DNA from: Clostridia bacterium
Lineage (GTDB): Bacteria > Bacillota > Clostridia > Christensenellales > UBA1242
Assembly: GCA_017523305.1 (NCBI GenBank)
Contig: JAFWWV010000077.1
Location: 1 to 63,008, forward strand
Direction of reading: 5' to 3'
Length of the DNA: 63,008 nt
This document shows, piece after piece, positions 1 through 63,008 of this stretch. The notes below the pieces were generated by a model. The model ran no database searches, was not told where the DNA came from, and worked only from the letters and a program-made list of their open reading frames with translations. Both the position numbers and the translations under genes were made by a program. Position 1 is the first letter of the stretch, and each line of letters begins with the position of its first letter.

Positions 1-1
1 A

Positions 2-1123
2 AAGTTGGCTGGCTCTAACAATCCTGTGTTTTTATTAGATGAAATTGACAAGATTACATCAGATATTCACGGGGACCCTGCTAGTGCACTATTAGAAGTA
101 TTAGATCCACAACAAAACAGTTCGTTTAGAGATAACTTCCTAGAAGTTCCATTTGATTTAAGTAAGGTTATATTTATAGCTACAGCTAACTATGCAAACC
201 AAATTCCTGCTCCACTAAAAGATAGAATGGAGATTATAAATGTAGATAGTTATACTGCACCAGAAAAGGTACAAATCGCTAAAAATTATCTATTACCTAA
301 ACAACTAAAAGAAAATGGTATAAAAGAAGATGCATTGCAAATTAGTGATGATGTGATTTATTCTATAATAAATAATTACACATACGAAGCTGGTGTAAGA
401 AATCTAGAAAGGTTGATTGCAAAGATTTGTAGACAACTTGCAGTGAAAATTGTGGCAAATCCTGCATTTGATTTTCCATGGGTTGTTACAGAAAAAATGT
501 TGCCGACCATTCTAAATGAAGCACCAGTTACTATTCATGGTGTTAGAAAACAACCAGAAGTTGGTGTGGGATACGGATTAGGTTGGAGCCCATATGGTGG
601 TAGTATTTTAACATTAGAAGGTATTTCTATAAAAGGCAAGGGAAGTCTTGTTATTACTGGAAACCTAAAAAATGTAATGAAAGAGAGCTGCCAAATTGCT
701 CATACTGTTGCTAAGAAATTTGTATTAAAGAATATAAAGAATCCTATAGATTTTTCAAAATACGATTTGCATATAAATGCTTGTGAGGGTGGAGTACAGA
801 AAGATGGTCCTAGTGCAGGTATAGTACTTACATTAGTAATGTATTCTGTACTTACAAACAAAAAGATTTCAAACAAGTTTGCCATGACTGGTGAGATAAG
901 TTTGACAGGTCAAGTATATGCAATAGGTGGTCTTAGAGAAAAATTGTATGCTTGTGTACAAAACAATATACCTAATGTAATTGTGCCTTTGGAGAATAAA
1001 AAAGATATCAAATTTATCCCTAAAGAGATTACAGAAAAATTAAACATTTGCTATGTCTCTAACTTCCAAGAAATTATTGATTTTGCAATAATCGGTGGTA
1101 GAAATGAAAGTAACAAAAAGTAG
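2..1123 (+). CDS. lon: Lon protease (LonA), C-terminal two thirds; 5' end lies outside the window
   Basis: AAA+ Walker B 'VFLLDEIDK'. C-terminal Ser-Lys protease domain with 'KDGPSAGI' and 'GGLREK'. ORF is open at the window edge and ends with TAG 1121-1123. Confidence 0.9.
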   Translation, partial: KLAGSNNPVFLLDEIDKITSDIHGDPASALLEVLDPQQNSSFRDNFLEVPFDLSKVIFIATANYANQIPAPLKDRMEIINVDSYTAPEKVQIAKNYLLPKQLKENGIKEDALQISDDVIYSIINNYTYEAGVRNLERLIAKICRQLAVKIVANPAFDFPWVVTEKMLPTILNEAPVTIHGVRKQPEVGVGYGLGWSPYGGSILTLEGISIKGKGSLVITGNLKNVMKESCQIAHTVAKKFVLKNIKNPIDFSKYDLHINACEGGVQKDGPSAGIVLTLVMYSVLTNKKISNKFAMTGEISLTGQVYAIGGLREKLYACVQNNIPNVIVPLENKKDIKFIPKEITEKLNICYVSNFQEIIDFAIIGGRNESNKK

Positions 1124-1685
1124 TTTTTATATAAGTGTTGCTAATTCTGCAAAAGCAGTAAATGATGAAAAAAATCAAATTGCTTTTGTAGGACGAAGTA
1201 ATGTAGGTAAGAGTAGTTTAATAAATATGTTGGTCAACAATTCTAAATTGTGCAAGACATCTTCTACACCAGGTAGAACAAGACTAATTAATTATTTTTT
1301 GATTAATGATAGTTTTTATTTTGTAGATTTGCCGGGTTATGGTTATGCTCAGGCTAGCAAAAAAGATGTATATGGTTGGCAAGGTCTTATAGAACCATAT
1401 CTATTGAATAATGATAGATTAAAATGTGTATGTGCATTAGTAGATGTAAGACACGATCCTACCGAACAAGATAAACAAATGATTAATTATTTGCATTATT
1501 ACCAAATACCATTTATAATTGTGGCAACAAAGTGTGACAAATTGCCAAAAAGTAAGGTAAAACCTACTTTAAGTAAACTTGCTAATAGTTTAAATGTAGG
1601 TGCCGGTAATGTGTATGGTGTAAGTAGCGAAACCAAATATGGTAAAGAAGAACTACTTTCAAAACTTGATCAATTTTTAAATTAA
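1104..1685 (+). CDS. engB: Ribosome-biogenesis GTPase EngB/YsxC
   Basis: G1 'GRSNVGKSS', G3 'DLPGYG', G4 'TKCDK'. Lies directly after lon, as lonA-ysxC does in Bacillus. ATG 1104 follows GGTGG; the track's GTG at 1095 is less likely. Confidence 0.85.
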   Translation: MKVTKSSFYISVANSAKAVNDEKNQIAFVGRSNVGKSSLINMLVNNSKLCKTSSTPGRTRLINYFLINDSFYFVDLPGYGYAQASKKDVYGWQGLIEPYLLNNDRLKCVCALVDVRHDPTEQDKQMINYLHYYQIPFIIVATKCDKLPKSKVKPTLSKLANSLNVGAGNVYGVSSETKYGKEELLSKLDQFLN

Positions 1686-1695
1686 TAAATTAAAG

Positions 1696-1731
1696 ACAAA
1701 CACTAATTATATTTTGGTGTTTGTTTTTTTT
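1696..1731 (+). terminator. Intrinsic terminator after engB
   Basis: ACAAACAC (1696-1703) pairs with GTGTTTGT (1717-1724), followed by a T-run. Confidence 0.7.
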
Positions 1732-1803
1732 GTGTGTCAAAAATAAGATAAAAAAACATATATTAAAATATGCAGGCTTAAATTTTTAGGAGGTAAAAGA
1801 TTT

Positions 1804-2460
1804 ATGTCATTTTATTCGGGAAGTAGAAATTCTAGTTGTCCAGGTCCTATTACAGGCAATCCACTAAGTGGTTTGTGTGAGAAGGCATGTATACATACAA
1901 AGAAAGTTTTTGATGCTTGTCTAAGGCAAATGCAAGAAAATAATGTTCAAGTAACGGTAACTGATTATACACCAGCAGATCCTGCTCAACCACTAACTTT
2001 TGTAAGTGCTACAACTTTTCCAAATCAAACTACAATCAACAATTTGGTCGTAGATAGATTTGATGACAAACCTTGTTTTGCGAGAGTGAGTGGTACTGTT
2101 ACTGTGCCGGTACAGATTAGCTATACAGATGCTAATGGTGTAGCTGGTACTGCAACTGGTGAGATTAGTGTAAATACTGATGTTGTACTATATGTGCCAC
2201 AGCCTAGTGTGGTTCCATTTACAATAGAAGCTTATCTAAATGCACTTAGTCCAGATGGCGAATATGTGGGTGATGGTGTGTTTAATTTAGACTTCTGTTT
2301 GTCTCTAATTCTCAGGGTGATTGTTGAGGCAGAACTATTAGTGCCTACTTATGGATATTGTCCTATTCCACCTTGTCAGGAATACACCCAAGATGTATGC
2401 TCAGGTTTTTTTGAACTGCCATTGTATCCTGTACAACAAAATGTTTGCCCATCAAATTAA
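1804..2460 (+). CDS. Hypothetical Cys-containing protein, function unknown
   Basis: 218-aa ORF with AGGAGG 8 nt upstream, flanked by terminators. I recognise no motif. Confidence 0.55.
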   Translation: MSFYSGSRNSSCPGPITGNPLSGLCEKACIHTKKVFDACLRQMQENNVQVTVTDYTPADPAQPLTFVSATTFPNQTTINNLVVDRFDDKPCFARVSGTVTVPVQISYTDANGVAGTATGEISVNTDVVLYVPQPSVVPFTIEAYLNALSPDGEYVGDGVFNLDFCLSLILRVIVEAELLVPTYGYCPIPPCQEYTQDVCSGFFELPLYPVQQNVCPSN

Positions 2461-2467
2461 AGTTAAG

Positions 2468-2499
2468 GATAGAAAGATTGAATTCTTTCTATCTTTTTT
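2468..2499 (+). terminator. Intrinsic terminator
   Basis: GATAGAAAG / CTTTCTATC stem with an 8-nt loop and a T-run. Confidence 0.75.
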
Positions 2500-2660
2500 G
2501 TTTTTATTATATAAATAATAAAATTTTATTTTAGTATTGAAACTGTACTATTTTTGTAGTATAATCTTTACAGAAAATCAAATTTGTTTTGATAAGTTTT
2601 ATTTTGCTTTTCAAAACATTTATTACAATTTGTATTGCAAATACTTGGTGGGAGGTAGTT

Positions 2661-4139
2661 ATGTTCAAACAATTTATTTCAAATGATTTAAACGAACCTT
2701 TAGAAATTTTAGAGTGGATTAACTGCAGATTGATGGAAGCAAACTATCAATATCGTGAAATGCAAGCTAAGAAAAGAGAAGGTGTTGTAGATAGTAGAAC
2801 TGTTCAATATTTTAGTGATAAGATTGACTTTTACAAAGATTGCAGAACTCAACTAACAGAGCAAGTGTATGCTACCTATGCTCAAGATATGTTGGTAGCA
2901 GACAAAAATGTTGCAAAAATGAAAAGTGTTCTATGGGACGAATTTAAGAAAAGATATCCTGAATGTACAAAGAAGTTTGATGAAGTATTTGTACATGGCA
3001 TAGGTGTGTACAAACCATTTATGCTTGATTTTGCAAACAATGCAAAGAAACCTATCCCTGGATTTAATCCTTTAAACTCTGCATTTATTGCATACACTAT
3101 GGTTTCTATGGAAAGAGAAAAAATAGAGAGTTTTAAAACATTGTTTGATGGTATTCACAGTGAAGTGGGCGACTATGGTGCTAAACCATTTGTGTACAGA
3201 GAATTAGATAAAGAATTAGTTGGTGCTCCTATCTGGGCAATTAATGAAATTCAAAAAGCCATCGAAAAGAGTTTCCCACAAGCTAAAAAGAGCATTTTGA
3301 AATATACTATGGATGTTCAAAAGTTAAAAACTAAATTAGCTAGAGACCCACAAAACAAAGATTTGGCTAGAGAATACAACAAAGCTTATGATGAATTAGA
3401 TAACTATACTAGATTGGTAGAACAATACGAAAAACTTGCTTATAGTGTACAAAGTCCACAATCAAGAATCAAAAATGCTACAAACAAAGGTGCATTCTGT
3501 GGAATGGTTAATCGTGGATACGAGATTATGAGTGAATTGTGGCTAGGTGTTCCAAAAAATATAAGAAAGTATACTGTAAAAAGAGACAGAATTATTTGTC
3601 ACACACAAGAAATTGATGATATTGTAGATGCAGGCAAATACTGTATAAATACAGCAGAAGCTAGTATGGCATTAAATGCTTATATGGGTAAAACCACTGA
3701 GTTTGAGTTGTTTAATTACGAATATTCTAAACAGTTGATTAAGCATATGGCTAAAAATGAAGCAGAGCTAAGTATGCAAGAAAGGGATTTTAAAAGAGAC
3801 CTAAGTATACTAATCGACAAAGAAGAAGTTAGAGAAGCAAAACAAGATGTTTTAGATCAAATTAGAGATGTAAAAAATGGTTACAAAACAACCAGATTTA
3901 ATACTCCATTTGGTGTAGTTACTTATAGAAATGGTAAGCTTGTAAACATATATACAAAGGAAGAATATCCTGTATCAAAAGTAGACGAATATGTATATGA
4001 TGGTAAGGGATTAATCTTTAAAGTAGACGAAAATGAAGCTATTTTGGGTATAAAGAAATACGACGATATGGAAAGAGAGCTTGCTATTCAACAAAAACAA
4101 GCACAACTAACAAAGACAACAACTAAATCTCAAAAATAA
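2661..4139 (+). CDS. Hypothetical protein (492 aa), function unknown
   Basis: ATG 2661 is preceded by GGTGGGAGG. The upstream extension to 2589 is hydrophobic junk without an RBS. No recognisable motif. Confidence 0.6.
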   Translation: MFKQFISNDLNEPLEILEWINCRLMEANYQYREMQAKKREGVVDSRTVQYFSDKIDFYKDCRTQLTEQVYATYAQDMLVADKNVAKMKSVLWDEFKKRYPECTKKFDEVFVHGIGVYKPFMLDFANNAKKPIPGFNPLNSAFIAYTMVSMEREKIESFKTLFDGIHSEVGDYGAKPFVYRELDKELVGAPIWAINEIQKAIEKSFPQAKKSILKYTMDVQKLKTKLARDPQNKDLAREYNKAYDELDNYTRLVEQYEKLAYSVQSPQSRIKNATNKGAFCGMVNRGYEIMSELWLGVPKNIRKYTVKRDRIICHTQEIDDIVDAGKYCINTAEASMALNAYMGKTTEFELFNYEYSKQLIKHMAKNEAELSMQERDFKRDLSILIDKEEVREAKQDVLDQIRDVKNGYKTTRFNTPFGVVTYRNGKLVNIYTKEEYPVSKVDEYVYDGKGLIFKVDENEAILGIKKYDDMERELAIQQKQAQLTKTTTKSQK

Positions 4140-4147
4140 TACAAATA

Positions 4148-4174
4148 AAAGCACCAAAATTTGGTGCTTTTTTG
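4148..4174 (+). terminator. Intrinsic terminator
   Basis: AAAGCACCAAA / TTTGGTGCTTT hairpin plus a T-run. Confidence 0.8.
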
Positions 4175-4282
4175 TTTATATTGTAGAAAAGTAAATCATT
4201 AAAAATCAACTTTGTTGTATGCTTATTAATTTGATTTGAAAAAGTTGTCAAAATTTGTTAAAATAATAAGTGGAGATAACTT

Positions 4283-4978
4283 ATGAAAATTTATGCAATT
4301 TCGGATTTACATTTGAGTATTAATAGTAATAAGCCTATGAATATTTTTGGACCAGCTTGGGACAACTATATCGAAGAAATTCGTGAGAGTTGGGAACAAG
4401 TTGCAGAGGAAGATATTGTTCTTATTTCTGGCGATTTGTCGTGGGCGATGAAGCTAGAAGATGCTGTGCCAGATATTGAGTATATAGCAGGTTTAGGAAA
4501 GGGCAGAAAGGTCGTAATAAAGGGAAATCATGATTACTGGTGGAGCAGTATATCTAAGCTAAGAAATCTATTGCCTGTAGGTATGTATGCTCTTCAAAAT
4601 GATGCTGTCAAATTTGGTGAATATATCATATGTGGTACTAGAGGTTGGACTGTGCCAGAACAATCACACAAAACTAGTGATGATGAAAAAATTTACAACA
4701 GAGAAGTTCTTAGATTAGAACTTAGTTTGCAAGAAGCCAAAAGATTGCAAACTAACAATGAAAAGATAATAGTAATGATGCACTATCCACCATTTAATAG
4801 TAAATTAGAAGATAGTGATTTTACTAAATTGCTAGAAAAATATGAGATTTCTACAGTTGTGTATGGACACTTGCATTCATATGATAAAAAACAACAATTG
4901 ATAGCTTGCAAAAATGATATAAAATATTATTTGACTAGTTGTGATCTAATAGGAAATAAACTTATAGAGATAAAATAA
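4283..4978 (+). CDS. Calcineurin-like metallophosphoesterase
   Basis: Ordered metallophosphoesterase motifs 'SDLHLS', 'SGDLSW', 'GNHDYWW', 'MHYPP', 'YGHLH'. GGAG RBS. Confidence 0.8.
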   Translation: MKIYAISDLHLSINSNKPMNIFGPAWDNYIEEIRESWEQVAEEDIVLISGDLSWAMKLEDAVPDIEYIAGLGKGRKVVIKGNHDYWWSSISKLRNLLPVGMYALQNDAVKFGEYIICGTRGWTVPEQSHKTSDDEKIYNREVLRLELSLQEAKRLQTNNEKIIVMMHYPPFNSKLEDSDFTKLLEKYEISTVVYGHLHSYDKKQQLIACKNDIKYYLTSCDLIGNKLIEIK

Positions 4979-5003
4979 AATGGTGCAAAATTGCACCATT
5001 TGT

Positions 5004-5079
<76 letters not shown>

Positions 5080-5085
5080 GACTAT

Positions 5086-5111
5086 GAAACCCCATAGGGG
5101 TTTCTTTTTTT
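5086..5111 (+). terminator. Intrinsic terminator after the tRNA
   Basis: GAAACCCC-ATA-GGGGTTTC followed by T7. Confidence 0.85.
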
Positions 5112-5214
5112 ATTCATTGGAAATTTTTAATTTTGCATAAACATTCCTCAACATTATTATTTTTATGGTTATTTTGACCATATTATTGTATAAAAATTAA
5201 TAAAAATTTATAAA

Positions 5215-5268
5215 AATGGATAGAAGTGGTCAAAAGTGGTTGTAAGTGGTTGATAAAAGTTGTATAAT
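5215..5268 (+). promoter_or_regulatory. dcw promoter with MraZ operator repeats
   Basis: AAGTGGT at 5224-5230, 5234-5240 and 5244-5250 (exact 10-bp phase), plus a degenerate AATGGA at 5215-5220. -35 TTGTAA 5240-5245, 17-nt spacer, -10 TATAAT 5263-5268. Confidence 0.7.
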
Positions 5269-5299
5269 GAAGATGTCAAATTATAAAAGGAGTAACTGT

Positions 5300-5719
5300 A
5301 TGTTCTTTGGTGAATATTCACATGCCCTAGACGAAAAGGGTAGAATAAGAATTCCATCTAAGCTTAAAGCAGGCTTAGGCGAATATGTAGCTACCAAAGG
5401 TGTAGACAACTGCATCTATATTTTCAGCAAGTCATATTTCGAAAATGAATTCCTAGATAGTATCAATAGAATATCTGCCTATGCTTTGAATGGTCAAAAT
5501 GCAGTAAGAGCTATTTTGAGTTCTACATTCGAAGTGGAAGAAGACAATCAAGGTAGATTTGTTATTCCTGCTAGTTTGAGAGAATTTGCAGGCATTACCA
5601 AAAATGTCGTTTCTGTAGGTGTGGGAAAACGAATTGAAATTTGGGACGAGCAAACTTGGAAAAATTACAATAATCAAACAAGTTTTGCTGATGCAATCAA
5701 AGAGTTGAATAACAACTAA
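5300..5719 (+). CDS. mraZ: Transcriptional regulator MraZ
   Basis: 'MFFGEYSHALDEKGRIRIPSKL' and a second 'DNQGRFVIPASLR' half, the duplicated SpoVT/AbrB-like MraZ signature. AAGGAG lies 7 nt upstream of ATG 5300. Confidence 0.9.
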   Translation: MFFGEYSHALDEKGRIRIPSKLKAGLGEYVATKGVDNCIYIFSKSYFENEFLDSINRISAYALNGQNAVRAILSSTFEVEEDNQGRFVIPASLREFAGITKNVVSVGVGKRIEIWDEQTWKNYNNQTSFADAIKELNNN

Positions 5720-5721
5720 AA

Positions 5722-6657
5722 ATGGAAGAACATTGTTTTAAACACACACCGGTATTACTAAATGAGTGCTTAGATGGGTTAAATATTAAACCTGACGGCA
5801 TATATGCTGATGGCACTTTAGGTGGAGCTGGCCATAGTTTACGAATAGTGGAGAGATTAAAAAGTGGTAAACTAATAGCCATAGACAAAGACGATACAGC
5901 TTTGAGTGTGTCAAAAGAAAGACTTAAAGATTTTGAAAATGTTGTCTTTGTAAAATCGGACTTTAAAAACTTTAAAAAGATTGCTACCGATTTGAACCTA
6001 GATGGAGTAGATGGTATTCTACTAGATTTAGGGGTTTCTAGTCATCAAATAGATACTCCGGAGAGAGGGTTTTCGTATAGATTTGATGGTAGTCTAGATA
6101 TGCGAATGGATTATTCTCAAGGTATCACAGCATTTGATGTGGTAAATAATTATAGCGAAGCAGATTTGGCTAGAATTATATATACTTATGGTGAAGAGAA
6201 TTTTTCTAGAGCAATTGCTAGAAAAATAGTTGAAACTAGAAAAACAAAACCTATTTCTACTACAATGGAACTAAAAGAAATTGTAGAGGCTGCAATTCCT
6301 AAGAAATTTCATGGTGCTGGTAGCCCATGCAAAAAGACATTTCAAGCTATTAGAATAGAAGTTAATGGTGAACTAGATGGATTAGATATTGCACTTAAGG
6401 AAATGGTTGAATGTCTAAACAAGGGTGGTAGGTTGGCAGTAATTACTTTCCATAGTCTAGAAGATAGGATAGTAAAAAATGTTTTTAAAGAACTAAGCAC
6501 AGATTGTATATGTGATAAGACCATTCCTATATGTGTATGTAATCACAAAGCTACTGTAAAACTAGTGAATAGAAAGCCTATAGTAGCAACAAATACAGAA
6601 CTTAAAGAAAACAAAAGAAGTTCTAGTGCAAAATTAAGAGTAATAGAAAAATTATAA
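5722..6657 (+). CDS. rsmH: 16S rRNA (cytosine1402-N4)-methyltransferase RsmH
   Basis: 'HTPVLL', 'DGTLGGAGHS', 'DLGVSSHQID', 'FHSLEDR'. Canonical position after mraZ. Confidence 0.92.
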   Translation: MEEHCFKHTPVLLNECLDGLNIKPDGIYADGTLGGAGHSLRIVERLKSGKLIAIDKDDTALSVSKERLKDFENVVFVKSDFKNFKKIATDLNLDGVDGILLDLGVSSHQIDTPERGFSYRFDGSLDMRMDYSQGITAFDVVNNYSEADLARIIYTYGEENFSRAIARKIVETRKTKPISTTMELKEIVEAAIPKKFHGAGSPCKKTFQAIRIEVNGELDGLDIALKEMVECLNKGGRLAVITFHSLEDRIVKNVFKELSTDCICDKTIPICVCNHKATVKLVNRKPIVATNTELKENKRSSSAKLRVIEKL

Positions 6658-6679
6658 ACTTTGAAAGGGAGGTATAGAT

Positions 6680-7258
6680 ATGGCTGCATACAAAAGAGTA
6701 GTTTTAACTGAAAAAGCTAATAGTGTGCCTACATCAAATGATGATGTGCAAAATCAAATGAACAAATTTGATAATACCTATACTTCTACAAAGTTAAATG
6801 ATTTGTATAAAGAGTTTGATTCTATTACATTTGGTACAGATGTAGTTAATTCTACTATTGTAAAAGAAAATGTAGTAGCAGAAACTAAGCCTTATGCTAC
6901 ACTAAAAACAACAGTATATTTGACAGCTGCTGTTATAGTGACTATTTTACTAGCATTTTTGGCTATATATAATATTTTTGTAATAAATAATTTAAATTCT
7001 AACATACAATTATTGCAAGGAGATGTGGCAGAAGCTCAATCACAACTTGAAACTGTAAGATTAGAAAATTTACAATTAACTCAACAAGAAATGGAACAAT
7101 TAATACAAGGAACCTTGTCTGGTAATTATGGTGATATTGCAACAAACGGTGCTATAGCTGTAGAATTGTTGAAAGTTACACCACAAGTAGAGCCAGAAGT
7201 TGAGACAAATTGGTTTGATCAAGTATGCACATTTGTTAGTTCAATATTTGGGGGTTAA
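6680..7258 (+). CDS. ftsL: FtsL-like cell-division protein (single TM plus coiled coil)
   Basis: Positional call between rsmH and the PBP. One TM helix ('VYLTAAVIVTILLAFLAIYNIFVI') followed by a leucine-rich coiled coil. The sequence itself is not diagnostic. Confidence 0.55.
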   Translation: MAAYKRVVLTEKANSVPTSNDDVQNQMNKFDNTYTSTKLNDLYKEFDSITFGTDVVNSTIVKENVVAETKPYATLKTTVYLTAAVIVTILLAFLAIYNIFVINNLNSNIQLLQGDVAEAQSQLETVRLENLQLTQQEMEQLIQGTLSGNYGDIATNGAIAVELLKVTPQVEPEVETNWFDQVCTFVSSIFGG

Positions 7259-7261
7259 ACC

Positions 7262-8839
7262 TTGTATAACAATTCAATAGTTAGTTTACAAAAGAGATTA
7301 TTGGCAATATTTTTGCTTATAATCTCTATTTTTTTTGTTTTGATAGTTAGAATATTTACTTTGCAGGTTATCAAAAGTGATTGGTTACGGGCAAAAGCTG
7401 CTAGTCAGTGGACTAGGGATTTACCTATAAATGCTAAAAGAGGTAGTATTTTGGACTGTAATGGTGCAAAACTAGCCGAAAGCTATTCTACATACGATGT
7501 CTATGTAAGGGCTAGTATGGTTAATGAGCCTGTCAAAGTAGCACAACTATTGTCCAAAACTATCGGTCTAGATTACGAAGATACATTCAAAAAAGTTACT
7601 AATGTGATGGTGAGTGAGTCTTTGATTAAATTGCAAGTAGAAAATTCTGTAGCTCAAAAGCTTATAGATAGCAACCTAAAGGGTATTATGCTTAGCGAAA
7701 ACTCAAAAAGGTTTTATCCATATGGCGATTTGCTGACACAGGTGCTGGGATTTACCACTATAGATAATGTAGGACAAGCAGGTGTTGAATTGTATGCTGA
7801 TAAGTACTTACAAGGTATCAAAGGGTATGCTTTGGAGGAAAGTGATGTAAATGGAGTAAAAATAGACAATACACTAAGTACATATATACCTAGTGTAGAT
7901 GGTTGCGATGTAAAACTAACCATAGATGTAAATATTCAAAAAATAGTGGAAAATGCTCTAAAAGTGCTTTGTGAAGAGCAAAAACCTAAAACAGCAACAG
8001 CTATAGTGATGAATCCTAATTCTGGTGAAATAGTGGCTATGAGTAGCAAACCAAGTTTTAATCTTAACGAACCACCTAGAGACAATGTACAAAATCTGCT
8101 AAGTACTGTAAAGAATTTGAGCATAGTAGATGTATATGAGCCGGGCTCTACATTTAAAGTTTTGACTACAGCTACTGCTATAGAAGAGAAAGTAACTACA
8201 CCAAATGAGGGGTTTTATGACCCAGGATATAGAATTGTAGATGGTGAAAAGATTAAATGTTGGAAGCTAATAGGTCATGGTCAACAAACTATGACAGATG
8301 GACTATGTAATAGTTGCAATAGTGTATTTGTAGATTTAGCACTTAGATTAGGAACTGACAAAATGTATGAGTATTTCAAAAAGTATGGATTTGGTTCGCC
8401 ACTAGGTGTAGATTTTAGTGGTGAAGCTGGTGGTATACTTATGAACAAGGATAATGTAAAAAGGGTGGACTTGGCTAGAATGGGGTTTGGTCAGGCAATA
8501 GCTGTTAGCCCAATACAACTAATTTCTAGTATATGTAGTGTACTAAATGGTGGTAAATTGTATAAACCATATTTTATAAGCGAAGTATCTAGTAGTACGG
8601 GAGATTTGGTTGCTAGAAATACACCTGAGGTTTTAAACAATACTATCAGTGAAAGCACTAGTGCTACCATTAGAGAAATGATGGAGAGAGTAGTAACAAA
8701 GAGTAATGCTATCAATGCTTTCATACCTGGTTATAGAGTAAGTGGCAAAACAGGTGTCTTACCCATTTATTACACGGTAGAAAATAATAATAAAACACAT
8801 ATCTTATTGATATGTGTTTTTTTTATTGTGAACTTCTAA
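7262..8839 (+). CDS. Class B penicillin-binding protein (FtsI/PBP2B/SpoVD-like), reading frame disrupted right after the KTG motif; probably interrupted or truncated
   Basis: N-terminal TM, then transpeptidase motifs SxxK 'STFK', SxN 'SCN' and 'SGKTG' (8741-8755). From 8756 the frame reads 'VLPIYYTVENNNKTHILLICVFFIVNF' through an AT-rich stretch and a terminator hairpin. The expected post-KTG strands, helix and PASTA domains are absent. TTG start. Confidence 0.8.
   Translation: MYNNSIVSLQKRLLAIFLLIISIFFVLIVRIFTLQVIKSDWLRAKAASQWTRDLPINAKRGSILDCNGAKLAESYSTYDVYVRASMVNEPVKVAQLLSKTIGLDYEDTFKKVTNVMVSESLIKLQVENSVAQKLIDSNLKGIMLSENSKRFYPYGDLLTQVLGFTTIDNVGQAGVELYADKYLQGIKGYALEESDVNGVKIDNTLSTYIPSVDGCDVKLTIDVNIQKIVENALKVLCEEQKPKTATAIVMNPNSGEIVAMSSKPSFNLNEPPRDNVQNLLSTVKNLSIVDVYEPGSTFKVLTTATAIEEKVTTPNEGFYDPGYRIVDGEKIKCWKLIGHGQQTMTDGLCNSCNSVFVDLALRLGTDKMYEYFKKYGFGSPLGVDFSGEAGGILMNKDNVKRVDLARMGFGQAIAVSPIQLISSICSVLNGGKLYKPYFISEVSSSTGDLVARNTPEVLNNTISESTSATIREMMERVVTKSNAINAFIPGYRVSGKTGVLPIYYTVENNNKTHILLICVFFIVNF
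8792..8824. terminator. Bidirectional hairpin at the backbone/island junction
   Basis: Perfect 10-bp stem AACACATATC (8794-8803) / GATATGTGTT (8809-8818). An A-run lies upstream and a T-run downstream. Confidence 0.7.
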
Positions 8840-9061
8840 CAATTTATGTAATCGTTCAAGCTGTTCTGGATTTGGTTGGGGGATTGTATCTTTGTGCTTT
8901 TCCGCTTCGTTCCAAAGATATTCTAAAACATAATTAGGGAATTTCTTTTTTAAATTTTTATTTAATAATTTTTCATCATTAAATTCTAATGCAATTTCCA
9001 TTTGAACTTTGTCTTTTGCCAACCAAGTTTCAGCTTTAAGCTTTCTTTTTATTTCATTCAT
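8804..9061 (-). CDS. Small hypothetical protein (85 aa)
   Basis: ATG (complement of 9059-9061) is preceded by AGGGGG. 'MNEIKRKLKAETW...'. No recognisable motif. The stop sits in the hairpin loop. Confidence 0.45.
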   Translation of the reverse strand: MNEIKRKLKAETWLAKDKVQMEIALEFNDEKLLNKNLKKKFPNYVLEYLWNEAEKHKDTIPQPNPEQLERLHKLLEVHNKKNTYQ

Positions 9062-9185
9062 CTTTTGAACCCCCTTATATACTAATGTTGTAAGTAGGGC
9101 AAAAAATATCAAAAAAATTAAAATTTCTTTAAAAAATTTTGGTTTGGCATATATTTATGTCGAAATTTATGTTATAATATATGAT

Positions 9186-12053
9186 ATGAATGAAATTAAA
9201 GTAATAAAGGTTCAAAATCTAAACGATATTGAATTAGGGCAAATAAATAGTTGCGCTAATACTCTTTTTATTACTTCAACAAGAAGTTTGAATTATCAAT
9301 CTAACAAAAGTAAAAAAATGAATGTTGTTGATTTCACTCAATTGCATTCTCAAATTAAATCTTTAACAAAAACAAAGAATTGTTTATCTGAAAGTGAAAT
9401 GAGATATTTGCTTCACAAAACTATTCTTGATTTGGAGAACAAAACAACAAAACAGGCATATAAAAACTCTATATCTCAAATTTATGAGTTGTTTAATAAT
9501 CTACTTTTAAGTAATGTTACGGAAGATTGTATTAATCTCAAACAAATCAAAAAAACGCATTTATCATCTTTTTCAGATGTATTTCAGTTATATATTGACT
9601 ATTTAAACACTTTAAAGAAACAAAACAAACAAACATATCAAATAGCATTTGCAGATGTTTTGGGCGATTACTTTAAACAATTTGATAGTGTAGTATTGAT
9701 AGGTTTTACATTTTTTAATGATGTGCAAAATTTAATTTTTAGAACTTTAATTAAAGAAAATAAACTATCAAGTTTTGTTACTAATGATGATTTTATTATT
9801 CAGGAATTCATTAGTCCTTTATTGAATGATAATAATATTCATTACTCACTTGAAATAATGGGGGATAGTAATTGTAATAAATTTGAAGAATTAAGAAAGT
9901 CAATATATACAAATAAAACCATTGCTTCAGACCTTGCTAATGATATTTTAATCTATAAACCATTCTTTACCAGAGAAATGGAATTCAAATTTATTATTGC
10001 AGATATTTCATCTAAACTAAAAAAATGTTCTACCATTGAGGAAATAGAAAGTACATGTAATAATTTGGCAATTGTAGTAACAAATCAGTTTGCTAAACAA
10101 ACTCAAATTTTTAATGAACTTTTAAGAAATCAAGGTGTTTTTATTAGTCCTGAAAAAAACATATATTTTTCTAGAGAAGAATTTTTAAATAGTAATTATA
10201 AAAACAATTTACCTAAAGAAGAAAGATTACAACAATTCAATCAATTTAGAAGATTGGAAATGTATCAACCACCAAGAACTTTGTTTAATTCAACACTTGG
10301 TCGTTTTATATGTGAAATCTATAAATTGTCAGGTAATGGTATGAAATTGTCAAATTTCACAACCTTAATTCATATTAACTGGTTATTTAGAAACACTCAC
10401 ATTGATGATGTTGTAGGTGAATTTAACACAATAAAAGACTTCTTTGAAAATTTGGAATCTATTCAAGATTGGAAAGAACAAATAAACAAATTAATATCTT
10501 TAAAGAAAGGTGTTAAGTTTGAAAAGGAATTACATAACCACCCATTAAAAGGAATTAGACTTGAAACTTTAGAGTTTATTCAGAAATATATTATCTTTAT
10601 AGATAATGTTACAACAAGAATAAGTAATGTTAATGGAAATGTAAAAAAACATATTAAATCTTTAATAGAAGCTATTAAACAAGAAGTTGATGATGAGGTA
10701 ATTGAAAAACAATTACTATCAGAATTTGAAGAATTGCTTACATCTAAAGATGATGGTGTTGATATTGACAACGAATACTTTGCTCAAAATTTCCAAATTT
10801 TAGTAAGTGAATATTTATCTTCAAAAGTAGAAAAGACAATAAATATAAGACTTAATGCAATCAACTTGGAAAGTGTAAATACTTATGATACGGTATATGT
10901 TCCAATGTTTGAAGAAAATAAATATCCTATGATGTTTAAATATGAATTTCCATATTCTAGCGAAATGGTTGATATTTTATTAGATAAAACTTTAATCAAA
11001 AATTATAGATTACCACTTAATAAAACTTTGGATTATAACATCAAATTATCAAAATATGTATTTGAAAATTTATTTAGGATTGCAAAACAAAATATTATAT
11101 TTACAAGAATTGAAAGTGAAGGTGGAATGCCACTAGATATGTCAATATTTGGGTATGATATTATGTCTAAATTTGATAACCTAAAAGAAGTTGAAATTAA
11201 TTATGAAACAGTTAATTTGCCTGAAGAAAGTAGTAGTGGGTTGATTTTTAAGGATACTAAATTTGATAACTTGTATCTTAATGAACTTCTAGGATATTTT
11301 GTATGTCCAAAGATGTTCTATTATTCAGCTCAATTTAAAGAGAAAAGCTGCTATACTGATAAGTTTTTATTGAACTTCTATACTAAAGCATTAATCATTA
11401 ATAGAACATTGTCGGCATTGGCTAATGGTTCAACCTATGATGAAATGAGATTAAAACAAATGCTATATACAACACTAAATAGTGTTTCAAATGAAGTATT
11501 TGAGTTAATACCTATGTTTGATGATAACAACAAAAATGATATTGTGTTATCTGCTAAAAATTATATTACTTCTTTTGTAAATGAAAAAATCTTTACCGGA
11601 AGATATAAGCCTAAAAAGGACTTTGTTTTGTCATTAAGTAAAGAAAAGGTGATAAAACATAATGGAACTCAAATTAAAACATATAGTAATTTGGTTGTAA
11701 CCGATATTGTGAAGAATGTTTCTTATGAGTTTGATATTAGTAAATCTTTAGATAATCTAATTTCAACAACAGGTAAGAAACAAACAGAGTTGAAACATTT
11801 TTGGGAAATAGTTGATGAACTTGAGAGAGGTTTGCCTATAGATAGGGCAGGAAGTTTGAATTTCTTAAGTTTTAAACTTAATACTCAACTTAATACACCT
11901 AAATTTAATCAAGATGGAATCACAAGAGTAAATGAGGTTGTTGATACTATAAAGAACTATAGAAAGTGTAGTAATATGGGATTTAAACAATCTTCTTATT
12001 GTGCATATTGCAAGTATAAAAATATATGCTTGGGGGTGGTGGATTATGAGTAA
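9186..12053 (+). CDS. AddB-like protein: degenerate helicase-like body plus C-terminal Cas4/RecB-type nuclease domain with Fe-S cysteines
   Basis: C-terminal region has the Cas4/AddB cysteine pattern, 'FVCPKMFYY' then 'CAYCKYKNIC' (C...CxxCx5C). Candidate acidic/Lys nuclease core is 'VVTD...YEFDISK'. No Walker A seen. ATG 9186 lies 8 nt after TATAAT 9173-9178 with no SD, so it may be leaderless; start uncertain (the track gives 9144). Confidence 0.6.
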   Translation: MNEIKVIKVQNLNDIELGQINSCANTLFITSTRSLNYQSNKSKKMNVVDFTQLHSQIKSLTKTKNCLSESEMRYLLHKTILDLENKTTKQAYKNSISQIYELFNNLLLSNVTEDCINLKQIKKTHLSSFSDVFQLYIDYLNTLKKQNKQTYQIAFADVLGDYFKQFDSVVLIGFTFFNDVQNLIFRTLIKENKLSSFVTNDDFIIQEFISPLLNDNNIHYSLEIMGDSNCNKFEELRKSIYTNKTIASDLANDILIYKPFFTREMEFKFIIADISSKLKKCSTIEEIESTCNNLAIVVTNQFAKQTQIFNELLRNQGVFISPEKNIYFSREEFLNSNYKNNLPKEERLQQFNQFRRLEMYQPPRTLFNSTLGRFICEIYKLSGNGMKLSNFTTLIHINWLFRNTHIDDVVGEFNTIKDFFENLESIQDWKEQINKLISLKKGVKFEKELHNHPLKGIRLETLEFIQKYIIFIDNVTTRISNVNGNVKKHIKSLIEAIKQEVDDEVIEKQLLSEFEELLTSKDDGVDIDNEYFAQNFQILVSEYLSSKVEKTINIRLNAINLESVNTYDTVYVPMFEENKYPMMFKYEFPYSSEMVDILLDKTLIKNYRLPLNKTLDYNIKLSKYVFENLFRIAKQNIIFTRIESEGGMPLDMSIFGYDIMSKFDNLKEVEINYETVNLPEESSSGLIFKDTKFDNLYLNELLGYFVCPKMFYYSAQFKEKSCYTDKFLLNFYTKALIINRTLSALANGSTYDEMRLKQMLYTTLNSVSNEVFELIPMFDDNNKNDIVLSAKNYITSFVNEKIFTGRYKPKKDFVLSLSKEKVIKHNGTQIKTYSNLVVTDIVKNVSYEFDISKSLDNLISTTGKKQTELKHFWEIVDELERGLPIDRAGSLNFLSFKLNTQLNTPKFNQDGITRVNEVVDTIKNYRKCSNMGFKQSSYCAYCKYKNICLGVVDYE

Positions 12054-14049
12054 TTTCAATGAAATAATTTATAGTTGCCACTATCCTGCAGATGTTTTAG
12101 CAAGTGCAGGAACTGGTAAAACAGAATTAATAACTAGAAAAGTATCACATCTAATTATTAATGAAGGTGTTGATATTGATAAGATTGCTTTAATTACATT
12201 TACTAATAAGGCAACAGCAGAAACTACAGTTCGTTTAAAAAACAAACTTTATAATGCTTGGAAAGATGGTAATGACAGAATTCGTAAACAGATAGATAAA
12301 TTTAGCATGTCTAAAATATCTACAATACACGTATTTTGTGATAATATCATAAGACAATATTCTTATGAAATTGGGTTATGTCCTAACTATAAAATCTCAA
12401 ATCTAACCCTTGAAAAAGATAGACTTGCAAATGAAATAGTTAAAGATAATTATGATGAAAAAATCTTTGAACAAATACCAATGTATAAGATTGTTAAACT
12501 TTTAATTGACCTTGAAGAAAAGGCAAGTGATAAAGGAATTGATGTTGTTTTAAAGAAATATAAGACTTTGACATTATGGGATTATTTGAGAAATTATTTC
12601 TATAAAATTTATCCTATTTATAAATCTAAATTGGAAGAATTAAAGCTAGAATTGGGAATAATTACAACAAATGATTTAATAAAATTTGCAGTTGAAATTT
12701 TAAGAAATAAGAAGATTGCACCGCACATTATAAACACGATAGAATACTTGTTTTTAGATGAGGCTCAAGACATTAACTTTGAACAAGCAACATTAATGGA
12801 ATTGCTTATTGATTATGGTGTTAAAGTATTTGTTGTGGGAGATGAAAAACAATCAATTTATGGATTTAGAGGAAGTGATAAAAATGCCTTTAATCATTTG
12901 ATTTCTTACATTTCTGCACATAATGGAAAACACTACACTTTAGAGGTGAATTTTAGGTCAAACAAGTTCATTATAGATAAAGTAAATAGTTTATTTTCAA
13001 GGACCTTTAAGTATAAAAAACACAAGTTAAATTTCAATAATCAAAAGCTAATTGCTAACGCGAATGCAGAGAATATTGATAAAAGCATAGAGATAACTTT
13101 TGATAAATCTCTTGCAGAAATTATTAAAAAAGTGGCACAAAACATTGAATATGGGAATTTTGTGGGTTATAATGATATTGTAGTGTTATGCAGAACAAAT
13201 AAAGAAGTTCTAAAAGCATATTACCAATTGAAACGAGAGAACATTCCTGTTCAACTATATTTAAGTAAAAGTATCTATAAATCAAAAGTGATTGTAGACA
13301 TCTTAAAATTACTTAATTATATAGCAGGTGGAAGTAAATTGGAAAAGGCTGAACTATTCTATACTGATTTATATGTATCAGCAAACGCACACCATATAAC
13401 AGAGCAAGAATTTTATGATAGGGTTGATAGCTCTATTAAGACCTTTAAGCAAGAAGGAATATTGCCTGCCATTTCTCAAAACTTGGATAATTGTTATTTG
13501 TTGGAATATTATGCAAAAACAAAAAACAAACAAGCTCTTGCAAACATTCAAAGATTTTATGAGATTTTAAGGGATTTGCAAAATGAAAATCTTACAAGTA
13601 TGGAAATCCTTAACTATCTAAACGTAATGGTAATAACAGGGCAGGAAGAAAATCAACCACAAACAAATCAAGAAAATTCTGTAACGATAAGCACCATACA
13701 TACATTTAAGGGGCTTGACAGCAATGTTATAATCGTTAATGAAGTCGATAACAACTTGAATAAAAATCAATTTGCCGACTTTTATTATACGGAAAGCGAA
13801 GGCTTGTCTTTCAATAAAGACACTATTGTTCCAAATGCAAATCTGGAAAAAGATATTAACTTTGAAACTAGCAAAAAGCAGATAATAATCGACAACTTGG
13901 AAGAAGAATTGAGGTTGATGTATGTTATGCTTACTAGGGCAAGGAATAAAGTAGTTCTTAATTCGAGAAAGACGCTTGAGAAGGTGAAATACCAAAGCGC
14001 ACAAAATAATGAATATGTCTCGTATTTGAGGTGGTTCTACAACATCTAA
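12046..14049 (+). CDS. UvrD/Rep/AddA-type SF1 helicase without a nuclease domain
   Basis: Walker A 'ASAGTGKTE', motif II 'LFLDEAQDIN', 'GDEKQSIYGFRG', motif VI 'YVMLTRARNKV'. ATG 12046 follows GGTGG and overlaps the upstream stop by 8 nt. Confidence 0.8.
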   Translation: MSNFNEIIYSCHYPADVLASAGTGKTELITRKVSHLIINEGVDIDKIALITFTNKATAETTVRLKNKLYNAWKDGNDRIRKQIDKFSMSKISTIHVFCDNIIRQYSYEIGLCPNYKISNLTLEKDRLANEIVKDNYDEKIFEQIPMYKIVKLLIDLEEKASDKGIDVVLKKYKTLTLWDYLRNYFYKIYPIYKSKLEELKLELGIITTNDLIKFAVEILRNKKIAPHIINTIEYLFLDEAQDINFEQATLMELLIDYGVKVFVVGDEKQSIYGFRGSDKNAFNHLISYISAHNGKHYTLEVNFRSNKFIIDKVNSLFSRTFKYKKHKLNFNNQKLIANANAENIDKSIEITFDKSLAEIIKKVAQNIEYGNFVGYNDIVVLCRTNKEVLKAYYQLKRENIPVQLYLSKSIYKSKVIVDILKLLNYIAGGSKLEKAELFYTDLYVSANAHHITEQEFYDRVDSSIKTFKQEGILPAISQNLDNCYLLEYYAKTKNKQALANIQRFYEILRDLQNENLTSMEILNYLNVMVITGQEENQPQTNQENSVTISTIHTFKGLDSNVIIVNEVDNNLNKNQFADFYYTESEGLSFNKDTIVPNANLEKDINFETSKKQIIIDNLEEELRLMYVMLTRARNKVVLNSRKTLEKVKYQSAQNNEYVSYLRWFYNI

Positions 14050-14065
14050 AATCGAATAAACATAT

Positions 14066-14099
14066 AAGCACTTAACAAATTTTGTTTAGTGCTTTTTTG
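14066..14099 (+). terminator. Intrinsic terminator after the helicase
   Basis: AAGCACT / AGTGCTT stem with extended imperfect pairing and a T-run. Confidence 0.6.
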
Positions 14100-14120
14100 T
14101 TGCAAAAAAAAGGAGATTTT

Positions 14121-15752
14121 ATGTGGATTGAAGAACAATCGAAAGATGTTAAGACAGTCGCATATTGGTGTTCGTGTTGTAAAATTCCTGTTATTCGAGA
14201 AAAGAAAGAAAATCAAAGATGTCCTATTTGCAGTCGTAGAATGAAATTTTTATCCAACACCTTGCGACCTGTGTTTCCGGCAGAAGAAAAGCTGGTTGAA
14301 ATACTAACAAAAAAGAAATTTGATGACGAGATTTTATGGAAAGGTAAAAGTACCTACTATGTAAATGGAAAAAGTTTAAGAATTACTAATGAAGAAAAGA
14401 TTAATGCAGATGATAAAATGCTGCGAAAAGAATTATTAAATAAGTCATTTAGTTATGAAAAATTTAATAAGAACATTGATTTATTTGTTAAAGCAAATAA
14501 AGAACATTTGGACTATATTACTGATGAAGCAATAAGATTTATTAAAAGCGAAAGCGAAAAATATGATATAAAAAACACTATGGTTTCCTTTAGTGGTGGA
14601 AAAGATAGTACTGTTGTGTCTGACCTTGTATGTAGAGCTTTGCCAGACAAACAAATAATTCACATATTTAGTGATACTACTCTTGAGATTGAGAGTACAT
14701 ATCAATATGTTGAAAGACTAAAGAAAAACAAACAAATAGATATGCATATAGCAAGAAATAATGATAATAATTTCTTTGAAATGGCTAAAAAAATTGGTCC
14801 ACCAACAATGGCAGGTCGTTGGTGTTGCTATATGTTTAAGACCGGTGCTCTAAATAGAAAAATGAATGAGATTTTCAATGGCAGAGTTTTGACTTTCTAT
14901 GGTGTTCGTAGAAGTGAAAGTGCTACAAGAGCTAACTATAATAGAGTAGAAGAAAAAACGGAATCTGTAAAAATTGCAAACCAAAGAAGTTCCGCGCCAA
15001 TCCTATATTGGACAGATTTGGAAGTTTGGCTTTATATATTGGCTAATAAAATAGATTTTAATATCGCATATAGATATGGATATAATCGTGTTGGTTGTTG
15101 GTGCTGTCCTAATGCTTCAATAACATCAGAACTAATGGAAAGAATTTATAATCATAAGAAATTCTATATGTGGGCAGATTACTTAAGAGAATTTGGAAAA
15201 CAATGTGGTAAGGAAGATTTAGACGACTATGTAAAACAAGGTCGTTGGAAAATGAGAAATGGTGGGAAAGGAGTAAAAGCGGCATATTCAGTTAAACTAA
15301 AGTCTGCCGATTGTACAGCCGAAGAAAATGGTAAGATTTATGAACTATACAAGGATTTAGATGACAATTTCTATAATATGTTTTTACCATTTGGCTATTT
15401 ACAAAAAGGAAGAACGGAAATTAATGAAATGCTTGTTTTACACCCAACAACAATGGTTCCAATCGTTTCGTTGCAACCATTAAACAAAAGAAAAATTAAG
15501 ATAGTAACTATAAATGTAAGGAATCCACGTTCTTTACATGCTAGACTTGCATATCAAGTTGTGAAATATAATGCTTGTAATCAATGTTTAAAATGTGAAA
15601 GTTTATGTCGTTTTGGTGCAATTACTTGTAAACCTGATAAATATGAAATTGATAATGACAAATGTAGAAGATGTCAGGCTTGTGTAAATCCAAAATATTT
15701 AGGTGGTGGTTGTCTGATGTGTAGATATTTGAGAACCAAAAAGGAAATATAA
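14121..15752 (+). CDS. PP-loop PAPS-reductase-family protein (DndC/SspD-like) with N-terminal Zn-ribbon and C-terminal 2x[4Fe-4S] ferredoxin motifs
   Basis: 'CSCCKIP...CPICSRRM' zinc ribbon. PP-loop 'SFSGGKDST'. 'CNQCLKCESLC' (CxxCxxCxxxC) and 'CRRCQACVNP'. AAGGAG RBS before ATG 14121. Confidence 0.75.
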   Translation: MWIEEQSKDVKTVAYWCSCCKIPVIREKKENQRCPICSRRMKFLSNTLRPVFPAEEKLVEILTKKKFDDEILWKGKSTYYVNGKSLRITNEEKINADDKMLRKELLNKSFSYEKFNKNIDLFVKANKEHLDYITDEAIRFIKSESEKYDIKNTMVSFSGGKDSTVVSDLVCRALPDKQIIHIFSDTTLEIESTYQYVERLKKNKQIDMHIARNNDNNFFEMAKKIGPPTMAGRWCCYMFKTGALNRKMNEIFNGRVLTFYGVRRSESATRANYNRVEEKTESVKIANQRSSAPILYWTDLEVWLYILANKIDFNIAYRYGYNRVGCWCCPNASITSELMERIYNHKKFYMWADYLREFGKQCGKEDLDDYVKQGRWKMRNGGKGVKAAYSVKLKSADCTAEENGKIYELYKDLDDNFYNMFLPFGYLQKGRTEINEMLVLHPTTMVPIVSLQPLNKRKIKIVTINVRNPRSLHARLAYQVVKYNACNQCLKCESLCRFGAITCKPDKYEIDNDKCRRCQACVNPKYLGGGCLMCRYLRTKKEI

Positions 15753-16870
15753 TGATTTCTTATTTTGACTATTCATCAACAACATATAGAAAACCTAAAC
15801 AGGTTTATAAAGCAATCAAAACATATAAAAAATATGGTGTTAATATAGGTAGGGGAAAGAGTGATTGTTCTAGTAAATGTGAAGAAATAATTGCTGATAC
15901 AAGACAAATGCTTAAAGATTTGGTAAAAGCAGATGATGACTATAAAACAATATTTCAACCGTCTGCTACATATTCGTTAAACCTACTAATAAAAGGAATT
16001 GATTACACAAACATTAAAAATGTTTATATTTCAAAATATGAACATAATTCGGTTGTTAGACCACTTTTAGAAAAGCAAAAAGATATTGGCTTTGAAATTA
16101 TCTTTCTTGATAATTATATAGAGCAATTTAAACAAAAAGCACCTAATCTTGTTATTATGTCGCATTTGACTAATACCTTTGGAATTGTTCAAGAATATGA
16201 AAAAATATTTAGACTTGCTAAACAATATAAGTCCATAAATATATTGGATATGTCGCAGTCTTTTGGATTGTTGGAAACTAATATAACTTATGGTAAGGTA
16301 GACGCAGCGGTTTTTGCAGGTCATAAGACATTGTATGGATTTAGTGGGATTGGCGGTGTTATTCTTAATAACGGATTAAAGCTAAAGGAATTTGCTCAAG
16401 GTGGTACAGGAATTCGTTCAGCAGATGAACAAATGCCTAAAGAAAGGCCTATTAGATATGAGGCGGGAACACAGAATATATTAGGTATATTTAGTTTGTA
16501 CTATTCTTGTAAATACCTTTTAAAACTCACATATAAAAAGATAGAAAATATCGAAAAAAGAAACTTTGAAAGGCTAAAGTCTATATTAGTAAAATATCCA
16601 TTTTTACAAGTTATAGAACCAAAAGAGAAGTGTTCAACTATAATTGCTTGTAAAATTAAAGATTATTCGCCAGAGAACTTTGCAGACTTCTTTTGTAAGA
16701 ATAAAATTGCAATTAGGGTAGGATTACAATGTAGTCCAAATGCACACAAAGAATTTGGTACATTTCCTAGTGGAACAATAAGATTTAGTGTAGGGTTATT
16801 TGTAAAAAGTTGGGAATTTCGCAAACTTAATAAAACATTGAAAAAGTTAGGTAAAAAACTATCACAATAA
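15752..16870 (+). CDS. Class V aminotransferase / cysteine desulfurase (NifS/DndA-like)
   Basis: PLP-lysine motif 'FAGHKTLYG'. Active-site Cys loop 'IRVGLQCSPNAH'. The start shares one base with the upstream stop (TAATG). Confidence 0.75.
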   Translation: MISYFDYSSTTYRKPKQVYKAIKTYKKYGVNIGRGKSDCSSKCEEIIADTRQMLKDLVKADDDYKTIFQPSATYSLNLLIKGIDYTNIKNVYISKYEHNSVVRPLLEKQKDIGFEIIFLDNYIEQFKQKAPNLVIMSHLTNTFGIVQEYEKIFRLAKQYKSINILDMSQSFGLLETNITYGKVDAAVFAGHKTLYGFSGIGGVILNNGLKLKEFAQGGTGIRSADEQMPKERPIRYEAGTQNILGIFSLYYSCKYLLKLTYKKIENIEKRNFERLKSILVKYPFLQVIEPKEKCSTIIACKIKDYSPENFADFFCKNKIAIRVGLQCSPNAHKEFGTFPSGTIRFSVGLFVKSWEFRKLNKTLKKLGKKLSQ

Positions 16871-16874
16871 ATGC

Positions 16875-16905
16875 AAACTATCAGAGAAATCTGGTAGTTT
16901 TTTTT
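16875..16905 (+). terminator. Intrinsic terminator
   Basis: AAACTATCAG / CTGGTAGTTT (one G-T pair) plus a T-run. Confidence 0.7.
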
Positions 16906-16975
16906 ATTTGGTTCTCTAATTTTGATACATTTACAAAAAAGTGTGTTATAATTAACTCGTAGGAGTTGATTTTTG

Positions 16976-17740
16976 ATGTTTACATACGAAGAAATGATAA
17001 AAGAAAGGGAAATTGCTGAAAAAAGCATTGAGCCAAGAGTTTTAAAAGTGTTTAAAGAACATAAAGAAGAATTATTTTCTTTTATGCCAATCGAAAATCA
17101 AACTGGTAAACCTAGAAAAAGCTATGTATATGAATGGCAAACCGGTGATGGTAAAATCTTTTATGTGGGAAAGGGTGTAGGAAATAGAATTAATCATATT
17201 GTTTATGATGAATTAAAGAATGATACAGAAGATGGTGTTTATAATAAATTAAATAAAGAATTTGGAATTTCTGGTGTAAAAGTTATAGAAGGTCTTACTG
17301 ATTGGGAGGCTGCTATATATGAAATATACCAAATATGGTTGAGAGAACAACAGGGTGAAATTCTTCTTCAAACTATTGACGCAACTTCTTATTGGGGAAA
17401 TATAAATGAAATGGAAGATTTGCTTGAAAAAGAAGAAATAAAACCATTTGTTTATTTAATGCCTTATCATAAAAGATATTATAATTATAAAGAAGAAGAT
17501 TTTAGATTTGATGAATGTGAAATTAAAAATTCAAAAGGGATTTATTTATATTCATTTAAAAATGATGATTTAAAACAAAAAGCAACTAAATATTTTGAAA
17601 ATCAAGGGATAAAAGTATATAAATCACATTGTAAAGCTGTAGATACAGTTTTTGTTGCTGGGCTTATTACAAGTCAGCAATATTTATGGTTAAAAAAGAA
17701 AAATTGTAAAATCAATCATATTAAACAATTAGGAATATAG
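16976..17740 (+). CDS. Hypothetical protein with a GIY-YIG-like N-terminal motif
   Basis: 'SYVYEWQTGDGKIFYVGKGVGNRINH' fits GIY-x9-11-YIG...R...H. The rest is unrecognised. AGGAG 10 nt upstream. Confidence 0.45.
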   Translation: MFTYEEMIKEREIAEKSIEPRVLKVFKEHKEELFSFMPIENQTGKPRKSYVYEWQTGDGKIFYVGKGVGNRINHIVYDELKNDTEDGVYNKLNKEFGISGVKVIEGLTDWEAAIYEIYQIWLREQQGEILLQTIDATSYWGNINEMEDLLEKEEIKPFVYLMPYHKRYYNYKEEDFRFDECEIKNSKGIYLYSFKNDDLKQKATKYFENQGIKVYKSHCKAVDTVFVAGLITSQQYLWLKKKNCKINHIKQLGI

Positions 17741-17745
17741 GAAAT

Positions 17746-17988
17746 ATGAAAATAAATTATAAAGAAGCACACAAACATTCTACTAATAATATGGAAGAAA
17801 TAAAACAAAGTAACACTTGTGGTTGCTTTTATTGTAAGGAAATTTTTGCACCAACAGAAATCAAAAATTGGCTAGGAAATACTGCACAATGTCCATATTG
17901 TTTAGTGGATTCTGTTATAGGAAATAAGAGTGGTTTTACCATTACAAATCAGTTTTTAGATATGATGAAAAAGCATTGGTTTAAATAA
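17746..17988 (+). CDS. Small Cys4 zinc-binding 'cytoplasmic protein' family member
   Basis: 'CGCFYCKEIF...I..W...TAQCPYCLVDSVIG...G..IT..FL..M..HWF'. This matches a widespread small family whose function I cannot name. Confidence 0.5.
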   Translation: MKINYKEAHKHSTNNMEEIKQSNTCGCFYCKEIFAPTEIKNWLGNTAQCPYCLVDSVIGNKSGFTITNQFLDMMKKHWFK

Positions 17989-18018
17989 TTCTATATAATA
18001 TATTATAATATAAATATA

Positions 18019-18050
18019 AACCTATTAGATTTAGTCTGATAGGTTTTTTT
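18019..18050 (+). terminator. Intrinsic terminator closing the 17-18 kb cassette
   Basis: CCTATTAGA / TCTGATAGG stem (one G-T), 5-nt loop, T7. Confidence 0.75.
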
Positions 18051-18072
18051 ATTTTTTAGCAATTTACAAGGT

Positions 18073-18137
18073 TGTAAATTTTATTTACAAATAGAGTGTA
18101 AATTATATTTACAAAAAAGTTGTAAATTTTTTTTACA
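18073..18137 (+). promoter_or_regulatory. Three phased 17-bp palindromic operators (TGTAAAT-N3-ATTTACA)
   Basis: Sites at 18073-18089 (perfect), 18097-18113 (perfect) and 18121-18137 (one mismatch). Centre-to-centre spacing is exactly 24 bp. An extra half site ATTTACA sits at 18062-18068. Confidence 0.75.
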
Positions 18138-18143
18138 AAGTTG

Positions 18144-18172
18144 TTGACATTTTTAGTTCTTTGTGTTATTAT
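18144..18172 (+). promoter_or_regulatory. Sigma-A-type promoter of the 22-kb operon
   Basis: TTGACA 18144-18149, 17-nt spacer, TATTAT 18167-18172. It lies 6 nt downstream of the last operator. Confidence 0.65.
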
Positions 18173-18204
18173 ACTTATAGCAAAATTAGTATGAGGTGAA
18201 ATTT

Positions 18205-18564
18205 ATGGTAACAGAAATTGGAAAGTTCTTAAGAGTTATTAGAGCTGAAAGAGGCGAGTCTGCTAGGGATATGGCCGAGAAAATGAATGTTTCGGCTTCA
18301 TATTTGTCTGCTGTAGAACTTGGTAGGAGAGAATTTCCTTTGGCTTGGGAGCAAACCTTAATCGAAGTCTATAACTTAAATGAGGCAAACAAGAAAAAAT
18401 TGCAAAAAGCAATAAAGGATTCAAAAACCAATGTAAAGTTTGACCTTAATGAAGTTGGCAACAAGAAAAAGGACTTAATACTTTCAGTTGCGAAGAATAA
18501 CCTTGATGACAAAACGATTGAACAGCTTTGCGAAATTATTAAAAAATATGAAGGAGACAAATAA
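18205..18564 (+). CDS. XRE-family HTH transcriptional regulator
   Basis: 'IGKFLRVIRAERGESARDMAEKMNVSASYLSAVELGRR' is a classic XRE HTH. AGGTG 6 nt before ATG 18205. Confidence 0.85.
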   Translation: MVTEIGKFLRVIRAERGESARDMAEKMNVSASYLSAVELGRREFPLAWEQTLIEVYNLNEANKKKLQKAIKDSKTNVKFDLNEVGNKKKDLILSVAKNNLDDKTIEQLCEIIKKYEGDK

Positions 18565-18565
18565 A

Positions 18566-19222
18566 ATGGAAAAATTGATTGCATTAAAAAAAGAAATTGG
18601 AAATGATGTTGTTGTATGGAGTACAGGGGCAGTAAAAATTGATAAGAATACTGCAATCAGTGTTCCAATCAACTATAGAGTAGTTGCCTTGATTGATGGC
18701 AAGATTGCTTTTAGGGTAGACCCTTGCAGTGAAGTAAACATTATCAAGGAATTCGGTAAAGAACTTCTTAAAAAACAAATTGAATTTATTTATGTATTAA
18801 GTAGTGCAATTCCTATGATGAGTTGGGGATTTGGTAACATTAACGTAAATAATGACAGACTTAAAGAAGCATACAGAGTTGGTGCTAACGGAAAATATTC
18901 AATAGAAATAGTTGATATTCCAAAATTGATTAAGAATTTTGCAGGCAAGGCTGAAATTACAATTGATGATATAAGAGAAAAGACCGTTACAATTATCAAA
19001 GCAAACGGAACACAAGTTGTAAGTAAGTATTTCGCTAATACAACAACAAGTGTATTTGAGATAGACTCAAAAATCGGTGAAATAAGAGTTGATATTAAAG
19101 AAGCATTAGTAGATGAACTTTTATTTAAAAACTTTGGCTTGAAGATGACAGACCTTATTGTTGAAGGAATTCACGTAAATGAAGATGACCTACAAGTTAT
19201 AAGAGATAGGTTAAATGGTTAG
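18566..19222 (+). CDS. SPFH/Band-7 protein of the YdjI type (Band_7_1-like)
   Basis: By eye it is collinear with B. subtilis YdjI. Examples are 'KIDKNTAISVPINYRVVALIDGKIAF', 'SWGFGNINVNNDRLKEAYRVGANGKYSIEIVD' and the C-terminal 'FGLKMTDLIVEGIHVNEDD'. Starts 2 nt after the XRE stop. Confidence 0.6.
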   Translation: MEKLIALKKEIGNDVVVWSTGAVKIDKNTAISVPINYRVVALIDGKIAFRVDPCSEVNIIKEFGKELLKKQIEFIYVLSSAIPMMSWGFGNINVNNDRLKEAYRVGANGKYSIEIVDIPKLIKNFAGKAEITIDDIREKTVTIIKANGTQVVSKYFANTTTSVFEIDSKIGEIRVDIKEALVDELLFKNFGLKMTDLIVEGIHVNEDDLQVIRDRLNG

Positions 19223-19232
19223 GAGGAAAAAT

Positions 19233-20297
19233 ATGAAAAAATATACACCATCAGTTCAAACAAACAATAATTTAAAGAATGAAATTGCAGAAGAACTTAA
19301 TGCAATTATCTTCAAACTTGAAAAAGGTAAATACAATAAGAACTTGGATTCTTCAGCAGTTGCAGGTATTGTTGCTCAATTAAGAGAAGATTACGAAACT
19401 CTTACTAATGCAATTGGTAACGGAAAAGAAGATATTAATAATATCTACACAAAAACAAAGAAATACATTGAAGCATTGAAACAAGAAATTGAACAAACTC
19501 TTACTACAAAACTTGAAAAAGCAGTAGAAGATTTGTCATTCACAGTTAATATGTGGACAGAAGTATTAAATGGAAATCTTGTAGATGTTGACGCAGATGA
19601 AACAAAAGTTAAATTGAGTTGGTCAAAGAAAAGACTTAATGCAAAACTTCAAGAATTAAGATTAATCAAACTTGATTATCAAAAGAATGAACAAAGAATT
19701 GAAGGCGATATTAAGGGAATTGAAAAAGAACTTGCTGAACTTGAAAACAAGATGGTTGCCGAAGAAAATGAAAGAATTATAAATGAACTTTATAGACAAA
19801 TCACAGCAGCTAAAAGCAAGATTGACGCCTTAAATATCAGAAGGGGTAACTATTCAGTTTGCTTTAACTTAATTGATATGATTGATGTAAATATCAATGA
19901 AATTGTTATGGCAGGTGAATATGCTACATCTGAACTTAACAAGGCTAAAGGAATGCTTAATATGGGTAGAATTAGAGAAACTGCTGTAAACCCTGAAAAA
20001 GCAATTCCTATCTTAAGAGTTCTTCAAGATGACTTAAATAAGATTAATGAAAAAGTAAAATCTGTTGACAATAAAATCTTTGGTAGAGTAGAAGGTCAAG
20101 CAACAATTACAAATGACGCTATGAACTACAAAGAAGAACTTATGAGAAAGAAAAGAGAAAAAGAACAATTAGCAAATGCTATGAGTGAAATGGATACAAA
20201 GTTGGCTAATCCAACAGTTGCTGCTGAACCTAAAAAAGCAACAACAGAAGATTTCTTAAAAGCATTAGATGATTTAAACGGTGGGGAGGATAAATAA
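19233..20297 (+). CDS. Coiled-coil protein (355 aa), possibly PspA/ESCRT-III-superfamily-like
   Basis: Almost entirely heptad-like helical sequence. Acidic amphipathic tail 'EDFLKALDDLNGGEDK'. AGGAGG RBS. Confidence 0.4.
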   Translation: MKKYTPSVQTNNNLKNEIAEELNAIIFKLEKGKYNKNLDSSAVAGIVAQLREDYETLTNAIGNGKEDINNIYTKTKKYIEALKQEIEQTLTTKLEKAVEDLSFTVNMWTEVLNGNLVDVDADETKVKLSWSKKRLNAKLQELRLIKLDYQKNEQRIEGDIKGIEKELAELENKMVAEENERIINELYRQITAAKSKIDALNIRRGNYSVCFNLIDMIDVNINEIVMAGEYATSELNKAKGMLNMGRIRETAVNPEKAIPILRVLQDDLNKINEKVKSVDNKIFGRVEGQATITNDAMNYKEELMRKKREKEQLANAMSEMDTKLANPTVAAEPKKATTEDFLKALDDLNGGEDK

Positions 20298-20298
20298 G

Positions 20299-20889
20299 AT
20301 GGCATTTTTCAAAACAAAACAAGAAAAAGAAATAATCGCTAAAATGGAACGCGAAGAACAAATGGAAACTTTCAACGAACAAATTAATGAGTTGAAAAGT
20401 AAAAGACAAGAATATGCTAAAATTGCTGCTGAAGCTGAAGTAAATGGTGATACAGGTTCTTATGATGTTGCTGTTAATGCTTTGCTTGAAATGAATGATG
20501 TTATTAGTTCATTAATGCAAACAAAAACAAACTTTGATATTATCAATGTTTCAAATTCAATTGCAGTAACAATGGCAACAGCTATGAATGCTTTGGATAA
20601 AATGGCAAGTGGTAAAGCAAAAATGCCTAACTTAAGAAAAATCCAAAGAACTCAAGTTAAGATGAACAAATATATGAGAGAAATTAAGATTGCTCAAAAA
20701 GCTATGGGTAGCGCTATGAAGCAATCTAACCCTGCAAATAAGACAAGGTCCCCAGAAGCATTGGCTTCAGTAAGACCACTTATCGAAGCGGAAAGAGCAA
20801 AATTATCGCCAACAATGTCTACATCTGTTGGTGCTGATAGCATTAATTTAGCTGAAGAAATCGAAAGAGAAAAGAATAGAATTATTTAA
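20299..20889 (+). CDS. ESCRT-III/Snf7 (CHMP)-like protein
   Basis: Size (196 aa) and helix pattern match ESCRT-III. The N-terminus is a basic helix. Then come 'AEAEVNGDTGSYDVAVNALLEMNDVISSLMQTKTNFDII', 'AVTMATAMNALDKMASGKAKMPNLRKIQRTQVKMNKYMREIKIAQKAMGSAM', a Pro/Ser linker and an acidic amphipathic tail 'INLAEEIEREKNRII'. Assignment by eye only. Confidence 0.55.
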   Translation: MAFFKTKQEKEIIAKMEREEQMETFNEQINELKSKRQEYAKIAAEAEVNGDTGSYDVAVNALLEMNDVISSLMQTKTNFDIINVSNSIAVTMATAMNALDKMASGKAKMPNLRKIQRTQVKMNKYMREIKIAQKAMGSAMKQSNPANKTRSPEALASVRPLIEAERAKLSPTMSTSVGADSINLAEEIEREKNRII

Positions 20890-20903
20890 TCAAGGAGTTT
20901 TCT

Positions 20904-22043
20904 ATGAGTACTGTAATGCAGGTTGAAGCATATAAAAGTTTTTACGAACAAGGAATGAGTGCTTATGATTGTGGTGATGTTTTAAAAGCAAGAGAACTGC
21001 TTTTAAAGGCTGCTGAAATGGCTAATGAAATATCAACTAAATCAGTTTCTTACCAAGTTAAAACAGAGTATAGAAATATTGCTATGAAAATCCTTAATTT
21101 TGTAAAGACAAAATGTGGAAATGAACCACAAAAAAAGGCTGTTAAGTCTGGTGAAACTAAATCAAGTGGTGATGAAGAAAAGACAACAAACTTCCAACCT
21201 GTAAACAATGATGAGAAAATCACTTTTGAAGATGTTGCAGGGTTGCAGGAGGTTAAAGAAGAAATCGAATTTAAAGTTCTTAACCCTTTAAAAAATCCTG
21301 AATTGGCTAAAAAATACAAAATCAATGCAGGTGGAAAACTTCTTCTTTATGGACCACCGGGAACAGGTAAGACCTTTATTGCAAGAGCAATTGCAGGTGA
21401 GGTAGACGCTGTATTTTACTCAATCAATTGTCAAGATTTGATTAGTAAATATATGGGTGAAAGTAGTAAACAATTAGATAAATTGTTTGAAACTGCTTTA
21501 AAAAATGAAAGAGCAATCATCTTCTTTGATGAGTTCGACTCAATTGCTACTAAAAGAGAAAGTAGTAGTGGTGGTGTTGACGCTGAAATGTCAAGATTTG
21601 TTGCCACTTTCTTAACAAAAGTAGATGGATTTACAAAATCTAAAACAAACAAGATGTTGTTACTTATTGCTGCCACAAATAGGCCTTGGGCTCTTGATAA
21701 CGCTATGATTAGAGGTGGAAGATTTGATACTCATATTTATGTAAGTGTACCAGATTCAAATGCTAGAAGATTTATGGTTGAAAAGGCATTTAGAGATGTT
21801 CCAATGAATAGTAATTTTGATTACGCAAAATTGACCGAAATGCTTGATGGTTTTGGTGGTGGTGATATTGTTGCTATTTGTGAAAAAATAAGACTTAAGG
21901 CTTATAAGAAGTCAATTAGAACCGGTGTTGAAGAAAAGGTTTCTATGGAAGATTGCTATGATGTCCTTGCTAAACACCATAATGTTATAACAAGAGAAGA
22001 AATCGAAAGATTTGAAAATTTTCAAAATGGAGATATGGATTAA
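20904..22043 (+). CDS. Classical AAA ATPase (Vps4/katanin/Cdc48 clade) with N-terminal MIT-like three-helix domain
   Basis: The N-terminal ~75 aa are helical ('AYDCGDVLKARELLLKAAEMANE...YRNIAMKILNFVK'), followed by a low-complexity linker. 'FEDVAGLQEVKEEI', Walker A 'GPPGTGKTF', pore loop 'KYMGES', Walker B 'IIFFDEFD', SRH 'ATNRPWALDNAMIRGGRFD'. Confidence 0.75.
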   Translation: MSTVMQVEAYKSFYEQGMSAYDCGDVLKARELLLKAAEMANEISTKSVSYQVKTEYRNIAMKILNFVKTKCGNEPQKKAVKSGETKSSGDEEKTTNFQPVNNDEKITFEDVAGLQEVKEEIEFKVLNPLKNPELAKKYKINAGGKLLLYGPPGTGKTFIARAIAGEVDAVFYSINCQDLISKYMGESSKQLDKLFETALKNERAIIFFDEFDSIATKRESSSGGVDAEMSRFVATFLTKVDGFTKSKTNKMLLLIAATNRPWALDNAMIRGGRFDTHIYVSVPDSNARRFMVEKAFRDVPMNSNFDYAKLTEMLDGFGGGDIVAICEKIRLKAYKKSIRTGVEEKVSMEDCYDVLAKHHNVITREEIERFENFQNGDMD

Positions 22044-22871
22044 ATGATATACGAATTAACAAAATGTAAAGTATGTGGTTCGGAAGATTTAGTACAAACC
22101 GATAAAGAAATTGTTGGTCTTGATACTTACATTGTTTATAGATGTAAGTCTTGCGACTCAATCGTTTCAAAGGAAAGACCTAGAAAAACATCTGTAAAAG
22201 AAGAAAATAACACTTCTAAACCTGTTTTTAGTGGGGTTGAGATAAGTCCTGCGGAATTGTATGAAAAGAACCATAAAACACTATATTCTATCAATAGTGT
22301 ACTTGAAAATGAGGATAGAAGTTGTGGAACTGCTTTTGCAATAGGAAGTAATGGTTATCTTCTAACAAATGCACATGTTGTTACAAGAGTTAGTTCTGAA
22401 GAAGATGGTGAAGTTAATTTTGAAATTAATGATGATATAACTGCTACATCATTTAATGGTGAGGTTGCAGATTGTGAGTTAATTGACCTAGATTTAGTTT
22501 TAGATTTAGCTTTGCTTAAGATAAACAAAAGAAATAACTATTCAGTTAAACTTGGTTCTTACGAAACAGTTAAGACAGGTGAAAAAGTTGTTTCTATTGG
22601 AAATAGTAAAGGTGAAGGAATGTCTATCACAGAAGGTCTAGTAAGTGATAGAGCAAGAAATTTAGGAAATCAAACAAAGATTTTGATAAGTGTGCCAATT
22701 AATCACGGAAATAGTGGTGGACCTTTATTTAATATGAAAGGTCAAGTAATTGGTGTTGTTGCTTCAGGTAAAAAGAATGCAGTTGCTATGAGCTATGCAA
22801 TTCCGGTTGATGAAGTACTAAAATTTATCAAAAGAATTGAAGTAGACCAAGAAATTAAAGTATTAAATTAA
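22044..22871 (+). CDS. Cytoplasmic Zn-ribbon fused to a trypsin-like (S1/HtrA-type) serine protease, no PDZ domain
   Basis: 'CKVCGS...CKSCDS'. Catalytic His 'LTNAHVV', Asp 'DLALLKI', Ser 'GNSGGPLF'. No signal peptide or TM. Its ATG abuts the upstream stop (TAAATG). Confidence 0.8.
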   Translation: MIYELTKCKVCGSEDLVQTDKEIVGLDTYIVYRCKSCDSIVSKERPRKTSVKEENNTSKPVFSGVEISPAELYEKNHKTLYSINSVLENEDRSCGTAFAIGSNGYLLTNAHVVTRVSSEEDGEVNFEINDDITATSFNGEVADCELIDLDLVLDLALLKINKRNNYSVKLGSYETVKTGEKVVSIGNSKGEGMSITEGLVSDRARNLGNQTKILISVPINHGNSGGPLFNMKGQVIGVVASGKKNAVAMSYAIPVDEVLKFIKRIEVDQEIKVLN

Positions 22872-22883
22872 AGGAAAAAACAG

Positions 22884-24176
22884 ATGTCAGTAAATCAAGA
22901 AAAGGAATTTTGTAACAAGAAGTTTAAAGAAGCAATTGTTTACGCTAGAAGGAAAGATGTAAAGAATTGTAGAAGTGCTTTGTTTGTTGTAATGGAATCA
23001 TTACTTAAGATTTCATATCAATTAAAGGGTAATGAAAAAACTGAATGTGAAGAAAAAATTAAATTTATATTAGAAATGGCAAAGACAATTGCTAATGAAG
23101 GTTTTACTGACGATGTTATGTTTAACCTTACTGGTGAATTGCCTAAAAAAGAAGTTGTAGAAAAGAAAGAAATAGTTGAAGAACAAATTGCTCAACCAAC
23201 TGAAATCGAAGATGAGGAAGAATTTGAGGATAACAAGACAAATAATCCTTTAAGACCTACAAGATTAAGAGATTATGTTGGGCAAGACAAAATTAAAAGG
23301 CCTTTGGCTGAAGCAATTTTGGCTGCTAGAACAAAACAAACATCATTAGACCATGTATTGCTGTTCGGTTCTGCAGGTTTAGGTAAAACAACATTAGCAA
23401 GAATTATTGCAAATGAGATGAAATCAAACATTATTGTAATGAATGGACCAACAATTAAGGATACAAATGATTTCATTAAAAATATTAAACAATTAAAAGA
23501 AAATGATATTGTATTTATAGATGAAATACACCGTATTAGCACTAGCGCTGCGGAATCTATATATACTGCTATGGAAGATTTCAAACTTTCATATATAAGA
23601 AACGATGGTAAAAATGTTGAAATGGATTTACCAAAGTTTACATTAATTGGTGCAACTACTCACTCTGGTTTGTTAGAAAAACCTATGAGAGATAGATTTG
23701 CTTTACAATTTAGACTTGAACCATATTCTGTAGATGTGCTTACTCAATTAGGTGTTAAGTCGTTTGAAAAACTTGGATTTAATATTTCGGAAGCTGATAT
23801 GAAAAATATTGCTAAAAGAAGTAGAGGAGTTCCAAGAATTTGTAATGGATTTATCAAGAGAATTTCTGATAAAGCATTAATAAGAAACACGAATGTTATT
23901 GATAAAAAGATTATTGAAGAATACTTTATTGATAACGAAATAGATAGTCTTGGATTAAATGCAGGTGATATTCATCTTCTTAAGACTATAATTAATAAAT
24001 TCAATGGTGGTCCGGTTGGACTTGATACATTAGCTTCGGCTACTGGTGAAGGCAAAAACATCATTGAAAATCAGTATGAACCATACCTAATATATCTTGG
24101 CTTTATAAACATCACACAAAATGGTAGGGTTGCAACTGAACAAGCATACAAACATTTAAAGATTGAAAAATACTAG
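22884..24176 (+). CDS. RuvB-paralog AAA+ ATPase with ~125-aa N-terminal MIT-like helical extension and acidic linker
   Basis: From 'LRPTRLRDYVGQDKIK' onward it is collinear with RuvB. It has Walker A 'GSAGLGKTT', Walker B 'IVFIDEIHR', 'LIGATT', 'RDRF', 'RGVPRI' and the winged-helix 'GGPVGLDTLA...EPYLI..GFI..T..GR'. The N-terminal extension is helical, then 'EIEDEEEFED'. Confidence 0.8.
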   Translation: MSVNQEKEFCNKKFKEAIVYARRKDVKNCRSALFVVMESLLKISYQLKGNEKTECEEKIKFILEMAKTIANEGFTDDVMFNLTGELPKKEVVEKKEIVEEQIAQPTEIEDEEEFEDNKTNNPLRPTRLRDYVGQDKIKRPLAEAILAARTKQTSLDHVLLFGSAGLGKTTLARIIANEMKSNIIVMNGPTIKDTNDFIKNIKQLKENDIVFIDEIHRISTSAAESIYTAMEDFKLSYIRNDGKNVEMDLPKFTLIGATTHSGLLEKPMRDRFALQFRLEPYSVDVLTQLGVKSFEKLGFNISEADMKNIAKRSRGVPRICNGFIKRISDKALIRNTNVIDKKIIEEYFIDNEIDSLGLNAGDIHLLKTIINKFNGGPVGLDTLASATGEGKNIIENQYEPYLIYLGFINITQNGRVATEQAYKHLKIEKY

Positions 24177-24194
24177 AAATAAAGGAGAAGTCCT

Positions 24195-27100
24195 ATGGAT
24201 AAGAATATTTGTAATATCTGTGGTGGCAGTTATGTTTACAAGAATGGCAAATGGATTTGCTCTTGTTGTGATAATGTTAGACAAGATGAGATAACCAATG
24301 AAGAATTGGTTCTTTTGGCTAATGCTGCGACCAAATTGAGAATGGCAGATTTCGATAGTGCAGAAGAATTATATATGGACTTTGTAAAAAAATATCCTAA
24401 AAATTCTGAAGGTTACTGGGGACTTCTTTTATCTAAATATGGTATTAAGTATGAAGATGATTTTGACGGAAAGAAAATTCCTACAGTTTATGCTACTAGC
24501 ATTGAAAGTGTTTTAAATGATGAAAACTATAAGAAAGCAATCGCTTTAGCTGATAAAGAAACTGAAAAATACTATAAACAACAAGCAAATAAATTTGAAA
24601 GTATTAGACAAGAATGGGTTGAAAAGGCTTCAAAAGAACAACCTGTAGACATCTTTATCTGTTATAAAGATAGTGATGAAGAAAAAGATATTGCAAGAAC
24701 AGATGATAGTTATGAAGCTCAAAACCTTTATACATATTTAATGTCAAAAGGATACTCTGTATTCTTTAGTAGAGAAAGTTTGCGTGATAAAGTTGCTGAA
24801 AAATATGAACCATATATTTTCAATGCTTTAAATACCGCACACGTTATGATAGTTTATTCATCTTCCAAAGAATATTTGGAATCTACTTGGGTTAAGAATG
24901 AATGGACTAGATTTTTAAAGAAAATTAAAAATAAACAAAAACAAGAGAACTCACTTATCTTGGCTTTCGATAAAATGAAACCAAGTGATTTTCCAAAGGT
25001 TTTCTCAAATGTTCAATGTATGAATGCTTCGCAAAAAACATTCTATTCTGACCTTGAGAAACATATTCAAAAAGTAATTAAAAAAGCTACTGCGCCAATT
25101 ACAAGATTGGAAAGAGTAGAAGTAAAAGAAAATGTTAGACATAAAAGAGCTAAAAAACTTGATACTGATATTGCTAAAAGAGAAATTGGCTCATATAATG
25201 TTGAACAATTGACTGGTGATGAAGAAACTCAACTTAAGACTGCTTATAAATTCTTAAATAGGGGATTATTTGCAGACGCTGATGAAATCATCACAAAAAT
25301 CCTTGATAAAAACTCAAGAAATGGACAAGCAATTCTATGTAAGTTACTTGTTAATCTTGAAGCAAAAAACATTGAGGAATTAGAAAATCACATTGATGAA
25401 AATGTTGATTTTGATGAACTTGAAAACTCAATTGGCTATTCAAATAAAGATGTTGCTTTACAAATTCTTTCAGCGCTTAAAAATGCTTGCATAAATGAAT
25501 TTAATGCTGATAACAATGAATTTGCTTTACAATTGGCTGATTTTATTTGTAGATACAATGTTGAAGATGTCAATTTTAATAATAGAATTAATGAAGTTAT
25601 CACACATTTAGTAATTAAAGATGAAATTGAATGTGCAGATAAACTTGTACGAACTCTTTTAAGAACTCTTACAGATAACACCGATAGTTATTTGGAAGAA
25701 GTAGAAAAGACAATTGATACATTTAAAAAACAAGGTCATTTTGATATTGCAAGTAAATATGTAGATGAATATTTGGAAATTTATCCAACTAGCCACAAAA
25801 TGTTGTGGAAGAAAATATCTATTGACCTTAAATGTAAAAATGAAGTTGAATTAACAAGTAATATATTCAAACTTGAAGATATTTCAGTTTTTGAGAAAAT
25901 TCTTGAATGTACAAAAGCAGGACAAGAAAGAGATGGATATATTGAAAAACTTTTAAATATAATTCAAAAATGTGTTGAAGAAGTTACATCTAGTGAAGAT
26001 TTCTCAAAATGTTGTGATGTTTTTGATAAAATAATCAAATATACAACACAAGATGAAAAATATGTAAAATTAATATTTAGATATGCTGAAAATTGCCAAG
26101 AAAAAGGCCAATTTACACATGCTGAAAAGTACTATGCAATTGTTATTGGTGAAGATGAACAAAATCATAATGCTTATTGGAAACTATTACAATCCAAACT
26201 TAAAGTTAAAAACAACAAAGAATTAATTGAACAACCTGTAATAATTACAACTCTTTCAGAATTTCATAGTGCTATTGTTGCTACCGGTGATGATGAAAAG
26301 AGTGCTGATAGATATATTGACCTTAAAGCAAAACAGCTTGAATATATTGAAAAACAAAAAATATTAAAGGCAAAGAAAAAACACCAAAGAAAAGTTATGT
26401 CTATCTTTGCTGCCTGTCTTGCTGTAATTTTCGCTATTGGTGTAGGTTTATATGGTTGGAATCTATATTATAAATCACAAAACCAATTGCTATACACTTT
26501 AGAAGATGGAACCTATTCTGTTAGAGCAGGTAAGTATTATGATGAAAAATATATTACAATACCTGCAACATATAACGGTAAACCTGTTACAGAAATAGAT
26601 GAGAATGCATTCCAAAATAAAAATGTTCAAATTGTTTCAATTCCTAATACAATTGAGAAAATTTCAAACAATGCATTCAATGGTTGTGATGACTTAACAA
26701 AGGTAGAATATTATTCTGCAAATAACAATAGTAGAGCATTAGCAACTAATTCTTCAATGGAAACAATTGGTGATTATGCATTCTACAATTGCACTAAATT
26801 AGAAGATATTCAATTATCAAATAGTTTAACATATTTGGGTAAATATGCTTTTGCTAATTGCTTAAGCCTTAACGAAATAACAATTCCAAATACATTAGAA
26901 AATATCTTGGAAGGAACTTTCAAGAATGCATTTAATAGTAATGTAGAAAGTATTTCAATTCCAAAAGAAGTTGAATTTATTGGAAAAGACGCTTTCGATT
27001 GCAATATTGAAAATGTATTAGTGGACGAAAGAAATTCAATTCCAACAAATTGGGATACTGATTGGTGTGGAAATTCTTCTGAAATTGAAGTATTGTGGTC

Positions 27101-30100
27101 TATTCCATTAACTTTTAATTATGAAGGTGCTACAGCTAATATTGGTGCAACAAAAATATCAGTTGTGTATGGCAGACCATTTGAATGTCCGGTTCCAACA
27201 AAACTTGGTTACATCTTTGATGGTTGGTTTGGAATGAATGGCACTGAAGAAGTTCAGTATGCAGGCCCTGATGGTTTATCTATTGAAAATTGGAGTGAAA
27301 CCACATCAAAAACTGTATATGCTAAATGGACACCTAATAATAACACATTGATTTACAATGGAAATGGTGCAACTTCTGGTGATATGGAAAACCATATTAT
27401 TGCAACAGATTCAAGTGATAACTTAAAAACAAATGAATTTGTTAAAGCAGGATATACTTTCATAGGTTGGTCTACAACATCTAATGGTGAGGTAGAATAC
27501 GAAGATGGTGCAATTTATGAGATGGGGACTAATTCTTCTTATAATTTGTATGCTATTTGGACACCAAACACAAATGAAATTGTTTATAACGGAAATGGCG
27601 CTACTTCTGGCTCTATACCAAATCAACAAATTAAATCAGACGCAACTGCAAATCTTTATTCAAATATGTTCTTAAGAAATGGATATTCTTTTGCAGGTTG
27701 GTCTACATCTCAAAATGGTGAAGTGGTTTATGAAGATGGTGCAACCTATACAATGGGGACTAACTCATCTTATACACTTTATGCTGTTTGGGATATAGAA
27801 ACTTATGTTTGTTCAGTTAAATTAAACGGTGGTTCAATTGGACATGTTACAAGTATTCCATTCAATATCACATCTGAAGATTATGTGATTGGTACACCTA
27901 CAAAAGCAGGATACACTTTCACAGGCTGGAGCAGTAAATTGTTTAGTGGAAAGGTTATGACCTACACAATTGAACAAGGTACTTATACAAGCTTTACTTT
28001 GGAAGCAAATTGGGAAGCAAACACTAATAACATAATATTTAATGGAAATGGTGCAACTTCTGGTTCTATGGAAAACCAAGAAATAAAGACAAATCATTCT
28101 GCTTCATTAAGTATAAATCAGTATCAAAGAACAGGTTATAGATTTTTAGGTTGGTCTACAACATCTAATGGTGAGGTAGAATACGAAGATGGTGCAACTT
28201 ATACAATGGGTACTAATTCTTCTTATACACTTTATGCTGTTTGGGATAACTCAAGCACTGTGTTATTTAATGGAAATGGACATACTTCTGGTTCTATGGA
28301 AAGTATTCAAACAACAACTCTTTCTACTATAGAAGTTCCAAATAACTCATTTGTTAAAACTGGATACACATTCTTGGGTTGGTCTACAACTCAAAATGGT
28401 TCATCAGATGACATAATTGATTATTTGCCGGGTGAAAACTTTACAATTGGTACTGAAATTTCAAACACCTTATATGCTGTTTGGGAAGAAGGTAACATCT
28501 ATGTTATCTATGACACTGAAACATTGAAAGGGGTAGTTGAAGAAGTAATTGATTTTGCCAACTATGACAAATATTTAATGATTAGAGATATTGACCTTAA
28601 TAATGAAGAATGGACACCTATTGGTGAAATTTCAGCATTTTCAGGTACATTTGATGGAAATGGACATGTAATTAAAAACTTAAAGATTACTGAATTTTCA
28701 ACTGAAATCGGATTATTTGCTGTAAATTACGGAACAATCTGCAATTTAGGATTAGAAAATGTTAATATTGATATGCTTTGTACCTTAAGACAAGATAATG
28801 TTTATGTAGGAACAATTGCAGGAAGAAATGAAGGAACTATTTATAATTGTTTTGTAGATGGTGGAACTTTAAAAACAGACGCTAACTATATTGGTGGATT
28901 TGTAGGATATATGGGAAGAAGTTCTGCTTATGACCAAAGTATTACCGATTGTTATGCTTCACTTGATATTACCATAATTGCTAGGGGTAGTGGAACAACA
29001 TCATTTGAATATAGAAGATGTGGTGGATTTGTTTGTGATGGACAAGGTTCAATTTCTAATTGTTTTGCAAATTGTAACATCTATATTGATTTGCAATCAG
29101 AAGATTATCAAACATTCTCTTGTGGAAAGTTTATAGGAATTAACTTACCTTTAACAACACATACAAATAATTTCTATGCTGCTGAAACTGTTATACCTAC
29201 AAATGCAGATGGAATTTATGATAATGTTGTAAGTCCTAATTACGGAACAGAGACAAATCAATCTAATTTCTATAATAAAACTTGGGTTGAAGCTAATTTG
29301 TTTACAGCAAATGAATGGACTTATTCAGAAACAAAATTACCAAGAGTAAAACCAACCACTAAATCTATGGTTATTTACAATGGAAATGGTGCAACTACTG
29401 GTGATATGTTAACTGAATTTATAACTGCAAATACACATAATTTGACAACTAATTCTTTTGTAAGAGATGGTTACACATTTAAAGGTTGGTCTACAACTCA
29501 AAATGGAAGTGTGAATTACAATAATAATGGCTCATTAACAACTGTAGAAGGTCAAACAAAATATGTTTTATATGCTGTTTGGGAAGCAAACACAAATAAT
29601 ATCATATTTAATGGAAATGGACACACTTCTGGTTCTATGTCAAATCAACAAATTAAAACTGATAAATATGCTTCATTAAGTATAAATCAGTTCAAAAAGA
29701 CAGGCTACACCTTTAAGGGTTGGTCTACAACTCAAAATGGTGAAGTGGAATTTGTTGATGGTGCAACCTATACAATGGGTACCAACTCATCTTACACACT
29801 TTACGCTGTTTGGGAAGGTAATACTAATACAATTATTTTTGAAGGTAATGGCTCATCAAATGGTTTAATGGAAAACCAAACTGCTAAATCAGGACAAACA
29901 ATAACACTTGCGCTTAATCAATATGAAAAGCAATATAGTCGTTTCTTGGGTTGGGCAACAAGTGCTGATGGTGAAGTGGTTTATGAAGATGGTGCAACCT
30001 ACACAATGGGTACTAACTCATCTTATACACTTTATGCTAAATGGGGTAAACAATTAAAACAAATTACATCACTTGAAACTATTAGATATGATGTTCAATC

Positions 30101-30962
30101 TGGAATGGATTATTACACTGAATATGTATTGATGTGTGATATAGACCTTAATAATGAAGAATGGACACCTATTGGTAAAAATACAGTTCAATATAATGAC
30201 CCTAAAACATTTGATGGAATTTTTGATGGAAATGGACATACAATTTCTAATTTAAAAATAACATCTTATGAAACTCAATATGTTGGGCTTTTTGGATTTA
30301 GTGAAGGCATTATAAAAAATGTTAAAATTGAAAATTTAAACATTAATTTGACTGTAGGTGTTACTGTTTGGTGTGGTGGTATTGTCGGCCAAACTTGGGG
30401 TGATGTTGAAAATTGTAGTGTATCTGGAACAATAACATTAAGACAAGGATATGCACAAAGTGGAAGCAGTATTGTTGGAGGTATTGTTGGAGTAAGTAAT
30501 GGAAATAATGGAAAAATTATAAATTGCTACTCAAATGTTCAAATAGATGTTGTTGCAAGTCAAAACGCTTCGGCAGGCGGAATTGCAGGAAGTAATACTG
30601 CATTAATTAAAAATTGTTATTCAGCAGGAAATATTGTTGCTGTAGGTAATGGTACTTATTCAAGTACTAATGTTACTGTTAGAGCTGGTGGTATTTCTGG
30701 AGTAAATTCAGGAGAAATTAATAGTTGTTTTGCAATTGGTAACATGTCAACTTTATCTGCACATAGTTACTATGGTTATGCAGGTGGTATAGTTGCAAAT
30801 GATAATGGTGGAACATATACAAATAATTATCGTTCAAACCAACAAACAGTAAATCCTACTTCGCCGGGAACAGGTGAAATGATAACAATAAATCAAACTG
30901 GTACAGTTATTTCACTTTCAACAATTAAAACATCTAACTTTATTTTCAATACTTTAAACTAG
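24195..30962 (+). CDS. Giant type-II membrane protein: cytoplasmic Zn-ribbon + TPR-like + TIR + helical stalk, one TM, ectodomain of BspA-type LRR, Flg_new (Listeria-Bacteroides) repeats and GLUG blocks
   Basis: Zn ribbon 'CNICGG...CSCC' (aa 6-25). TIR aa ~151-290 (nt 24645-25064): 'VDIFICYKDSDEE', 'GYSVFFSRESL', 'VMIVYSS..Y..STWVKNEW'. TM aa 734-757 (nt 26394-26465), preceded by 'KAKKKHQRK'. LRR_5-like 26500-27000. 'GYTF.GWST...G.V.Y.DGA.Y.MGTNSSY.LYA.W' repeats at 27100-28490 and 29360-30050. 'GG(I/F)(V/A)G' GLUG blocks at 28490-29350 and 30050-30960. Ends at an in-frame TAG (see findings). Confidence 0.85.
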   Translation: MDKNICNICGGSYVYKNGKWICSCCDNVRQDEITNEELVLLANAATKLRMADFDSAEELYMDFVKKYPKNSEGYWGLLLSKYGIKYEDDFDGKKIPTVYATSIESVLNDENYKKAIALADKETEKYYKQQANKFESIRQEWVEKASKEQPVDIFICYKDSDEEKDIARTDDSYEAQNLYTYLMSKGYSVFFSRESLRDKVAEKYEPYIFNALNTAHVMIVYSSSKEYLESTWVKNEWTRFLKKIKNKQKQENSLILAFDKMKPSDFPKVFSNVQCMNASQKTFYSDLEKHIQKVIKKATAPITRLERVEVKENVRHKRAKKLDTDIAKREIGSYNVEQLTGDEETQLKTAYKFLNRGLFADADEIITKILDKNSRNGQAILCKLLVNLEAKNIEELENHIDENVDFDELENSIGYSNKDVALQILSALKNACINEFNADNNEFALQLADFICRYNVEDVNFNNRINEVITHLVIKDEIECADKLVRTLLRTLTDNTDSYLEEVEKTIDTFKKQGHFDIASKYVDEYLEIYPTSHKMLWKKISIDLKCKNEVELTSNIFKLEDISVFEKILECTKAGQERDGYIEKLLNIIQKCVEEVTSSEDFSKCCDVFDKIIKYTTQDEKYVKLIFRYAENCQEKGQFTHAEKYYAIVIGEDEQNHNAYWKLLQSKLKVKNNKELIEQPVIITTLSEFHSAIVATGDDEKSADRYIDLKAKQLEYIEKQKILKAKKKHQRKVMSIFAACLAVIFAIGVGLYGWNLYYKSQNQLLYTLEDGTYSVRAGKYYDEKYITIPATYNGKPVTEIDENAFQNKNVQIVSIPNTIEKISNNAFNGCDDLTKVEYYSANNNSRALATNSSMETIGDYAFYNCTKLEDIQLSNSLTYLGKYAFANCLSLNEITIPNTLENILEGTFKNAFNSNVESISIPKEVEFIGKDAFDCNIENVLVDERNSIPTNWDTDWCGNSSEIEVLWSIPLTFNYEGATANIGATKISVVYGRPFECPVPTKLGYIFDGWFGMNGTEEVQYAGPDGLSIENWSETTSKTVYAKWTPNNNTLIYNGNGATSGDMENHIIATDSSDNLKTNEFVKAGYTFIGWSTTSNGEVEYEDGAIYEMGTNSSYNLYAIWTPNTNEIVYNGNGATSGSIPNQQIKSDATANLYSNMFLRNGYSFAGWSTSQNGEVVYEDGATYTMGTNSSYTLYAVWDIETYVCSVKLNGGSIGHVTSIPFNITSEDYVIGTPTKAGYTFTGWSSKLFSGKVMTYTIEQGTYTSFTLEANWEANTNNIIFNGNGATSGSMENQEIKTNHSASLSINQYQRTGYRFLGWSTTSNGEVEYEDGATYTMGTNSSYTLYAVWDNSSTVLFNGNGHTSGSMESIQTTTLSTIEVPNNSFVKTGYTFLGWSTTQNGSSDDIIDYLPGENFTIGTEISNTLYAVWEEGNIYVIYDTETLKGVVEEVIDFANYDKYLMIRDIDLNNEEWTPIGEISAFSGTFDGNGHVIKNLKITEFSTEIGLFAVNYGTICNLGLENVNIDMLCTLRQDNVYVGTIAGRNEGTIYNCFVDGGTLKTDANYIGGFVGYMGRSSAYDQSITDCYASLDITIIARGSGTTSFEYRRCGGFVCDGQGSISNCFANCNIYIDLQSEDYQTFSCGKFIGINLPLTTHTNNFYAAETVIPTNADGIYDNVVSPNYGTETNQSNFYNKTWVEANLFTANEWTYSETKLPRVKPTTKSMVIYNGNGATTGDMLTEFITANTHNLTTNSFVRDGYTFKGWSTTQNGSVNYNNNGSLTTVEGQTKYVLYAVWEANTNNIIFNGNGHTSGSMSNQQIKTDKYASLSINQFKKTGYTFKGWSTTQNGEVEFVDGATYTMGTNSSYTLYAVWEGNTNTIIFEGNGSSNGLMENQTAKSGQTITLALNQYEKQYSRFLGWATSADGEVVYEDGATYTMGTNSSYTLYAKWGKQLKQITSLETIRYDVQSGMDYYTEYVLMCDIDLNNEEWTPIGKNTVQYNDPKTFDGIFDGNGHTISNLKITSYETQYVGLFGFSEGIIKNVKIENLNINLTVGVTVWCGGIVGQTWGDVENCSVSGTITLRQGYAQSGSSIVGGIVGVSNGNNGKIINCYSNVQIDVVASQNASAGGIAGSNTALIKNCYSAGNIVAVGNGTYSSTNVTVRAGGISGVNSGEINSCFAIGNMSTLSAHSYYGYAGGIVANDNGGTYTNNYRSNQQTVNPTSPGTGEMITINQTGTVISLSTIKTSNFIFNTLN
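27330..28488 (+). repeat. Tandem coding repeats (about 231 nt / 77 codons, Flg_new-type), approximate limits
   Basis: The first two units start at 27330 and 27561 (231-nt period). Long shared strings such as GGTTGGTCTACAACATCTAATGGTGAGGTAGAATACGAAGATGGTGCA recur at ~27470 and ~28150. A second block lies at ~29359-30048. Confidence 0.65.
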
Positions 30963-31023
30963 TCATCAGATGTTTGGGAAATTACAAATGGCAATTTACC
31001 TACATTAAAAGTGGAAGTGTAAT

Positions 31024-31683
31024 ATGGTAACACAACAAGAATTGCAAAATCTAATACAACGTTTTATAAGAAATATTGAGGATTTGCAATCAATAGTAAA
31101 AAAAGACTATTTAACGGTCAATTCAGACCTTGAAGAACAAGCAAATAATGCTAGTGAACAAGAGTATAATCGACTAATTGAGATTTATACTAGTGAGAAT
31201 GATGATATATCGGCTTTATTAGATAAATCTCAAGAGGTTGGTTTGGAAAAATACTTATTACTTAAAGTAATGAGATATAGGAATCTTGCAAATTGGATAT
31301 GTAATGTAATTGAAATTTGGGAACAACAAATGTATTTGTTATATTCCGAAATAAAGCAAGATGGTAGAAAATTTAATAATTTTAATCAATTAGTTAAAGA
31401 AATTGAAAATTTGGGATTGCAAATTAGTGGTATGATAGAGTATCATAATTTGGAAAATAAAAGACTATTGGTTAATGTTATAAAACATTCAGAAGGTACT
31501 TCTGAAGAAAAATTAAGAAATGAGTGTCCTAAATATTTTGATAATTCGACAGAATTATTTGGGGATATGGATAATCTTAAAACATACAAAACTTCTTTAG
31601 GTGAAGTTGCATTAAACATTACTGAAGAAGATTTTGATGAAACTTGCTTTCAAATAATAGATTTTTGGAAAGCAATATTGTAA
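31024..31683 (+). CDS. Hypothetical cytoplasmic protein (219 aa) between the two TIR giants
   Basis: Clean ORF in operon context. No TM and no motif I recognise. Confidence 0.55.
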   Translation: MVTQQELQNLIQRFIRNIEDLQSIVKKDYLTVNSDLEEQANNASEQEYNRLIEIYTSENDDISALLDKSQEVGLEKYLLLKVMRYRNLANWICNVIEIWEQQMYLLYSEIKQDGRKFNNFNQLVKEIENLGLQISGMIEYHNLENKRLLVNVIKHSEGTSEEKLRNECPKYFDNSTELFGDMDNLKTYKTSLGEVALNITEEDFDETCFQIIDFWKAIL

Positions 31684-31700
31684 TACAAAGGAGAGCTTTA

Positions 31701-34700
31701 ATGGATAATATTTGTAATATCTGTGGTGGCAGTTATGTTTACAAGAATGGCAAGTGGATTTGCTCTTGTTGTGATAACATAAAAAATGAAAAAATTACAA
31801 ATGAAGAAGTTATATTATTGACAAATGCTTCAGCCAAATTAAGAATGGCTGCTTTTGACGATGCCGAAGAATTATATAGGGATTTCGTTAAGAAGTATCC
31901 TAAAAACCCAGAAGGTTACTGGGGACTTCTTTTATCTAAATATGGTATTAAATATGAGGAAGATTACGATGGTAAAAAGGTTCCTACTATTTATGCTACT
32001 AGCATTGAAAGTGTTTTAGAAGATAAAAACTATCAACTTGCTGTAGAATATGCTGATAAAGACCAAAAAAGATATTACAAACAACAAGCTCAACAATTTG
32101 AAAATATAAGACAAGAATGGATTGAGAAGGCGTCTAAAGAGCCACCTGTAGACGTGTTCATCTGTTTTAAAGATAGTGATGAAGAACATAACATTACTAG
32201 AACAGATGATAGTTATGAAGCACAAAACCTTTATACTTATTTGATTTCAAAAGGATACTCTGTATTCTTTAGTAGAGAAAGTTTGCGTGATAAAGTTGCT
32301 GAAAAATATGAACCATATATTTTCAATGCTTTAAATACCGCTAAAGTTATGGTTGTTTATTCTTCTTCAAGAGAATATATGGAATCTACTTGGGTTAAGA
32401 ATGAATGGACTAGATTTTTAAAGAAAATTAAAAATGGTGAAAAACAAAAGAACTCTTTGGTAGTGTCTTTTGAGAAAATGACAGCAAGTGATTTGCCAAA
32501 AGCATTTGCTTCTTGTCAATGTATGGACGCAAGCAAAAAAACTTTCTATGAAGATTTAGATAATCATATTAGAAAGGTAATAAACGAGAGTTCAGTTCCT
32601 ACTACAAAGATTGATAGGGTAGAATTAGGTTCTGCAAAAAAGCAAAAAACAGCGGCTAAAGCGATAGAGAACTTAAAAACAAGGGATTTATCAAAATATA
32701 AAGTTCAACAACTTACAGCTGATGAAAAAACAGAACTAAAAACTGCAAAAATATGCTTAAGTAAAGAATTGTTTGATGACGCTTTGCAATCTGCAAATAG
32801 ACTGTTAGAAATTAATCCAAATAACGGACAAGCTCTATATATCAAACTTTGCGCTGAAGAAAATATTTCTTCTGAAGAAGATTTAGTTGCTAAAGCAGGG
32901 ACAATAAAAAAGATTAATAGATTTGAAACAATAATTGAAAACTCATCTAAAGAGGATTCTATAAATCTTTTAAACATGCTTGTTTCGGGTTGTTCATTAT
33001 TAATTAAGAAAAATAACATTGAAAAAGCATTAGAATATTATAATCTTATAAGTCAATATGATTTTGACTATAAAAACATAGTTGAGGACTTTAAAAACAA
33101 GGCTTATAGACTTGTTGATAGTAAAAACTATAATTTGGTCGAGAGAATAGTTTCAAGCCTTTTAAAGACCATTACGGACACGAATGAGTATCTTGATGTT
33201 CTTAAAAACTTAATCATTGGGTTTAGAAAGAGTGGAGAAAGGGAATTAACTCTTAACTATTGCAAAAAATACATAGAAGTATTTGATTGTGATTACGAAA
33301 TTCTTTGGATTAAATTATGTGCGGAAATTGGTTGTTTAGATGATAGTGTATTACATAACTATATTGCAAACTTAAAAGATTTTGATAGTTTCAAAACAAT
33401 TCTTGAATATTCGCCAACAGAAGAAAAGCGAAATTTGTATATAACAACAACTTTGAATGCTGTTGTTAAGAAAATACAATCTAAAGAAATAGAAAATATT
33501 GAGTTACTTGCAAAAGTTTTTGATGAAGTTATTAAGTATACAAACAAGAAAAACAAAGAAAAAACACTTCAAATTGTTTTAAAAATGGCAAGTGCTTGTC
33601 AACTTAACTATAAATTTGATTTATCTGAAAAGTATTTTGCAATAGCGTTAAGTGAAAATAAGAGTTGCCACGAAGCATATTGGGGATTGCTTCAATCAAA
33701 ATTAAAAGCAAGAAATAATAATGAATTGATTGAACAACCTACAATTATTTCAACAATGCCTGACTTTCATAGTGCAATTGCTGCGGCAGGTGATGATGAG
33801 AGAATTTCAGAAAAATATATCGATATTAAGGCAAAACAATTAAAATATATCGAACATAAAGCTGAAGTTGATAAGGCAAAGAAGAAAAAGAAAAGAAAAA
33901 TTAAAATTATTTCAATAATTGTTGCAATTGCTCTTGCTATTGGCGCAGCTCTTGGTGGGTACGGTGTTTACTATTCATCAGAAAATAAATTACTATATAC
34001 CTTATCTGAAGATGGAAAGGGTTATATTGTTTCTGCAGGAAAGTTTTATGATGAAAATGTTATAACAATTCCTGAAACTTATAACGGTAAAGAAGTCATT
34101 GGTATTGCTGAAAATGCCTTTAAAAACAAAAACTTAACAAGTTTAAATATTCCTAGTACTGTACAAGAAATTGATGACAATGCTTTCTATGGTTGTGATA
34201 ATCTAGCAAATATCAAATTTGATGGAACTTTATATCAAGGAATTTATTCATCAGACCTTACAACAATCGGAAACTATGCATTCTATGGTTGTTCTGAATT
34301 AAAGACCGTTCAATTACCAGAATCAGTAGAAAGTGTTGGAAAATATGCTTTTGCTAATTGTAATAAATTAAATTCAATCAACTTAACAAGTAATATTTCA
34401 GAATTACCTGAAGGTTTATTTGAAAATTCTTTCTCTTATACAATTTCATCAATATCTATACCTGAAAATATTGATTATATTGGAAAAAATGTATTTAATA
34501 ATTGTACAAAGTTAAGTAAAATATTTATAGATGAACGTGAAGAAATACCACATAATTGGGATAATAATTGGTGTGGAAACAATACAAACAATTATGAGAT
34601 TATTTGGACTTTGAAAGTAGATTTAAACTATAATGGTGGAACATCTACATCAAATAAAACAAGTATATCTGTTGTTTTAGGTGAAAATTTTGAATGTCCT

Positions 34701-37700
34701 GTTCCTACAAAGTTAGGATATATCTTTGAAGGTTGGGGATATACTAAAAATGAGCAATTTACTTTGTTGACCGATGAAGAAGGTTTATCAAGAAATGCTT
34801 GGAATATTGAAGAAGACATAACTTTAACTGCTAAATGGACTGCAAGAGATTATGAAATTACTTATCACTTAAATGGTGGGGAAAATCATACTCAAAATCC
34901 AAGTTCATTTACAATTGAAACTGATACATTTGAATTGTTTAATCCAACAAGAAGTTATTATGAATTTGAAGGTTGGTATACAAACGAATTATTAACTAAT
35001 CCAATTACATCTATAACAAAAGGAACAACTGGACATATAGATGTTTATGCTAAATGGACACCTATCGAATATGATATTACATACGTAATGAATGGTGGTA
35101 CTAATAATAATTTGAACCCTAACACCTACAATGTAGAAACATATTTTGATTTTGAAAATCCATTTAAAAAAGGTTTTGAATTTAAGGGTTGGTTCACAGA
35201 CAGCGAATTTAATAACGAAATTTCAAGATTAAATAGACAATATCTTGGTGATATAGCACTTTATGCTAAATGGGAAATTATTACTTATCCAATTAATTAT
35301 GAATTAAATGGTGGTACTAATAATGTTGGAAACAAATCAAATTATACAGTTGAAACAGACACATTTAGTTTATTAAATCCAACTCGTGAACATTATACTT
35401 TTGGCGGTTGGTTTAATGATAATTCATACACAAGTGAATTAAATTCTATCGAAAAGGGTACAATAGGACAAAAAACACTTTATGCTAAATGGACACCAAT
35501 TGAATATAATATTACTTACATCTTAAATGGTGGTACAAACAATAATCAAAATCCAAATACTTACAATGTAGAAGATGAGATAATATTTGCAGAACCTACA
35601 AGAAATGGTTATAGCTTTAAAGGTTGGTTCACAGATAGCGAATTTAATAATGAAATTACAAACATAAATAGAGAATTTTTAGACGAAATTACTCTTTATG
35701 CTGAATGGGAAATTATTACTTATCCAATTAATTATGAATTAAATGGTGGTACTAATAATCCTGAAAATAAATCTAATTATACAATTGAAACTGATACATT
35801 TGAATTAAAAAATCCTACTAGAGAACATTATTCATTTAACGGTTGGTATGATTTTGTATTTGATACAAGAGTTACTGAAGTAACAAAGGGAACTTTTGGT
35901 GAAAAGACATTCTGCGCAAGATGGACACCTATCGAATATGATATTAATTATGTCTTGAATGGTGGAACTAATAATGCACAAAATCCTACAACATATAATG
36001 TAGAAGATAGTTTTGTATTTAAGACACCAACAAAAACAGCATATACCTTTATGGGTTGGTTTAGTAATGAGGAATTAACTCAAGAATTTTCTTCATTAAA
36101 TAGTCAATATTATGGTGAAATTACTCTTTATGCGAAGTGGACACCAACAACATATAATATTGGATATGCTATGAATGGTGGTACAAACAATCCTTTAAAT
36201 CCAACATCATATAATGTTGAAAGTGAAGATATAATTCTTCAGAATCCTACAAAATCAGGATATGATTTTAGATGTTGGTACTTGAATGGTGTTATTGTAG
36301 ATAGAATAACTACAGGAACTTATGGTAATTTGGTTCTTACACCTGTATTTGACGCTATTTTTGAAGTCTCAAGCGGAACAATAAACGGTCTAACAGAATA
36401 TGGAAAAAATACATATAATGAGATTGTGATACCTGAAGAAATACACGGAAACACAATAACAAAAATTTCTTCAGCTGCCTTTAAAGATGATACTTCACTT
36501 ACAAAAGTTGAAATTCCTGCAACTGTAACAAGTATAGGGAATGGTGCATTTAGTGGTTGTTCTTCCTTAACGGATATTGTAATTCCTTTTGTTGGTGGAA
36601 ATTCTACATCAAGCAATTCAACAAGTGCTGTTTTTGGATATATATTTGGAACACAATCATACGAAGGTTCAACAAAAACAACACAACAATATAGGTCTCA
36701 AGGCTCATACTCAACATATACAGAAACTTTTTATATTCCAACTTCACTAAAAAATGTAAAAGTTTTAAATGGTGATTTGAAATATGGAGCTTTCCATAAT
36801 TGTGTTGACTTGGAAAATATTGAAATTATGAATGCTACACTAATAGATAGTTATGGCGTTAATACTTGTACAAGTTTAAAGACAATAACACTTCCAAAGA
36901 GCTTAACATCAGTTACAGCCTATGCATTCCAATATTCTGATAGTCTTGAAAAGGTTTATTATAAAGGCGAGATAAATGATTGGGCGGTAATTTCATTTGG
37001 TAATAATACATCAAATCCAATGTACTATGCTCAACAATTTTATCTTGAAAGTGATAAAATTAATGAAGTAACAAAATTAAATTTAACTGCAGAAAATATT
37101 GGATACGCGGCTTTCTACGGATTTAATAATGTTGATGAAATTATTATCAATGAAAGTGTAAAAACAATAGGTAACAATGCTTTCTTTGGTTGTTCAAAAG
37201 TTACAACAATTGATGTTCCAACAACAGTAACCAAAATAGGTAGTTCTGCGTTTGGGAATTGGTATAGTTTGGAATCAATTAAACTTCCTTTTGTAGGAAC
37301 AGATAGAACATCAAACGAAAGTACTGCGAGTGTTTTTGGTTATGTCTTTGGTGGAAGTGGTGAGCAAATGACAAGTGTTACACAAAATTATTCGCCATAC
37401 TCAACACATACATATATGCTACCAACAGCATTGAAGACAGTTGAAATATATGATGGAAACTTAAAATATGCAGGATTTAGTGGTTGTACAACATTAGAGA
37501 CTATTGTTATAAGTTCACAAACAACTACATTAACAAGAAGTTTATTTTCTGGTTGTACTAATCTTAAAAATTTAACACTTCCAAAATCAATTAAAACAAC
37601 AGATACCAATGTTTTTAACAATAATAATGCTCTTGATAATGTTTATTACAATGGAACACTTGAAGATTGGAATAAAATTACATTTACTGCAGGTTCTTCA

Positions 37701-40244
37701 AATCCTATGGGGTATGCAGACCACTTCTTTATTAAAAATGGGGAAGATTGGGAAGAAGTTACAGAACTTGATTTGACAGATTTAGAAACAATAGGTGATT
37801 ATGCATTCTATGGATTTAATAATATAACAACAATCAATTTATCTACAAACTTACAAACTATAGGAACATATTCTTTTGCTTATTGTAGTAATGTTAATGA
37901 GATAGTTGTTCCTGATTCTGTTACGGGAATTGGATATAATGCTTTTGGTGCATGTACATCATTGGCAACTATAACATTACCATTTGTTGGGGCAAGCACA
38001 ACTGCAACGGGTTCTTCAAATATTTTAGGATTCTTATTTGATATAAATACTGAAGGCACAACTGCAACTCATCAACAATATTCAAGTAGTTCTTCTGATA
38101 CCAAATTTATTCCAACAACATTGAAAACAGTAAACATTTCAGGTGGAAAAATTGGATATGGAACATTCTATAACTGTGAAACAATAGAAACTATTAGTTT
38201 ATCTGATTCCATTACAAATCTTGGAATTTATTCATTTTACGGTTGTACAAAACTTAAAAATATCAATATTCCGGGAGTTGTAACAATACAAGATAAGGCT
38301 TTCTATCAATGTACAACCCTTGAAAGTATTACATTGCCTAAATCTATTAAAACAATTAAAGATGGAGCTTTTGTAACCAATTCATCATTATTTACCAATG
38401 TTTACTTTAAAGGTACAATAAATGAATGGGCTAATATTGCATTTGCTTCTTCAACAGCAAATCCACTATATAGCGCTGAACATTTATATATTGAAGAAAG
38501 TGAAGGTGTATGGAAAGAAATTAATTCATTAGATTTGACTGGTTTGGAAACAATTAGTGAGTATTCTTTCTATGGCTTTGAAGGCCTTTCAGAACTAGTT
38601 ATAGGAAATACTTTAAAGATTATACCAACATCTGCATTCTATAGTTGTATTAACCTAATAAAACTTGATTTAACAGGTGTTGAACAAATCAATAATTCCG
38701 CATTCTATGATTGTGATAGTTTATCTTATTTAATAATTCCTGATAGTGTTAAAACGATAGATAAGAAAGCCTTTGGTTATTCTGCAAATTTGAAATATGT
38801 CTATATTTCTGATTCTGTAACAACAATTAAAACAGGTTCAGATGATGACTATTCACCATTTGTTGGTTGTTCAAATGTGGCTTTCTATTGTGAAGGTTCA
38901 AAGGCTCAATCTGGTTGGGAATCATATTGGAATATATCAAGAACACCTAATTATGAAATTGAAATAGAAGAATTTATGTTTATTGCTGACTTTAAAGCTG
39001 AAAATTATACATTAATTGATGGTGTTTATTATTACATTAGCTCTGATAAGACTATAGTTTATGCTTTAGGTGTTGATGATAAGACAATGACAGATATAAC
39101 TCTATATTCAAAAACTACAAGAATAGGATTTAAAGCATTTAGTGGTTGTACAAAACTTAAAAATATTACCTTAAGAAGCACAATTAAGAGAATATCGGAT
39201 AAAGCCTTTGAGAGTTGTTCTACACTTACAAATGTTTATTATGATGGCACAATTGAAGATTGGTGCAATGTAACAATTGGAAATATTTCTGCAGAAACAT
39301 CATTCTTTACAACACCAATGTACTATGCAGACCACTTCTTTATTAAAAATGGGGAAGATTGGGAAGAAGTTACAGAATTAGTTATTCCTGATAGTATTAC
39401 TGAAATTGGTTTATTGCAATTTTATGGGTTTGAATATCTAACATCAGTAATTATTCCAAGTTCAGTAACACGTATTAATAATTGTGCATTCTATAATTGC
39501 TTAAGAGTTACTAATTTAACAATTGGCGAAAATGTAACATATATCGGAAATAGAGCATTCTATGATTGTGATAAATTAACATCAATATATATACCAAAAT
39601 CGGTTGTTGATATATCTGCTTCAGCAAACAACTATTCGCCATTTTTTGGTTGCTCAAGTAGTTTAAAAATTTACTGTGGAGTAAATAGTAAACTAGATGG
39701 TTGGGGAAAATATTGGAATTGTTACTATGCTACATCAAATAGTAATAATAGTTATTTGACTGCTTATTATGATTATGAGTATGAAGAATATCTATTTGCA
39801 ATAGCAACAGATAAATCATCATTTACATTGATTGATAATGTTTACTATTACATTAATGAAGATGAGAGTAAAGTTTATGCTTTAGGTGTAAGTGATAAAA
39901 CAGCTTCTGAAATCGTTCTTGATGAGAGAACAACAAGAATTTCGCCAATAGCATTTAAAAATTGTACAGCATTGACTTCTATTGTTATTCCTGAAAATGT
40001 AGAGTATATTGCGCTTGACGCGTTTACAGGTAGTACTAATTTAACAACTGTATATGTTGATAGTACTGATATTTACAATTCATTGGAATCTAAATATTCT
40101 TGCGGAAGTGTATTTGAAAACTCATCTATCATCTATGTTTTACAACAAATTGTAAACACAGAAACTTCTAATGAATACCTTAATAATGCCGATGTATTTA
40201 ACAAGGTAGAAGAAGGGGAATACTTTAAATACTCACGTATTTAA
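31701..40244 (+). CDS. Second giant TIR/TM/LRR protein (2847 aa), paralog of 24195-30962 with a different ectodomain
   Basis: ATG 31701 follows AAAGGAGAG. It has the same Zn-ribbon/TPR/TIR layout (TIR nt 32148-32570). TM aa 735-757 (nt 33903-33971) follows 'KAKKKKKRK'. LRR_5 ~33990-34560. About 11 Flg_new repeats ('Y.I.Y.LNGG.NN..NP..Y..E' ... 'LYAKWTPI') at 34610-36350. Then repeated BspA-type LRR cassettes run to the end. Confidence 0.85.
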   Translation: MDNICNICGGSYVYKNGKWICSCCDNIKNEKITNEEVILLTNASAKLRMAAFDDAEELYRDFVKKYPKNPEGYWGLLLSKYGIKYEEDYDGKKVPTIYATSIESVLEDKNYQLAVEYADKDQKRYYKQQAQQFENIRQEWIEKASKEPPVDVFICFKDSDEEHNITRTDDSYEAQNLYTYLISKGYSVFFSRESLRDKVAEKYEPYIFNALNTAKVMVVYSSSREYMESTWVKNEWTRFLKKIKNGEKQKNSLVVSFEKMTASDLPKAFASCQCMDASKKTFYEDLDNHIRKVINESSVPTTKIDRVELGSAKKQKTAAKAIENLKTRDLSKYKVQQLTADEKTELKTAKICLSKELFDDALQSANRLLEINPNNGQALYIKLCAEENISSEEDLVAKAGTIKKINRFETIIENSSKEDSINLLNMLVSGCSLLIKKNNIEKALEYYNLISQYDFDYKNIVEDFKNKAYRLVDSKNYNLVERIVSSLLKTITDTNEYLDVLKNLIIGFRKSGERELTLNYCKKYIEVFDCDYEILWIKLCAEIGCLDDSVLHNYIANLKDFDSFKTILEYSPTEEKRNLYITTTLNAVVKKIQSKEIENIELLAKVFDEVIKYTNKKNKEKTLQIVLKMASACQLNYKFDLSEKYFAIALSENKSCHEAYWGLLQSKLKARNNNELIEQPTIISTMPDFHSAIAAAGDDERISEKYIDIKAKQLKYIEHKAEVDKAKKKKKRKIKIISIIVAIALAIGAALGGYGVYYSSENKLLYTLSEDGKGYIVSAGKFYDENVITIPETYNGKEVIGIAENAFKNKNLTSLNIPSTVQEIDDNAFYGCDNLANIKFDGTLYQGIYSSDLTTIGNYAFYGCSELKTVQLPESVESVGKYAFANCNKLNSINLTSNISELPEGLFENSFSYTISSISIPENIDYIGKNVFNNCTKLSKIFIDEREEIPHNWDNNWCGNNTNNYEIIWTLKVDLNYNGGTSTSNKTSISVVLGENFECPVPTKLGYIFEGWGYTKNEQFTLLTDEEGLSRNAWNIEEDITLTAKWTARDYEITYHLNGGENHTQNPSSFTIETDTFELFNPTRSYYEFEGWYTNELLTNPITSITKGTTGHIDVYAKWTPIEYDITYVMNGGTNNNLNPNTYNVETYFDFENPFKKGFEFKGWFTDSEFNNEISRLNRQYLGDIALYAKWEIITYPINYELNGGTNNVGNKSNYTVETDTFSLLNPTREHYTFGGWFNDNSYTSELNSIEKGTIGQKTLYAKWTPIEYNITYILNGGTNNNQNPNTYNVEDEIIFAEPTRNGYSFKGWFTDSEFNNEITNINREFLDEITLYAEWEIITYPINYELNGGTNNPENKSNYTIETDTFELKNPTREHYSFNGWYDFVFDTRVTEVTKGTFGEKTFCARWTPIEYDINYVLNGGTNNAQNPTTYNVEDSFVFKTPTKTAYTFMGWFSNEELTQEFSSLNSQYYGEITLYAKWTPTTYNIGYAMNGGTNNPLNPTSYNVESEDIILQNPTKSGYDFRCWYLNGVIVDRITTGTYGNLVLTPVFDAIFEVSSGTINGLTEYGKNTYNEIVIPEEIHGNTITKISSAAFKDDTSLTKVEIPATVTSIGNGAFSGCSSLTDIVIPFVGGNSTSSNSTSAVFGYIFGTQSYEGSTKTTQQYRSQGSYSTYTETFYIPTSLKNVKVLNGDLKYGAFHNCVDLENIEIMNATLIDSYGVNTCTSLKTITLPKSLTSVTAYAFQYSDSLEKVYYKGEINDWAVISFGNNTSNPMYYAQQFYLESDKINEVTKLNLTAENIGYAAFYGFNNVDEIIINESVKTIGNNAFFGCSKVTTIDVPTTVTKIGSSAFGNWYSLESIKLPFVGTDRTSNESTASVFGYVFGGSGEQMTSVTQNYSPYSTHTYMLPTALKTVEIYDGNLKYAGFSGCTTLETIVISSQTTTLTRSLFSGCTNLKNLTLPKSIKTTDTNVFNNNNALDNVYYNGTLEDWNKITFTAGSSNPMGYADHFFIKNGEDWEEVTELDLTDLETIGDYAFYGFNNITTINLSTNLQTIGTYSFAYCSNVNEIVVPDSVTGIGYNAFGACTSLATITLPFVGASTTATGSSNILGFLFDINTEGTTATHQQYSSSSSDTKFIPTTLKTVNISGGKIGYGTFYNCETIETISLSDSITNLGIYSFYGCTKLKNINIPGVVTIQDKAFYQCTTLESITLPKSIKTIKDGAFVTNSSLFTNVYFKGTINEWANIAFASSTANPLYSAEHLYIEESEGVWKEINSLDLTGLETISEYSFYGFEGLSELVIGNTLKIIPTSAFYSCINLIKLDLTGVEQINNSAFYDCDSLSYLIIPDSVKTIDKKAFGYSANLKYVYISDSVTTIKTGSDDDYSPFVGCSNVAFYCEGSKAQSGWESYWNISRTPNYEIEIEEFMFIADFKAENYTLIDGVYYYISSDKTIVYALGVDDKTMTDITLYSKTTRIGFKAFSGCTKLKNITLRSTIKRISDKAFESCSTLTNVYYDGTIEDWCNVTIGNISAETSFFTTPMYYADHFFIKNGEDWEEVTELVIPDSITEIGLLQFYGFEYLTSVIIPSSVTRINNCAFYNCLRVTNLTIGENVTYIGNRAFYDCDKLTSIYIPKSVVDISASANNYSPFFGCSSSLKIYCGVNSKLDGWGKYWNCYYATSNSNNSYLTAYYDYEYEEYLFAIATDKSSFTLIDNVYYYINEDESKVYALGVSDKTASEIVLDERTTRISPIAFKNCTALTSIVIPENVEYIALDAFTGSTNLTTVYVDSTDIYNSLESKYSCGSVFENSSIIYVLQQIVNTETSNEYLNNADVFNKVEEGEYFKYSRI

Positions 40245-40259
40245 AAAATAAAAGAAAAG

Positions 40260-40288
40260 TCCAAAACGAAAAGTTTTGGATTTTTTTT
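40260..40288 (+). terminator. Strong intrinsic terminator closing the 22-kb operon
   Basis: TCCAAAAC (40260-40267) / GTTTTGGA (40273-40280), 5-nt loop, T8. Confidence 0.85.
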
Positions 40289-40299
40289 GCAAAAAATAC

Positions 40300-40328
40300 T
40301 TGCTTTTATCAAACAAATGTTCTATAAT
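40300..40328 (+). promoter_or_regulatory. lexA promoter with an overlapping SOS-box-like site
   Basis: TTGCTT 40300-40305, 17-nt spacer, TATAAT 40323-40328. CAAACAAATGTTCT (40310-40323) matches the Gram-positive CGAAC-N4-GTTCG box except at its two outermost paired positions. Confidence 0.55.
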
Positions 40329-40380
40329 CAAATCATAAGTGAACGGGGTGTTCGCTTAAAACAAAAGGAAGTAAGGGTTT

Positions 40381-40977
40381 ATGAAAGTTATTAATGAAAC
40401 CAAATTAAATCAAATCCTAGAGTTTATTAAAACATTCCAGATAAAGGAAGGTAGGTCGCCATCATATAGACAGATTGCTAAAGTCGCCTGTTTCCCAAGT
40501 TTAGCAACTGCTCAAAAATATGTGAAGATTCTACAATCTAGGGGATTGATAGAGAGAAATGATTTAGGAAGAATTGTAACACCAACAAGATTAGACACAG
40601 AAGATACTATCGTAGCCCCGTTAGTAGGTAGAGTTGCTTGTGGTAAACCAATACTTGCAGTCGAGAATATTGAGGGTAATTTCAGACTTCCAAAAACTAT
40701 CTTCGGTTCACAAAATAAAATGATATTGACCGCTAGTGGTGATAGTATGGAAGGTGTTGGAATAAAAGATGGTGATTTAATAGTTGCAGACATCTCAAGC
40801 ACAGCAGAAAATGGTGAAATTGTTGTTGCTTTAATTGATGATTGTGCAACAGTTAAAACTTACTATTATAATAATGGAAAACATATCTTACACCCTGAAA
40901 ACCCAAAGTATGAGGACATTATTCCAGAAGAATTAATAATTCAAGGAGTTGTTAAACACGTTATTCATAATTTTTAA
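40381..40977 (+). CDS. lexA: LexA-type repressor (winged-helix N-domain plus S24 autopeptidase)
   Basis: 'GRSPSYRQIAKV...SLATAQKYVKILQSRGLIERN'. Cleavage region 'GRVACGKPILAVENIEG'. Ser 'SGDSMEG', Lys 'ATVKTYY'. Confidence 0.85.
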   Translation: MKVINETKLNQILEFIKTFQIKEGRSPSYRQIAKVACFPSLATAQKYVKILQSRGLIERNDLGRIVTPTRLDTEDTIVAPLVGRVACGKPILAVENIEGNFRLPKTIFGSQNKMILTASGDSMEGVGIKDGDLIVADISSTAENGEIVVALIDDCATVKTYYYNNGKHILHPENPKYEDIIPEELIIQGVVKHVIHNF

Positions 40978-41180
40978 TGGGGAGGCGAATAAAATTGAAA
41001 ATAACTAAAATTTATTGTCCACATTGTGGTAGGTATCTTGGCGAAAATGAGGTTGAAGATAAAGCTATCGAAAAAGTATTGACTAACAAACCCAAGCCAA
41101 AACAAAATCAAACGATTTATACTCAAAAGTGTAAAAACTGTAAAAAGAATGTTCATATTGCTGTAGAAATTGTAGCATAA
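40977..41180 (+). CDS. Small Zn-ribbon protein (67 aa) translationally coupled to lexA
   Basis: 'CPHCGRYL...CKNCKKN'. Its ATG overlaps the lexA stop (TAATG). Confidence 0.45.
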   Translation: MGRRIKLKITKIYCPHCGRYLGENEVEDKAIEKVLTNKPKPKQNQTIYTQKCKNCKKNVHIAVEIVA

Positions 41181-41196
41181 TATGTTGTCATATTAT

Positions 41197-41243
41197 GGAC
41201 CTTAATTGTCCGACAACTAATACATAAGGGACCTTAATTGTCC
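41197..41243. repeat. Two copies of the 15-bp palindromic motif GGACCTTAATTGTCC
   Basis: Exact copies at 41197-41211 and 41229-41243 (32-bp period). Each has GGAC/GTCC inverted ends. Confidence 0.7.
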
Positions 41244-41290
41244 AATAAAACTTAATTATAAGTTTCTTGGTGTTTAAGGTTTTTTAATGG

Positions 41291-41318
41291 CCTAGACACC
41301 AAGTGTCTAGGTTTTTTT
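41291..41318 (+). terminator. Intrinsic terminator after the lexA unit
   Basis: CCTAGACAC / GTGTCTAGG, 3-nt loop, T7. Confidence 0.8.
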
Positions 41319-41390
41319 AGTGCATTAAGGTCTATATTTATTAATTTGACAAAGGAAGACATAATACAACAAAAGAACACATTATAAAAA

Positions 41391-41419
41391 CTTACAATAC
41401 CATATTTGGTATTGTATAA
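41391..41419 (+). promoter_or_regulatory. Promoter with a perfect 22-bp palindrome in its spacer
   Basis: TTACAA 41391-41396, 17-nt spacer, TATAAT 41414-41419. ACAATACCA-TATT-TGGTATTGT occupies 41393-41414. Confidence 0.5.
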
Positions 41420-41482
41420 TTTCCATAGTATACAAAAGAAGTTATTGTGAGCAATTTTCTTTATAGAGGAGGATTCTTTTGT

Positions 41483-41623
41483 ATGAACCAAATTGTTACA
41501 TATATTTTAAATGTATTTTGGAAACTTGATGTGTTTCTTTTAAATTTAATTGTCTATTGTAAAAACAAGGCCTTAACGCAGGGGTATAACCCCCTTTACG
41601 CGTTAGGGCCTTTTTCTTTTTAA
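41483..41623 (+). CDS. Candidate 46-aa hydrophobic small protein (below the ORF-track cutoff)
   Basis: GAGGAGG lies 7 nt upstream of ATG 41483. Translation is 'MNQIVTYILNVFWKLDVFLLNLIVYCKNKALTQGYNPLYALGPFSF'. It has its own promoter (41391-41419) and a terminator hairpin (41569-41615) overlapping its 3' end. Confidence 0.3.
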   Translation: MNQIVTYILNVFWKLDVFLLNLIVYCKNKALTQGYNPLYALGPFSF

Positions 41624-41654
41624 AAAAATTAAAAAAAATTTAAAAAATATTTTC

Positions 41655-41679
41655 CGCGTGTTCAAATGGTGAACATGCG
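41655..41679. promoter_or_regulatory. Inverted repeat CGCGTGTTCA-N5-TGAACATGCG upstream of the conjugation regulatory genes
   Basis: 10-bp arms with one mismatch. Visibly GC-richer than its surroundings. Lies 53 nt before ATG 41732. Confidence 0.45.
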
Positions 41680-41731
41680 ACCTTGTTAAAGTAAGGGTGT
41701 CAAAACAAAAAAGAAAGGAGGTGATAACGAT

Positions 41732-42121
41732 ATGGATTTGAAGAAATCTAGCATTACTGCTGATATTTTAAATATTTTATCAGATTGTAAAGTTCATACT
41801 TTGCAAGAAATTGCTGATGAAGTTGAAGTTAGTAAAATGACAGTTCGTAGACATATTCAATCTCTTTCGTATCGTTATCCAATCCAAACTTTTAGTGGAG
41901 GCATTAATCGTGGTGGAGTGTATTTAGATAAAAACTACCTATATCAAGGTCAAATGTTAACACGTGATGAACTGCAAGTCATCAATAAAGCTCTTGCTAT
42001 GTTGCAGAATAGCAAAGGTGATGATGTTAGCCAAGAGATTATTATTAATCTTATATCTAAATTCTCTTTACCTAGTAATAAGGAGTATATAGATGATGAG
42101 TACTGTAAAAGAATTGGATAA
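41732..42121 (+). CDS. HTH DNA-binding protein (DeoR/HTH_11-like N-domain)
   Basis: 'HTLQEIADEVEVSKMTVRRHIQSL'. AGGAGG RBS. Confidence 0.6.
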   Translation: MDLKKSSITADILNILSDCKVHTLQEIADEVEVSKMTVRRHIQSLSYRYPIQTFSGGINRGGVYLDKNYLYQGQMLTRDELQVINKALAMLQNSKGDDVSQEIIINLISKFSLPSNKEYIDDEYCKRIG

Positions 42122-42602
42122 CAAAGAAAAAATAGATGATAGTAAAGAAATAGTTACTATAGACTACTATGACAGAATTCACAAACAATGGATTAAATTA
42201 GATGTTACTAAAGAAGTTGCTAGATGTTTAAATACAGAAAACAAAAGAACAAGAAGGGGAAATAACAGATACAATCGCTATAATTTGCCATTTGATGAAG
42301 TGTTTGATAGTAGAAATGAAGAAAATGAAAAATATCTAGTTGATGAAAGTTCTACTATTGATTTTGAGAATGCAGAGATTTTAATGGATATAGAATTAGA
42401 AAATAAGAGAACTTTAATAGAAAATTCTTTATGTTGTTTAACCCCTGAACAAAGAGAAGTAGTTGAAATGGCTTATTATAAAAATATGAGTTATAGCCAG
42501 ATAGCAGAAGCAAGAGGGGTGAATAACAAATCATCAATCTACAAAATAATGAAAGCTGCAGAAAAAAAGATAAAAAAACACATAAATGACACCCAAAATT
42601 AA
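42093..42602 (+). CDS. Sigma-70 region-4-like protein (ICE-type small sigma/HTH factor)
   Basis: 'LTPEQREVVEMAYYKNMSYSQIAEARGVNNKSSIYKIMKAAEKKI'. Confidence 0.6.
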   Translation: MMSTVKELDNKEKIDDSKEIVTIDYYDRIHKQWIKLDVTKEVARCLNTENKRTRRGNNRYNRYNLPFDEVFDSRNEENEKYLVDESSTIDFENAEILMDIELENKRTLIENSLCCLTPEQREVVEMAYYKNMSYSQIAEARGVNNKSSIYKIMKAAEKKIKKHINDTQN

Positions 42603-42716
42603 AAAATTTTAAACTTTTTTTCAAAAATTTGCGAAAAAGTGGGCAACGATTTGAAACTAGGTGTACTTAACATTATGAGGGGGTATGAAATTTTTCAGTT
42701 TTATTTTGTTGTGCTA

Positions 42717-42744
42717 GTCGGGCTACGCGACCGCGTGGCTCGAC
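42717..42744. promoter_or_regulatory. Candidate oriT: GC-rich 13-bp imperfect inverted repeat
   Basis: GTCGGGCTACGCG (42717-42729) / CGCGTGGCTCGAC (42732-42744), with 11 Watson-Crick pairs plus 2 G-T. It is an isolated GC-rich island just upstream of the relaxase operon. Confidence 0.45.
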
Positions 42745-42769
42745 AGCAAAAATTATTATAGGAGTGAAT

Positions 42770-43213
42770 ATGAAAGAACAATACACAGTAAGAGTTTACG
42801 ACCCAAAGGTGATTAGGCGAATAGAAAGTACTTTTAAGAAGTGTGAAGATTACTATCCAAATAAAAATTCTTTCTTGGTCGATTGCATTTGCAGAGGTAT
42901 GACTAATGTTGAAAGAGATATTTTTGGAGTAAAGAATGTTCAAGACCTTGAAGAACTTTATAAAGAAATTTCGACAACAACAGAAACTCTTAACAAACTA
43001 ATTAAATTGAGCGAAGAAAACGCAAGAGAGAATATGGCTCAATTACTGATGAATGAAAAACTACTTTCTTGCAATTACAATATGCTATTAGGTATTTCAA
43101 ACAAAGTTCCTTATGATAGAGAAACGGTTGAAAAAGGAAGTTTTGATGAATTACCAAGCAGATTTAAGTTGATATTAAAAGAAATTCTTGAGGAATTGAA
43201 AAATAAAAAATAA
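42770..43213 (+). CDS. Hypothetical protein, positional candidate for a relaxosome accessory factor
   Basis: AGGAG 5 nt before ATG 42770. Immediately precedes and abuts the relaxase. No diagnostic motif. Confidence 0.4.
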   Translation: MKEQYTVRVYDPKVIRRIESTFKKCEDYYPNKNSFLVDCICRGMTNVERDIFGVKNVQDLEELYKEISTTTETLNKLIKLSEENARENMAQLLMNEKLLSCNYNMLLGISNKVPYDRETVEKGSFDELPSRFKLILKEILEELKNKK

Positions 43214-44406
43214 TGAGTGATGTTCCTAACGTCAACTTTTTCCTAGAGTATGTAAACAATCTTCGAGGTTTACCTGAAGATGATAAATATCGAGATATGT
43301 TTGGAGAAAAAAGAAAATTTTATAGTTCAACAAAAGAAAATGATTATCTTAAGTATGTTCAAACAGGAAGTAAAGAAATAACAGACTATGTTGAATATTC
43401 CGGGAATAGTGAAAAAAGCCACGGAGTTTTCAATCAAAATGGATTAATGTCGCCTGAAGATATGAAAATCTTAAGAAAAAATTTAAGAGTAACCGAAAGT
43501 GTTATTTGGCACGGTGTCATTTCGTTTACTGAAAAATTTGGTAACACTTATTGTGATAACTATGAAAAGGCTTTTGAGATGATGAAACAAGAAATGCCCA
43601 AGTTCTTTAGAAATTGTCATTTCAATCCAGACAATATTGAATGGTTTGCAGGTTTACACGAAAATACTGATAACAAACATATTCACTTTTCATTTTTTGA
43701 AAAATCCCCCCAAAGATATAAAAGAGATTGTGAAAGACTTTGTTATTCAGATGGATTTTTACCGGAAAAAGTTATTGCTCGTGCAAAGGCTTCAATTGAA
43801 TTAAACCTTATGAAGATTTCTTTTAATGTAAACGAGAAAAGAAAATTATTAACAGAAGAATTAAAAAACATTATGCAAACAGGAGTGTATATGAACAAAA
43901 TTAACTCACTCGTAATTATTTTACCTAGAGAAGGTAGAATGCAGTATGATAGTGAGAATTTAAAGAAATACAGGCCACACATTGATTTAATAATCAATCA
44001 AATTATAAGCAATAATGATGAATTAAGTAAAAAATTTTATGCTTTTAATAGTATTTTATCAACACGAGATAGTGAGATGGTTAAAGCATATTCTCGTATG
44101 AAAAGAGATTGTTCAGATTTACTTTTAAGAGATAAGTGTATTAACGACCTTTATAGAAGGTTGGGAAATATTGTTTTATATTCGGTAAAGCAAATTAGAC
44201 AAGACCAAATGAAATGCGAGTTTGAAACAAAGAAAAGGCTTCAAATAAAGAGAATTGAAAAGAATAAGAGAAAAGCCTTGATAAATCGTTGTATGCAACT
44301 AAACGACCTTGTTAATCGTGAGATAATTAATGCTTTTGAAGATTATCAAGCATTACTAGAAAGGGCAAACAATGCGAGATTGAGAGAGGAAGGATATTTA
44401 GATTGA
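43213..44406 (+). CDS. Conjugative relaxase (MobL-like / 3-His type)
   Basis: His triad 'LHENTDNKHIHFSF' (HxDx3HxH). N-terminal 'DYLKYVQ...DYVEY...GVFNQNG' and 'IWHGVISF' resemble Firmicute Mob relaxases. Confidence 0.6.
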   Translation: MSDVPNVNFFLEYVNNLRGLPEDDKYRDMFGEKRKFYSSTKENDYLKYVQTGSKEITDYVEYSGNSEKSHGVFNQNGLMSPEDMKILRKNLRVTESVIWHGVISFTEKFGNTYCDNYEKAFEMMKQEMPKFFRNCHFNPDNIEWFAGLHENTDNKHIHFSFFEKSPQRYKRDCERLCYSDGFLPEKVIARAKASIELNLMKISFNVNEKRKLLTEELKNIMQTGVYMNKINSLVIILPREGRMQYDSENLKKYRPHIDLIINQIISNNDELSKKFYAFNSILSTRDSEMVKAYSRMKRDCSDLLLRDKCINDLYRRLGNIVLYSVKQIRQDQMKCEFETKKRLQIKRIEKNKRKALINRCMQLNDLVNREIINAFEDYQALLERANNARLREEGYLD

Positions 44407-46589
44407 AATATCTTAAGAAATCTATTCTATTTCTTGTAGTTTTATCATTCTGCTATGTTTGTGGTTATCTTATCAATATGTTTGTGGTGAATGGTTTTGT
44501 TTTTGAGATGAATTTTTCGACAGACCTTTTGCTGCATTCAAAAACGCTTATGTATTGCTTTGAGTTCTTTGCTATATTCCTAATCTTTTATATGTTCGCT
44601 TGGTATAAAGGACTAGGTAAAAATCCTAAAAAAATAATGGAAGCAAGCGAAAAAGATAAGGATATTTATGTTGGATTAGAGCAAGCTCATTTTCAAACAA
44701 AGAAAGAAATTGCTCAAAACTTTAAAACTGTTGAGTACACAAAGCTACCTAAAACAGATATTGAAGGTATACCAATCAATGCAGAAGAAACTGTTAAAGG
44801 TTATAACATAACTTTTGCAAAACCTGCTCATACATTGATTATCGGTACGACAGGTTCTGGTAAAACAACAACATTTATCAATCCGTCAATTCAAATACTT
44901 TCTAACACATTAAATAAGCCATCAATGCTTATTTCTGACCCTAAAGGTGAATTATATGCCTTACATGCTAAAAGCCTTATAAAGAGAGGATATGACGTTA
45001 AGGTACTAGATTTGAGAAATCCATATTGTTCAATTAGATGGAATCCACTTGAAAAACCTTATGAGATGTATCAAGAAATGTTGCACTTAAGCGAAAAAGT
45101 AAAGGCAAATGAAGAAGAAGGATACTATATTTTTGAAGATAAATTGTATTACAGCGAAGATGAAATGCTTTCTGCAGTACAGGTAAAGAAACAAGCATTA
45201 TTTGATGAAGTTTATGAAGATTTGAATGATATATGTTCGGCATTATGTCCGGTATTAAGCAAAAGTGAACCAATTTGGGAAAGTGGTGCTAAAAACTTTA
45301 TATTGGCTATATGTCTTGCAATGCTAGAAGATAGTGAAAATCCAGAGTTGGGAATGACTAAAGATAGATTTAACTTCTTTAATATTATGAAAATTGCTAC
45401 TAACACACAAGATGATTGTGATGATTTAATGACATATTTTCAACATAGAAGTCCTATCTCAAAGGCAGTAAGCCTTTCAAAACAGGTTCTTGACGCTTCA
45501 GATAAAACGAGAGGTTCATACTTATCAACTGTATTTGATAAATTATCTCTATTTTCTGATATGAGTATTTGTTCATTGACTAGCGCTAATGAAATTGATT
45601 TCGGTGAAATAGCCGAAAAACCAACAGCTTTATTCTTACAAATTCCTGATGAAAAGGAAACCAGACATACATTGGCTTCAATGGTTATATTACAAGCCTA
45701 TAAAGGATTGGTTGCAAAAGCAAACACGTATCCTGATTTGGCATTACCAAGAAGTGTGTACTTCCTTTTAGATGAATTTGGTAATTTACCACCGGTTCAT
45801 AAACTAGACAGAATGATTACTGTAGGTAGAAGTAGAAGAATATGGTTGTCATTGGTTGTTCAATCATACGCACAGTTGGCTAAAGTGTATGATGATAAAT
45901 TGGCTGATATTATCAAATCAAACTGTAATATTCAGGTATTTATCGGAACAACAGATTTAAAAACAATTGAAGAATTTTCAAAGAAATGCGGAAACTTCTC
46001 AATTGTACAAAAGGGTGTAAGTTTTTCAGCTGGAAGTAGTGGAATGAACAGCTCAATGAGTGTCAAAGAAAGACCACTAATTTATCCAACAGAACTTCAA
46101 CAATTAAACAATCCTAACGATATGGGAAATGCAATTGTTAATGTTTTCGGATTTCCACCTGTAAAAAGTAAATATACACCTAGTTACAAAAGTAGATACT
46201 ATGTTTTGGAAAAAACAAATCAATTATTGTCTACAGGTAAATATTTCAATGAAGAAAAAGTTTTCTATAACATGCTAGATAGAAATAAGTTCTATACAAC
46301 ACCAGCAGAGAAAAAGGAATCAATGGAGCAAAAAGAAAATGCTGCTAAAGCATTGATAGATAGTTTTGAAGTAGATGTTGTAGAAACTGATTTCGAAAGT
46401 ATTGGCTGTGCAGAAGACAAAAATCAACTTCTAAAAGAAATAGAAAAATTAAATTGTAATGCAATCTATGAAATAACAAAGAAAGTTTATGATATAGCAA
46501 ACAATTTAGAAGAAGTTGAAGAAAGTGAAAAATTTATGTTTAGTGAATTATTAAGAATTGCAACAAAAATAAAGGAGGTTGGCAAATAA
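44403..46589 (+). CDS. Type IV coupling protein (VirD4/TraG/TcpA-like)
   Basis: Two N-terminal TM helices. Walker A 'GTTGSGKTT', Walker B 'YFLLDEFGNL'. TTG start overlaps the relaxase stop. Confidence 0.8.
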   Translation: MKYLKKSILFLVVLSFCYVCGYLINMFVVNGFVFEMNFSTDLLLHSKTLMYCFEFFAIFLIFYMFAWYKGLGKNPKKIMEASEKDKDIYVGLEQAHFQTKKEIAQNFKTVEYTKLPKTDIEGIPINAEETVKGYNITFAKPAHTLIIGTTGSGKTTTFINPSIQILSNTLNKPSMLISDPKGELYALHAKSLIKRGYDVKVLDLRNPYCSIRWNPLEKPYEMYQEMLHLSEKVKANEEEGYYIFEDKLYYSEDEMLSAVQVKKQALFDEVYEDLNDICSALCPVLSKSEPIWESGAKNFILAICLAMLEDSENPELGMTKDRFNFFNIMKIATNTQDDCDDLMTYFQHRSPISKAVSLSKQVLDASDKTRGSYLSTVFDKLSLFSDMSICSLTSANEIDFGEIAEKPTALFLQIPDEKETRHTLASMVILQAYKGLVAKANTYPDLALPRSVYFLLDEFGNLPPVHKLDRMITVGRSRRIWLSLVVQSYAQLAKVYDDKLADIIKSNCNIQVFIGTTDLKTIEEFSKKCGNFSIVQKGVSFSAGSSGMNSSMSVKERPLIYPTELQQLNNPNDMGNAIVNVFGFPPVKSKYTPSYKSRYYVLEKTNQLLSTGKYFNEEKVFYNMLDRNKFYTTPAEKKESMEQKENAAKALIDSFEVDVVETDFESIGCAEDKNQLLKEIEKLNCNAIYEITKKVYDIANNLEEVEESEKFMFSELLRIATKIKEVGK

Positions 46590-49500
46590 TGAAAGCAAAA
46601 AGCAAATTTTGGTTATCAATATTGTGTTTCTGCTGTTTGCTACCTGCTATGTTGTTGGCAAGTGGTAGATTTACAATAAGGCGACCGGGAGGAATGTCTA
46701 CAATGGGCGTCATTATCGGTCCTATGATTTTACCAGAAGATAACTTAATTGGCGGTGGAATCGTTGTTGAAAGTCCTGATTATAGTAGTTACAATCTTTC
46801 AGCAGATACACCTTATACAAATGGTGCTTTAAGAAATTATTCAACCATTGGTGTTTACAATGTAAATAGAGGTGCAACTCATAATGGATTTAATTACCTA
46901 AATTTCGTTCGTGCTATGAAAATAAAACGAACTGATGGTAGACCAATTTATGATGATGATGGAATTCTTGATGTTTCTGATAATGCAAGTTCGCTTGCTG
47001 CTGAAATAGTAAATTATCCGTCATATATTTATGCAATAGAAACCACATTACCAAATAAACCAAATGCAGGGTTTATGTGGACCAATCAACAAGCTAAATT
47101 TAAAAGTACTAATTTTAAAAGCACATTCTCTAATGGTTCAACTTCAACAACTATAGATGAAGGTGTTTCAAGTCAACCAAGTGATGGAACAGAAACCATA
47201 GTAACAATTATGGACAAGGACTTTAATGTTCAACTAGCAGGTCAAAAAAGTTTGATTATCTATCTTAAGGGAACAGGGCAGTATGAAAATACTTTCTGGG
47301 GTAACACCGGAGGTGATACAGCAATCAATACAAATTTGACTAACTACATCACACTTGGTTCGAGGAGTTGGAGTAATTCATTAAACTCAAGTGCAGTTTC
47401 TGGAACATATAAAGGAGCCAAAGCATATTATTCGCCTAAATCTTTTAATGTAACAGCAACTAATCTTAATAACTATATAAAAATCAATGATGTAACAGCA
47501 ACACCAAAATATGGAACATCTGTTGTTCCATTTGCTGATGGACATCATATTTCAGTAACTAATGAAGGAATTACAACTGTTGCGATAGAAAATGGTTCTG
47601 AAGGTGTTTACACAACATATTATTGCTATGTTGATACAAAATTACCTGATGTTTACTATACCTATCACAATGCTAATGCCTTAAATAAAAGGGTTGTAGG
47701 TGCAATCCAAACAAGTGCTAATGGCTCTAAATCACAAACAATTTATGAAGGTGTTTTCAGAAATCAAGTACAAGTTAATTTTTCGTATGATGAAGGAAGT
47801 GAAAGTCCTGAAACAGCGACTTACACTTTTAATGGAAAAACCTATAATCTTACGAATGGAACTTGGCTTGATAATGAAGGAACTTATACTGTAACCATAA
47901 CAGATAAAGCAGGAAATACAACTGTAAGTAAGTTTGATATTGATAAAACTGCACCAAGTTATAATTTGGATAGATTGTCTGGGGATACAAATTATAAAAT
48001 TACAAAATGGTATTTAACAACAATACCTAGTGGATATTCTGGATATGGTACTTATTCCTTTGCTCAAAGAAAAGACGCCTTAAGTTTTGCTTGTAATATT
48101 GAAAGACAAAACAATGTAACAAAATACACATTGAACAATATTGATGAATTTAAAGCAACCAATTTGGTAGCAAATGGTAATACTGTTAAAGTAGGTGATT
48201 ATTGGTATTATAAATCAAAAGACAATCCTAGTTTATATGTTTATTACTTTGATGAAAATTCATTAATGGAAGCAATTGAGTATTATGCAAAAGAGTTTGT
48301 TTCTGATGAACAAGTTTATAGACTTAATGATGTTTGGGGTTTAAATAACTATGGTACATCAGTAGATAAAAGTGTTCTTGATAACATTATTATTTCTAAT
48401 GAGATAAAATCATTTATTGCAAATAATTTTACTTTTAGATATAAAGATGACTTTGAAACATACAAAATCTATTGTGATTACCAAGAAGATAACAAAGAAG
48501 TTTGGAAGGAATTAATCTACAATACAGCATTTACAAATCAAGTTAATTCACACGGATTGTACAAAATCAAAGAAGTAGATTTTGCAGGTAATGAAGTTTA
48601 CTACTATGTATATTTAGATACAACAGCACCTTTGCTTGATATTGAAGCAAAGTTATATGGTAAGGATAAAACAATCACTCAAACTATATCTGTTGCTGAT
48701 ATACCAAAAAATGGTGAATTAATTTTCTATTATGAAAGTTTTAAAATAAACGAGATTATAGAAAATGACAAATGGTGGATTCTTGAAATTAAATGTCCTG
48801 ATAATAGTATTAAAAGATATACTCATTTAGATGAATTACCAAACTTTGATGATTTGGGTTCCGGGGAGTTTACCATAACTATTGCTGATAGATTGAACAA
48901 TAGTTTTCAATTTAAAGTATGTTTACTTGGTAAAGCACCTGAAGCTAAATTTGAGGCCATTAATGCTAATACACAATTACAAATCTCAATTATTCAAAAC
49001 GAAGATTTTAATACCATAACTGGATTAAAAATTTATAGAAATGGTGTTTGTTTAAATTCACAAAATGGATATGATGAACTACCTGATAATGATACCAATG
49101 ACTTAATATTTATTGATGTTAATACAACTAAATATATATTTAACAAAGGTGGAATATACACGGTAGAAATAACTGATAACTTTGGTAGAACTTTATCTTA
49201 TGAACACAAGTTTGAAAAGGATTTACCAACAGGATTGTTAGTTGGAGTAGAACATAATGGGAAAACAAAAAATAAGGTAGAGTTTGTTTACGATGGCAAT
49301 AAATACTTTGTTGTAGTAACAAAAAACTCTCAATCTTATCAACCAAAAGCTACATCAGATGACAACATTGATACACTATATTTCAGTCCGGAAGAAGATA
49401 GTGAAGATGTTTATACAATCCAATTAGTCGACAAATTGGACACCGAAAATTACAATATTTATTCATTCACAATTAAGACCATAAAACCAATTTTACATCT

Positions 49501-50998
49501 TTATGGAGTTGAACCTAATGGAACAACCGGTAGTGATGTTTATGCAACTTGGGAAGTGGTAGAGGAGCAATACACCGCAACTTACACTCTCAATGGTACA
49601 ACCAATAATTATAGAAAAGGTCAAATATTGACAGCCGAAGGTAATTATACAATTACACTTTCAGATGAAATAGGAAATACAAATTCAGTTAATTTTTATA
49701 TAGATAAATCAATCAATTTTACAATAGCAGATGTTAATGGAAAAACTTATAAAATAGAAGATATTAGATACATCAACTTTGATGTTAGATTAATAGCAAA
49801 TGAACCATTAAACATTACAGTAACTAGAGATGATAAAGAAATTGAATATGATTTTGGTCTTATGTTTACTGAAGAAGGGTACTATGTTGTTAGACTTTCA
49901 GATGAATACGACAACTCACTTTTCTTCTATTTCACAATAGATAAAACAGCACCAATAGCAACACTTTACGGAGTTGAAGAATTTGGTAAAACAAAAGGAA
50001 ATGTATGGGTTGCTTCAGCCGAATCTAACCTTACATGCTGGTATGTTATTGATGAAGAAAAAACAGGTTCTTATCGCATTGGAGAAGAACTTACACAGAA
50101 TGGAAAATATATTGTTTTCATTTCAGACTTGGCAAAAAATATTGTTAGTTTTGAATTTGAAATAGACAAAGAAATTGCATTTGATATAAACACTTATCAC
50201 GGTGGAATTTCTAATAGTGATGTAAAACTTGTAGCTTATGAAAACTTACAAATCGTTATGTTTAAAGATGAATTAAAGATTGATTATGAGTTTGAACAAA
50301 TACTAAAAGAAGAAGGGGAATATTCGTTTACAATCGTTGATGATTTAGGAAATAGATATAGTTCTTTCTTTAGAATTATTAATAAGAAAAAACAAAATCT
50401 TAATCATCTACTTCAAGAAAATATTGTTGTTGAAAGTGTTGTAAAAGATGAAGAAAATTTTGAATTTACAATCACTGAAAACAATCTTTATCTTCACGAA
50501 GAAGGTCATTATGTTGTGTCAATTTTAGATGAGAAAAATAATGAAAAATATTCATTTGAAATTACTATAGATACAACACCACCAACACTTGAATTAGTCA
50601 ATGTTGAGAATGGTGGAAAAACTAAAAAAGTTGTTATTTTAAAGAATGTATCTGAACAACCTTATGAACTTAAAATCTATGTAGATGGTATTCCATTCGA
50701 CTATAAACTTGGTGATGAAATTGAGAAAGATGGACAGTTTGAAGTAATACTTTCAGACGAAGCAGGAAACACAACAACCTATTCATTCTATAGGGAATAT
50801 TCTTTAAACGCGGCAAGTATTGGAGTAATCGCAGGACTTGGAGCATTAGTAGTTTTATTAATAATTTTACTAATTAAATCAAGACACCGTTATTATAAAG
50901 ATGAAGTCGTAGAAGAAGAAATTGAAGAAACCATTATTGAAGATGACTTTAATGATGGAGATGAAAACATTGATGATACTTTGGAAGATAAAGAATAG
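46589..50998 (+). CDS. Giant surface protein/adhesin (1469 aa) with signal peptide, repeated Ig-like modules, C-terminal TM and acidic tail
   Basis: Signal-like 'FWLSILCFCCLLPAMLLASG'. Recurrent module starts 'IDKTAPSY', 'LDTTAPLL', 'TIKPILHLYGVE', 'IDKTAPIATLYGVE', 'IDTTPPTLELVNVE'. TM 'IGVIAGLGALVVLLIILLI', then a 'EEEIEETIIEDDFNDGDENIDD' tail. Confidence 0.7.
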   Translation: MKAKSKFWLSILCFCCLLPAMLLASGRFTIRRPGGMSTMGVIIGPMILPEDNLIGGGIVVESPDYSSYNLSADTPYTNGALRNYSTIGVYNVNRGATHNGFNYLNFVRAMKIKRTDGRPIYDDDGILDVSDNASSLAAEIVNYPSYIYAIETTLPNKPNAGFMWTNQQAKFKSTNFKSTFSNGSTSTTIDEGVSSQPSDGTETIVTIMDKDFNVQLAGQKSLIIYLKGTGQYENTFWGNTGGDTAINTNLTNYITLGSRSWSNSLNSSAVSGTYKGAKAYYSPKSFNVTATNLNNYIKINDVTATPKYGTSVVPFADGHHISVTNEGITTVAIENGSEGVYTTYYCYVDTKLPDVYYTYHNANALNKRVVGAIQTSANGSKSQTIYEGVFRNQVQVNFSYDEGSESPETATYTFNGKTYNLTNGTWLDNEGTYTVTITDKAGNTTVSKFDIDKTAPSYNLDRLSGDTNYKITKWYLTTIPSGYSGYGTYSFAQRKDALSFACNIERQNNVTKYTLNNIDEFKATNLVANGNTVKVGDYWYYKSKDNPSLYVYYFDENSLMEAIEYYAKEFVSDEQVYRLNDVWGLNNYGTSVDKSVLDNIIISNEIKSFIANNFTFRYKDDFETYKIYCDYQEDNKEVWKELIYNTAFTNQVNSHGLYKIKEVDFAGNEVYYYVYLDTTAPLLDIEAKLYGKDKTITQTISVADIPKNGELIFYYESFKINEIIENDKWWILEIKCPDNSIKRYTHLDELPNFDDLGSGEFTITIADRLNNSFQFKVCLLGKAPEAKFEAINANTQLQISIIQNEDFNTITGLKIYRNGVCLNSQNGYDELPDNDTNDLIFIDVNTTKYIFNKGGIYTVEITDNFGRTLSYEHKFEKDLPTGLLVGVEHNGKTKNKVEFVYDGNKYFVVVTKNSQSYQPKATSDDNIDTLYFSPEEDSEDVYTIQLVDKLDTENYNIYSFTIKTIKPILHLYGVEPNGTTGSDVYATWEVVEEQYTATYTLNGTTNNYRKGQILTAEGNYTITLSDEIGNTNSVNFYIDKSINFTIADVNGKTYKIEDIRYINFDVRLIANEPLNITVTRDDKEIEYDFGLMFTEEGYYVVRLSDEYDNSLFFYFTIDKTAPIATLYGVEEFGKTKGNVWVASAESNLTCWYVIDEEKTGSYRIGEELTQNGKYIVFISDLAKNIVSFEFEIDKEIAFDINTYHGGISNSDVKLVAYENLQIVMFKDELKIDYEFEQILKEEGEYSFTIVDDLGNRYSSFFRIINKKKQNLNHLLQENIVVESVVKDEENFEFTITENNLYLHEEGHYVVSILDEKNNEKYSFEITIDTTPPTLELVNVENGGKTKKVVILKNVSEQPYELKIYVDGIPFDYKLGDEIEKDGQFEVILSDEAGNTTTYSFYREYSLNAASIGVIAGLGALVVLLIILLIKSRHRYYKDEVVEEEIEETIIEDDFNDGDENIDDTLEDKE

Positions 50999-51158
50999 TT
51001 TATCTTAAGAAAACCTATTTATTTTTAGTAAGCAGGATAAGGGCGGACTCAAAACAGACATTTTAGAGGCCTAAAAGTCCCTAAAATAAAGGGTTTTAGC
51101 TGTATTCACTTTGCTAAAAGCCCTGAATCTGTTTTGCCTACACCCCCTTATAGAAAGC

Positions 51159-51183
51159 AAGTGGGAAGCCCACTTCTTTTTTT
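51159..51183 (+). terminator. Intrinsic terminator ending a structured intergenic RNA region
   Basis: AAGTGGG (51159-51165) / CCCACTT (51169-51175) plus a T-run. Confidence 0.65.
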
Positions 51184-51241
51184 GACGCCTTTTTGGCGAA
51201 ATTGAAAAACAAAATACAAATTATTTGGAGGAAATTATTAT

Positions 51242-51535
51242 ATGAAAAGTATGCTTGCAGCTATAGATTTTAACCCAATCCTTGCACCTGTACTAGAGGT
51301 GTTAAACGCAATCCTTTGGCCAGCAATTGGTCTTGTAGGTTCTATCGGAACTATCTATTGTATTATTCTTGGTGTAAAACTTGCCAAGGCAGATGAAGCC
51401 GGTTCTCGTGAAAAAGCAAAGAAAGATTTAATCGGTGCAATTATCGGTTTCGTTGTTATTTTCGTATTGATTGTTGGATTGAAGATTGCTATGCCAATAC
51501 TTCAAGATTGGGTAACTACACAAGTCGTAGCCTAG
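51242..51535 (+). CDS. Small two-TM pilin-like T4SS protein (VirB2/Maff2-like)
   Basis: 97 aa. Two hydrophobic helices are separated by a charged loop 'KADEAGSREKAKKD'. Sits at the head of the T4SS membrane genes. Confidence 0.45.
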   Translation: MKSMLAAIDFNPILAPVLEVLNAILWPAIGLVGSIGTIYCIILGVKLAKADEAGSREKAKKDLIGAIIGFVVIFVLIVGLKIAMPILQDWVTTQVVA

Positions 51536-51555
51536 ACTATAAAAGGAGCTTTTAA

Positions 51556-52074
51556 ATGAAAACTAAAATCTTAATCGGAGCAGGAATTTTGCTCACAGTT
51601 TTTATACTATTTCTTATCGTAATTGGAGGTGGAAGTAGTGTTGATAAAGTGGTAACTGAAGAAGAACTTAAGACCACAATTTCCAATGTAACTTGTGTTG
51701 TAAATGATGAGGAAGATGACATTGTTTATCAACTTCCTTATCTAACAAACGACACACAATTTGACGGCGAAATTCAATCAAAGTCATACAACAAAATTAT
51801 TGTCAATCAAGAAGTTGACATTAACTTTTTAGGTTTAGCATTTATGGTTAAACCTGCAGATAACACCACATTAAATTTCAAACTTACAAAGAATGGAGAA
51901 GAACTTAAAACAACAACTCTAACTCTTGAAAGTGATGAAATTGGAAACGTTGATTTATTGCTTGAAAATGCAGTAAACTTTTCTGCTAGTGATGAACTAG
52001 CAATCGAAATCTCACAAAGCGGAAATGTGAAATTTGTTTTTGATACAATGATATTTTTCTTTGATGAGGTATAG
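51556..52074 (+). CDS. Membrane-anchored T4SS-associated protein, function unknown
   Basis: N-terminal TM 'ILIGAGILLTVFILFLIVIGG'. The rest is unrecognised. Confidence 0.45.
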   Translation: MKTKILIGAGILLTVFILFLIVIGGGSSVDKVVTEEELKTTISNVTCVVNDEEDDIVYQLPYLTNDTQFDGEIQSKSYNKIIVNQEVDINFLGLAFMVKPADNTTLNFKLTKNGEELKTTTLTLESDEIGNVDLLLENAVNFSASDELAIEISQSGNVKFVFDTMIFFFDEV

Positions 52075-52076
52075 AT

Positions 52077-53474
52077 ATGGATTGGTTAACGAATTGGATT
52101 TTTGAGTTGCTATACAGCTTGCAAAAAACAATTTGTTATATCATTGATTTTATTCGAGAAATCTTCTATATGTTAGCCGGACTTGAACCTGTAAACATTG
52201 AAGGTGAGCAAACTGATTTACTCTCTCACTTTATATTATCAGACACCGTACGAACAGCATTCTTTTATATTTTTCTTGTAGCAATTATTCTGCTCGTGGT
52301 CTTTGTAATGATTGCCATTATTCGTAGTGAATATGCACACGGTGAAAACAAAAGACCTAAAGGACAAATCCTTGCGAAAGCATTTCAAAGTTTTGCAATT
52401 TTCTTAATGGTTCCATTTATTTTAATTGCAGGTATAACTTTAACAAATGCAGTAATGGGAGCAATCAATGCTAGTATGAACCCTTACTTATTAGAAGGGG
52501 GAAGTGCAACCATTGGTGGACAAATCCTTGTTACAAGTGGCCAATATGCTTACATAGGTGATGAAGCAATTAGGTCGCAAATTGAAAGAATGTTTGTTAC
52601 TGGTGAGTTGAGTTATTTTGATATGGGGGTTGTATCTCAATATTACAATTTGAGAAGTTTGGATTTCCTTGTTGGTATTTTAGGTTCAATAGTAATTATG
52701 GTGATGTTCGTAATGAGTGCTGTAACATTCATTCAAAGAATATTTGATATTGTCTTACTATATATCATTTCGCCTGTAAGTGTTAGCACTATTCCGGTTG
52801 ATGATGGAAATAGATTTAGAATATGGCGAGATATGACGATTTCAAAAGTGCTTGGTGCTTACGGAATTATATTGTCTATGAATTTATTCTTCCTTATTAT
52901 TCCGCAGGTCGCTACAATAACTTTCTTTGCAGACCCATTCAAAAATGGAATAGTTCAAATTCTATTCCTGATAGGTGGAGCATTTGCAGTAACGAAAGCT
53001 AATCTTGTAATAGCACAATTGACAGGAAGTACAGCAGGTCAAAATGAAACTCAACAATTATTCCGAAATATGCAAACTGGTGGACATATTGCAAAAGCAA
53101 CTTTAGGTGCAGGAGCAACCGTTGGAGGAGCATTACTTGGTGGTAAAAGATTTGTTGATACAAAGAAATCAACAAGGTCATTTGCACAAGGATTTAAAAA
53201 TTCATTTGGAAGTCCAACAAGTAAACCTTATATGAATAAGGCTGAACCAAGTAAGTTAGCAAGATATGGTGGTATGCCATCAAGAATTGCAACAATGCCT
53301 ATCGGAATGATTAAAGATTTAACTACCGGTGGTGTGGTAGGTATGGGCAAAAACTTTATTCCTAGAATTAAAAATATCGCCACAGGTGATAGTTTTGTAA
53401 ATCATGCACAAGGAAAATCTATTTTAAATAAGGAGCCAACAAATGCGAATAATTCCGAAGAACACAAAGGTTAA
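52077..53474 (+). CDS. Polytopic membrane protein, VirB6/TrbL/TcpH-like by position
   Basis: Multiple TM helices and a Gly-rich C-terminal region. Lies directly upstream of VirB4. Confidence 0.45.
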   Translation: MDWLTNWIFELLYSLQKTICYIIDFIREIFYMLAGLEPVNIEGEQTDLLSHFILSDTVRTAFFYIFLVAIILLVVFVMIAIIRSEYAHGENKRPKGQILAKAFQSFAIFLMVPFILIAGITLTNAVMGAINASMNPYLLEGGSATIGGQILVTSGQYAYIGDEAIRSQIERMFVTGELSYFDMGVVSQYYNLRSLDFLVGILGSIVIMVMFVMSAVTFIQRIFDIVLLYIISPVSVSTIPVDDGNRFRIWRDMTISKVLGAYGIILSMNLFFLIIPQVATITFFADPFKNGIVQILFLIGGAFAVTKANLVIAQLTGSTAGQNETQQLFRNMQTGGHIAKATLGAGATVGGALLGGKRFVDTKKSTRSFAQGFKNSFGSPTSKPYMNKAEPSKLARYGGMPSRIATMPIGMIKDLTTGGVVGMGKNFIPRIKNIATGDSFVNHAQGKSILNKEPTNANNSEEHKG

Positions 53475-56064
53475 AATGCAGTTCTATAAAGGTATTGGAA
53501 TCTATGATGTCATTCTTGGTATTATAGCTCTCGCTTTTATAGCTCTTGCAGTAACAAGTAATTTGCCAAATAAATATACAATTGCTATTGGTGTCCTTAT
53601 CCTTGTAGCACCAATGTATATTCCACTTGGCGATATAAAACTTTATCAAGCATTAGGATATGGTGTGAAATTTGCTGTTGCTAGAAAATCTTTTTACAAG
53701 AATAAACAAGGCGGAAGTCATATTAGCACAATCATTCCTTATGCAGGGGTAAAGGAAAACTTAATTTATCAAAAAGATGGTACTTATACTGGTGTAATTG
53801 AAGTAACACCAATTGAGTTTAATATGTTGTCAACAACAAAACAAAACTTTTTGATAGATGGAACAATTTCAAACACATTGAAAAATGTAGGTATTTTTCA
53901 AGAATACAATTTAATCAAATTAGAAAAACCAATTATCTTTGATGATTATATTAATAATGAAATTACTAGAATTCAGAAGTTGATTGCTGAAAATGAAAAC
54001 GACAATCTAAATGAAAGTGAATTAAGGTCAAGAATTGAAATCATTGAAGATAGAATGAATTTAATTGATAGTTTAAATTCAAATGAAAAAATCTATGCTA
54101 GTGCTTATTATATTGCTTTACACGACATAGATAGAACAAGTCTTAATAATTCGCTTGAGATTATTGAAAACTCATTACGTGGAAGTAATTTGGAAGCAAA
54201 AAGACTTAATAATAAAGAATTAGCAATATTTTTAAAATACTCTTATGATAAGGAATTTGATGAAAGGGAATTTAATGATATTGCAGAGAAAGATTATATT
54301 AGACACATCTACCCAGACAATGTGCAATTTAAAGTTTTGTCAACAAAGCAAAACAATAAAACTCTTACTCAATTTATTATTACTGATTATCCATTAAAGG
54401 TGGATAATGCTTGGGCGCAGGAACTTTTTGATATTCCAAATACAAAGGTTGTAATGAAGTGTAAACCTGTAGACAAATATAAAGCAATAAAAAGAATAGA
54501 TAACGCAATCAATGAACTTCTTTCTCAAAGTACTTTGGGTAAAGCGAGTTCACAAATTGACAAGCAAACACATTTAGAAAGTTTGCAAATCTTACTAGAA
54601 GGATTGCAAAACGATAATGAAGTGTTCTTTGACACCACACTTATTATTACAGCTTATGATGAAGGAAAAGATACAACAAACAAGAAGTATGTTAGAAGAA
54701 AATTAAGAGAATTTGGCTTTAAGTTTAGTGAAATGTTCGGCCGACAGATTGAAAGTTATTTTTCATCTGGAATCAACACATATAACAAAACCAATATTTC
54801 TCGTGGATTAAATTCATCAATTATTGCTTCTTCATTTCCATTCGTAAGTAATGCAATCCTTGATAATAATGGACTTCTTATCGGCGAGAATAAGTTACCA
54901 ACATTTGTAGATTTCTTTAGACGAGATGATGAAAGAGTTAATTCAAACACAGTAATCATTGGAAAGTCGGGTAGTGGTAAATCTTATGCAACTAAAATGT
55001 TACTTGCTAATCTAGCGAGTGATAATGCAAAGGTATTTATTTTGGACCCTGAAAATGAATATACAAATTTGGCTAACAACTTAAAAGGAAGGGTGTTAGA
55101 TGTATCTTCATCTAAAAATGGTAGAATTAATCCTTTCCACATAATTATGAGTTTAGATGATGAAAACCAAGATGGAACAAACAATTCATTTTATTCTCAT
55201 CTACAGTTTTTGGAAGAATTTTTCAGGTTGATATTGCAAGGTATTAATCCTGATAGCTTGGAATTGTTAAATAAAGTTATTGTTGAAATTTACAATCAAA
55301 AAGGAATTACAGCAAAGACTGATTTAACTAAATTAAGGGCGAAAGATTATCCAATATTTCAAGACCTTGCAGAAGAAATAGACCGTAGACTTGAGATTGA
55401 AAAAGATGAGTACAATCTATCTTGTTACAAAGTGTTATCTAACTATATTAGTAAATTTAGACGAGGTGGAAGAAATTCGGCCTTGTGGAATGGATTCACA
55501 ACATTTAATCCAACTGAAAACTTTGTTTGTTTTAACTTCCAGAAGTTATTGTCAAACAAGAATAACCTTATTGGTAACGCACAAATGTTGTTAGTTTTAA
55601 AGTGGTTAGATAATGAAGTAATTAAGAATAGGGATTACAACATTATGAATAATGCTGATAGAAAAATTGTAATAGCAATTGATGAGGCTCACGTCTTTAT
55701 TGACGAGAAATTTCCAATCGCTTTGGATTTTATGTACCAGCTTGCTAAACGAATTCGTAAGTACAATGGAATGCAAATCGTAATCACGCAGAATGTGAAA
55801 GACTTTGTAGGTAGTCCTGAAATTGCTAGAAAATCTTCAGCAATCATTAATGTTAGTCAATATTCATTTATTTTCTCATTGTCGCCAAATGATATGTCGG
55901 ACCTTTGTACCTTATATGAAAAGGCAGGTCAAATTAATGAAAATGAAACTGATAATATTGTGAACTTGCCGAGAGGAAGTGCATTTTTAATTACAGGTCC
56001 TGCAAGTAGGACAAATATAAGAATTGTGGCAACACCACATGTAAAAGAAATTTTTGAAAATTAG
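53443..56064 (+). CDS. VirB4-family conjugation ATPase with N-terminal PrgI/VirB3-like membrane segment
   Basis: N-terminal 'GIGIYDVILGIIALAFIALAV' TM pair. Walker A 'GKSGSGKSY', Walker B 'VIAIDEAHVF'. AAGGAG RBS. Overlaps the upstream gene. Confidence 0.8.
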   Translation: MRIIPKNTKVKMQFYKGIGIYDVILGIIALAFIALAVTSNLPNKYTIAIGVLILVAPMYIPLGDIKLYQALGYGVKFAVARKSFYKNKQGGSHISTIIPYAGVKENLIYQKDGTYTGVIEVTPIEFNMLSTTKQNFLIDGTISNTLKNVGIFQEYNLIKLEKPIIFDDYINNEITRIQKLIAENENDNLNESELRSRIEIIEDRMNLIDSLNSNEKIYASAYYIALHDIDRTSLNNSLEIIENSLRGSNLEAKRLNNKELAIFLKYSYDKEFDEREFNDIAEKDYIRHIYPDNVQFKVLSTKQNNKTLTQFIITDYPLKVDNAWAQELFDIPNTKVVMKCKPVDKYKAIKRIDNAINELLSQSTLGKASSQIDKQTHLESLQILLEGLQNDNEVFFDTTLIITAYDEGKDTTNKKYVRRKLREFGFKFSEMFGRQIESYFSSGINTYNKTNISRGLNSSIIASSFPFVSNAILDNNGLLIGENKLPTFVDFFRRDDERVNSNTVIIGKSGSGKSYATKMLLANLASDNAKVFILDPENEYTNLANNLKGRVLDVSSSKNGRINPFHIIMSLDDENQDGTNNSFYSHLQFLEEFFRLILQGINPDSLELLNKVIVEIYNQKGITAKTDLTKLRAKDYPIFQDLAEEIDRRLEIEKDEYNLSCYKVLSNYISKFRRGGRNSALWNGFTTFNPTENFVCFNFQKLLSNKNNLIGNAQMLLVLKWLDNEVIKNRDYNIMNNADRKIVIAIDEAHVFIDEKFPIALDFMYQLAKRIRKYNGMQIVITQNVKDFVGSPEIARKSSAIINVSQYSFIFSLSPNDMSDLCTLYEKAGQINENETDNIVNLPRGSAFLITGPASRTNIRIVATPHVKEIFEN

Positions 56065-56074
56065 GAGTTTATAA

Positions 56075-57061
56075 ATGGAAGAAAGAAATATTAAAGCGTT
56101 GGAAGAATTAACAAAACAAAGTGATGAAAAATATATTGAGTTGCTTAAAAACAACCAACTAACAAAAATTCTTCGCGCTATTGGTTTATTTCCTGACCAA
56201 ACAATTACAAATGATGTTCTTATTATTACACAAAAGCCAGAAGCTACTTGTGTAAAAAGAATGAGAGATTGGAACTACTATAAGAGAAGTGTAAATAAAA
56301 ACGAAAAAGCAATTAAAGTTATTTCACACTATATTGAAAAGTATGACCAAGATTTCACTGATGAACAAGGAAATATTTACACTAAAGGTGTAGAAAAACT
56401 TAAGACTGATTTGGGTTATTTATTTAATATTTCTCAAACAAATGGAAAGGAATATGATTACCTTAATTCTAATAGGGAAAATCTTGCAAAACATTTTGAT
56501 GTTGTAAAATCAGCTCTTGAAAGAACTGCAAGAGATTATGAATTTGTGTACACAAGTATTGATGAACCGTCAAAAATTGATAAAGAAAATAAGAAAGTAT
56601 ACATTCAAGGAAATTCTGAACTTTATAGAGTTCTTGATGAGTTGATTACTAATGTTACGACCATTCTTTTGGACACTAGACGCCCTGAAGGTCTTACTGA
56701 TGATAAATTATCCAATATTGCTGATATTGAGTTAAATGCGGCCATTTATGCCATTACTGAAAAACTAGGCAATAGAGAAGGTAAAGAATATGATTTCTCT
56801 GAAATTTCAAAACTTGATGAGAAAGACATGTATGACTTTAAGGGTACTTTGCAAAGAGTTCGTTCTGTTGTAAAGCAGGAACTTTCAAATGTTGAAAGAG
56901 CAATTGAAAAGGCAGTAAGAAACTTAAGCAAAGTAGAAGAAAAAGTGGAAGAAAAAGAACAAGAAGTCGAAAAGGTTGAAGAAGTGAAACAAGAAGCTGA
57001 AGTTGCACCTAAACCTAAAAGAACTAGAAAAACTAAACAAGCAGAAAGTGAGGTGGAATAA
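56075..57061 (+). CDS. ArdC-N-like ssDNA-binding domain protein with Glu/Lys-rich tail
   Basis: 'NDVLIITQKPEATCVKRMRDWNYYKRSVNKNEKAIKVI' fits the ArdC_N pattern (N..L...Q.P.AT.V....W.....V.KGEK.I.V). Confidence 0.4.
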   Translation: MEERNIKALEELTKQSDEKYIELLKNNQLTKILRAIGLFPDQTITNDVLIITQKPEATCVKRMRDWNYYKRSVNKNEKAIKVISHYIEKYDQDFTDEQGNIYTKGVEKLKTDLGYLFNISQTNGKEYDYLNSNRENLAKHFDVVKSALERTARDYEFVYTSIDEPSKIDKENKKVYIQGNSELYRVLDELITNVTTILLDTRRPEGLTDDKLSNIADIELNAAIYAITEKLGNREGKEYDFSEISKLDEKDMYDFKGTLQRVRSVVKQELSNVERAIEKAVRNLSKVEEKVEEKEQEVEKVEEVKQEAEVAPKPKRTRKTKQAESEVE

Positions 57062-57333
57062 TGCTTAATATTGGCGGTGAACTTGCTTTCATTTTGCAAG
57101 ATATTGATTATACATCAAAACAAGATTTGCTTGATAAGTTGAGAAATATGAGAGATAACCTTAAGGAATATCCAAAAGAAGAAAAACAAATGATAAGACC
57201 AATTTTAGCAGTTGCCATTCAACAGGCATTCTACTTTAGCGAATGGGAGCTTATGAACTATAAAAAGTTCTGTGATAAGAAAAATCCAAAGGAACAAGAA
57301 GATGTTAAAAGTGTTGGTGAAGGAACCGAATAA
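57061..57333 (+). CDS. Hypothetical small protein
   Basis: ORF in operon context only. Confidence 0.35.
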   Translation: MLNIGGELAFILQDIDYTSKQDLLDKLRNMRDNLKEYPKEEKQMIRPILAVAIQQAFYFSEWELMNYKKFCDKKNPKEQEDVKSVGEGTE

Positions 57334-57715
57334 GGAACCTTATGTCAAAGAAATTGAACCAGAACTAAAGAATTATCAAGAAATTGTTGGTGGTCTTATT
57401 GAGTGTGTTGAAATGCCTGGTGTGAAGAATGTAGACCTTTATGTAAACGAAGAAGGTAAACTTGACAATTTGCCGGGAAACTTTTGGCTTCCAGAATATG
57501 AAGATTGTGTAGTTGGAACCTGTTATATGGTGGGTTATGACCCTGAAGAATGCGAAAATGTAAGCATTACTGATAAACAAATAAAAGAGTGTACCAAGTA
57601 TATTAAGGAATATGAACTTCCTGAAGGAATGGATTTATATCTTGATTTTAAATTACTTCAACCATATATGATGAACAAATTTAAGAAAAATATGAAGAAA
57701 AAAATGGAGATGTAA
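57302..57715 (+). CDS. DUF3846-like small protein
   Basis: 'MLKVLVKEPNKEPYVKEIEPELKNYQEIVGGLIECVEM' resembles the DUF3846 N-terminus common in Firmicute ICEs. Start chosen at ATG 57302. Confidence 0.4.
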   Translation: MLKVLVKEPNKEPYVKEIEPELKNYQEIVGGLIECVEMPGVKNVDLYVNEEGKLDNLPGNFWLPEYEDCVVGTCYMVGYDPEECENVSITDKQIKECTKYIKEYELPEGMDLYLDFKLLQPYMMNKFKKNMKKKMEM

Positions 57716-57716
57716 T

Positions 57717-58301
57717 ATGAGTATGCATATCAAGAGAAAAGGGATTTCGTTAAATATAGATGTAGATTATTCTTTTAATAATAGAAGTCCGCGAGAAGAT
57801 GATAATTTAGGTGTTATGGCTTGTTATCACAGCAGATATTCTCTTGGTGATGAAAATGTTCCAAAAACATACGAGGAATTTAAGGAATGGTATAACAACA
57901 ATAAAGATAAGGTGGCCTGTATGTTACCACTTTATCTTTACGACCATTCTGGTTTGAGAATGTCTGTTAACGATTTTAATGACCGTTGGGATAGTGGACA
58001 GGTTGGGTGGATATATTGTACTCACGAAGCATTAAAACAACACGGACTTGAAGATAAAACAAGGAGTGAGATTGCTAAACTTCTAATTAATGAAGTGAAT
58101 GCTTATGATGAGTATTTAATAGGTGAACCTTACTATTATTTTTGTTTGAGAGATGAAGATGATAATATCATAGACTCAATTACTGGTTTTAAATCAAATA
58201 AAATTGATGATTTCTTTAATGATATGAAAGAATATGTTGATGAAAAATATCATTTTGTATTTGACGCATTATTGAAAAAACAAAAGGAAAATCAATTATG
58301 A
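57717..58301 (+). CDS. Hypothetical protein, tandem paralog A
   Basis: Shares 'DDNLGVMACYHSRYSLGDE', 'EEFKEWYNNNKD', 'LYLYDHSG' and 'FVFDALLKK' with the next ORF. Confidence 0.5.
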   Translation: MSMHIKRKGISLNIDVDYSFNNRSPREDDNLGVMACYHSRYSLGDENVPKTYEEFKEWYNNNKDKVACMLPLYLYDHSGLRMSVNDFNDRWDSGQVGWIYCTHEALKQHGLEDKTRSEIAKLLINEVNAYDEYLIGEPYYYFCLRDEDDNIIDSITGFKSNKIDDFFNDMKEYVDEKYHFVFDALLKKQKENQL

Positions 58302-58912
58302 GTAAAAACTATCGAATAAGAAAAAAAGGCTATGAATTGGTAATTTTTGAAGATTGCATTGAAAGTCCTAGAGAATATTATAAAGATGACAATATAGGGA
58401 TAATGGCTTGCTTTCATCACAGACTTGAGCTTGGAGATGAAACACCATTTAATAAAATTGAAGATTTTGTCAATTGGTATAATGACAACAAAGATATTAT
58501 CAAGTGTTGTATACCTTTATATCTAATTGATAATGAAGAATGTAACGGAAATGTTTCTATTACAACAGATAAAAATGATTATAGAAAACCTTGTCAATTG
58601 CTTGGATTCATTTATTGTACAACCGAAACATTAAAAGATAATTGGGCGTATGATGAAAATGATGAGGAAGAAATTCTACAAGATAGACTTGAAGATGAAG
58701 TAATGGAATATGATAATTGGCTACAAAACATTCCACCATATTATAGTTTTGAAATAAAAGATAAAGATAAAAACCATATAAATGGACAGGGTGTTTTTGC
58801 TGATTATGGATTTGAAGATATGATAAATGAAATGAAAGAAAGAAACGAAACAAAAGAATATAATTTTTTGTTTGACGCCTTACTTAAAAGAGAAAGAGAT
58901 AATTGTCTATAA
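58298..58912 (+). CDS. Hypothetical protein, tandem paralog B
   Basis: 'DDNIGIMACFHHRLELGDE', 'EDFVNWYNDNKD', 'FLFDALLKR'. 4-nt overlap with paralog A. Confidence 0.5.
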   Translation: MSKNYRIRKKGYELVIFEDCIESPREYYKDDNIGIMACFHHRLELGDETPFNKIEDFVNWYNDNKDIIKCCIPLYLIDNEECNGNVSITTDKNDYRKPCQLLGFIYCTTETLKDNWAYDENDEEEILQDRLEDEVMEYDNWLQNIPPYYSFEIKDKDKNHINGQGVFADYGFEDMINEMKERNETKEYNFLFDALLKRERDNCL

Positions 58913-58962
58913 AGGTCCACCTTTATAGACTTTTTATAAAACAGAAAAAAGGAAAATAGAGT

Positions 58963-59859
58963 ATGAATAAAAGTAAATCAATAATTTCGTGGGGCCAACT
59001 ATTTTTAATTGTAGGAACTATGTGCTTATTTTTGTTTACATTGACACAAAGAGTTACTTTTGAAAAGCAACCAGAGATTGTGCCTGTGCAGGGCTTCGTA
59101 ATGAGTGGTGGAGTTATAACAGGCTATAGTGGTGATGATACAACAGTAATAATACCAAGTAGTTATTCATTAGGACCTACAACAAATATGTCAGGAACAA
59201 TTACATTTAACAATAGAAATGAAGCATTAAATTTTCTTCAAGAACACTATGCTATTGGTAGTGAAGGATATTATGACTTTTATAGAGAAATTTATTCTCA
59301 ATCTTATCCTTGGTTATGTAACTATTCTATTGATAAACCAAGTTATATCGAAGGAACAGATTATAAGATTACAAGCATAACAGCAAGAGCTTTTGAAGAT
59401 AACACACAAATAGAAAAGGTAGTTATACCGGGAACAATCGAAAAAATTGGAAACTTTGCATTCCAAGATTGTTCTAATTTAAAAGAAGTAGTGCTTAATG
59501 AAGGAATAAAACATATTGGCGATAGTTCTTTTTGGGGTTGTGGAATCACAACAATAACAATACCTAATAGTGTTGAAACTATATATCCTTATGCTTTCTT
59601 TAGATGTCATAACCTTGAGGAAGTGATTATAGGTGAAGGATTAAAGGATATAAATAATGGAACTTTTAATGCTTGTGAAAATCTTAAGAAAGTAACAATA
59701 AAATCTAAATATGACATTGAGGCTTACTCAACTGAAGCATATAAGGTGTTTTCGCGCTGTACAAGTTTAGAAGTTATTTATGTTCCTGAAGAAAGATTGT
59801 CATTCTTTAAAAATACTGACCCTTGGAATTTATATAGTAATTATTATAAAAAAATATAA
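58963..59859 (+). CDS. Membrane-anchored BspA-type LRR (LRR_5) surface protein
   Basis: N-terminal TM 'LFLIVGTMCLFLF'. Repeats of the type 'ITSITARAFEDNTQIEKVVIPGTIEKIGNFAFQDCSNLKEVVL'. Confidence 0.7.
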   Translation: MNKSKSIISWGQLFLIVGTMCLFLFTLTQRVTFEKQPEIVPVQGFVMSGGVITGYSGDDTTVIIPSSYSLGPTTNMSGTITFNNRNEALNFLQEHYAIGSEGYYDFYREIYSQSYPWLCNYSIDKPSYIEGTDYKITSITARAFEDNTQIEKVVIPGTIEKIGNFAFQDCSNLKEVVLNEGIKHIGDSSFWGCGITTITIPNSVETIYPYAFFRCHNLEEVIIGEGLKDINNGTFNACENLKKVTIKSKYDIEAYSTEAYKVFSRCTSLEVIYVPEERLSFFKNTDPWNLYSNYYKKI

Positions 59860-59873
59860 ACAAGGAGCATTTA

Positions 59874-61004
59874 ATGGAAGAAAATAAATCTAGCAAAGCA
59901 AAAGGTGTGTCAATTGTAATGATATTACTTGCCATTGTTATTGGATTTGGGTTTGTTATTGGTCTTACACAAACAAGTGGGGCAAACAACCTAAATAATC
60001 AAGACTCTGAAATTTCACATTATGCATTTGATGAAAATGGAGTATTGTTATCATATAATGGCACATCTACGGAATTAGAAATACCTGCAACATATTCATT
60101 ATCTTCAACTGTTGAACAAGTTGAAATGTCATCTAGTTCAATCTATCAATTAGTTGATAGAGCTAATGCTTTAGGCATTACAAATTATACAATTGAAAAC
60201 CAAACAGGAAATTATACTGATGAGTTTGGTAATGTATTTTATCAAGAAAAATACATTATGACATACGATAAGAGAAAAGTTATTGAAGGAACAGATTACC
60301 AAGTTACTGGAATCGGTGCTAATGCATTCCAAAATAACACAAAAATCACTTCAGTAGTTTTACCTGACACAATTAAAACAATTGGTTCAAATGCATTTGC
60401 AGGTTGCTTAAATATTCAAACACTTACTTTACCAGAAAATCTTGAGAGAATTGAAAGTTCAGCATTTTATAATTGTAGAAGAATTAAGGAAGTTGTAATT
60501 CCAAATACTGTATCGTATATTGGACCACAGGCATTCCATTATTGTAACATGCTAGAAAAAGTAAACATTCCTGCAGGAGTTACAACAATTAGTATGGCAA
60601 CATTTAATAATTGCTATAACTTAAAAGAAATTGTAATTCCAAGTAATGTAAGAAATATTCAAAGTGAAGCATTCTTTGGTTGTACATCATTAAGCAAAGT
60701 AACATTTAATGAAGGATTACAAAGTATTGCAACAGGAGCTTTTTATAATTGTTACAACATAACAGAACTTGTTTTACCAAGTACTATTCGTAATTTAACA
60801 AGTTCAACATTCTATCGTTGTACAAATCTTCAAACAGTAGTAATTAAAAGTCCAAGCATTGTAAATATCTCTAATAATACATTTCCTACATCAATTAATG
60901 CAATTTATGTAAGAGATGAGTTAATCGACCAATATCCAAATTATGCTTATTGGGAAATGTATAGTCAATATTTAAGACCACTTTCTGAATGGGAAGCAGC
61001 TTAA
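59874..61004 (+). CDS. Membrane-anchored BspA-type LRR (LRR_5) surface protein
   Basis: N-terminal TM 'IVMILLAIVIGFGFVIGL'. About six LRR_5 units ('IGANAFQNNTKITSVVLPDTIKTIGSNAFAGC...'). Confidence 0.7.
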   Translation: MEENKSSKAKGVSIVMILLAIVIGFGFVIGLTQTSGANNLNNQDSEISHYAFDENGVLLSYNGTSTELEIPATYSLSSTVEQVEMSSSSIYQLVDRANALGITNYTIENQTGNYTDEFGNVFYQEKYIMTYDKRKVIEGTDYQVTGIGANAFQNNTKITSVVLPDTIKTIGSNAFAGCLNIQTLTLPENLERIESSAFYNCRRIKEVVIPNTVSYIGPQAFHYCNMLEKVNIPAGVTTISMATFNNCYNLKEIVIPSNVRNIQSEAFFGCTSLSKVTFNEGLQSIATGAFYNCYNITELVLPSTIRNLTSSTFYRCTNLQTVVIKSPSIVNISNNTFPTSINAIYVRDELIDQYPNYAYWEMYSQYLRPLSEWEAA

Positions 61005-61339
61005 TGAATGAAAATGAAAACTTTACAAAATGGATTGTAAATAAAGCATTTACAAAAGCATTAAGTAAAGAGATGAATTACTTTGACGCAAGATATACTG
61101 ATTTATTAATAGATAAGTTGTGTATTGAGAATGTTGATTTAGTAAAGGCCGGATTTGAAAATGCACAATTTGATGTTAGATTTGCAAAAAAACTAATCAA
61201 TCAATATAAATATTCTATAAATGATAAAGTATTAGAGGCGTATGGTTGGTATCCTAAAAATGTAGAAAATGCAATAATCAAATATTTACCAGAAGAATTT
61301 TTAAAATCAATACAGAAAAGAATAGATGAGGAAATGTAA
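61004..61339 (+). CDS. Hypothetical small protein
   Basis: ATG 61004 overlaps the upstream stop (TAATG). No motif. Confidence 0.4.
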   Translation: MNENENFTKWIVNKAFTKALSKEMNYFDARYTDLLIDKLCIENVDLVKAGFENAQFDVRFAKKLINQYKYSINDKVLEAYGWYPKNVENAIIKYLPEEFLKSIQKRIDEEM

Positions 61340-61341
61340 CT

Positions 61342-61659
61342 ATGACCAATGAACAATTAGTTAAACTAAAATTTAAACTAGCCGAAGAAATAGATGAATA
61401 CAAAAAAGAAATGTTAGAAAAAACAAAATCCGAAATCTATGACAGTTGCTTTGAAATAAGTTCAATGGAAAGAATACATCAGTACCTAATTTCAAAAGGC
61501 AGAAATTATAAATATGAATATATGCCTAAAAACAATATATGTAAGTTTTACTATGATTGTTTAAACAAAATGGGATTTGAACTTACAAATGAGAATTTAG
61601 ATGATGTTATATCCTTTGAGATATATAAGGCAAGAAGGGATAGCGGTTCGGAAATGTAG
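61342..61659 (+). CDS. Hypothetical small protein, N-terminal paralog of 62210-62887
   Basis: Shared pattern 'Y.YMPKNNI...YYD.L.K.G.E.T...LDD.I' versus 'Y.YPAMPKKNIL..LYDYLDKGGYDITEDKIHDMI'. Confidence 0.45.
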   Translation: MTNEQLVKLKFKLAEEIDEYKKEMLEKTKSEIYDSCFEISSMERIHQYLISKGRNYKYEYMPKNNICKFYYDCLNKMGFELTNENLDDVISFEIYKARRDSGSEM

Positions 61660-61667
61660 GAGTGATT

Positions 61668-62210
61668 ATGTCTACTAGAAGTTTAATAAGCATTCAAAGA
61701 GAAGATGATAAGTATGAGTGTATTTATTGTCATTCCGATGGTTATTTAACATATAATGGCGCTATGCTTTTAGACCATTATAGTGATAAAGAAAAAGTAG
61801 AAAAACTACTAAAACTAGGAAACTTATCATTATTAGAAAGAAAAATAGAGCCAAATCCTGATAGTCCACATTCTTTTGACTATGACAAACGACAAGAAGA
61901 TGTTGTTGTTGCTTATGGTAGAGATAGGGGTGAAACAAATCAAGAGAGTAAAATCTTTACTTTTGATGAAATGATGGACTATGGGTGGATTGAGTATATT
62001 TATATTCTTGATAAAAAAAATAACTGGAAATATCTTAAACCACCTAATAGGGAATTAAAAGATGTTAAGAAAGACCTAGAAAAAGAATATAAATCAATGA
62101 AAATAAAACGACCAAAAGATTATTATGGTTTTTGGTCTGAACAACGGTTAATAGAGGAGAGAAAAAAACAAAAAAAACAAAAACGACATAAGTCAGAAGG
62201 TGAAATGTAA
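61668..62210 (+). CDS. Hypothetical protein
   Basis: AGGAG 5 nt before ATG 61668. Lys-rich tail ends 'KSEGEM'. Confidence 0.45.
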   Translation: MSTRSLISIQREDDKYECIYCHSDGYLTYNGAMLLDHYSDKEKVEKLLKLGNLSLLERKIEPNPDSPHSFDYDKRQEDVVVAYGRDRGETNQESKIFTFDEMMDYGWIEYIYILDKKNNWKYLKPPNRELKDVKKDLEKEYKSMKIKRPKDYYGFWSEQRLIEERKKQKKQKRHKSEGEM

Positions 62211-62887
62211 TGACACATAAAGAGTACTATGAAATCTTAAAAAAACTTGATAAAGAGTTGTCTGCAATAAAGAAATATTACTATGAAAAAAGTGATAATG
62301 CAGAGATGTTTGAGGAAGCAAAAAGGATTTATGGTATTACTTCTATTTTTAATCATTTTGCAGAAAATGGAACTTATTACCATTATCCAGCAATGCCTAA
62401 AAAGAACATACTTGAAACTCTTTATGATTATTTAGATAAAGGCGGATATGATATTACTGAAGATAAAATACACGATATGATAACTGACTATCAAGAAGAA
62501 AATATGGACAAATACCTAATTAAAGGAAAACTGTATACACCAATTTTATATGGTGAGGAAGAAGATTGTTGGGGAGATGTCGAAGAAGATGATAAGTGCG
62601 GGGATTGTGGTTGTGCAGTCGGTCAGCAACATTTTGAGAATTGCGACATTGAACGTTGTCCAGCTTGTGGATTACAATTCATATCTTGTGATTGTGGAGT
62701 AAAATATATCATATCTAAAGAAGATAGAAAAAATCTTCCTTTCTATATTAAACAACAAGAAATTGATAATATAGCGGAAGAAAAAGCAATTAAAGAAGCA
62801 TTGTTGGCTTATGAAAAAAACCAAATGTTAGAAAAAGAAAAACAAGAAAAAAAGCAAAAGAAAAAGAAGTCAGAAGCAGAGATGTGA
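62210..62887 (+). CDS. Hypothetical protein with C-terminal Cys-rich Zn-binding module
   Basis: 'CGDCGCAVGQQHFENCDIERCPACGLQFISCDCG'. Lys-rich tail ends 'KSEAEM'. Confidence 0.45.
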   Translation: MTHKEYYEILKKLDKELSAIKKYYYEKSDNAEMFEEAKRIYGITSIFNHFAENGTYYHYPAMPKKNILETLYDYLDKGGYDITEDKIHDMITDYQEENMDKYLIKGKLYTPILYGEEEDCWGDVEEDDKCGDCGCAVGQQHFENCDIERCPACGLQFISCDCGVKYIISKEDRKNLPFYIKQQEIDNIAEEKAIKEALLAYEKNQMLEKEKQEKKQKKKKSEAEM

Positions 62888-62893
62888 GGATAA

Positions 62894-63008
62894 ATGGAAC
62901 AATACGAAATTGATGATATGATGACTAATTTGCAGGATTATCTGGAAAGACAAAACATCAATACAAGTCGATTTTTTCGTTGTATAAATCCACAACACAT
63001 TGATAGTA
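62894..63008 (+). CDS. 5' end of a CHC2-zinc-finger (primase-like) protein, truncated by the window edge
   Basis: My own translation is 'MEQYEIDDMMTNLQDYLERQNINTSRFFRCINPQHIDS'. The 'F.C.NP.H.D' part fits the start of a CHC2 finger. GAGGA RBS. Not in the ORF track because it is open-ended. Confidence 0.35.
   Translation, partial: MEQYEIDDMMTNLQDYLERQNINTSRFFRCINPQHIDS

Follow-up and report, generated by a model that had tools for sequence, protein, structure and literature searches.

A conserved gene cluster of gut Firmicutes brings together SPFH, ESCRT-III-like, Vps4-like and TIR proteins

Introduction

ESCRT-III/Vps4 pairs are, to our knowledge, generally said to be absent from bacteria. 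In the IetAS defence pair of AAA protein and protease, IetS is a subtilase and not a trypsin-like protease. In Bacillus subtilis, the soluble SPFH protein YdjI requires membrane proteins for the recruitment of PspA (PMC8581546), and YdjG and YdjH anchor YdjI-PspA. Archaeal ESCRT loci that also encode SPFH, coiled-coil and Zn-ribbon proteins have been proposed as sorting systems (PMC10936438).

Here we analyze a gene cluster carried by a 63,008-nt stretch of DNA (the window) from a Clostridia bacterium. A literature search found no published description of the cluster, in agreement with an earlier reading of the DNA letters (the sequence-only reading), which had known of no such system, and no PADLOC model matched the system as a whole. 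By analogy with B. subtilis, the TIR membrane proteins of the window are candidate counterparts of YdjG and YdjH.

Results

Ten tightly packed + strand genes (18205-40244 in the ORF listing) follow one strong promoter and are flanked by terminators on both sides; all features below are on the + strand unless noted. The promoter is of the sigma-70 type (TTGACA-17-TATTAT with an extended -10 TG; 18144..18172), matches 11 of 12 positions and was the top site in the region. Its -35 box is abutted by three 24-nt direct repeats (18068..18139, no strand; family D1) in exact 24-nt phasing and with 83-100% identity, each carrying the palindrome TGTAAAT-N5-ATTTACA (inverted repeats I3 and I4). These repeats are putative operators for the product of the first gene, an XRE-family HTH regulator of 119 aa (18205..18564; Pfam HTH_31, 35.8 bits), which is likely the autorepressor of the operon and was present in 26 of the 31 related loci having enough upstream sequence. 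The intrinsic terminator of the upstream gene (18018..18056; hairpin 18018-18046 with a 13-bp stem, loop and T-run; 1 found, 0.1 expected in shuffles) would shield the operon from upstream transcription. At the other end, a hairpin scan found an 8-bp stem followed by T8 (40260..40288, hairpin 40260-40280). Terminator-like sites within the block were not in excess (6 found, 5.5 expected from shuffled sequence). The single-operon architecture of the sequence-only reading was confirmed in its packed genes, one promoter, three phased putative operators and two flanking terminators. Eight of the nine junctions given there agreed with the ORF listing (18564/18566, 19222/19233, 20297/20299, 20889/20904, 22043/22044, 22871/22884, 24176/24195 and 31683/31701); the ninth, 31022/31024, did not, the first giant gene ending at an in-frame TAG at 30962.

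The genes for an SPFH protein, a coiled-coil protein and an ESCRT-III-like protein are the invariant part of the cluster (module 1). The SPFH protein (18566..19222, 218 aa) is a soluble Band_7_1 protein of the YdjI type (PF13421, 39 bits against a cut-off of 24), in which a search for TM helices found none; in some loci it measures approximately 500 aa, with a helical C-extension. The helical/coiled-coil protein (19233..20297; 354 aa in the window, given as 340 aa for the module in general) had no match in Pfam, NCBIfam or PADLOC, and a profile search against the PDB returned coiled-coil noise only. Both genes were found in all 31 assessable loci.

The third member (20299..20889, 196 aa) starts with MAFFKTK and has predicted helices at residues 7-49, 52-106, 112-142, 152-169 and 184-195. 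When its AF2 model (pLDDT 71) was compared with the PDB by Foldseek, ESCRT-III, CdvB, PspA and Vipp1 structures took the first 9 places and 31 of the first 50, the best E-value being 0.056, which is not significant. The protein matched no Pfam family and no PDB sequence, and neither Snf7 nor PspA of Pfam was detected in 18 diverse members of its narrow family (42 clusters at 50% identity), even at E ≤ 10. With such weak E-values, the protein is best described as ESCRT-III-like at the fold level; the fold part of the earlier Snf7/ESCRT-III-like call stands, and its link to a Snf7/PspA sequence profile was not recovered. That the assignment comes from a pLDDT-71 model with Foldseek E-values of 0.056 or worse was counted against a role in conflict. 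A variable Pro/Ser/Thr-rich linker (low pLDDT at 172-184) precedes a C-terminal amphipathic helix (..L..EIE.EKNRII; 20839..20886) that is conserved in the alignments and is a candidate MIT-interacting motif. Because quartet-only loci (L018 and L057/58), which have no AAA or TIR gene, retain this helix, it need not be such a motif, and module 1 can work alone; these loci too were counted against a role in conflict.

The Vps4-like AAA ATPase (20904..22043, 379 aa; Pfam AAA, 135 bits) begins with an N-domain of MIT fold (aa 1-75, nt 20904-21128), followed by a single AAA cassette of the classical type, in which Walker A (K156), Walker B (E210), the pore loop KYMGE (182-186) and RGGRFD (270-275) were located and the Walker, pore-loop and Arg-finger motifs are intact. 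NCBIfam CdvC aligned over residues 17-374 (184 bits), and the cassette resembled CdvC and the unfoldases Cdc48, PAN and FtsH to the same degree. The N-domain was modelled by AF2 as an MIT three-helix bundle (pLDDT 91.6), and its first six Foldseek matches were MIT domains of Vps4/CdvC (TM-score up to 0.85), with E-values no better than 0.15 owing to the small size of the domain. The C-terminal helix gave a sub-threshold match to Vps4_C (19.5 bits, cut-off 21.3; E = 1e-3); over the related loci, 5/5 second AAAs were above the Pfam cut-off and 5/5 first AAAs, the window's included, were just below it. The MIT fold and this Vps4_C match bear out what had been claimed for the first AAA, that it is MIT-like and Vps4-like. 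The next gene (22044..22871) encodes a cytoplasmic trypsin-like serine protease of 275 aa (Pfam Trypsin_2, 92.5 bits) whose N-terminus holds a Zn-ribbon (C8-C37) and whose triad (H111/D154/S224) is intact; no TM helix was found in it. The Zn-ribbon was present in 23/23 orthologues and is shared with the TIR proteins. Here and in most related loci the protease gene directly follows that of the Vps4-like AAA; a TIR gene intervenes in a few.

A composite of independent units that merely resembles one system would combine an IetAS-like AAA-protease defence pair, TIR/adhesin genes and an unrelated SPFH and coiled-coil pair, the 196-aa protein being another coiled-coil protein and not ESCRT-III. Such a composite agrees with the PADLOC IetA match of the window's AAA (149 bits), with the separable modules and with an ESCRT-III assignment that has no sequence-level support and no significant Foldseek E-value. 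We consider it very unlikely, since the NCBIfam IteA equivalog scored 127 bits against a cut-off of 510, the protease differs from the subtilase IetS, and 41 species keep the gene order and linkage, the junctions measuring 0-18 nt. Moreover, two independent fold searches returned partner families, ESCRT-III for one protein and the Vps4/CdvC MIT domain for its neighbor, with which the Vps4_C matches agree.

A RuvB paralogue of 430 aa (22884..24176; Pfam RuvB_N/lid/RuvB_C) combines a helical N-domain of approximately 110 aa with a region matching NCBIfam RuvB (residues 113-428; 362 bits, cut-off 282). The N-domain had also been read as MIT-like, which was not sustained: the hhalign probability was 7% against the MIT-like domain and 99.2% (E = 1.6e-19) against the N-domain of AAA2, the Vps4_C-bearing AAA of sister loci. 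Because these two N-domains are homologous, the motor was swapped, and the paralogue, found in only 2 of 29 loci, represents a lineage-specific exchange. In L046, the RuvB-like protein carries a fused HEPN domain (27.7 bits). A RuvB-type DNA motor has no ready role in a membrane system, which was counted against a role in conflict.

The two largest genes encode giant 1 (24195..30962, 2255 aa) and its paralogue giant 2 (31701..40244, 2847 aa; 44% identity over about 1400 aa). According to Pfam, TM and motif scans and a TIR alignment, giant 1 comprises, in order, a Zn-ribbon, a TPR hairpin, a TIR domain (nt 24642-25064; conserved Glu E236 at 24900-24902), a helical region, one TM helix (nt 26394-26450) and an LRR_5/Flg_new/Glug ectodomain. 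Giant 2 has the same cytoplasmic module (TIR nt 32148-32570, E235 at 32403-32405), a single TM helix (nt 33900-33956) and an ectodomain with LRR_5 and Flg_new. The Pfam content of the giants is TIR_2, LRR_5 and Flg_new (with or without Glug), and all earlier domain calls that Pfam could test (HTH_31/XRE, Band_7_1, AAA, Trypsin_2, RuvB and TIR_2 with LRR_5) hold. The stop of giant 1 is an in-frame TAG (30960-30962), 61 nt ahead of the next gene; the TAA chosen previously (31020-31022) lies 19 codons past it in the same frame. The intervening in-frame tail (SSDVWEITNGNLPTLKVEV; 30963..31022) looks like a former C-terminus of giant 1 lost through a nonsense change. Between the giants lies a 219-aa orphan (31024..31683) without a Pfam match and without detectable relatives among the first 48 related loci (L001-L048); a gene of equal length in L061 was rejected as unrelated.

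The TIR motif S.W..NEW, with its Glu, was kept across nearly all of approximately 30 aligned TIR-bearing paralogues. These paralogues occur in 1-4 copies per locus, and their ectodomains are highly variable and optional. Because many of the orthologous TIR proteins carry 2-4 TM helices at the C-terminus and no ectodomain, or lack TM helices altogether, the relay from ectodomain engagement to TIR that had been proposed cannot be a general mechanism. BspA-type LRR and Flg_new ectodomains are typical of adhesins, which was counted against a role in conflict. One giant-type protein carries an M23 peptidase domain.

The adhesin-like giants, the M23 domain and the unfoldase-like AAA cassette would also suit a machine that sorts membrane-anchored surface proteins as cargo, turns them over or sheds them in vesicles. 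In such a machine, filaments of the ESCRT-III-like protein, together with Vps4-like ATPases, would bud membrane outward, releasing or removing patches of the giant LRR/Flg_new proteins, and the AAA-protease pair would extract and degrade the giants. We regard this as quite unlikely, although the topology fits ESCRT-type outward budding and the archaeal loci provide a precedent (PMC10936438): TIR proteins in many loci have no ectodomain and hence nothing that would obviously serve as cargo, what stays constant is the cytoplasmic Zn-ribbon-TIR module rather than the surface part, and a Gram-positive wall surrounds most hosts.

The same gene set recurs, with a patchy distribution, in 41 species-representative genomes of Clostridia and Bacilli, and independent genomic contexts agree with this co-occurrence; the cluster is genuine and is conserved among gut Firmicutes. 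Unlike SPFH and coiled-coil genes, which were counted in 31 assessable loci, the remaining genes were counted in 29 loci having 8 kb or more of downstream sequence: TIR was present in 26, the Vps4-like AAA in 21, the protease in 17, and none of these in 1. The variable parts are the AAA-protease pair, the Zn-ribbon-TIR membrane proteins and the second ATPase. Because the genes co-occur, as the sequence-only reading had asked, and fold-level matches were obtained, neither result refutes it; of its parts list, however, the RuvB paralogue, the second giant and the 219-aa orphan do not belong to the core and were added in particular lineages.

In the window, a MobL/T4CP/VirB4 module adjoins the operon, consistent with the conjugation module noted there before, and the neighbors include BrxP (276 bits), a GajB-like UvrD helicase (141 bits) and SspA/DndA-like genes. 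KAP NTPase and AbiH genes neighbor L055, and Mob_Pre, resolvase and ImmA/IrrE genes lie near other loci. No relatives were found on viral contigs, which is neutral. Several loci sit amid housekeeping genes (pnp, dnaG-sigA), a context that was counted against a role in conflict. Many hosts are wall-less or genome-reduced (Anaeroplasma, Acholeplasmatales).

Housekeeping contexts, and wall-less or reduced hosts in which membrane integrity is critical, are compatible with a Psp-like envelope-stress or membrane-repair system without an immune role. In such a system, the SPFH, coiled-coil and ESCRT-III-like proteins would stabilize or reseal the membrane, the Vps4-like ATPase would recycle the polymer, the protease would clear damaged components, and the TIR proteins would be merely YdjG/H-like anchors or scaffolds. 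It has a precedent in PspA-YdjI (PMC8581546); module 1 stands alone in some genomes, and the soluble SPFH and ESCRT-III-like proteins would require a membrane anchor. A pure scaffold, however, would have no need for the strongly conserved putative catalytic Glu and surrounding TIR motif. The HEPN fusion, the defence-gene and mobile-element neighborhoods, the great variation in TIR paralogue number and ectodomain, and an XRE/operator control typical of mobile cassettes also make a repair system unlikely.

Discussion

Computation established the layout of the operon, the domains and folds of its proteins, the integrity of their catalytic motifs, and both the co-occurrence of the genes and their modular arrangement. 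TIR copy number, variable ectodomains, the HEPN fusion, defence and mobile neighbors and the patchy distribution suggest a signature of conflict. We tentatively prefer, with somewhat less than even confidence, a horizontally mobile, XRE-autoregulated, membrane-associated conflict system, which would probably act in anti-phage or anti-plasmid defence or in abortive infection. Its function would most likely be the control of TIR effectors by an ESCRT-III/Vps4-like polymer cycle.

In the mechanism that we infer, with all its interactions, its trigger and its immune role, module 1 would form a polymer or scaffold on the cytoplasmic side of the membrane. Module 2, which is variable, comprises the Vps4-like ATPase (MIT, AAA cassette and Vps4_C-like tail), normally with the Zn-ribbon trypsin-like protease, and 1-4 membrane-anchored Zn-ribbon-TIR proteins; an optional second motor, of the Vps4 type in most loci and of the RuvB type in the window, would be recruited via a separate N-domain. 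The TIR membrane proteins may anchor the SPFH/ESCRT-III-like assembly, much as YdjG and YdjH do for YdjI-PspA. Envelope perturbation (candidates are phage adsorption or DNA entry, mating-pore formation and, where present, LRR ectodomain engagement) would lead to polymerization and to clustering of the TIRs, switching on an NAD+-consuming activity. The MIT-AAA would then bind the C-terminal helix of the ESCRT-III-like protein, extract subunits and reset the assembly, and the protease could make one step irreversible, by subunit degradation or by cleavage of a TIR protein. The cluster unites a membrane-scaffold set with membrane-anchored TIR proteins and a protease.

Results

Conservation of the gene block across genomes

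The same block was seen in the contexts of homologues and in a scan of one genome per species, which yielded 41 loci, all of them in uncultured gut, rumen or digester MAGs of the Clostridia (Christensenellales, Oscillospiraceae) and Bacilli (Anaeroplasma, Acholeplasmatales). The co-occurrence of these genes in other genomes, on which the sequence-only reading had staked its proposal of a single system, is thus seen at the species level. For scoring, six-frame ORFs of all loci were compared with the window proteins; upstream counts used the 31 loci with enough upstream sequence and downstream counts the 29 loci whose downstream flank spans 8 kb or more. The SPFH and coiled-coil genes lay upstream of the gene for the 196-aa ESCRT-III-like protein in 31 of 31 loci, and the XRE gene was also present in 26 of the 31. 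Downstream, TIR genes were present in 26 loci, the first AAA gene (MIT-AAA) in 21, the protease gene in 17, a second AAA gene in 7 and the RuvB-like gene in 2, several of the apparent absences being loci whose flank is filled by one giant gene. On these per-gene presence counts, the system is an invariant module (XRE, SPFH, coiled-coil and ESCRT-III-like genes) joined to a variable module. That the block is an accidental composite of units appears very improbable.

Three loci (L018, L057 and L058) carry the quartet only, namely XRE, a 497-aa SPFH protein, the coiled-coil protein and the ESCRT-III-like protein, and lack genes for an ATPase, a protease or a TIR protein in the vicinity. A Mob_Pre relaxase gene adjoins two of them (L057 and L058), and the ESCRT-III-like protein of L018 keeps its C-terminal helix. 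The 219-aa orphan of the window (31024-31683) had no relatives among the 48 scored loci (L001-L048), and showed no similarity to the gene of equal length between the TIR genes of a metagenomic locus, L061.

Proteins of the invariant module

The first gene of the block encodes an XRE HTH protein (Pfam; 18205, + strand). The second encodes an SPFH protein (18566-19222, + strand) that is of the YdjI type, with a Band_7_1 match above the gathering score (Pfam, 39 bits; cut-off, 24) and neither a TM helix nor any other hydrophobic segment. Many loci (L008:1366-2895, L030:6029-8161 and approximately 10 others) encode a larger SPFH protein of 450-710 aa that carries a long helical C-terminal extension with a weak apolipoprotein-like match, which is missing from the 218-aa window protein. 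The 354-aa coiled-coil protein (19233-20297), the 196-aa protein (20299-20889) and the 219-aa orphan had no match in Pfam, NCBIfam or PADLOC. A profile search of the PDB with the coiled-coil protein returned coiled-coil noise only. It was ruled out as a paralogue of the ESCRT-III-like family (hhalign probability, 0.2%).

The 196-aa family is compact and unannotated in any database: it comprises 626 clusters at 90% identity, of which none carries a Pfam domain, and at 50% identity no more than 42 clusters were found in a set of 1.8 billion representatives. Neither Snf7 (PF03357) nor PspA_IM30 (PF04012) was matched by 18 diverse members at E ≤ 10, the PDB profile search gave nothing relevant, and comparison with E. 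coli PspA gave an hhalign probability of 0.2%, a single-sequence comparison of low power. The AlphaFold (AF2) model, built with 30 homologues (pLDDT 71), was all-helical, with helices at residues 7-49, 52-106, 112-142, 152-169 and 184-195 and a disordered linker at 172-184. When this model was searched against the PDB with Foldseek, the ESCRT-III superfamily took the top nine places and 31 of the 50 best matches (probability up to 0.99), among them CHMP2A/3, CdvB, CdvB2, Asgard ESCRT-IIIB, CHMP1B, Vps24, CHMP3, Shrub, PspA and Vipp1. Scores were weak (best E-value, 0.056; TM-scores, 0.3-0.57), as can be expected of proteins having open and closed conformations, a fit that does not amount to proof. 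The family has a conserved N-terminus (MAFFK.K) and, after a variable Pro/Ser/Thr-rich linker, a conserved C-terminal amphipathic helix, L..EI.AEKN(R/K)II. ESCRT-III proteins bear their MIT-interacting motif at this same C-terminal position. On the model, we consider an ESCRT-III-like fold of the 196-aa protein quite probable.

The first AAA ATPase

The first AAA ATPase (20904-22043) is a single classical cassette (Pfam AAA, 135 bits) containing GPPGTGKT (Walker A), IIFFDE (Walker B), KYMGE (pore loop 1) and RGGRFD (arginine fingers). It aligned end to end with NCBIfam CdvC (NF041006; residues 17-374 with 18-365 of 370) at 184 bits; the equivalog cut-off is 650, and orthology with CdvC was rejected. 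The cassette was equally near Cdc48, PAN and FtsH. Its C-terminal 35 residues matched Pfam Vps4_C (PF09336) at 19.5 bits, below the cut-off of 21.3 (E = 1e-3), and four orthologues matched at 16.2-20.6 bits.

Searches of Pfam, NCBIfam and PDB profiles with the N-domains of the AAA proteins gave no Pfam MIT match and a single TPR-like motif only, and the 80-aa N-domain, used by itself as a protein query, retrieved no more than three fragments. The AF2 model of the MIT-like N-domain, built with 38 orthologues (pLDDT 91.6), was a three-helix bundle (helices 3-22, 26-46 and 50-70). The first six Foldseek matches of this model were MIT domains of Vps4A, Vps4B, SKD1 and archaeal CdvC, and 21 of the 50 best matches were titled MIT, including NRBF2, calpain-7, MITD1, spartin and katanin p60. 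Five further matches were oomycete chitin synthases, which presumably carry a MIT domain. TM-scores reached 0.85 at an rmsd of 1.3 Å; E-values, limited by the short length of the domain (75 residues), were 0.15 or worse. The N-domain is therefore predicted, at the level of fold, to be a MIT three-helix bundle.

A second ATPase slot with an interchangeable motor

Many sister loci encode a second AAA protein (AAA2) of 406-483 aa, in which Vps4_C scored 22.3-29.7 bits, above the cut-off in five of five. The AAA2 N-domain is homologous to that of the window RuvB-like protein (hhalign probability 99.2%, E = 1.6e-19). This domain of approximately 90-110 aa is helical, has the pattern ..CN..Y..AI...E....LL.A..LL..I....VY..LTG, and was seen at 22884-23228 of the window, at L005:10587-10976 and in six other loci. 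It is carried by a RuvB-type motor in the window and by a Vps4_C-bearing classical AAA elsewhere; judged from the alignments, this is an adaptor-domain and motor swap, RuvB-type for Vps4-type on the same N-domain. Such an exchange on one N-terminal adaptor domain is unusual in itself. Against the MIT-like domain, hhalign gave probabilities of 7% for the RuvB-like N-domain and 30% for the AAA2 N-domain, so that the claim of two MIT-like ATPases, made by the sequence-only reading, is not established.

The RuvB-like protein (22884-24176) matched Pfam RuvB_N, lid and RuvB_C, and NCBIfam RuvB at 362 bits (cut-off, 282; residues 113-428). In two Bacilli MAGs (L046:6158-7792 and L047:8765-10387) the RuvB-like protein is 540-544 aa long and its C-terminus has a RiboL-PSP HEPN match (27.7 bits; cut-off, 28.4), and it may join a RuvB-type motor and a putative RNase in one chain. 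Because its N-domain is common to the Vps4-type AAA, no ruvA gene is adjacent, the gene occurs in so few of the 29 loci and HEPN is found there, the window protein is probably a recruited paralogue rather than the housekeeping enzyme. The loci have two ATPase slots: slot A holds the MIT-AAA, normally with the Zn-ribbon protease, and in slot B a second adaptor domain is borne by a motor that can be exchanged, being a Vps4-type AAA in most loci and RuvB-type in the window and the two Bacilli MAGs.

The protease and the TIR proteins

The protease (22044-22871) has an N-terminal Zn-ribbon, a Pfam Trypsin_2 match (92 bits) and an intact triad (H111/D154/S224), with no TM helix and no signal-like segment. 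The Zn-ribbon is of the type found at the N-terminus of the TIR proteins (hhalign probability 96.7%); since Zn-ribbons are simple, this sharing only weakly suggests a link between protease and TIR proteins.

The two giant TIR proteins (24195-30962 and 31701-40244) are paralogous and consist of a Zn-ribbon, a TPR hairpin, a TIR_2 domain (39.2 and 37.5 bits; cut-off, 28), a helical region of approximately 430 aa, one TM helix (aa 734-752) and LRR_5/Flg_new(/Glug) repeats. The Glu of the motif S.W(V/M/I).NEW, which we take from published TIR work to be the catalytic residue, was kept in nearly all of approximately 30 aligned TIR-bearing paralogues. The giants, with the motif WVKNEW (E236 in giant 1, E235 in giant 2), thus appear to carry the conserved putative catalytic Glu of NAD+-consuming TIR enzymes.

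The constant part of the TIR proteins, namely the N-terminal Zn-ribbon, TPR hairpin and TIR, is cytoplasmic. The anchor takes three forms: one TM helix followed by an LRR_5/Flg_new ectodomain of 0.5-2.4 thousand residues; two to four C-terminal TM helices without an ectodomain; and, rarely, no TM helix. Copy number ranges from one to at least four per locus. Because the anchor and ectodomain vary in this way, the proposed relay from ectodomain to TIR is possible for a subset of loci; as a general scheme it fails, many TIR proteins having no ectodomain.

The giant of the closest relative (L055:12555-20210) has a Peptidase_M23 domain among its LRR/Flg_new repeats. In L061 (L061:1-9983), a series of at least three TIR genes plus an LRR-only gene (DUF6273) precedes the AAA-protease pair, and genes for a MoxR-like AAA_5 protein and a VWA protein lie downstream.

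Operon layout and control

The window has approximately 30% G+C, and its + strand carries nearly all genes. Ten + strand ORFs lie within 18205-40244. The ORF listing reproduced every gene junction of the sequence-only reading except the end of giant 1, which falls at an in-frame TAG (30960-30962) and not at the TAA (31020-31022), leaving a 61-nt gap before the next gene. Between the two stops (window 30960-31022), the 19 codons past the TAG read SSDVWEITNGNLPTLKVEV. The segment SSDVWEITNGNLPTLKVEV looks like the former or natural C-terminus of such surface proteins, and the TAG could stem from a recent nonsense mutation or an assembly error, or be read through.

Upstream of the block are a terminator (18018-18046; 13-bp stem, then a T-run), three 24-nt direct repeats at exact 24-nt spacing (18068-18139), each with the palindrome TGTAAAT-N5-ATTTACA, and a near-consensus promoter (TTGACA-17-TG-TATTAT, 18144-18172; 11 of 12 positions). 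Downstream, a terminator hairpin (40260-40280) precedes a + strand T8. Terminator-like sites within the block were not enriched (6; 5.5 expected from shuffled sequence). With internal sites no commoner than in shuffles and promoter and terminator signals at the flanks, the block is consistent with one transcription unit.

Genomic context

Positions 1-9100 of the window are chromosomal, with the C-terminal part of Lon, tRNA-Thr (5004-5079), rsmH and a 525-aa PBP transpeptidase of the dcw cluster; these genes end at approximately 8.85 kb, the start of the island. A 102-aa ORF at 8804-9112 is among the few minus-strand ORFs of such size in the window. A defence-type gene cluster (9144-17988) lies directly upstream of the block. 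Its genes include one for a 969-aa protein with a faint Cas4-like C-terminus, overlapped by one for a GajB-like UvrD helicase (141 bits). Also encoded there are a BrxP-like PAPS reductase that has Fer4 (276 bits), an SspA/DndA-like cysteine desulfurase, an 80-aa Cys-rich protein and a 255-aa protein that matches PD-T4-3 weakly. The cluster may represent a DNA-modification or helicase system of no assigned class.

Downstream (40381-63008) are genes for a LexA-like S24 repressor, an HTH protein and a small sigma-70 region-4 protein, then a MobL relaxase, a T4 coupling protein (T4CP), a 1469-aa protein, a VirB4/TraG-like ATPase and a 376-aa LRR_5 protein. By gene content this region is an integrated conjugative element, apparently running past the window end; no integrase was seen in it within the window. 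The flanks of L055 hold KAP NTPase, a second trypsin-like gene and AbiH; other related loci adjoin resolvase, ImmA/IrrE or Mob_Pre genes, and some lie among housekeeping genes. No relatives were found on IMG/VR viral contigs. In megablast, the 22-kb block matched neither the plasmids of PLSDB nor the phages of INPHARED, and it was rejected as a segment of a known plasmid or phage. The window matches a 561-kb contig of MAG GCA_965350915.1; the block is therefore, as far as this match indicates, chromosomal.

Comparison with known systems

Like pspA-ydjGHI of B. subtilis, the window system sets a soluble Band_7_1/YdjI-type SPFH gene beside an ESCRT-III-superfamily-like gene. In both systems the SPFH and ESCRT-III-like proteins are without TM helices, so that membrane partners are needed, and the membrane partner begins with a Zn-ribbon (YdjG starts MIISYKCPNC, read off a primer sequence; PMC8581546). 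In contrast to pspA-ydjGHI, the 196-aa protein is not PspA_IM30 by sequence, an extra invariant coiled-coil protein is present, and MIT-AAA ATPases, a protease and TIR domains, all lacking there, are part of the window system; control is by sigma-W in pspA-ydjGHI and by XRE in the window operon. A Psp-like repair system is an unlikely reading.

The closest match for the polymer cycle is archaeal and eukaryotic ESCRT-III with Vps4 (CdvB/CdvC). Shared features would be the predicted helical-hairpin ESCRT-III-like subunit with a C-terminal helix after a flexible linker, and the adjacent MIT-domain, single-cassette classical AAA with its putative Vps4_C-type tail. The SPFH, coiled-coil and Zn-ribbon partners of the window system also have counterparts, in archaeal 'Meth_adaptin' ESCRT loci (PMC10936438). 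The window system differs in being bacterial (gut Firmicutes) and without ESCRT-I/II, CdvA or wH components, in an ATPase that is not a CdvC orthologue, in the coupled TIR proteins and trypsin-like protease, and in a second motor that is interchangeable (Vps4-type or RuvB-type). We regard a sorting or shedding system as decidedly unlikely.

Bacterial VPS4-like ATPases described in a PSP survey, in which a TPR + 6TM protein takes the place of snf7 (PMC11237479), likewise link a Vps4-like AAA to a TPR-containing membrane protein. By that description they are set apart from the window system, which keeps the ESCRT-III-like gene and has TIR on the membrane partner.

As in the anti-phage system IetAS, a classical AAA gene directly precedes a serine protease gene, and PADLOC IetA models matched the first AAA (149 bits), which reflects general AAA similarity. 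Identity with IetAS was rejected: the NCBIfam IteA equivalog (NF042959) scored 127 bits against a cut-off of 510, and the protease is Trypsin_2. The window protease is a trypsin-like S1 enzyme with a Zn-ribbon, whereas IetS is, we take it, a subtilase; the window AAA has a MIT-fold N-domain, and at least five further genes are conserved.

TIR immunity systems (Thoeris ThsB, TIR effectors) share with the giants a TIR_2 domain with the conserved Glu of the S.W..xE motif. Thoeris was rejected as an identity, the only match being a weak one to ThcB4 (22.7 bits; cut-off, 220), with no PADLOC Thoeris match for the cytoplasmic regions; unlike Thoeris, the window has no ThsA-type partner. The combination of LRR ectodomain, single TM helix and cytoplasmic TIR on one chain recalls the Toll-like receptors, but the domain order is inverted in the window, with TIR N-terminal, and many orthologous loci do without the LRR ectodomain.

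Discussion

The operon architecture, the predicted ESCRT-III-like and MIT identities at the level of fold, the strict linkage of the invariant module and the modular, diversifying linkage of the variable module were all computed, and the catalytic motifs of the TIR domains, the protease and the two ATPases are intact. ESCRT-III polymers are taken apart by Vps4 via MIT-MIM contacts, and oligomerisation activates TIR enzymes. PspA reaches the membrane only with the soluble SPFH protein YdjI and the membrane proteins YdjG and YdjH (PMC8581546). From these findings and precedents we infer a model in which the Zn-ribbon-TIR membrane proteins would anchor an assembly of SPFH, coiled-coil and ESCRT-III-like proteins. 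Envelope perturbation would lead to polymerisation, TIR clustering and the onset of NAD+ consumption; the MIT-AAA would pull subunits out through the C-terminal helix of the ESCRT-III-like protein, the protease would render one step irreversible, and the second motor would be brought in via its own adaptor domain. An immune or conflict system is a reading that we find tentatively plausible.

The ESCRT-III-partnered Vps4-like ATPase 'appears absent in bacteria' according to a review (PMC7619361), and ESCRT components are held to be identifiable in archaea 'but not in bacteria' (PMC10936438). A search of open-access papers and bioRxiv found no description of this gene set; what is new here is a bacterial ESCRT-III/Vps4-type module that is linked with TIR effectors. 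That it is the first true bacterial ESCRT-III/Vps4 machine, with a polymerising ESCRT-III homologue whose C-terminal MIM-like helix is read by MIT-AAAs, organised by SPFH and wired to membrane-anchored TIR effectors, is possible and on balance doubtful. If true, it would contradict the current statement that bacteria are without Vps4-type partners for ESCRT-III and would place ESCRT-type polymer dynamics inside prokaryotic immunity, in parallel with the eukaryotic ESCRT-III control of membrane damage in pyroptosis and necroptosis; some of its TIR effectors would have the LRR-TM-TIR layout of Toll-like receptors.

The operon and its approximately 40 species-level relatives in common gut Firmicutes present a previously unannotated ESCRT-III-like family paired with MIT-fold, Vps4_C-type AAAs and an SPFH scaffold. 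If this pairing is confirmed, it would provide a tractable bacterial model of the ESCRT-III/Vps4 cycle, would bear on whether MIT-MIM recognition predates archaea or spread by horizontal transfer, and would give prokaryotic immunity a new, membrane-based class of TIR system.

What the first reader, a model, noticed from the sequence alone, without database searches (positions are those of the whole stretch)
18566..22043. ESCRT-III/Snf7-like protein with a Vps4-like MIT-AAA ATPase next to a YdjI-type SPFH protein
The 196-aa ORF (20299-20889) shows the CHMP-like order: a basic helix, a long helical hairpin, 'AMNALDKM...MPNLRKIQRTQVKMNKYMREIKIAQKAMGSAM', a Pro/Ser linker and an acidic amphipathic tail. 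The next gene is a classical AAA ATPase whose first ~75 aa look like a three-helix MIT domain. In eukaryotes and archaea, MIT domains of Vps4/CdvC bind C-terminal MIM helices of ESCRT-III. Here both the Snf7-like protein ('INLAEEIEREKNRII') and the preceding coiled-coil protein ('EDFLKALDDL') end in acidic amphipathic tails. Two ATPases in the operon carry MIT-like N-domains. The SPFH neighbour echoes the B. subtilis pspA-ydjGHI operon, where YdjI helps recruit PspA (an ESCRT-III superfamily member) to the membrane. A Snf7/Vps4-style pair, rather than PspA alone, is unusual in a Bacillota-type genome.
Basis: partly seen in the sequence, partly recalled or inferred. Interest (0 to 1): 0.78.

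Follow-up and report, generated by a model that had tools for sequence, protein, structure and literature searches.

The report
Bacterial ESCRT-III-like protein with MIT-domain ATPases
A conserved operon in gut Firmicutes pairs a very divergent ESCRT-III-like helical protein and an SPFH protein with ATPases carrying Vps4-type MIT-like domains, a pairing the literature says bacteria lack; here it is wired to TIR-domain transmembrane giants and a protease.

Summary
They open a tightly packed operon that starts at a promoter-like site near 18.15 kb.

**ESCRT-III-like protein (196 aa).** It matches no Pfam, NCBIfam, PHROG or PADLOC model. A profile of its family hits CdvB first (E=2.9e-4) and CHMP3 second among 177,635 PDB sequences. 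hhalign against CHMP3 aligns 143 columns in register, about 5.6 sd above shuffled controls. The AlphaFold helix order and the top Foldseek hits are ESCRT-III, with weak E-values.

**ATPases.** The neighbouring AAA ATPase has a confidently modelled three-helix N-domain. Its top six Foldseek hits are Vps4 or CdvC MIT domains. Its motor is closer to Cdc48-D2/PAN than to Vps4. A homologous N-domain sits on the RuvB-like ATPase of the operon. In distant operons it sits on classical or SpoVK-type AAA motors.

- The hairpin is acidic and helix 3 is basic.
- The coiled-coil protein's 'EDFLKALDDL' tail is not conserved.
- The operon also encodes a Zn-ribbon trypsin-like protease and two TIR/TPR/TM/LRR giants.

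**Spread.** 38 species-level loci, all from gut Bacillota-type MAGs apart from two differently labelled ones.

**Verdict.** This is a new, divergent ESCRT-III/MIT-ATPase-type module in bacteria. Binding and polymerisation are untested.

The parts
18018..18046 (+). terminator-like hairpin closing the upstream gene; left boundary of the operon
   Evidence: 13-bp stem followed by a T-run
18144..18172 (+). promoter-like site (TTGACA-17-TATTAT with TG) upstream of the HTH gene
   Evidence: 11 of 12 matches. Consensus match only.
18196..18564 (+). XRE-type HTH protein, first gene of the operon
   Evidence: Pfam HTH_31 1.1e-8. Present in 22 of 28 loci with enough upstream DNA.
18566..19222 (+). SPFH protein of the Band_7_1 (YdjI-type) family, 218 aa, no Zn ribbon
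   Evidence: Pfam PF13421 8.7e-10, 39 bits against a cut-off of 24. Present in 28 of 28 loci. Some orthologues carry a long C-terminal extension.
19215..20297 (+). 360-aa coiled-coil protein. Conserved N-terminal MKKYTPSVKNNN motif and C-terminal helix DAL.YKEELMRKKREKE. Family-specific, not ESCRT-III-like.
   Evidence: Present in 28 of 28 loci. The profile hits only generic coiled coils in PDB. hhalign gives P=0.26 against CHMP3 and 0.38 against the 196-aa family.
20299..20889 (+). 196-aa ESCRT-III-like protein (E3L), the most conserved gene of the operon
20299..20316 (+). N-terminal MAFFKT motif, resembling CHMP3 MGLFGK. Possible membrane-insertion motif.
   Evidence: M1, F3 and K5 are invariant in close homologues. 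CHMP3 N-termini from database sequences.
20317..20604 (+). Predicted helical hairpin (residues 7-49 and 52-102) with tip motif AAEAEVNGD. Acidic.
   Evidence: AF2 secondary structure. Aligned to the CdvB and CHMP3 hairpins. Charge.
20632..20724 (+). Strongly basic helix 3 (residues 112-142, net +8), followed by the near-invariant SNPAN motif (20725-20739)
20848..20886 (+). Conserved C-terminal amphipathic tail (D/N)L.xEIxxEKNRII after a variable Pro/Ser/Thr linker. Candidate MIM-like element.
   Evidence: Binding not tested.
20904..21119 (+). MIT-like three-helix N-domain of AAA1 (residues 1-72)
   Evidence: AF2 pLDDT 86, helices 3-22, 26-46 and 50-71. Foldseek top hits are Vps4/CdvC/MITD1/calpain-7 MIT domains, TM up to 0.8. 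Sequence level shows TPR-like hits only.
21120..22043 (+). Acidic linker plus a single classical AAA cassette. Walker A GPPGTGKT, Walker B IIFFDEFD, pore loop KYMGE, SRH RGGRFD, C-terminal helix.
   Evidence: Pfam AAA 2.6e-39. Best matches are Cdc48 D2 and D1, and PAN.
22044..22871 (+). Zn-ribbon plus trypsin-like (HtrA-type core) serine protease. Usually directly follows AAA1.
   Evidence: Pfam Trypsin_2 5.5e-26. Adjacency in other loci.
22884..24176 (+). RuvB-type ATPase with an N-terminal domain (residues 1-95, 22884-23168) homologous to the AAA1 N-domain
   Evidence: NCBIfam RuvB 362 bits against a cut-off of 282. N-domain alignment with AAA2 of other loci. hhalign to the AAA1 N-domain gives probability 84%, E=8e-6.
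24195..30962 (+). 2255-aa giant: Zn ribbon, TPR, TIR, long helical region, TM segment, then LRR_5, Flg_new and GLUG repeats
   Evidence: Pfam TIR_2 1.5e-10, LRR_5 9e-27, Flg_new 6e-63. A TIR giant is present in 23 of 25 loci.
31024..31683 (+). 219-aa ORF without any family match, between the two giants
31644..40244 (+). Second TIR/TPR/TM/LRR_5/Flg_new giant (2866 aa)

Best explanation
The region encodes a bacterial module that works like ESCRT-III plus Vps4, built from very divergent parts.

**Proposed mechanism (inferred)**
- The 196-aa protein (E3L) is a remote member of the ESCRT-III superfamily. It is expected to polymerise on the cytoplasmic face of the membrane, together with the Band_7_1 SPFH protein and the 360-aa coiled-coil protein.
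- Its conserved C-terminal amphipathic tail, behind a flexible linker, is the most likely handle for the MIT-like three-helix N-domains of the operon's ATPases.
- Those ATPases are a Cdc48-like AAA and a RuvB-type ATPase here, and classical or SpoVK-type AAAs elsewhere. They would use ATP to pull subunits out and so remodel or recycle the polymer.
- The module is co-transcribed with TIR-domain, single-pass transmembrane giants carrying extracellular LRR and Listeria-Bacteroides repeats, and with a Zn-ribbon trypsin-like protease. The whole is most likely an envelope-associated conflict or stress system, in which membrane remodelling or repair is coupled to TIR signalling.

**Shown:** gene order, conservation, profile-level and fold-level similarity, and constancy of the N-domain across motor swaps.

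**Inferred:** polymerisation, membrane binding, tail-MIT recognition, ATP-driven disassembly and the biological role.
For: **E3L resembles ESCRT-III**
- The family profile against all PDB sequences gives CdvB first (E=2.9e-4, low bias) and CHMP3 second.
- hhalign against a CHMP3 alignment scores 27.2, P=0.0026, with 143 columns in register (residues 23-165). Reversed decoys score 15-16. Sixty column shuffles give mean 13.3, sd 2.5, max 21.5.
- The other coiled-coil protein of the operon gives P=0.26 in the same test.
- AF2 predicts helices 7-49, 52-102, 112-142, 152-169 and 184-194.
- Most of the top Foldseek PDB hits are CHMP2A/3, CdvB, CHMP1B, Asgard ESCRT-IIIB, PspA and Vipp1.
- The N-terminus MAFFKTKQEK resembles CHMP3 MGLFGK. 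The tail is conserved even in members about 25% identical.

**MIT-like domains on the ATPases**
- The N-domain model has pLDDT 86. The six best Foldseek hits are Vps4 or CdvC MIT domains. MITD1, calpain-7, NRBF2 and katanin follow, with TM 0.66-0.8.
- The NCBIfam CdvC model aligns over residues 17-374.
- The N-domain of the RuvB-like ATPase and of AAA2 in other loci is homologous (probability 84%).
- In operons whose E3L is only about 25% identical, the adjacent ATPase still matches the N-domain HMM (E=1e-7 and 1e-5), although one has a SpoVK/CbbX-type motor.

**Linkage and SPFH precedent**
- The SPFH-PspA precedent is YdjI (PMC10936438, PMC11237479).
Against: - No Pfam Snf7, PspA_IM30 or MIT hit for any family member.
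- hhalign probability is only 11.7%.
- A CHMP3 HMM does not significantly retrieve E3L from 817 locus ORFs.
- Foldseek E-values are weak: 0.025 or worse for E3L, with model pLDDT 66, and 0.13 or worse for the N-domain.
- Charge polarity is inverted relative to CHMP3.
- The ATPase motor is closer to Cdc48 D2/PAN than to Vps4. By my reading of the sequence it has an RGGRFD second region of homology, and the Pfam Vps4_C match is below cut-off.
- AAA1 is most often directly followed by the protease, and it hits PADLOC IetA models at 5e-44 from residue 38 on. The N-domain's partner could therefore be something other than E3L.
- No binding, polymerisation or membrane data exist.
Confidence: 0.5

Rival explanations
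1. The functional core is an IetAS-like ATPase-protease defence pair (AAA1 plus the Zn-ribbon trypsin-like protease) working with TIR effectors. The MIT-like domains are generic TPR-like adaptors. They would recognise the protease, the TIR giants or an invader protein. E3L, the coiled-coil protein and SPFH would be scaffolds or sensors, not an ATPase-remodelled ESCRT-type polymer.
For: - PADLOC IetA models hit AAA1 at 5e-44, with the alignment starting at residue 38, inside the N-domain.
- The protease directly follows AAA1 in most loci.
- TIR giants are present in 23 of 25 loci.
- The window context looks like a defence island and an ICE: a GIY-YIG protein hitting PD-T4-3, a UvrD-family helicase, a PAPS-reductase-family protein with a cysteine desulfurase, and MobL with T4SS genes.
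- At sequence level the N-domain matches only TPR models.
Against: - NCBIfam IteA scores 127 bits against a cut-off of 510.
- The partner protease is trypsin-like. IetS, from my own knowledge, is subtilisin-like.
- This reading does not explain why SPFH, the coiled-coil protein and E3L are the invariant core (28 of 28 loci), why E3L is the most conserved gene, or why E3L specifically resembles ESCRT-III.
- The N-domain persists across three motor types next to E3L, even where gene order changes.
Confidence: 0.25
2. A PspA/YdjI-type envelope stress module: E3L acts like PspA, recruited by the SPFH protein to damaged membrane. ATP-driven disassembly plays no role, and the ATPases serve other operon functions.
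For: - Band_7_1 SPFH lies in the same operon, one gene upstream.
- PspA and Vipp1 are among the Foldseek hits.
- The pspA-ydjGHI precedent is described in PMC10936438 and PMC11237479.
Against: - No PspA_IM30 Pfam hit.
- Sequence and fold hits rank CdvB and the CHMPs above PspA and Vipp1.
- The strict co-occurrence with MIT-like ATPases over deep divergence is left unexplained.
Confidence: 0.12
3. E3L is an unrelated helical or coiled-coil protein, for example a BAR- or eisosome-like scaffold. Its ESCRT-III similarity would then be a by-product of long amphipathic helices.
For: - Weak Foldseek E-values, with Lsp1/Pil1 and I-BAR among the hits.
- Low hhalign probability.
- The reverse HMM search is not significant.
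- Model pLDDT is only 66.
Against: - The two best of 177,635 PDB sequences are both ESCRT-III, with low bias.
- The score is about 5.6 sd above shuffled and reversed controls, while the operon's true coiled-coil protein shows nothing.
- The alignment runs in register over 143 columns and includes the hairpin-tip G-D motif.
Confidence: 0.1

Closest known systems
Archaeal CdvB/CdvC (ESCRT-III/Vps4) and eukaryotic CHMP/VPS4
   Same: - A ~200-aa protein with a helical hairpin core, flexible linker and amphipathic C-terminal tail, encoded next to an ATPase with an N-terminal three-helix MIT-type domain, a linker and one classical AAA cassette.
- CdvB and CHMP3 are the best sequence hits for the helical protein. 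Vps4 and CdvC MIT domains are the best fold hits for the N-domain.
   Different: - No Pfam Snf7 or MIT match.
- Charge polarity of the core is inverted.
- The motor is nearer Cdc48-D2/PAN.
- The MIT-like domain also sits on RuvB-type and SpoVK-type motors.
- No ESCRT-I, ESCRT-II or CdvA. The partners are SPFH, a coiled-coil protein, a trypsin-like protease and TIR giants.
- The host is bacterial, whereas reviews place ESCRT-III+Vps4 systems only in archaea and eukaryotes (PMC10936438, PMC7619361).
Bacillus subtilis pspA-ydjGHI (PspA with the SPFH protein YdjI)
   Same: An ESCRT-III-superfamily protein is encoded with a Band_7_1 SPFH protein in a Firmicute. Zn-ribbon proteins occur in the same operon.
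   Different: - E3L is not PspA by Pfam, and its hits rank CdvB and the CHMPs above PspA.
- The SPFH protein here lacks the C-terminal Zn ribbon described for YdjI (PMC11237479).
- No TPM-domain YdjH.
- MIT-like ATPases, a protease and TIR giants are present.
VPS4-like AAA+ ATPases transferred to bacteria (Popp et al. 2024, PMC11237479)
   Same: A bacterial AAA ATPase with Vps4-like architecture.
   Different: In the described cases snf7 is replaced by a TPR-6TM protein. Here an ESCRT-III-like gene is retained in the same operon, and the motor is not Vps4-type by sequence.
IetAS anti-phage system (AAA ATPase plus protease)
   Same: A classical AAA ATPase directly followed by a serine protease. 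PADLOC IetA hits AAA1 at 5e-44.
   Different: AAA1 scores below the NCBIfam IteA cut-off. The protease is trypsin-like with a Zn ribbon. At least six further conserved genes belong to the operon.

Membership tests
ESCRT-III / Snf7 (Pfam PF03357) | Match to the Snf7 family model | tested here: not met
   No Snf7 hit at E<=10 for the window protein or any of 26 family members.
ESCRT-III superfamily | Profile-level sequence similarity to established members | tested here: met
   Family profile against PDB: CdvB E=2.9e-4, CHMP3 second. hhalign against CHMP3 gives P=0.0026 over 143 columns, about 5.6 sd above shuffles.
ESCRT-III superfamily | α1-α2 hairpin followed by α3-α5 and a C-terminal tail helix | tested here: inconclusive
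   The AF2 helix order fits, and most Foldseek top hits are ESCRT-III. However, model pLDDT is 66 and E>=0.025.
ESCRT-III superfamily | Basic N-terminal core and acidic C-terminal half | tested here: not met
   Hairpin net charge is -3 and -3. Helix 112-142 is +8. CHMP3 shows the opposite polarity.
ESCRT-III superfamily | Self-assembly into membrane-bound filaments, rings or spirals | not testable with these tools
   Needs EM or liposome assays.
ESCRT-III superfamily | C-terminal MIM bound by a MIT domain | tested here: inconclusive
   The conserved amphipathic tail (D/N)L.xEIxxEKNRII follows a variable linker. It is not a canonical MIM1, and binding was not tested.
PspA/IM30 (Pfam PF04012) | Match to the PspA_IM30 model | tested here: not met
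   No hit. PspA and Vipp1 appear only at Foldseek ranks 13 and below.
Vps4/CdvC | N-terminal MIT domain | tested here: inconclusive
   The fold matches: three helices, pLDDT 86, and the top six hits are Vps4 or CdvC MIT domains. There is no Pfam MIT hit, only TPR models.
Vps4/CdvC | Single classical AAA cassette with intact Walker A, Walker B and pore loop | tested here: met
   Pfam AAA 2.6e-39. GPPGTGKT, IIFFDEFD and KYMGE are read from the sequence.
Vps4/CdvC | The ATPase domain is closest to Vps4/CdvC (orthology) | tested here: not met
   NCBIfam scores: CDC48 209 bits, PAN 209, FtsH 196, CdvC 184 against a cut-off of 650. The PDB top 60 are Cdc48, p97 and AFG2 types. The C-terminal 100 aa is closest to p97 D2, then katanin.
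Vps4/CdvC | Vps4 C-terminal oligomerisation helix | tested here: inconclusive
   Pfam Vps4_C E=0.013, 15.9 bits against a cut-off of 21.3.
Vps4/CdvC | Encoded next to an ESCRT-III gene | tested here: met
   Adjacent in the window. Within 10 kb downstream in 20 of 25 loci.
SPFH, Band_7_1 subfamily (YdjI type) | Match to PF13421 above the gathering score | tested here: met
   8.7e-10, 39 bits against 24. Orthologues are annotated the same way.
IetAS defence system | IetA-family ATPase above the curated cut-off, with a subtilisin-like IetS partner | tested here: not met
   PADLOC IetA 5e-44, but NCBIfam IteA gives 127 bits against a cut-off of 510. The partner is Trypsin_2.
RuvB | Match to the RuvB equivalog model | tested here: met
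   362 bits against a cut-off of 282 over residues 113-428. It carries an extra MIT-like N-domain and sits in this operon, so a canonical Holliday-junction role is doubtful.

The most novel reading that the evidence does not exclude
Gut Firmicutes possess a genuine ESCRT-III/Vps4-type machine. E3L would form membrane polymers that MIT-domain ATPases of three different motor types disassemble through its C-terminal tail. This machine would service Toll-like (TIR, TM, extracellular LRR) receptors, for example by repairing or shedding membrane after immune activation. The coupling of ESCRT-type remodelling to innate-immune signalling would then exist in bacteria, either by ancient inheritance, by transfer or by convergent assembly.
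Probability: 0.3. Interest if true: 0.9.

Novelty: new variant of a known kind. Interest (0 to 1): 0.72.

Why it matters

A conserved bacterial operon with an ESCRT-III-like protein and MIT-like ATPases would matter in several ways.
- It gives a tractable test of whether ATP-driven ESCRT-type remodelling exists in bacteria.
- It offers a natural experiment in motor swapping: one recruitment domain on Cdc48-like, SpoVK-like and RuvB-like motors.
- It links membrane remodelling to TIR-based transmembrane receptors in abundant gut Firmicutes.
- It defines at least two unannotated protein families, E3L and the 360-aa coiled-coil protein.

Tried and rejected
- **Family libraries on E3L.** Pfam, NCBIfam, PHROGs and PADLOC gave nothing meaningful.
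- **E3L alone against PDB sequences.** Nothing.
- **Profile search of 1.84 billion representatives.** Only 45 clusters, all the same family, with no bridge to Snf7 or PspA.
- **CHMP3 HMM against 817 locus ORFs.** Not significant, although E3L orthologues are enriched near the top.
- **Coiled-coil protein as a second ESCRT-III or PspA-like protein.** Rejected.
- **Its 'EDFLKALDDL' tail as a MIM.** Rejected, because it is not conserved.
- **An extra gene between SPFH and the coiled-coil gene in some loci.** It is a C-terminal extension of SPFH.
- **N-domain sequence searches.** They gave only TPR-type hits. The N-domain homologue search returned only N-terminal fragments of orthologues and no other architectures.
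- **RuvB-like N-domain alone against PDB.** Nothing.
- **The search for related loci with the diverse alignment A2.** Failed. A1 was used instead.
- **Phage and plasmid collections.** No E3L homologue, and no meaningful DNA match for the operon.
- **Literature searches.** No description of this operon.

Full report
**Observation**

Shine-Dalgarno sequences precede the ATGs at 20299 and 20904. All homologues of the 196-aa protein start MAFFK, which fixes its start codon.

The genes are packed with 0-15 nt gaps or overlaps. A terminator-like hairpin (18018-18046) and an 11/12 promoter-like site (18144-18172) lie upstream of an XRE-type HTH gene (18196-18564). No + strand terminator-like site follows until 41289.

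The operon therefore runs in this order: HTH, SPFH, coiled-coil protein (CC360), the 196-aa protein (here called E3L), AAA1, a Zn-ribbon trypsin-like protease, a RuvB-like ATPase, TIR giant 1, a 219-aa ORF, and TIR giant 2.

**The 196-aa protein**

It matches no model in Pfam, NCBIfam, PHROGs or PADLOC. All named homologues are 'hypothetical protein'. The family is narrow: 626 proteins at 90% clustering, and 45 representative clusters in 1.84 billion proteins.

A profile that includes members down to 21% identity (A2) was searched against all 177,635 distinct PDB sequences. It gave S. islandicus CdvB as the best hit (E=2.9e-4, residues 18-103, bias 0.7) and human CHMP3 as the second (residues 19-132). 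Both alignments place the hairpin-tip motif AAEAEVNGD on VRAQVEGDD and AAKKGQKD.

I built a CHMP3 reference alignment from Pfam-Snf7-annotated database proteins. hhalign between the two families aligned 143 columns in register (23-165 against 36-183), with score 27.2 and P=0.0026, but probability only 11.7%. The controls were as follows.

| Comparison | Result |
|---|---|
| Reversed profiles | score 15-16 |
| 60 single-column shuffles of A2 | mean 13.3, sd 2.5, max 21.5 |
| 60 shuffles of A2 in 11-column blocks | mean 13.2, sd 2.2, max 20.4 |
| CC360 against the CHMP3 alignment | P=0.26 |

AlphaFold2 (pLDDT 66) predicts helices 7-49, 52-102, 112-142, 152-169 and 184-194. Most of the Foldseek top hits against PDB are CHMP2A/CHMP3, CdvB, CHMP1B, Asgard ESCRT-IIIB, PspA, Vipp1, Vps24 and Snf7. 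The best E-value is only 0.025, and Lsp1 and I-BAR also appear.

The reverse test was not significant: a CHMP3 HMM against 817 ORFs of the related loci did not retrieve E3L.

The N-terminus MAFFKTKQEK resembles CHMP3 MGLFGK(S/T). The tail (D/N)L.xEIxxEKNRII is conserved behind a variable Pro/Ser/Thr linker.

This is the opposite polarity to CHMP3.

My reading is that E3L is a remote ESCRT-III-superfamily member, closer to CdvB and the CHMPs than to PspA. This is supported at profile and fold level but not proven.

**The ATPases**

AAA1 has one classical AAA cassette (Pfam 2.6e-39) with intact motifs.

Its first 72 residues are conserved among orthologues. At sequence level they match only TPR models and not Pfam MIT. 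Modelled with 21 orthologue fragments, they form a confident three-helix bundle with pLDDT 86. The six best Foldseek hits are VPS4B, SKD1 and VPS4A MIT domains and the S. solfataricus CdvC MIT-CdvB complex. Calpain-7, NRBF2, MITD1 and katanin N-domains follow, with TM 0.66-0.8. E-values are 0.13 or worse, as expected for about 70 residues.

The motor itself is not Vps4-type.
- NCBIfam CDC48 and PAN models outscore CdvC.
- The PDB top hits are Cdc48, p97 and AFG2.
- The C-terminal 100 residues are closest to p97 D2, then katanin.
- From my own knowledge of AAA motifs, the RGGRFD second region of homology is of the Cdc48/PAN/FtsH kind. KYMGE and NRPW recall Vps4 and katanin.

The second ATPase is a bona fide RuvB homologue (362 bits against a cut-off of 282) with a 95-residue N-extension. 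This extension aligns with the N-domain of a classical AAA ('AAA2') that occupies the same operon position in other loci. It is homologous to the AAA1 N-domain (hhalign probability 84%, E=8e-6).

**Conservation**

Thirty-eight species-level loci were recovered. Nearly all are labelled as gut Clostridia, Christensenellales or Bacilli/Acholeplasmatales MAGs.

| Feature | Loci |
|---|---|
| SPFH upstream of E3L | 28 of 28 with enough upstream DNA |
| CC360 upstream of E3L | 28 of 28 |
| At least one MIT-like ATPase within 10 kb downstream | 20 of 25 with at least 9 kb downstream |
| TIR giant | 23 of 25 |
| Protease | 13 of 25 |

Gene order downstream of E3L varies, and the chromosomal neighbourhoods differ. 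E3L is the best conserved protein, at 58-71% identity against 29-49% for SPFH and CC360.

Two operons whose E3L is only about 25% identical keep the theme.
- L046: HTH, three unknown genes, E3L, then an AAA1-like ATPase.
- L047: trypsin, 270-aa and 403-aa proteins, E3L, an AAA with a SpoVK/CbbX-type lid, a RuvB-like ATPase, a TIR protein and a giant.

In both, the ATPase next to E3L matches the AAA1 N-domain HMM, at E=1e-7 and E=1e-5. The MIT-like domain is therefore the constant feature, and the motor is exchangeable. That argues that the domain recruits the motors to a common, conserved target in the operon. E3L, with its conserved tail, is the best candidate for that target. This last step is inference.

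**CC360 and SPFH**

CC360 has no ESCRT-III similarity. Its conserved C-terminal element is the helix DAL.YKEELMRKKREKE.

The SPFH protein is a Band_7_1 member above the Pfam cut-off. In several loci it carries a long coiled-coil plus a conserved C-terminal domain.

**Wider context**

Both giants have the same layout: an N-terminal Zn ribbon, TPR, TIR, a long helical region, one TM segment, and then extracellular LRR_5 and Flg_new repeats. The first also has GLUG repeats. This topology resembles Toll-like receptors.

AAA1 hits PADLOC IetA models (5e-44) but is below the NCBIfam IteA cut-off. The protease is trypsin-like with an intact His/Asp/Ser context.

In the window the operon lies between defence-island-like genes and conjugation genes. 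The former are a UvrD-family helicase, a PAPS-reductase/4Fe-4S protein with a cysteine desulfurase, and a GIY-YIG protein. The latter are a MobL relaxase, a coupling protein and a VirB4-like ATPase. Housekeeping genes for Lon and PBP2 lie at the left end.

**Mechanism and rivals**

The best-supported model is an ESCRT-III/Vps4-like module. E3L would polymerise at the membrane with SPFH and CC360. MIT-like ATPases would be recruited by its tail and would remodel it. The module serves a TIR- and protease-containing envelope conflict or stress system. Confidence is about 0.5.

The main rival is that the AAA1-protease pair is an IetAS-like defence core, and that the N-domains bind something other than E3L (0.25). 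A PspA/YdjI-type stress module without ATPase involvement (0.12) and a spurious helical similarity (0.1) are less likely.

**Comparison with the literature**

Makarova et al. [quoted passage not shown] A 2025 review says a Vps4-like ATPase appears absent in bacteria (PMC7619361). Popp et al. 2024 report VPS4-like transfers to bacteria in which snf7 is displaced, and PspA associated with a two-domain AAA+ protein (PMC11237479). None describes this operon, and other searches found nothing. No homologue exists in the phage or plasmid collections.

**Verdict**

I classify it as a new variant of a known kind: an ESCRT-III/MIT-ATPase-type pair in a bacterial, TIR-linked operon.

Noticed in passing
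window 24195-30962 and 31644-40244: Two giant proteins share a Toll-like-receptor-style topology. The cytoplasmic part has a Zn ribbon, TPR and TIR. One TM segment follows, then extracellular BspA-type LRR_5 and Listeria-Bacteroides (Flg_new) repeats; the first giant also has GLUG repeats. TIR giants accompany the operon in 23 of 25 related loci.
   Followed up: partly
window 22884-24176; L010 10587-11867; L047 10575-14089: Motor swapping. The same MIT-like N-domain is fused to a RuvB-type ATPase (window, L047), a classical AAA (AAA2 in other loci) or a SpoVK/CbbX-type AAA (L047). A RuvB homologue that passes the equivalog cut-off seems to have been recruited to a non-DNA-repair operon.
   Followed up: partly
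window 9144-16870: Upstream cluster: a 969-aa protein without Pfam match, a UvrD-family helicase (AddAB-like pair?), a PAPS-reductase-family protein with a 4Fe-4S motif, and a class-V aminotransferase/cysteine desulfurase. From my own knowledge this resembles DndC/DndA-type DNA-modification modules.
   Followed up: no
window 16973-17988: A 255-aa protein with weak GIY-YIG similarity that hits PADLOC PD-T4-3 (2.3e-6). A Cys-rich 80-aa ORF follows, just before the operon's promoter.
   Followed up: no
window 43213-56064: Conjugation genes downstream of the operon: a MobL relaxase, a TraG/VirD4 coupling protein and a VirB4/TraG-like P-loop ATPase. In this genome the operon may ride on an integrative conjugative element. 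Elsewhere it sits next to housekeeping genes (rpsO-pnp, dnaG-sigA).
   Followed up: partly
L018 7481-8974; L008 1366-2898; L030 6029-8164: In several loci the SPFH protein is 450-710 aa long. It has a coiled-coil extension and a conserved C-terminal domain (...VEMxPIVRFxKAGL...NKIRHxSxEN...GLYT). The L030 version has an internally repeated segment of about 78 aa. The window protein is the short form.
   Followed up: partly
window 20725-20739 (E3L residues 143-147): A near-invariant SNPAN motif lies between helices 3 and 4 of the ESCRT-III-like family. It is conserved even in members about 21-25% identical, and I found no counterpart in the CHMP3 alignment.
   Followed up: no
window 31024-31683 and 40381-40977: Two ORFs (219 and 198 aa) lie inside the apparent transcription unit. 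The 219-aa ORF has no Pfam match. The 198-aa ORF was not examined.
   Followed up: no
window 20904-22043 (AAA1 residues 38-357): The PADLOC IetA model and PHROG 3757 align from within the MIT-like N-domain onward. IetA-family and some phage AAA ATPases may therefore carry a related N-terminal helical domain.
   Followed up: no

What the first reader, a model, noticed from the sequence alone, without database searches (positions are those of the whole stretch)
24195..40244. Toll-like-receptor topology in bacterial proteins: TIR inside, single TM, LRR-containing ectodomain outside
Both giants lack a signal peptide. Both have exactly one hydrophobic helix (nt 26394-26465 and 33903-33971) preceded by a Lys/Arg cluster ('KAKKKHQRK', 'KAKKKKKRK'). 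By the positive-inside rule, the ~733-aa N-terminal part (Zn ribbon, TPR-like, TIR, helical stalk) is cytoplasmic. The remaining ~1500 aa and ~2090 aa would be extracellular: BspA-type LRR, Flg_new Ig-like repeats, GLUG blocks or further LRR cassettes. The TIR core keeps the conserved Glu context 'STWVKNEW', compatible with NADase or signal-generating TIRs. An LRR ectodomain, one TM and a cytoplasmic TIR is the animal TLR layout. Bacterial TIR defence proteins that I know of are soluble.
Basis: partly seen in the sequence, partly recalled or inferred. Interest (0 to 1): 0.85.

Follow-up and report, generated by a model that had tools for sequence, protein, structure and literature searches.

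The report
Membrane-anchored bacterial TIR proteins, LRRs outside
Two giant gut-bacterial membrane proteins carry a TIR immune-signalling domain on the predicted inner side and leucine-rich-repeat binding domains on the outer side, and this Toll-like-receptor layout marks a large, unstudied protein family genetically tied to membrane-scaffold genes.

Summary
Two paralogous genes (24195-30962, 2255 aa; 31701-40244, 2847 aa) encode proteins with this order of parts: Zn ribbon, short TPR-like helices, a genuine TIR fold, a helical stalk, one transmembrane helix, then 1500-2090 aa of BspA-type LRR, Flg_new and GLUG repeats. Charge bias, the absence of a signal peptide, a Cys4 ribbon and exported-type C-terminal domains all predict N-in/C-out topology.

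This is not a one-off. At least 549 loci in Clostridia and Bacilli genomes encode the same 300-aa head. It is almost always membrane-tethered, with swappable C-terminal parts, and W-x-x-x-E is invariant.

The giants end a 22-kb operon: HTH, SPFH, two coiled-coil proteins, an AAA ATPase, a trypsin-like protease and a RuvB-type ATPase. This operon is conserved in relatives. SPFH linkage is family-wide (37 of 81 loci).

The layout resembles a TLR only by convergence: the polarity is reversed and the LRR class differs. NADase activity, ligand sensing and a defence role are inferred, not shown. I found no paper describing the family. I rate it a new variant of a known kind, interest about 0.7.

The parts
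18144..18172 (+). Promoter-like site (TTGACA-17-TGnTATTAT, 11/12) just after a terminator-like hairpin at 18018-18046. Likely start of the module's transcription unit.
   Evidence: consensus match only
18196..18564 (+). HTH_31 (XRE-type) regulator, first gene of the conserved module
   Evidence: Pfam HTH_31 E=1e-8; 37-46% identical orthologues at the same position in 7 loci
18566..19222 (+). SPFH protein of the Band_7_1 (YdjI-like) family, soluble, no TM segment
   Evidence: Pfam Band_7_1 38.7 bits vs cut-off 24; start taken from the independent gene call in L088; syntenic in 10 loci; SPFH gene next to TIR genes in 37 of 81 loci
19215..20297 (+). X360: about 340-360 aa coiled-coil protein with no family assignment
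   Evidence: no Pfam/NCBIfam/PADLOC hit; 41-47% identical orthologues in 12 loci
20299..20889 (+). X202: 196-aa all-helical protein, the most conserved module member (65-70% identity). Its fold is suggestive of ESCRT-III/PspA.
   Evidence: 626 homologues, all unnamed, no Pfam; AF2 five helices, pLDDT 67; Foldseek top hits CHMP2A/3, CdvB, CHMP1B, Vipp1, PspA, Snf7, all E>0.1
20904..22043 (+). [quoted passage not shown]
   Evidence: Pfam AAA E=3e-39; PADLOC IetA 149 bits; best PDB relatives Cdc48/p97; N-domain profile hits TPR designs and one MIT domain at E=0.012
22044..22871 (+). Cytoplasmic trypsin-like serine protease with an N-terminal CxxC...CxxC ribbon
   Evidence: Pfam Trypsin_2 E=6e-26; sequence; no TM segment; syntenic in 11 loci
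22884..24176 (+). RuvB-type AAA+ ATPase. Its extra 110-aa N-terminal domain is homologous to the N-domain of the module's AAA ATPases. It occupies the slot held by a second AAA gene in related loci.
   Evidence: NCBIfam RuvB 362 bits vs 282; hhalign N-domain prob 84%, E=8e-6; positional equivalence in L003/L005/L011/L014
24195..30962 (+). Giant 1 (2255 aa), a type II membrane protein
24210..24269 (+). G1 Cys4 zinc ribbon (C6, C9, C22, C25 invariant)
24642..25091 (+). G1 TIR domain (aa 150-299). Candidate catalytic Glu236 is the codon at 24900-24902, within invariant W232-x-K-N-E236-W.
25092..26393 (+). G1 cytoplasmic helical (TPR-like) stalk, aa 300-733, ending in the K/R cluster
   Evidence: weak TPR_14/TPR_2/TPR_19 hits; sequence. 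This is the part least conserved between G1 and G2.
26394..26462 (+). G1 single transmembrane helix (aa 734-756)
26463..30959 (+). G1 predicted ectodomain: LRR_5 (about aa 770-960), Flg_new x6 (about 965-1440), GLUG block, Flg_new x3, GLUG block
31024..31683 (+). 219-aa acidic helical ORF between the two giants, with no homologue found. Other loci also have a small unrelated ORF between TIR genes.
31701..40244 (+). Giant 2 (2847 aa), paralogue of G1
32145..32594 (+). G2 TIR domain (aa 149-298; Glu235 codon at 32403-32405)
33900..33968 (+). G2 single transmembrane helix
33969..40241 (+). G2 predicted ectodomain: LRR_5, Flg_new x7-8, then about 1300 aa of further LRR_5 cassettes

Best explanation
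G1 and G2 are type II (N-in/C-out) single-pass membrane proteins. They belong to a large, uncharacterised Firmicute family defined by a 300-aa cytoplasmic head: Zn ribbon, three TPR-like helices, and a TIR domain with invariant W-x-x-x-E. The head is tethered to the membrane and followed by interchangeable extracytoplasmic modules.

The most likely mechanism is outside-in signalling. The variable ectodomains bind an extracellular or cell-surface ligand, such as a phage particle, another cell or a host polymer. Binding clusters the proteins. Clustering brings the TIR heads together, which is the known activation route for TIR enzymes. The assembled TIRs then cleave NAD+, either depleting it or producing a nucleotide signal.

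This would take place on a sub-membrane platform made by the co-encoded SPFH scaffold and coiled-coil proteins. The AAA unfoldase(s) and the trypsin-like protease would turn over or process components. On this element the module is cargo of an integrated conjugative element, and it most plausibly serves conflict or defence.

Shown: architecture, TIR fold, residue conservation, predicted topology, family size, synteny. Inferred: NADase activity, ligand-induced activation, partner interactions, biological role.
For: Architecture and TM helix.

TIR fold: AF2 pLDDT 87 / pTM 0.79. Foldseek hits both NADase and adaptor TIRs, with AbTir TM-score 0.72 normalised to the target.

Glu context: 48 invariant head positions, including W232, K234, N235, E236 and W237. 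E236 aligns to the conserved TIR Glu. W-x-x-x-E is retained in 120/120 database homologues and 106/106 locus-encoded heads.

Topology:
- K/R count is 4.5 upstream versus 1.0 downstream of the TM helix, and net charge is +2.9 versus -0.9. In 60 of 67 members K/R is higher upstream.
- 119 of 120 homologues lack an N-terminal hydrophobic segment.
- The other LRR_5 proteins in the window have signal anchors, and all module partners lack TM segments.

Receptor-like diversification:
- 107 of 120 homologues are membrane-tethered.
- C-terminal modules include LRR_5 (49/120), Flg_new, SBP_bac_3, TM2, DUF6273, FNIP, M23 and RHS.
- Several paralogues occur per genome, often in tandem.

Partnership:
- The module HTH-SPFH-X360-X202-AAA-TIR-TRYP is found in at least 13 loci plus 4 of 5 sampled X202 contexts.
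- An SPFH gene lies adjacent in 37 of 81 loci, including a distinct SPFH-TMx-TIR cassette in Lachnospiraceae, Oscillospiraceae and cultured isolates.

MGE and defence setting: MobL relaxase, T4CP and VirB4-like genes lie downstream. BrxP-like and GajB/AddA-like genes lie upstream, and the AAA is IetA-like. L008 and L092 also sit on conjugative elements.

The family is nearly absent from viral contigs: 3 loci in 2.9 million.
Against: - No biochemical or topological experiment exists.
- A conserved Glu is also kept by TLR1/2/6/10 TIRs, which the cited survey does not list among TIRs with reported NADase activity (PMC7075850). Foldseek does not separate enzyme from adaptor TIRs.
- No PADLOC defence model matches the head.
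- No recognised sensor of TIR products (SLOG, Macro, SAVED, SIR2) was found in any ORF scanned.
- LRR_5, Flg_new and GLUG are typical adhesin modules of gut Firmicutes.
- Seven of the 67 single-TM relatives are tail-anchored with no ectodomain, and others are polytopic. An ectodomain ligand therefore cannot be essential for the whole family.
- In L082-84 the module is chromosomal, next to pnp/rpsO, so it is not strictly MGE cargo.
- The 430-aa cytoplasmic TPR-like stalk could itself be the sensor.
Confidence: 0.45

Rival explanations
1. Surface adhesin with a structural cytoplasmic anchor. The giants would be BspA/internalin-like adhesins for host, mucus, partner-cell or mating-pair contact. 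The TIR head would only be a protein-protein interaction module that docks them to SPFH microdomains, without catalysis.
For: The ectodomains are made entirely of adhesin-type repeats. The element is conjugative, and Gram-positive transfer systems use large surface adhesins. Adaptor TIRs (MyD88, MAL, TRAM) score as well as enzymes in Foldseek. SPFH linkage is compatible with scaffolding.
Against: Invariance of W-x-x-x-E and 48 head positions across orders of Firmicutes is stronger than expected for a mere anchor. Ectodomains also include SBP_bac_3, M23 and RHS, and some members have none. The module also occurs in chromosomes away from transfer genes.
Confidence: 0.25
2. Inside-out or intracellular sensing. 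The cytoplasmic TPR-like stalk and head would detect an intracellular cue such as a phage or plasmid protein. The TIR would act as an abortive-infection NADase. The membrane anchor and ectodomain would only localise the protein, or be shed or remodelled after cleavage by the AAA/trypsin pair.
For: TIR+TPR single-protein defence systems exist in E. coli (PMC11350192). G1 and G2 have a 430-aa TPR-like stalk, which is the most divergent cytoplasmic part between the paralogues. A cytoplasmic protease and unfoldases are co-encoded.
Against: Most relatives lack the stalk and place the TM helix directly after the TIR at about aa 315-345. The greatest diversity lies in the C-terminal part, not the cytoplasmic part.
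Confidence: 0.15
3. Envelope-stress or membrane-repair system. SPFH, the coiled-coil (ESCRT-III/PspA-like) proteins and the AAA ATPase would form a PspA/YdjI-type membrane maintenance machine. The TIR-TM proteins would be its damage sensors or clients rather than immune receptors.
For: Band_7_1 is the YdjI family, which recruits PspA to the membrane in B. subtilis (PMC8581546). PspA homologues recurrently associate with Band-7 and AAA+ genes (PMC11237479). The X202 fold search is dominated by ESCRT-III superfamily members. A core HTH-SPFH-X336-X202 set exists without TIR genes.
Against: X202 has no sequence-level link to PspA or Snf7, and its model confidence is only moderate. This reading does not explain giant variable ectodomains or the TIR domain. 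The frequent MGE location argues against it.
Confidence: 0.1
4. Annotation or assembly artefact. The TIR head would be fused to a surface protein by mis-assembly or a read-through of two genes.
For: P0001, an identical head from another sample, is called as only 1013 aa.
Against: That shorter call lies at a contig end. The same architecture recurs in two paralogues here and in hundreds of independent assemblies, including isolate genomes. There are no in-frame stops.
Confidence: 0.01

Closest known systems
Animal Toll-like receptors (LRR ectodomain, single TM, cytoplasmic TIR)
   Same: Both have the same three-part logic and the same sidedness: repeats that bind ligands outside, one helix, and TIR inside. 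The best PDB sequence match of the head is a TLR15/TLR2 TIR (E=4e-4). Both occur as multi-paralogue repertoires with diversified ectodomains. Recruitment of TLRs to raft/flotillin-type microdomains (my own knowledge, not checked here) would be a possible parallel to the SPFH linkage.
   Different: The polarity is reversed (type II: TIR N-terminal, no signal peptide). The LRRs are BspA-type LRR_5 mixed with Flg_new and GLUG rather than a single LRR horseshoe with capping motifs. There is no RDxxPG Box 2. There is an extra Zn ribbon and TPR-like head. No MyD88-type adaptors are evident. The resemblance is convergent, not homologous.
Bacterial TIR NADase immune proteins (Thoeris ThsB, TIR-STING, SPARTA TIR-APAZ, AbTir, E. 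coli TIR-I to IX)
   Same: They share the TIR fold with W-x-x-x-E, several TIR paralogues in one locus as in Thoeris, and a position on mobile elements or next to defence genes.
   Different: No PADLOC model matches. There is no ThsA, SLOG, Macro or SAVED partner. The protein is membrane-anchored with a huge ectodomain, whereas PMC11350192 notes that TM plus LRR features seem absent from bacterial TIR systems. The partners here are SPFH, coiled-coil proteins, AAA and a trypsin-like protease.
BspA-like / internalin-like LRR surface proteins of gut Firmicutes and Bacteroidota
   Same: They share the LRR_5, Flg_new (Listeria-Bacteroides repeat) and GLUG repeat content and the giant size.
   Different: Those proteins use a cleaved signal peptide with a cell-wall or lipid anchor and have no cytoplasmic domain. 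Here a 733-aa cytoplasmic TIR module precedes a signal-anchor helix. There is no LPXTG motif at the C-terminus.
SPFH-centred membrane systems: YdjI-PspA (B. subtilis), and HflK/C-FtsH and stomatin-NfeD (the last two cited from my own knowledge)
   Same: A Band_7_1 SPFH protein is co-encoded with coiled-coil proteins, an AAA ATPase and a serine protease, and with single-pass membrane proteins as likely clients (PMC8581546, PMC11237479).
   Different: There is no detectable PspA, NfeD or FtsH homologue. The protease is trypsin-like and soluble. TIR-bearing clients have not been described for any SPFH system in the papers I could search.
IetAS (AAA ATPase plus protease anti-plasmid/anti-phage pair)
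   Same: The AAA at 20904 matches IetA models (149 bits) and is followed directly by a serine protease.
   Different: The protease hits no IetS model. The pair is embedded in a seven- to ten-gene conserved module and in relatives is separated by the TIR gene.

Membership tests
TIR domain superfamily | Profile match above the curated threshold | tested here: met
   Pfam TIR_2 39.2 bits (G1) and 37.5 bits (G2) versus cut-off 28
TIR domain superfamily | Flavodoxin-like five-strand/five-helix TIR fold | tested here: met
   AF2 pLDDT 87 with strands and helices at aa 153-299. Foldseek hits include SARM1, MyD88, L7, AbTir (TM 0.72 to target) and TIR-STING.
TIR NADases | Conserved alpha-C glutamate in a W-x-x-x-E context | tested here: met
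   E236 is invariant and aligned with the conserved TIR Glu. The motif is present in 120/120 and 106/106 relatives.
TIR NADases | NAD+ cleavage or cyclic ADPR isomer production on oligomerisation | not testable with these tools
   Needs biochemistry on the purified head
Animal Toll-like receptors | LRR outside, one TM helix, TIR inside | tested here: met
   Predicted only: single helix, positive-inside bias, LRR_5 after the helix, LRR_5 proteins exported in the same window
Animal Toll-like receptors | Type I polarity: signal peptide, N-terminal LRR, C-terminal TIR | tested here: not met
   TIR is at aa 150-299, the helix at 734-756, the LRRs are C-terminal, and there is no signal peptide
Animal Toll-like receptors | TLR-type TIR motifs (Box 2 RDxxPG in the BB loop) | tested here: not met
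   The BB-loop region reads SRESLRDKVAEKYEPY, and the alignment to TLR15/2 does not superpose an RDxxPG
Thoeris | ThsB-type TIR recognised by defence-system models | tested here: not met
   No PADLOC hit at E<=1e-3 for aa 1-772
Thoeris | Adjacent ThsA effector (SIR2 or Macro/TM with SLOG) | tested here: not met
   No such domain in any ORF scanned across the window
IetAS | IetA ATPase plus IetS protease pair | tested here: inconclusive
   IetA model 149 bits for 20904-22043. The adjacent protease matched RT-protease, PDC-M35A and HamA models, but no IetS.
SPFH / Band_7_1 (YdjI-like) | Profile match above threshold | tested here: met
   Band_7_1 38.7 bits versus 24 in the window; 113-132 bits in the L029, L057 and L061 neighbours
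ESCRT-III / PspA superfamily (for X202) | Sequence-profile relationship to Snf7 or PspA_IM30 | tested here: not met
   No Pfam hit at E<=1; no PDB sequence hit; only 45 representative clusters, and none bridges to known families
ESCRT-III / PspA superfamily (for X202) | Helical hairpin plus three to four further helices; fold match to ESCRT-III structures | tested here: inconclusive
   Five helices, pLDDT 67. About half of the top 50 Foldseek hits are ESCRT-III, PspA or Vipp1, but the best is E=0.12.
Vps4-like AAA ATPases | N-terminal MIT domain | tested here: inconclusive
   The N-domain profile hits TPR designs and one MIT domain (2mpk) at E=0.012. The ATPase core is closest to Cdc48/p97.

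The most novel reading that the evidence does not exclude
These proteins would be true outside-in pattern-recognition receptors of bacteria. Each genome would hold a repertoire of paralogues whose diversified LRR, Ig-like or solute-binding ectodomains recognise extracellular ligands such as phage particles, foreign cells or host polymers. They would transmit this by clustering cytoplasmic TIR NADase heads within SPFH 'raft' platforms. Read-out or reset would be handled by an ESCRT-III-like/AAA/protease machine. This would be a convergent prokaryotic counterpart of TLR signalling, and the first TIR system triggered from outside the cell.
Probability: 0.25. Interest if true: 0.92.

Novelty: new variant of a known kind. 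Interest (0 to 1): 0.72.

Why it matters
Every bacterial TIR system whose trigger I am aware of (from general knowledge and PMC11350192) is described as sensing events inside the cell. A TIR enzyme wired to a large, variable extracellular domain would mean bacteria can couple surface recognition to NAD+-based signalling. It would also give an independent, convergent origin of the LRR-TM-TIR logic that underlies animal innate immunity.

The family is abundant in human and ruminant gut Firmicutes and is often carried on conjugative elements. It may therefore affect phage resistance, plasmid traffic or host contact in the microbiome.

The recurrent SPFH linkage offers a concrete, testable hypothesis for what bacterial SPFH scaffolds organise. 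The conserved, unannotated partners (X202, X360, TMx) are new protein families whose function could be approached through this system.

Tried and rejected
1. TIR-head helices (aa 35-81) as an MIT-like domain shared with the AAA ATPases: rejected. hhalign gave probability 2%. The same test did link the AAA and RuvB-type N-domains (84%).
2. X202 as ESCRT-III/PspA by sequence: a profile search against PDB found nothing relevant. An exhaustive profile search of 1.84 billion representatives found only 45 clusters, and their distant members carry no PspA or Snf7 Pfam signal. Only the fold-level hint remains.
3. PADLOC on the head and on SPFH, X360 and X202: no hits.
4. NCBIfam on the head: only sub-threshold TPR-like hits.
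5. Megablast of the conjugation half of the window against PLSDB plasmids: no match.
7. A TIR-only profile against PDB at E<=10 did not reach AbTir, SARM1 or ThsB. A residue-level comparison with proven NADases therefore rests only on the TLR alignment and the W-x-x-x-E motif.
8. Phage origin: only 3 relatives in IMG/VR.
9. Literature searches for TM/LRR bacterial TIR proteins or a TIR-SPFH link found no description of this family.
10. One mis-framed Pfam query and one uninformative long translation.
Full report
**Observation.** The region holds two + strand ORFs of 2255 aa (24195-30962) and 2866 aa (31644-40244). The second really begins at ATG 31701. There the peptide MDNICNICGG mirrors G1's MDKNICNICGG, and an AAAGGAGA ribosome-binding site precedes the ATG, as in G1. 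This gives 2847 aa.

Pfam results for the two proteins:

| Family | G1 | G2 |
|---|---|---|
| TIR_2 (cut-off 28 bits) | 39.2 bits | 37.5 bits |
| LRR_5 | E=3e-28 | E=1.5e-180 |
| Flg_new | E=1e-60 | E=2e-78 |
| Glug | present | absent |
| TPR_14, aa 41-75 | near threshold | near threshold |

A 19-residue Kyte-Doolittle scan finds one TM-grade segment per protein. In both it is aa 734-752, with scores 2.59 and 2.46. The next best windows score 1.13 and 1.34. The helices follow KAKKKHQRK and KAKKKKKRK.

The paralogues are 44% identical over 1428 aa. Conservation is mosaic: the 310-aa head is 76% identical, the stalk is poorly conserved, and the juxtamembrane region, helix and first LRR/Flg_new units are well conserved again.

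**The TIR call.** I aligned 18 heads (A1). There are 48 invariant positions, including the four ribbon cysteines and W232-x-K234-N235-E236-W237. AlphaFold2 on this alignment gave pLDDT 87 and pTM 0.79. The model shows a ribbon (aa 1-27), three helices (35-81), a beta hairpin, two helices, and a canonical five-strand/five-helix TIR at 153-299.

Foldseek against the PDB returned SARM1, MyD88, L7, TIR-STING, AbTir (TM-score 0.72 to target), RPP1, ROQ1 and SPARTA. The best PDB sequence match is a TLR15/TLR2 TIR (E=4e-4). In that alignment S-x-W-C-x-x-E lines up with S-T-W-V-K-N-E.

W-x-x-x-E is retained in 120/120 database homologues and 106/106 locus-encoded heads. This is compatible with catalysis but does not prove it. 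TLR1/2/6/10 also keep the Glu (PMC7075850), and Foldseek ranks adaptor TIRs equally well.

**Topology.** Several lines of evidence point to N-in/C-out:
- There is no N-terminal hydrophobic segment, and the protein starts with a Cys4 ribbon.
- There are 8 K/R before the helix and 1 after (row P0001, whose first 772 aa are identical to G1's).
- The C-terminal domains are of types that are normally exported.

The bias holds across the family. Among 67 single-TM relatives, mean K/R is 4.5 upstream versus 1.0 downstream, net charge is +2.9 versus -0.9, and 60 have more K/R upstream. Two smaller LRR_5 proteins in the same window (58963, 59874) start with signal-anchor-like segments. Every other protein of the operon lacks a TM segment. 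No topology predictor or experiment was available, so this remains a prediction.

**A large family.**
- The N-terminal 772 aa retrieved more than 250 proteins. Their heads are 35-60% identical. NCBI names them only 'toll/interleukin-1 receptor domain-containing protein' or 'leucine-rich repeat protein'.
- Of the best 120, 107 have at least one TM-grade segment after the head. Sixty-seven have a single helix, usually right after the TIR at aa 315-345. The others are polytopic (TM2) or tail-anchored.
- Downstream Pfam content is interchangeable: LRR_5 49/120, Flg_new 12, TM2 9, SBP_bac_3 5, DUF6273 5, FNIP 5, Sel1 4, plus M23, RHS and Glug.
They occur in Christensenellales, Oscillospiraceae, Lachnospiraceae, Ruminococcaceae, Erysipelotrichaceae and Anaeroplasmataceae. 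Cultured isolates are included (Ruminococcaceae bacterium YRB3002, Blautia sp.). Several paralogues per genome are common, often in tandem.
- Only 3 relatives occur in 2.9 million viral contigs.

The giants close a tightly packed operon. It begins at a strong promoter-like site (18144-18172) after a terminator-like hairpin. The gene order is:
- HTH_31 regulator
- SPFH (Band_7_1)
- a 360-aa coiled-coil protein (X360)
- a 196-aa helical protein (X202)
- AAA ATPase
- Zn-ribbon trypsin-like protease
- a RuvB-type ATPase with an extra N-domain
- G1
- a 219-aa ORF
- G2

The same module, with 32-70% identical orthologues in the same order, occurs around the closest relatives (L001, L003-L008, L011, L012, L014, L026, L037, L042). 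It also occurs in 4 of 5 sampled X202 contexts. An independent assembly of the same element confirms the gene calls.

The RuvB-type gene belongs to the module. Its N-domain is homologous to that of the module AAA ATPases (hhalign 84%, E=8e-6). It sits where related loci have a second AAA gene.

SPFH linkage is wider than this subclade. In 37 of 81 loci a Band_7_1 gene lies on the same strand beside the TIR gene(s). At least 17 loci have a distinct cassette: SPFH with double Zn ribbons, a 4-TM protein of about 235 aa (TMx, no Pfam), and one to three TIR-TM genes.

**Mobile-element setting.** The window starts in chromosomal genes (Lon, EngB, MraZ, RsmH, a PBP). It then carries:
- AddAB/GajB-like helicase-nuclease genes, a BrxP-like PAPS reductase and a cysteine desulfurase
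- the module
- a LexA-like repressor, sigma-factor pieces, MobL relaxase, T4CP, a 1469-aa protein and a VirB4-like ATPase

The module is therefore cargo of an integrated conjugative element. L008 and L092 are similar. L082-84 are chromosomal, next to pnp/rpsO.

**Partners.**
- X202 has 626 homologues, none named and none with a Pfam domain. It forms only 45 clusters in the 1.84-billion-protein library.
- Its AF2 model (pLDDT 67) has five helices. Foldseek's top hits are mostly ESCRT-III superfamily members (CHMP2A/3, CdvB, CHMP1B, Asgard ESCRT-IIIB, Vipp1, PspA, Vps24, Snf7). The best E-value is 0.12.
- Sequence methods find no link to ESCRT-III or PspA. I treat this as a lead only.
- The AAA ATPase is classic-clade. 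It is closest to Cdc48/p97 and IetA-like. Its three-helix N-domain gives only weak TPR/MIT-type matches.
- The literature documents PspA-Band-7-AAA+ associations and the YdjI-PspA link (PMC11237479, PMC8581546). None of these involves TIR proteins.

**Mechanism.** The best-supported reading is a membrane-tethered TIR module activated by clustering. The variable ectodomain acts as the ligand-binding part. The SPFH and coiled-coil proteins form the sub-membrane platform. The AAA/protease pair acts as regulator or executor.

Points in favour:
- invariance of the catalytic-type motif
- receptor-like diversification and paralogy
- cytoplasmic partners
- the conflict-gene and MGE neighbourhood

Points against:
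- no known sensor of TIR products nearby
- no defence-model hit
- adhesin-type repeats in the ectodomains
- relatives without an ectodomain

The rivals are an adhesin with a structural TIR, intracellular sensing by the stalk, and an envelope-stress machine. None can be excluded without experiments.

**Comparison and novelty.** The layout matches TLRs in sidedness only. The polarity is reversed, the LRR class differs and Box 2 is absent, so this is convergence. The protein is a member of the TIR superfamily, but not of Thoeris or any PADLOC-modelled system.

A 2024 survey of E. coli TIR defence systems states that TM and LRR features seem absent from bacterial TIR systems (PMC11350192). My full-text searches found no description of this family or of a TIR-SPFH association. 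I rate it a new variant of a known kind. It is of high interest to people working on bacterial immunity and TIR evolution, with the function still to be shown.

Noticed in passing
window 22884-24176: A protein scoring above NCBI's RuvB equivalog cut-off (362 vs 282 bits) carries an extra 110-aa N-terminal helical domain shared with the module's AAA ATPases. It sits inside the TIR operon, in the position where related loci have a classic AAA gene. It looks like a recruited, non-housekeeping RuvB-type motor.
   Followed up: partly
window 9144-16870: A block of conflict-type genes lies upstream of the module. It contains a 969-aa protein with a weak Cas4/AddB-like nuclease end, a UvrD/AddA/GajB-like helicase (682 aa), a BrxP-like PAPS reductase with a 4Fe-4S motif (276 bits to the PADLOC BrxP model), and a class-V aminotransferase/cysteine desulfurase. 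It may be a DNA-modification or BREX-related cargo module.
   Followed up: partly
window 1-8839 versus 9144 onward: The left end is ordinary chromosome (Lon C-terminal part, EngB-type GTPase, MraZ, RsmH, a PBP transpeptidase). The mobile element seems to be inserted right after the division/cell-wall genes. No integrase or attachment repeats were looked for.
   Followed up: no
window 40381-62887: Conjugation region: LexA-like S24 repressor, HTH and sigma-70 region-4 proteins, MobL relaxase, T4CP, a 1469-aa protein with an N-terminal signal-like segment and a C-terminal TM segment, a VirB4/TraG-like ATPase, DUF3846, and two small signal-anchored LRR_5 proteins (58963-61004). There is no megablast match in PLSDB.
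   Followed up: partly
window 16973-17988: A 255-aa protein with a weak GIY-YIG (LEM-3-like) and PD-T4-3 signal, and an 80-aa Cys-rich ORF. They lie between two terminator-like hairpins, just before the module promoter.
   Followed up: no
L029, L050, L057, L060, L064, L066-L068, L070, L071, L073, L076, L077, L079-L081: A second, simpler conserved cassette occurs in other Firmicutes. It consists of SPFH (480-670 aa, Band_7_1 plus double Zn ribbon), TMx (about 235 aa, four TM helices plus a helical tail, no Pfam family) and one to three TIR-TM genes.
   Followed up: partly
L085-L087 (10001-10582 and upstream): The four-gene core HTH-SPFH-X336-X202 also occurs without any TIR, AAA or protease gene, next to a Mob_Pre relaxase. 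The SPFH/coiled-coil set can therefore stand alone.
   Followed up: no
window 24195-26510 vs 31701-34010: Conservation between the two giants is mosaic. The first 75 nt or so are almost identical at DNA level and the heads are 76% identical. The 430-aa stalk is only weakly similar. The region from the juxtamembrane segment to the first Flg_new unit is again about 60% identical. This suggests gene conversion or selective constraint on both ends of the cytoplasmic part.
   Followed up: no
L001 19116-20186 (minus strand): A metallo-beta-lactamase-fold gene with an Anti-Pycsar Apyc1 Pfam hit lies a few kb downstream of a related TIR cluster in a Clostridia MAG.
   Followed up: no
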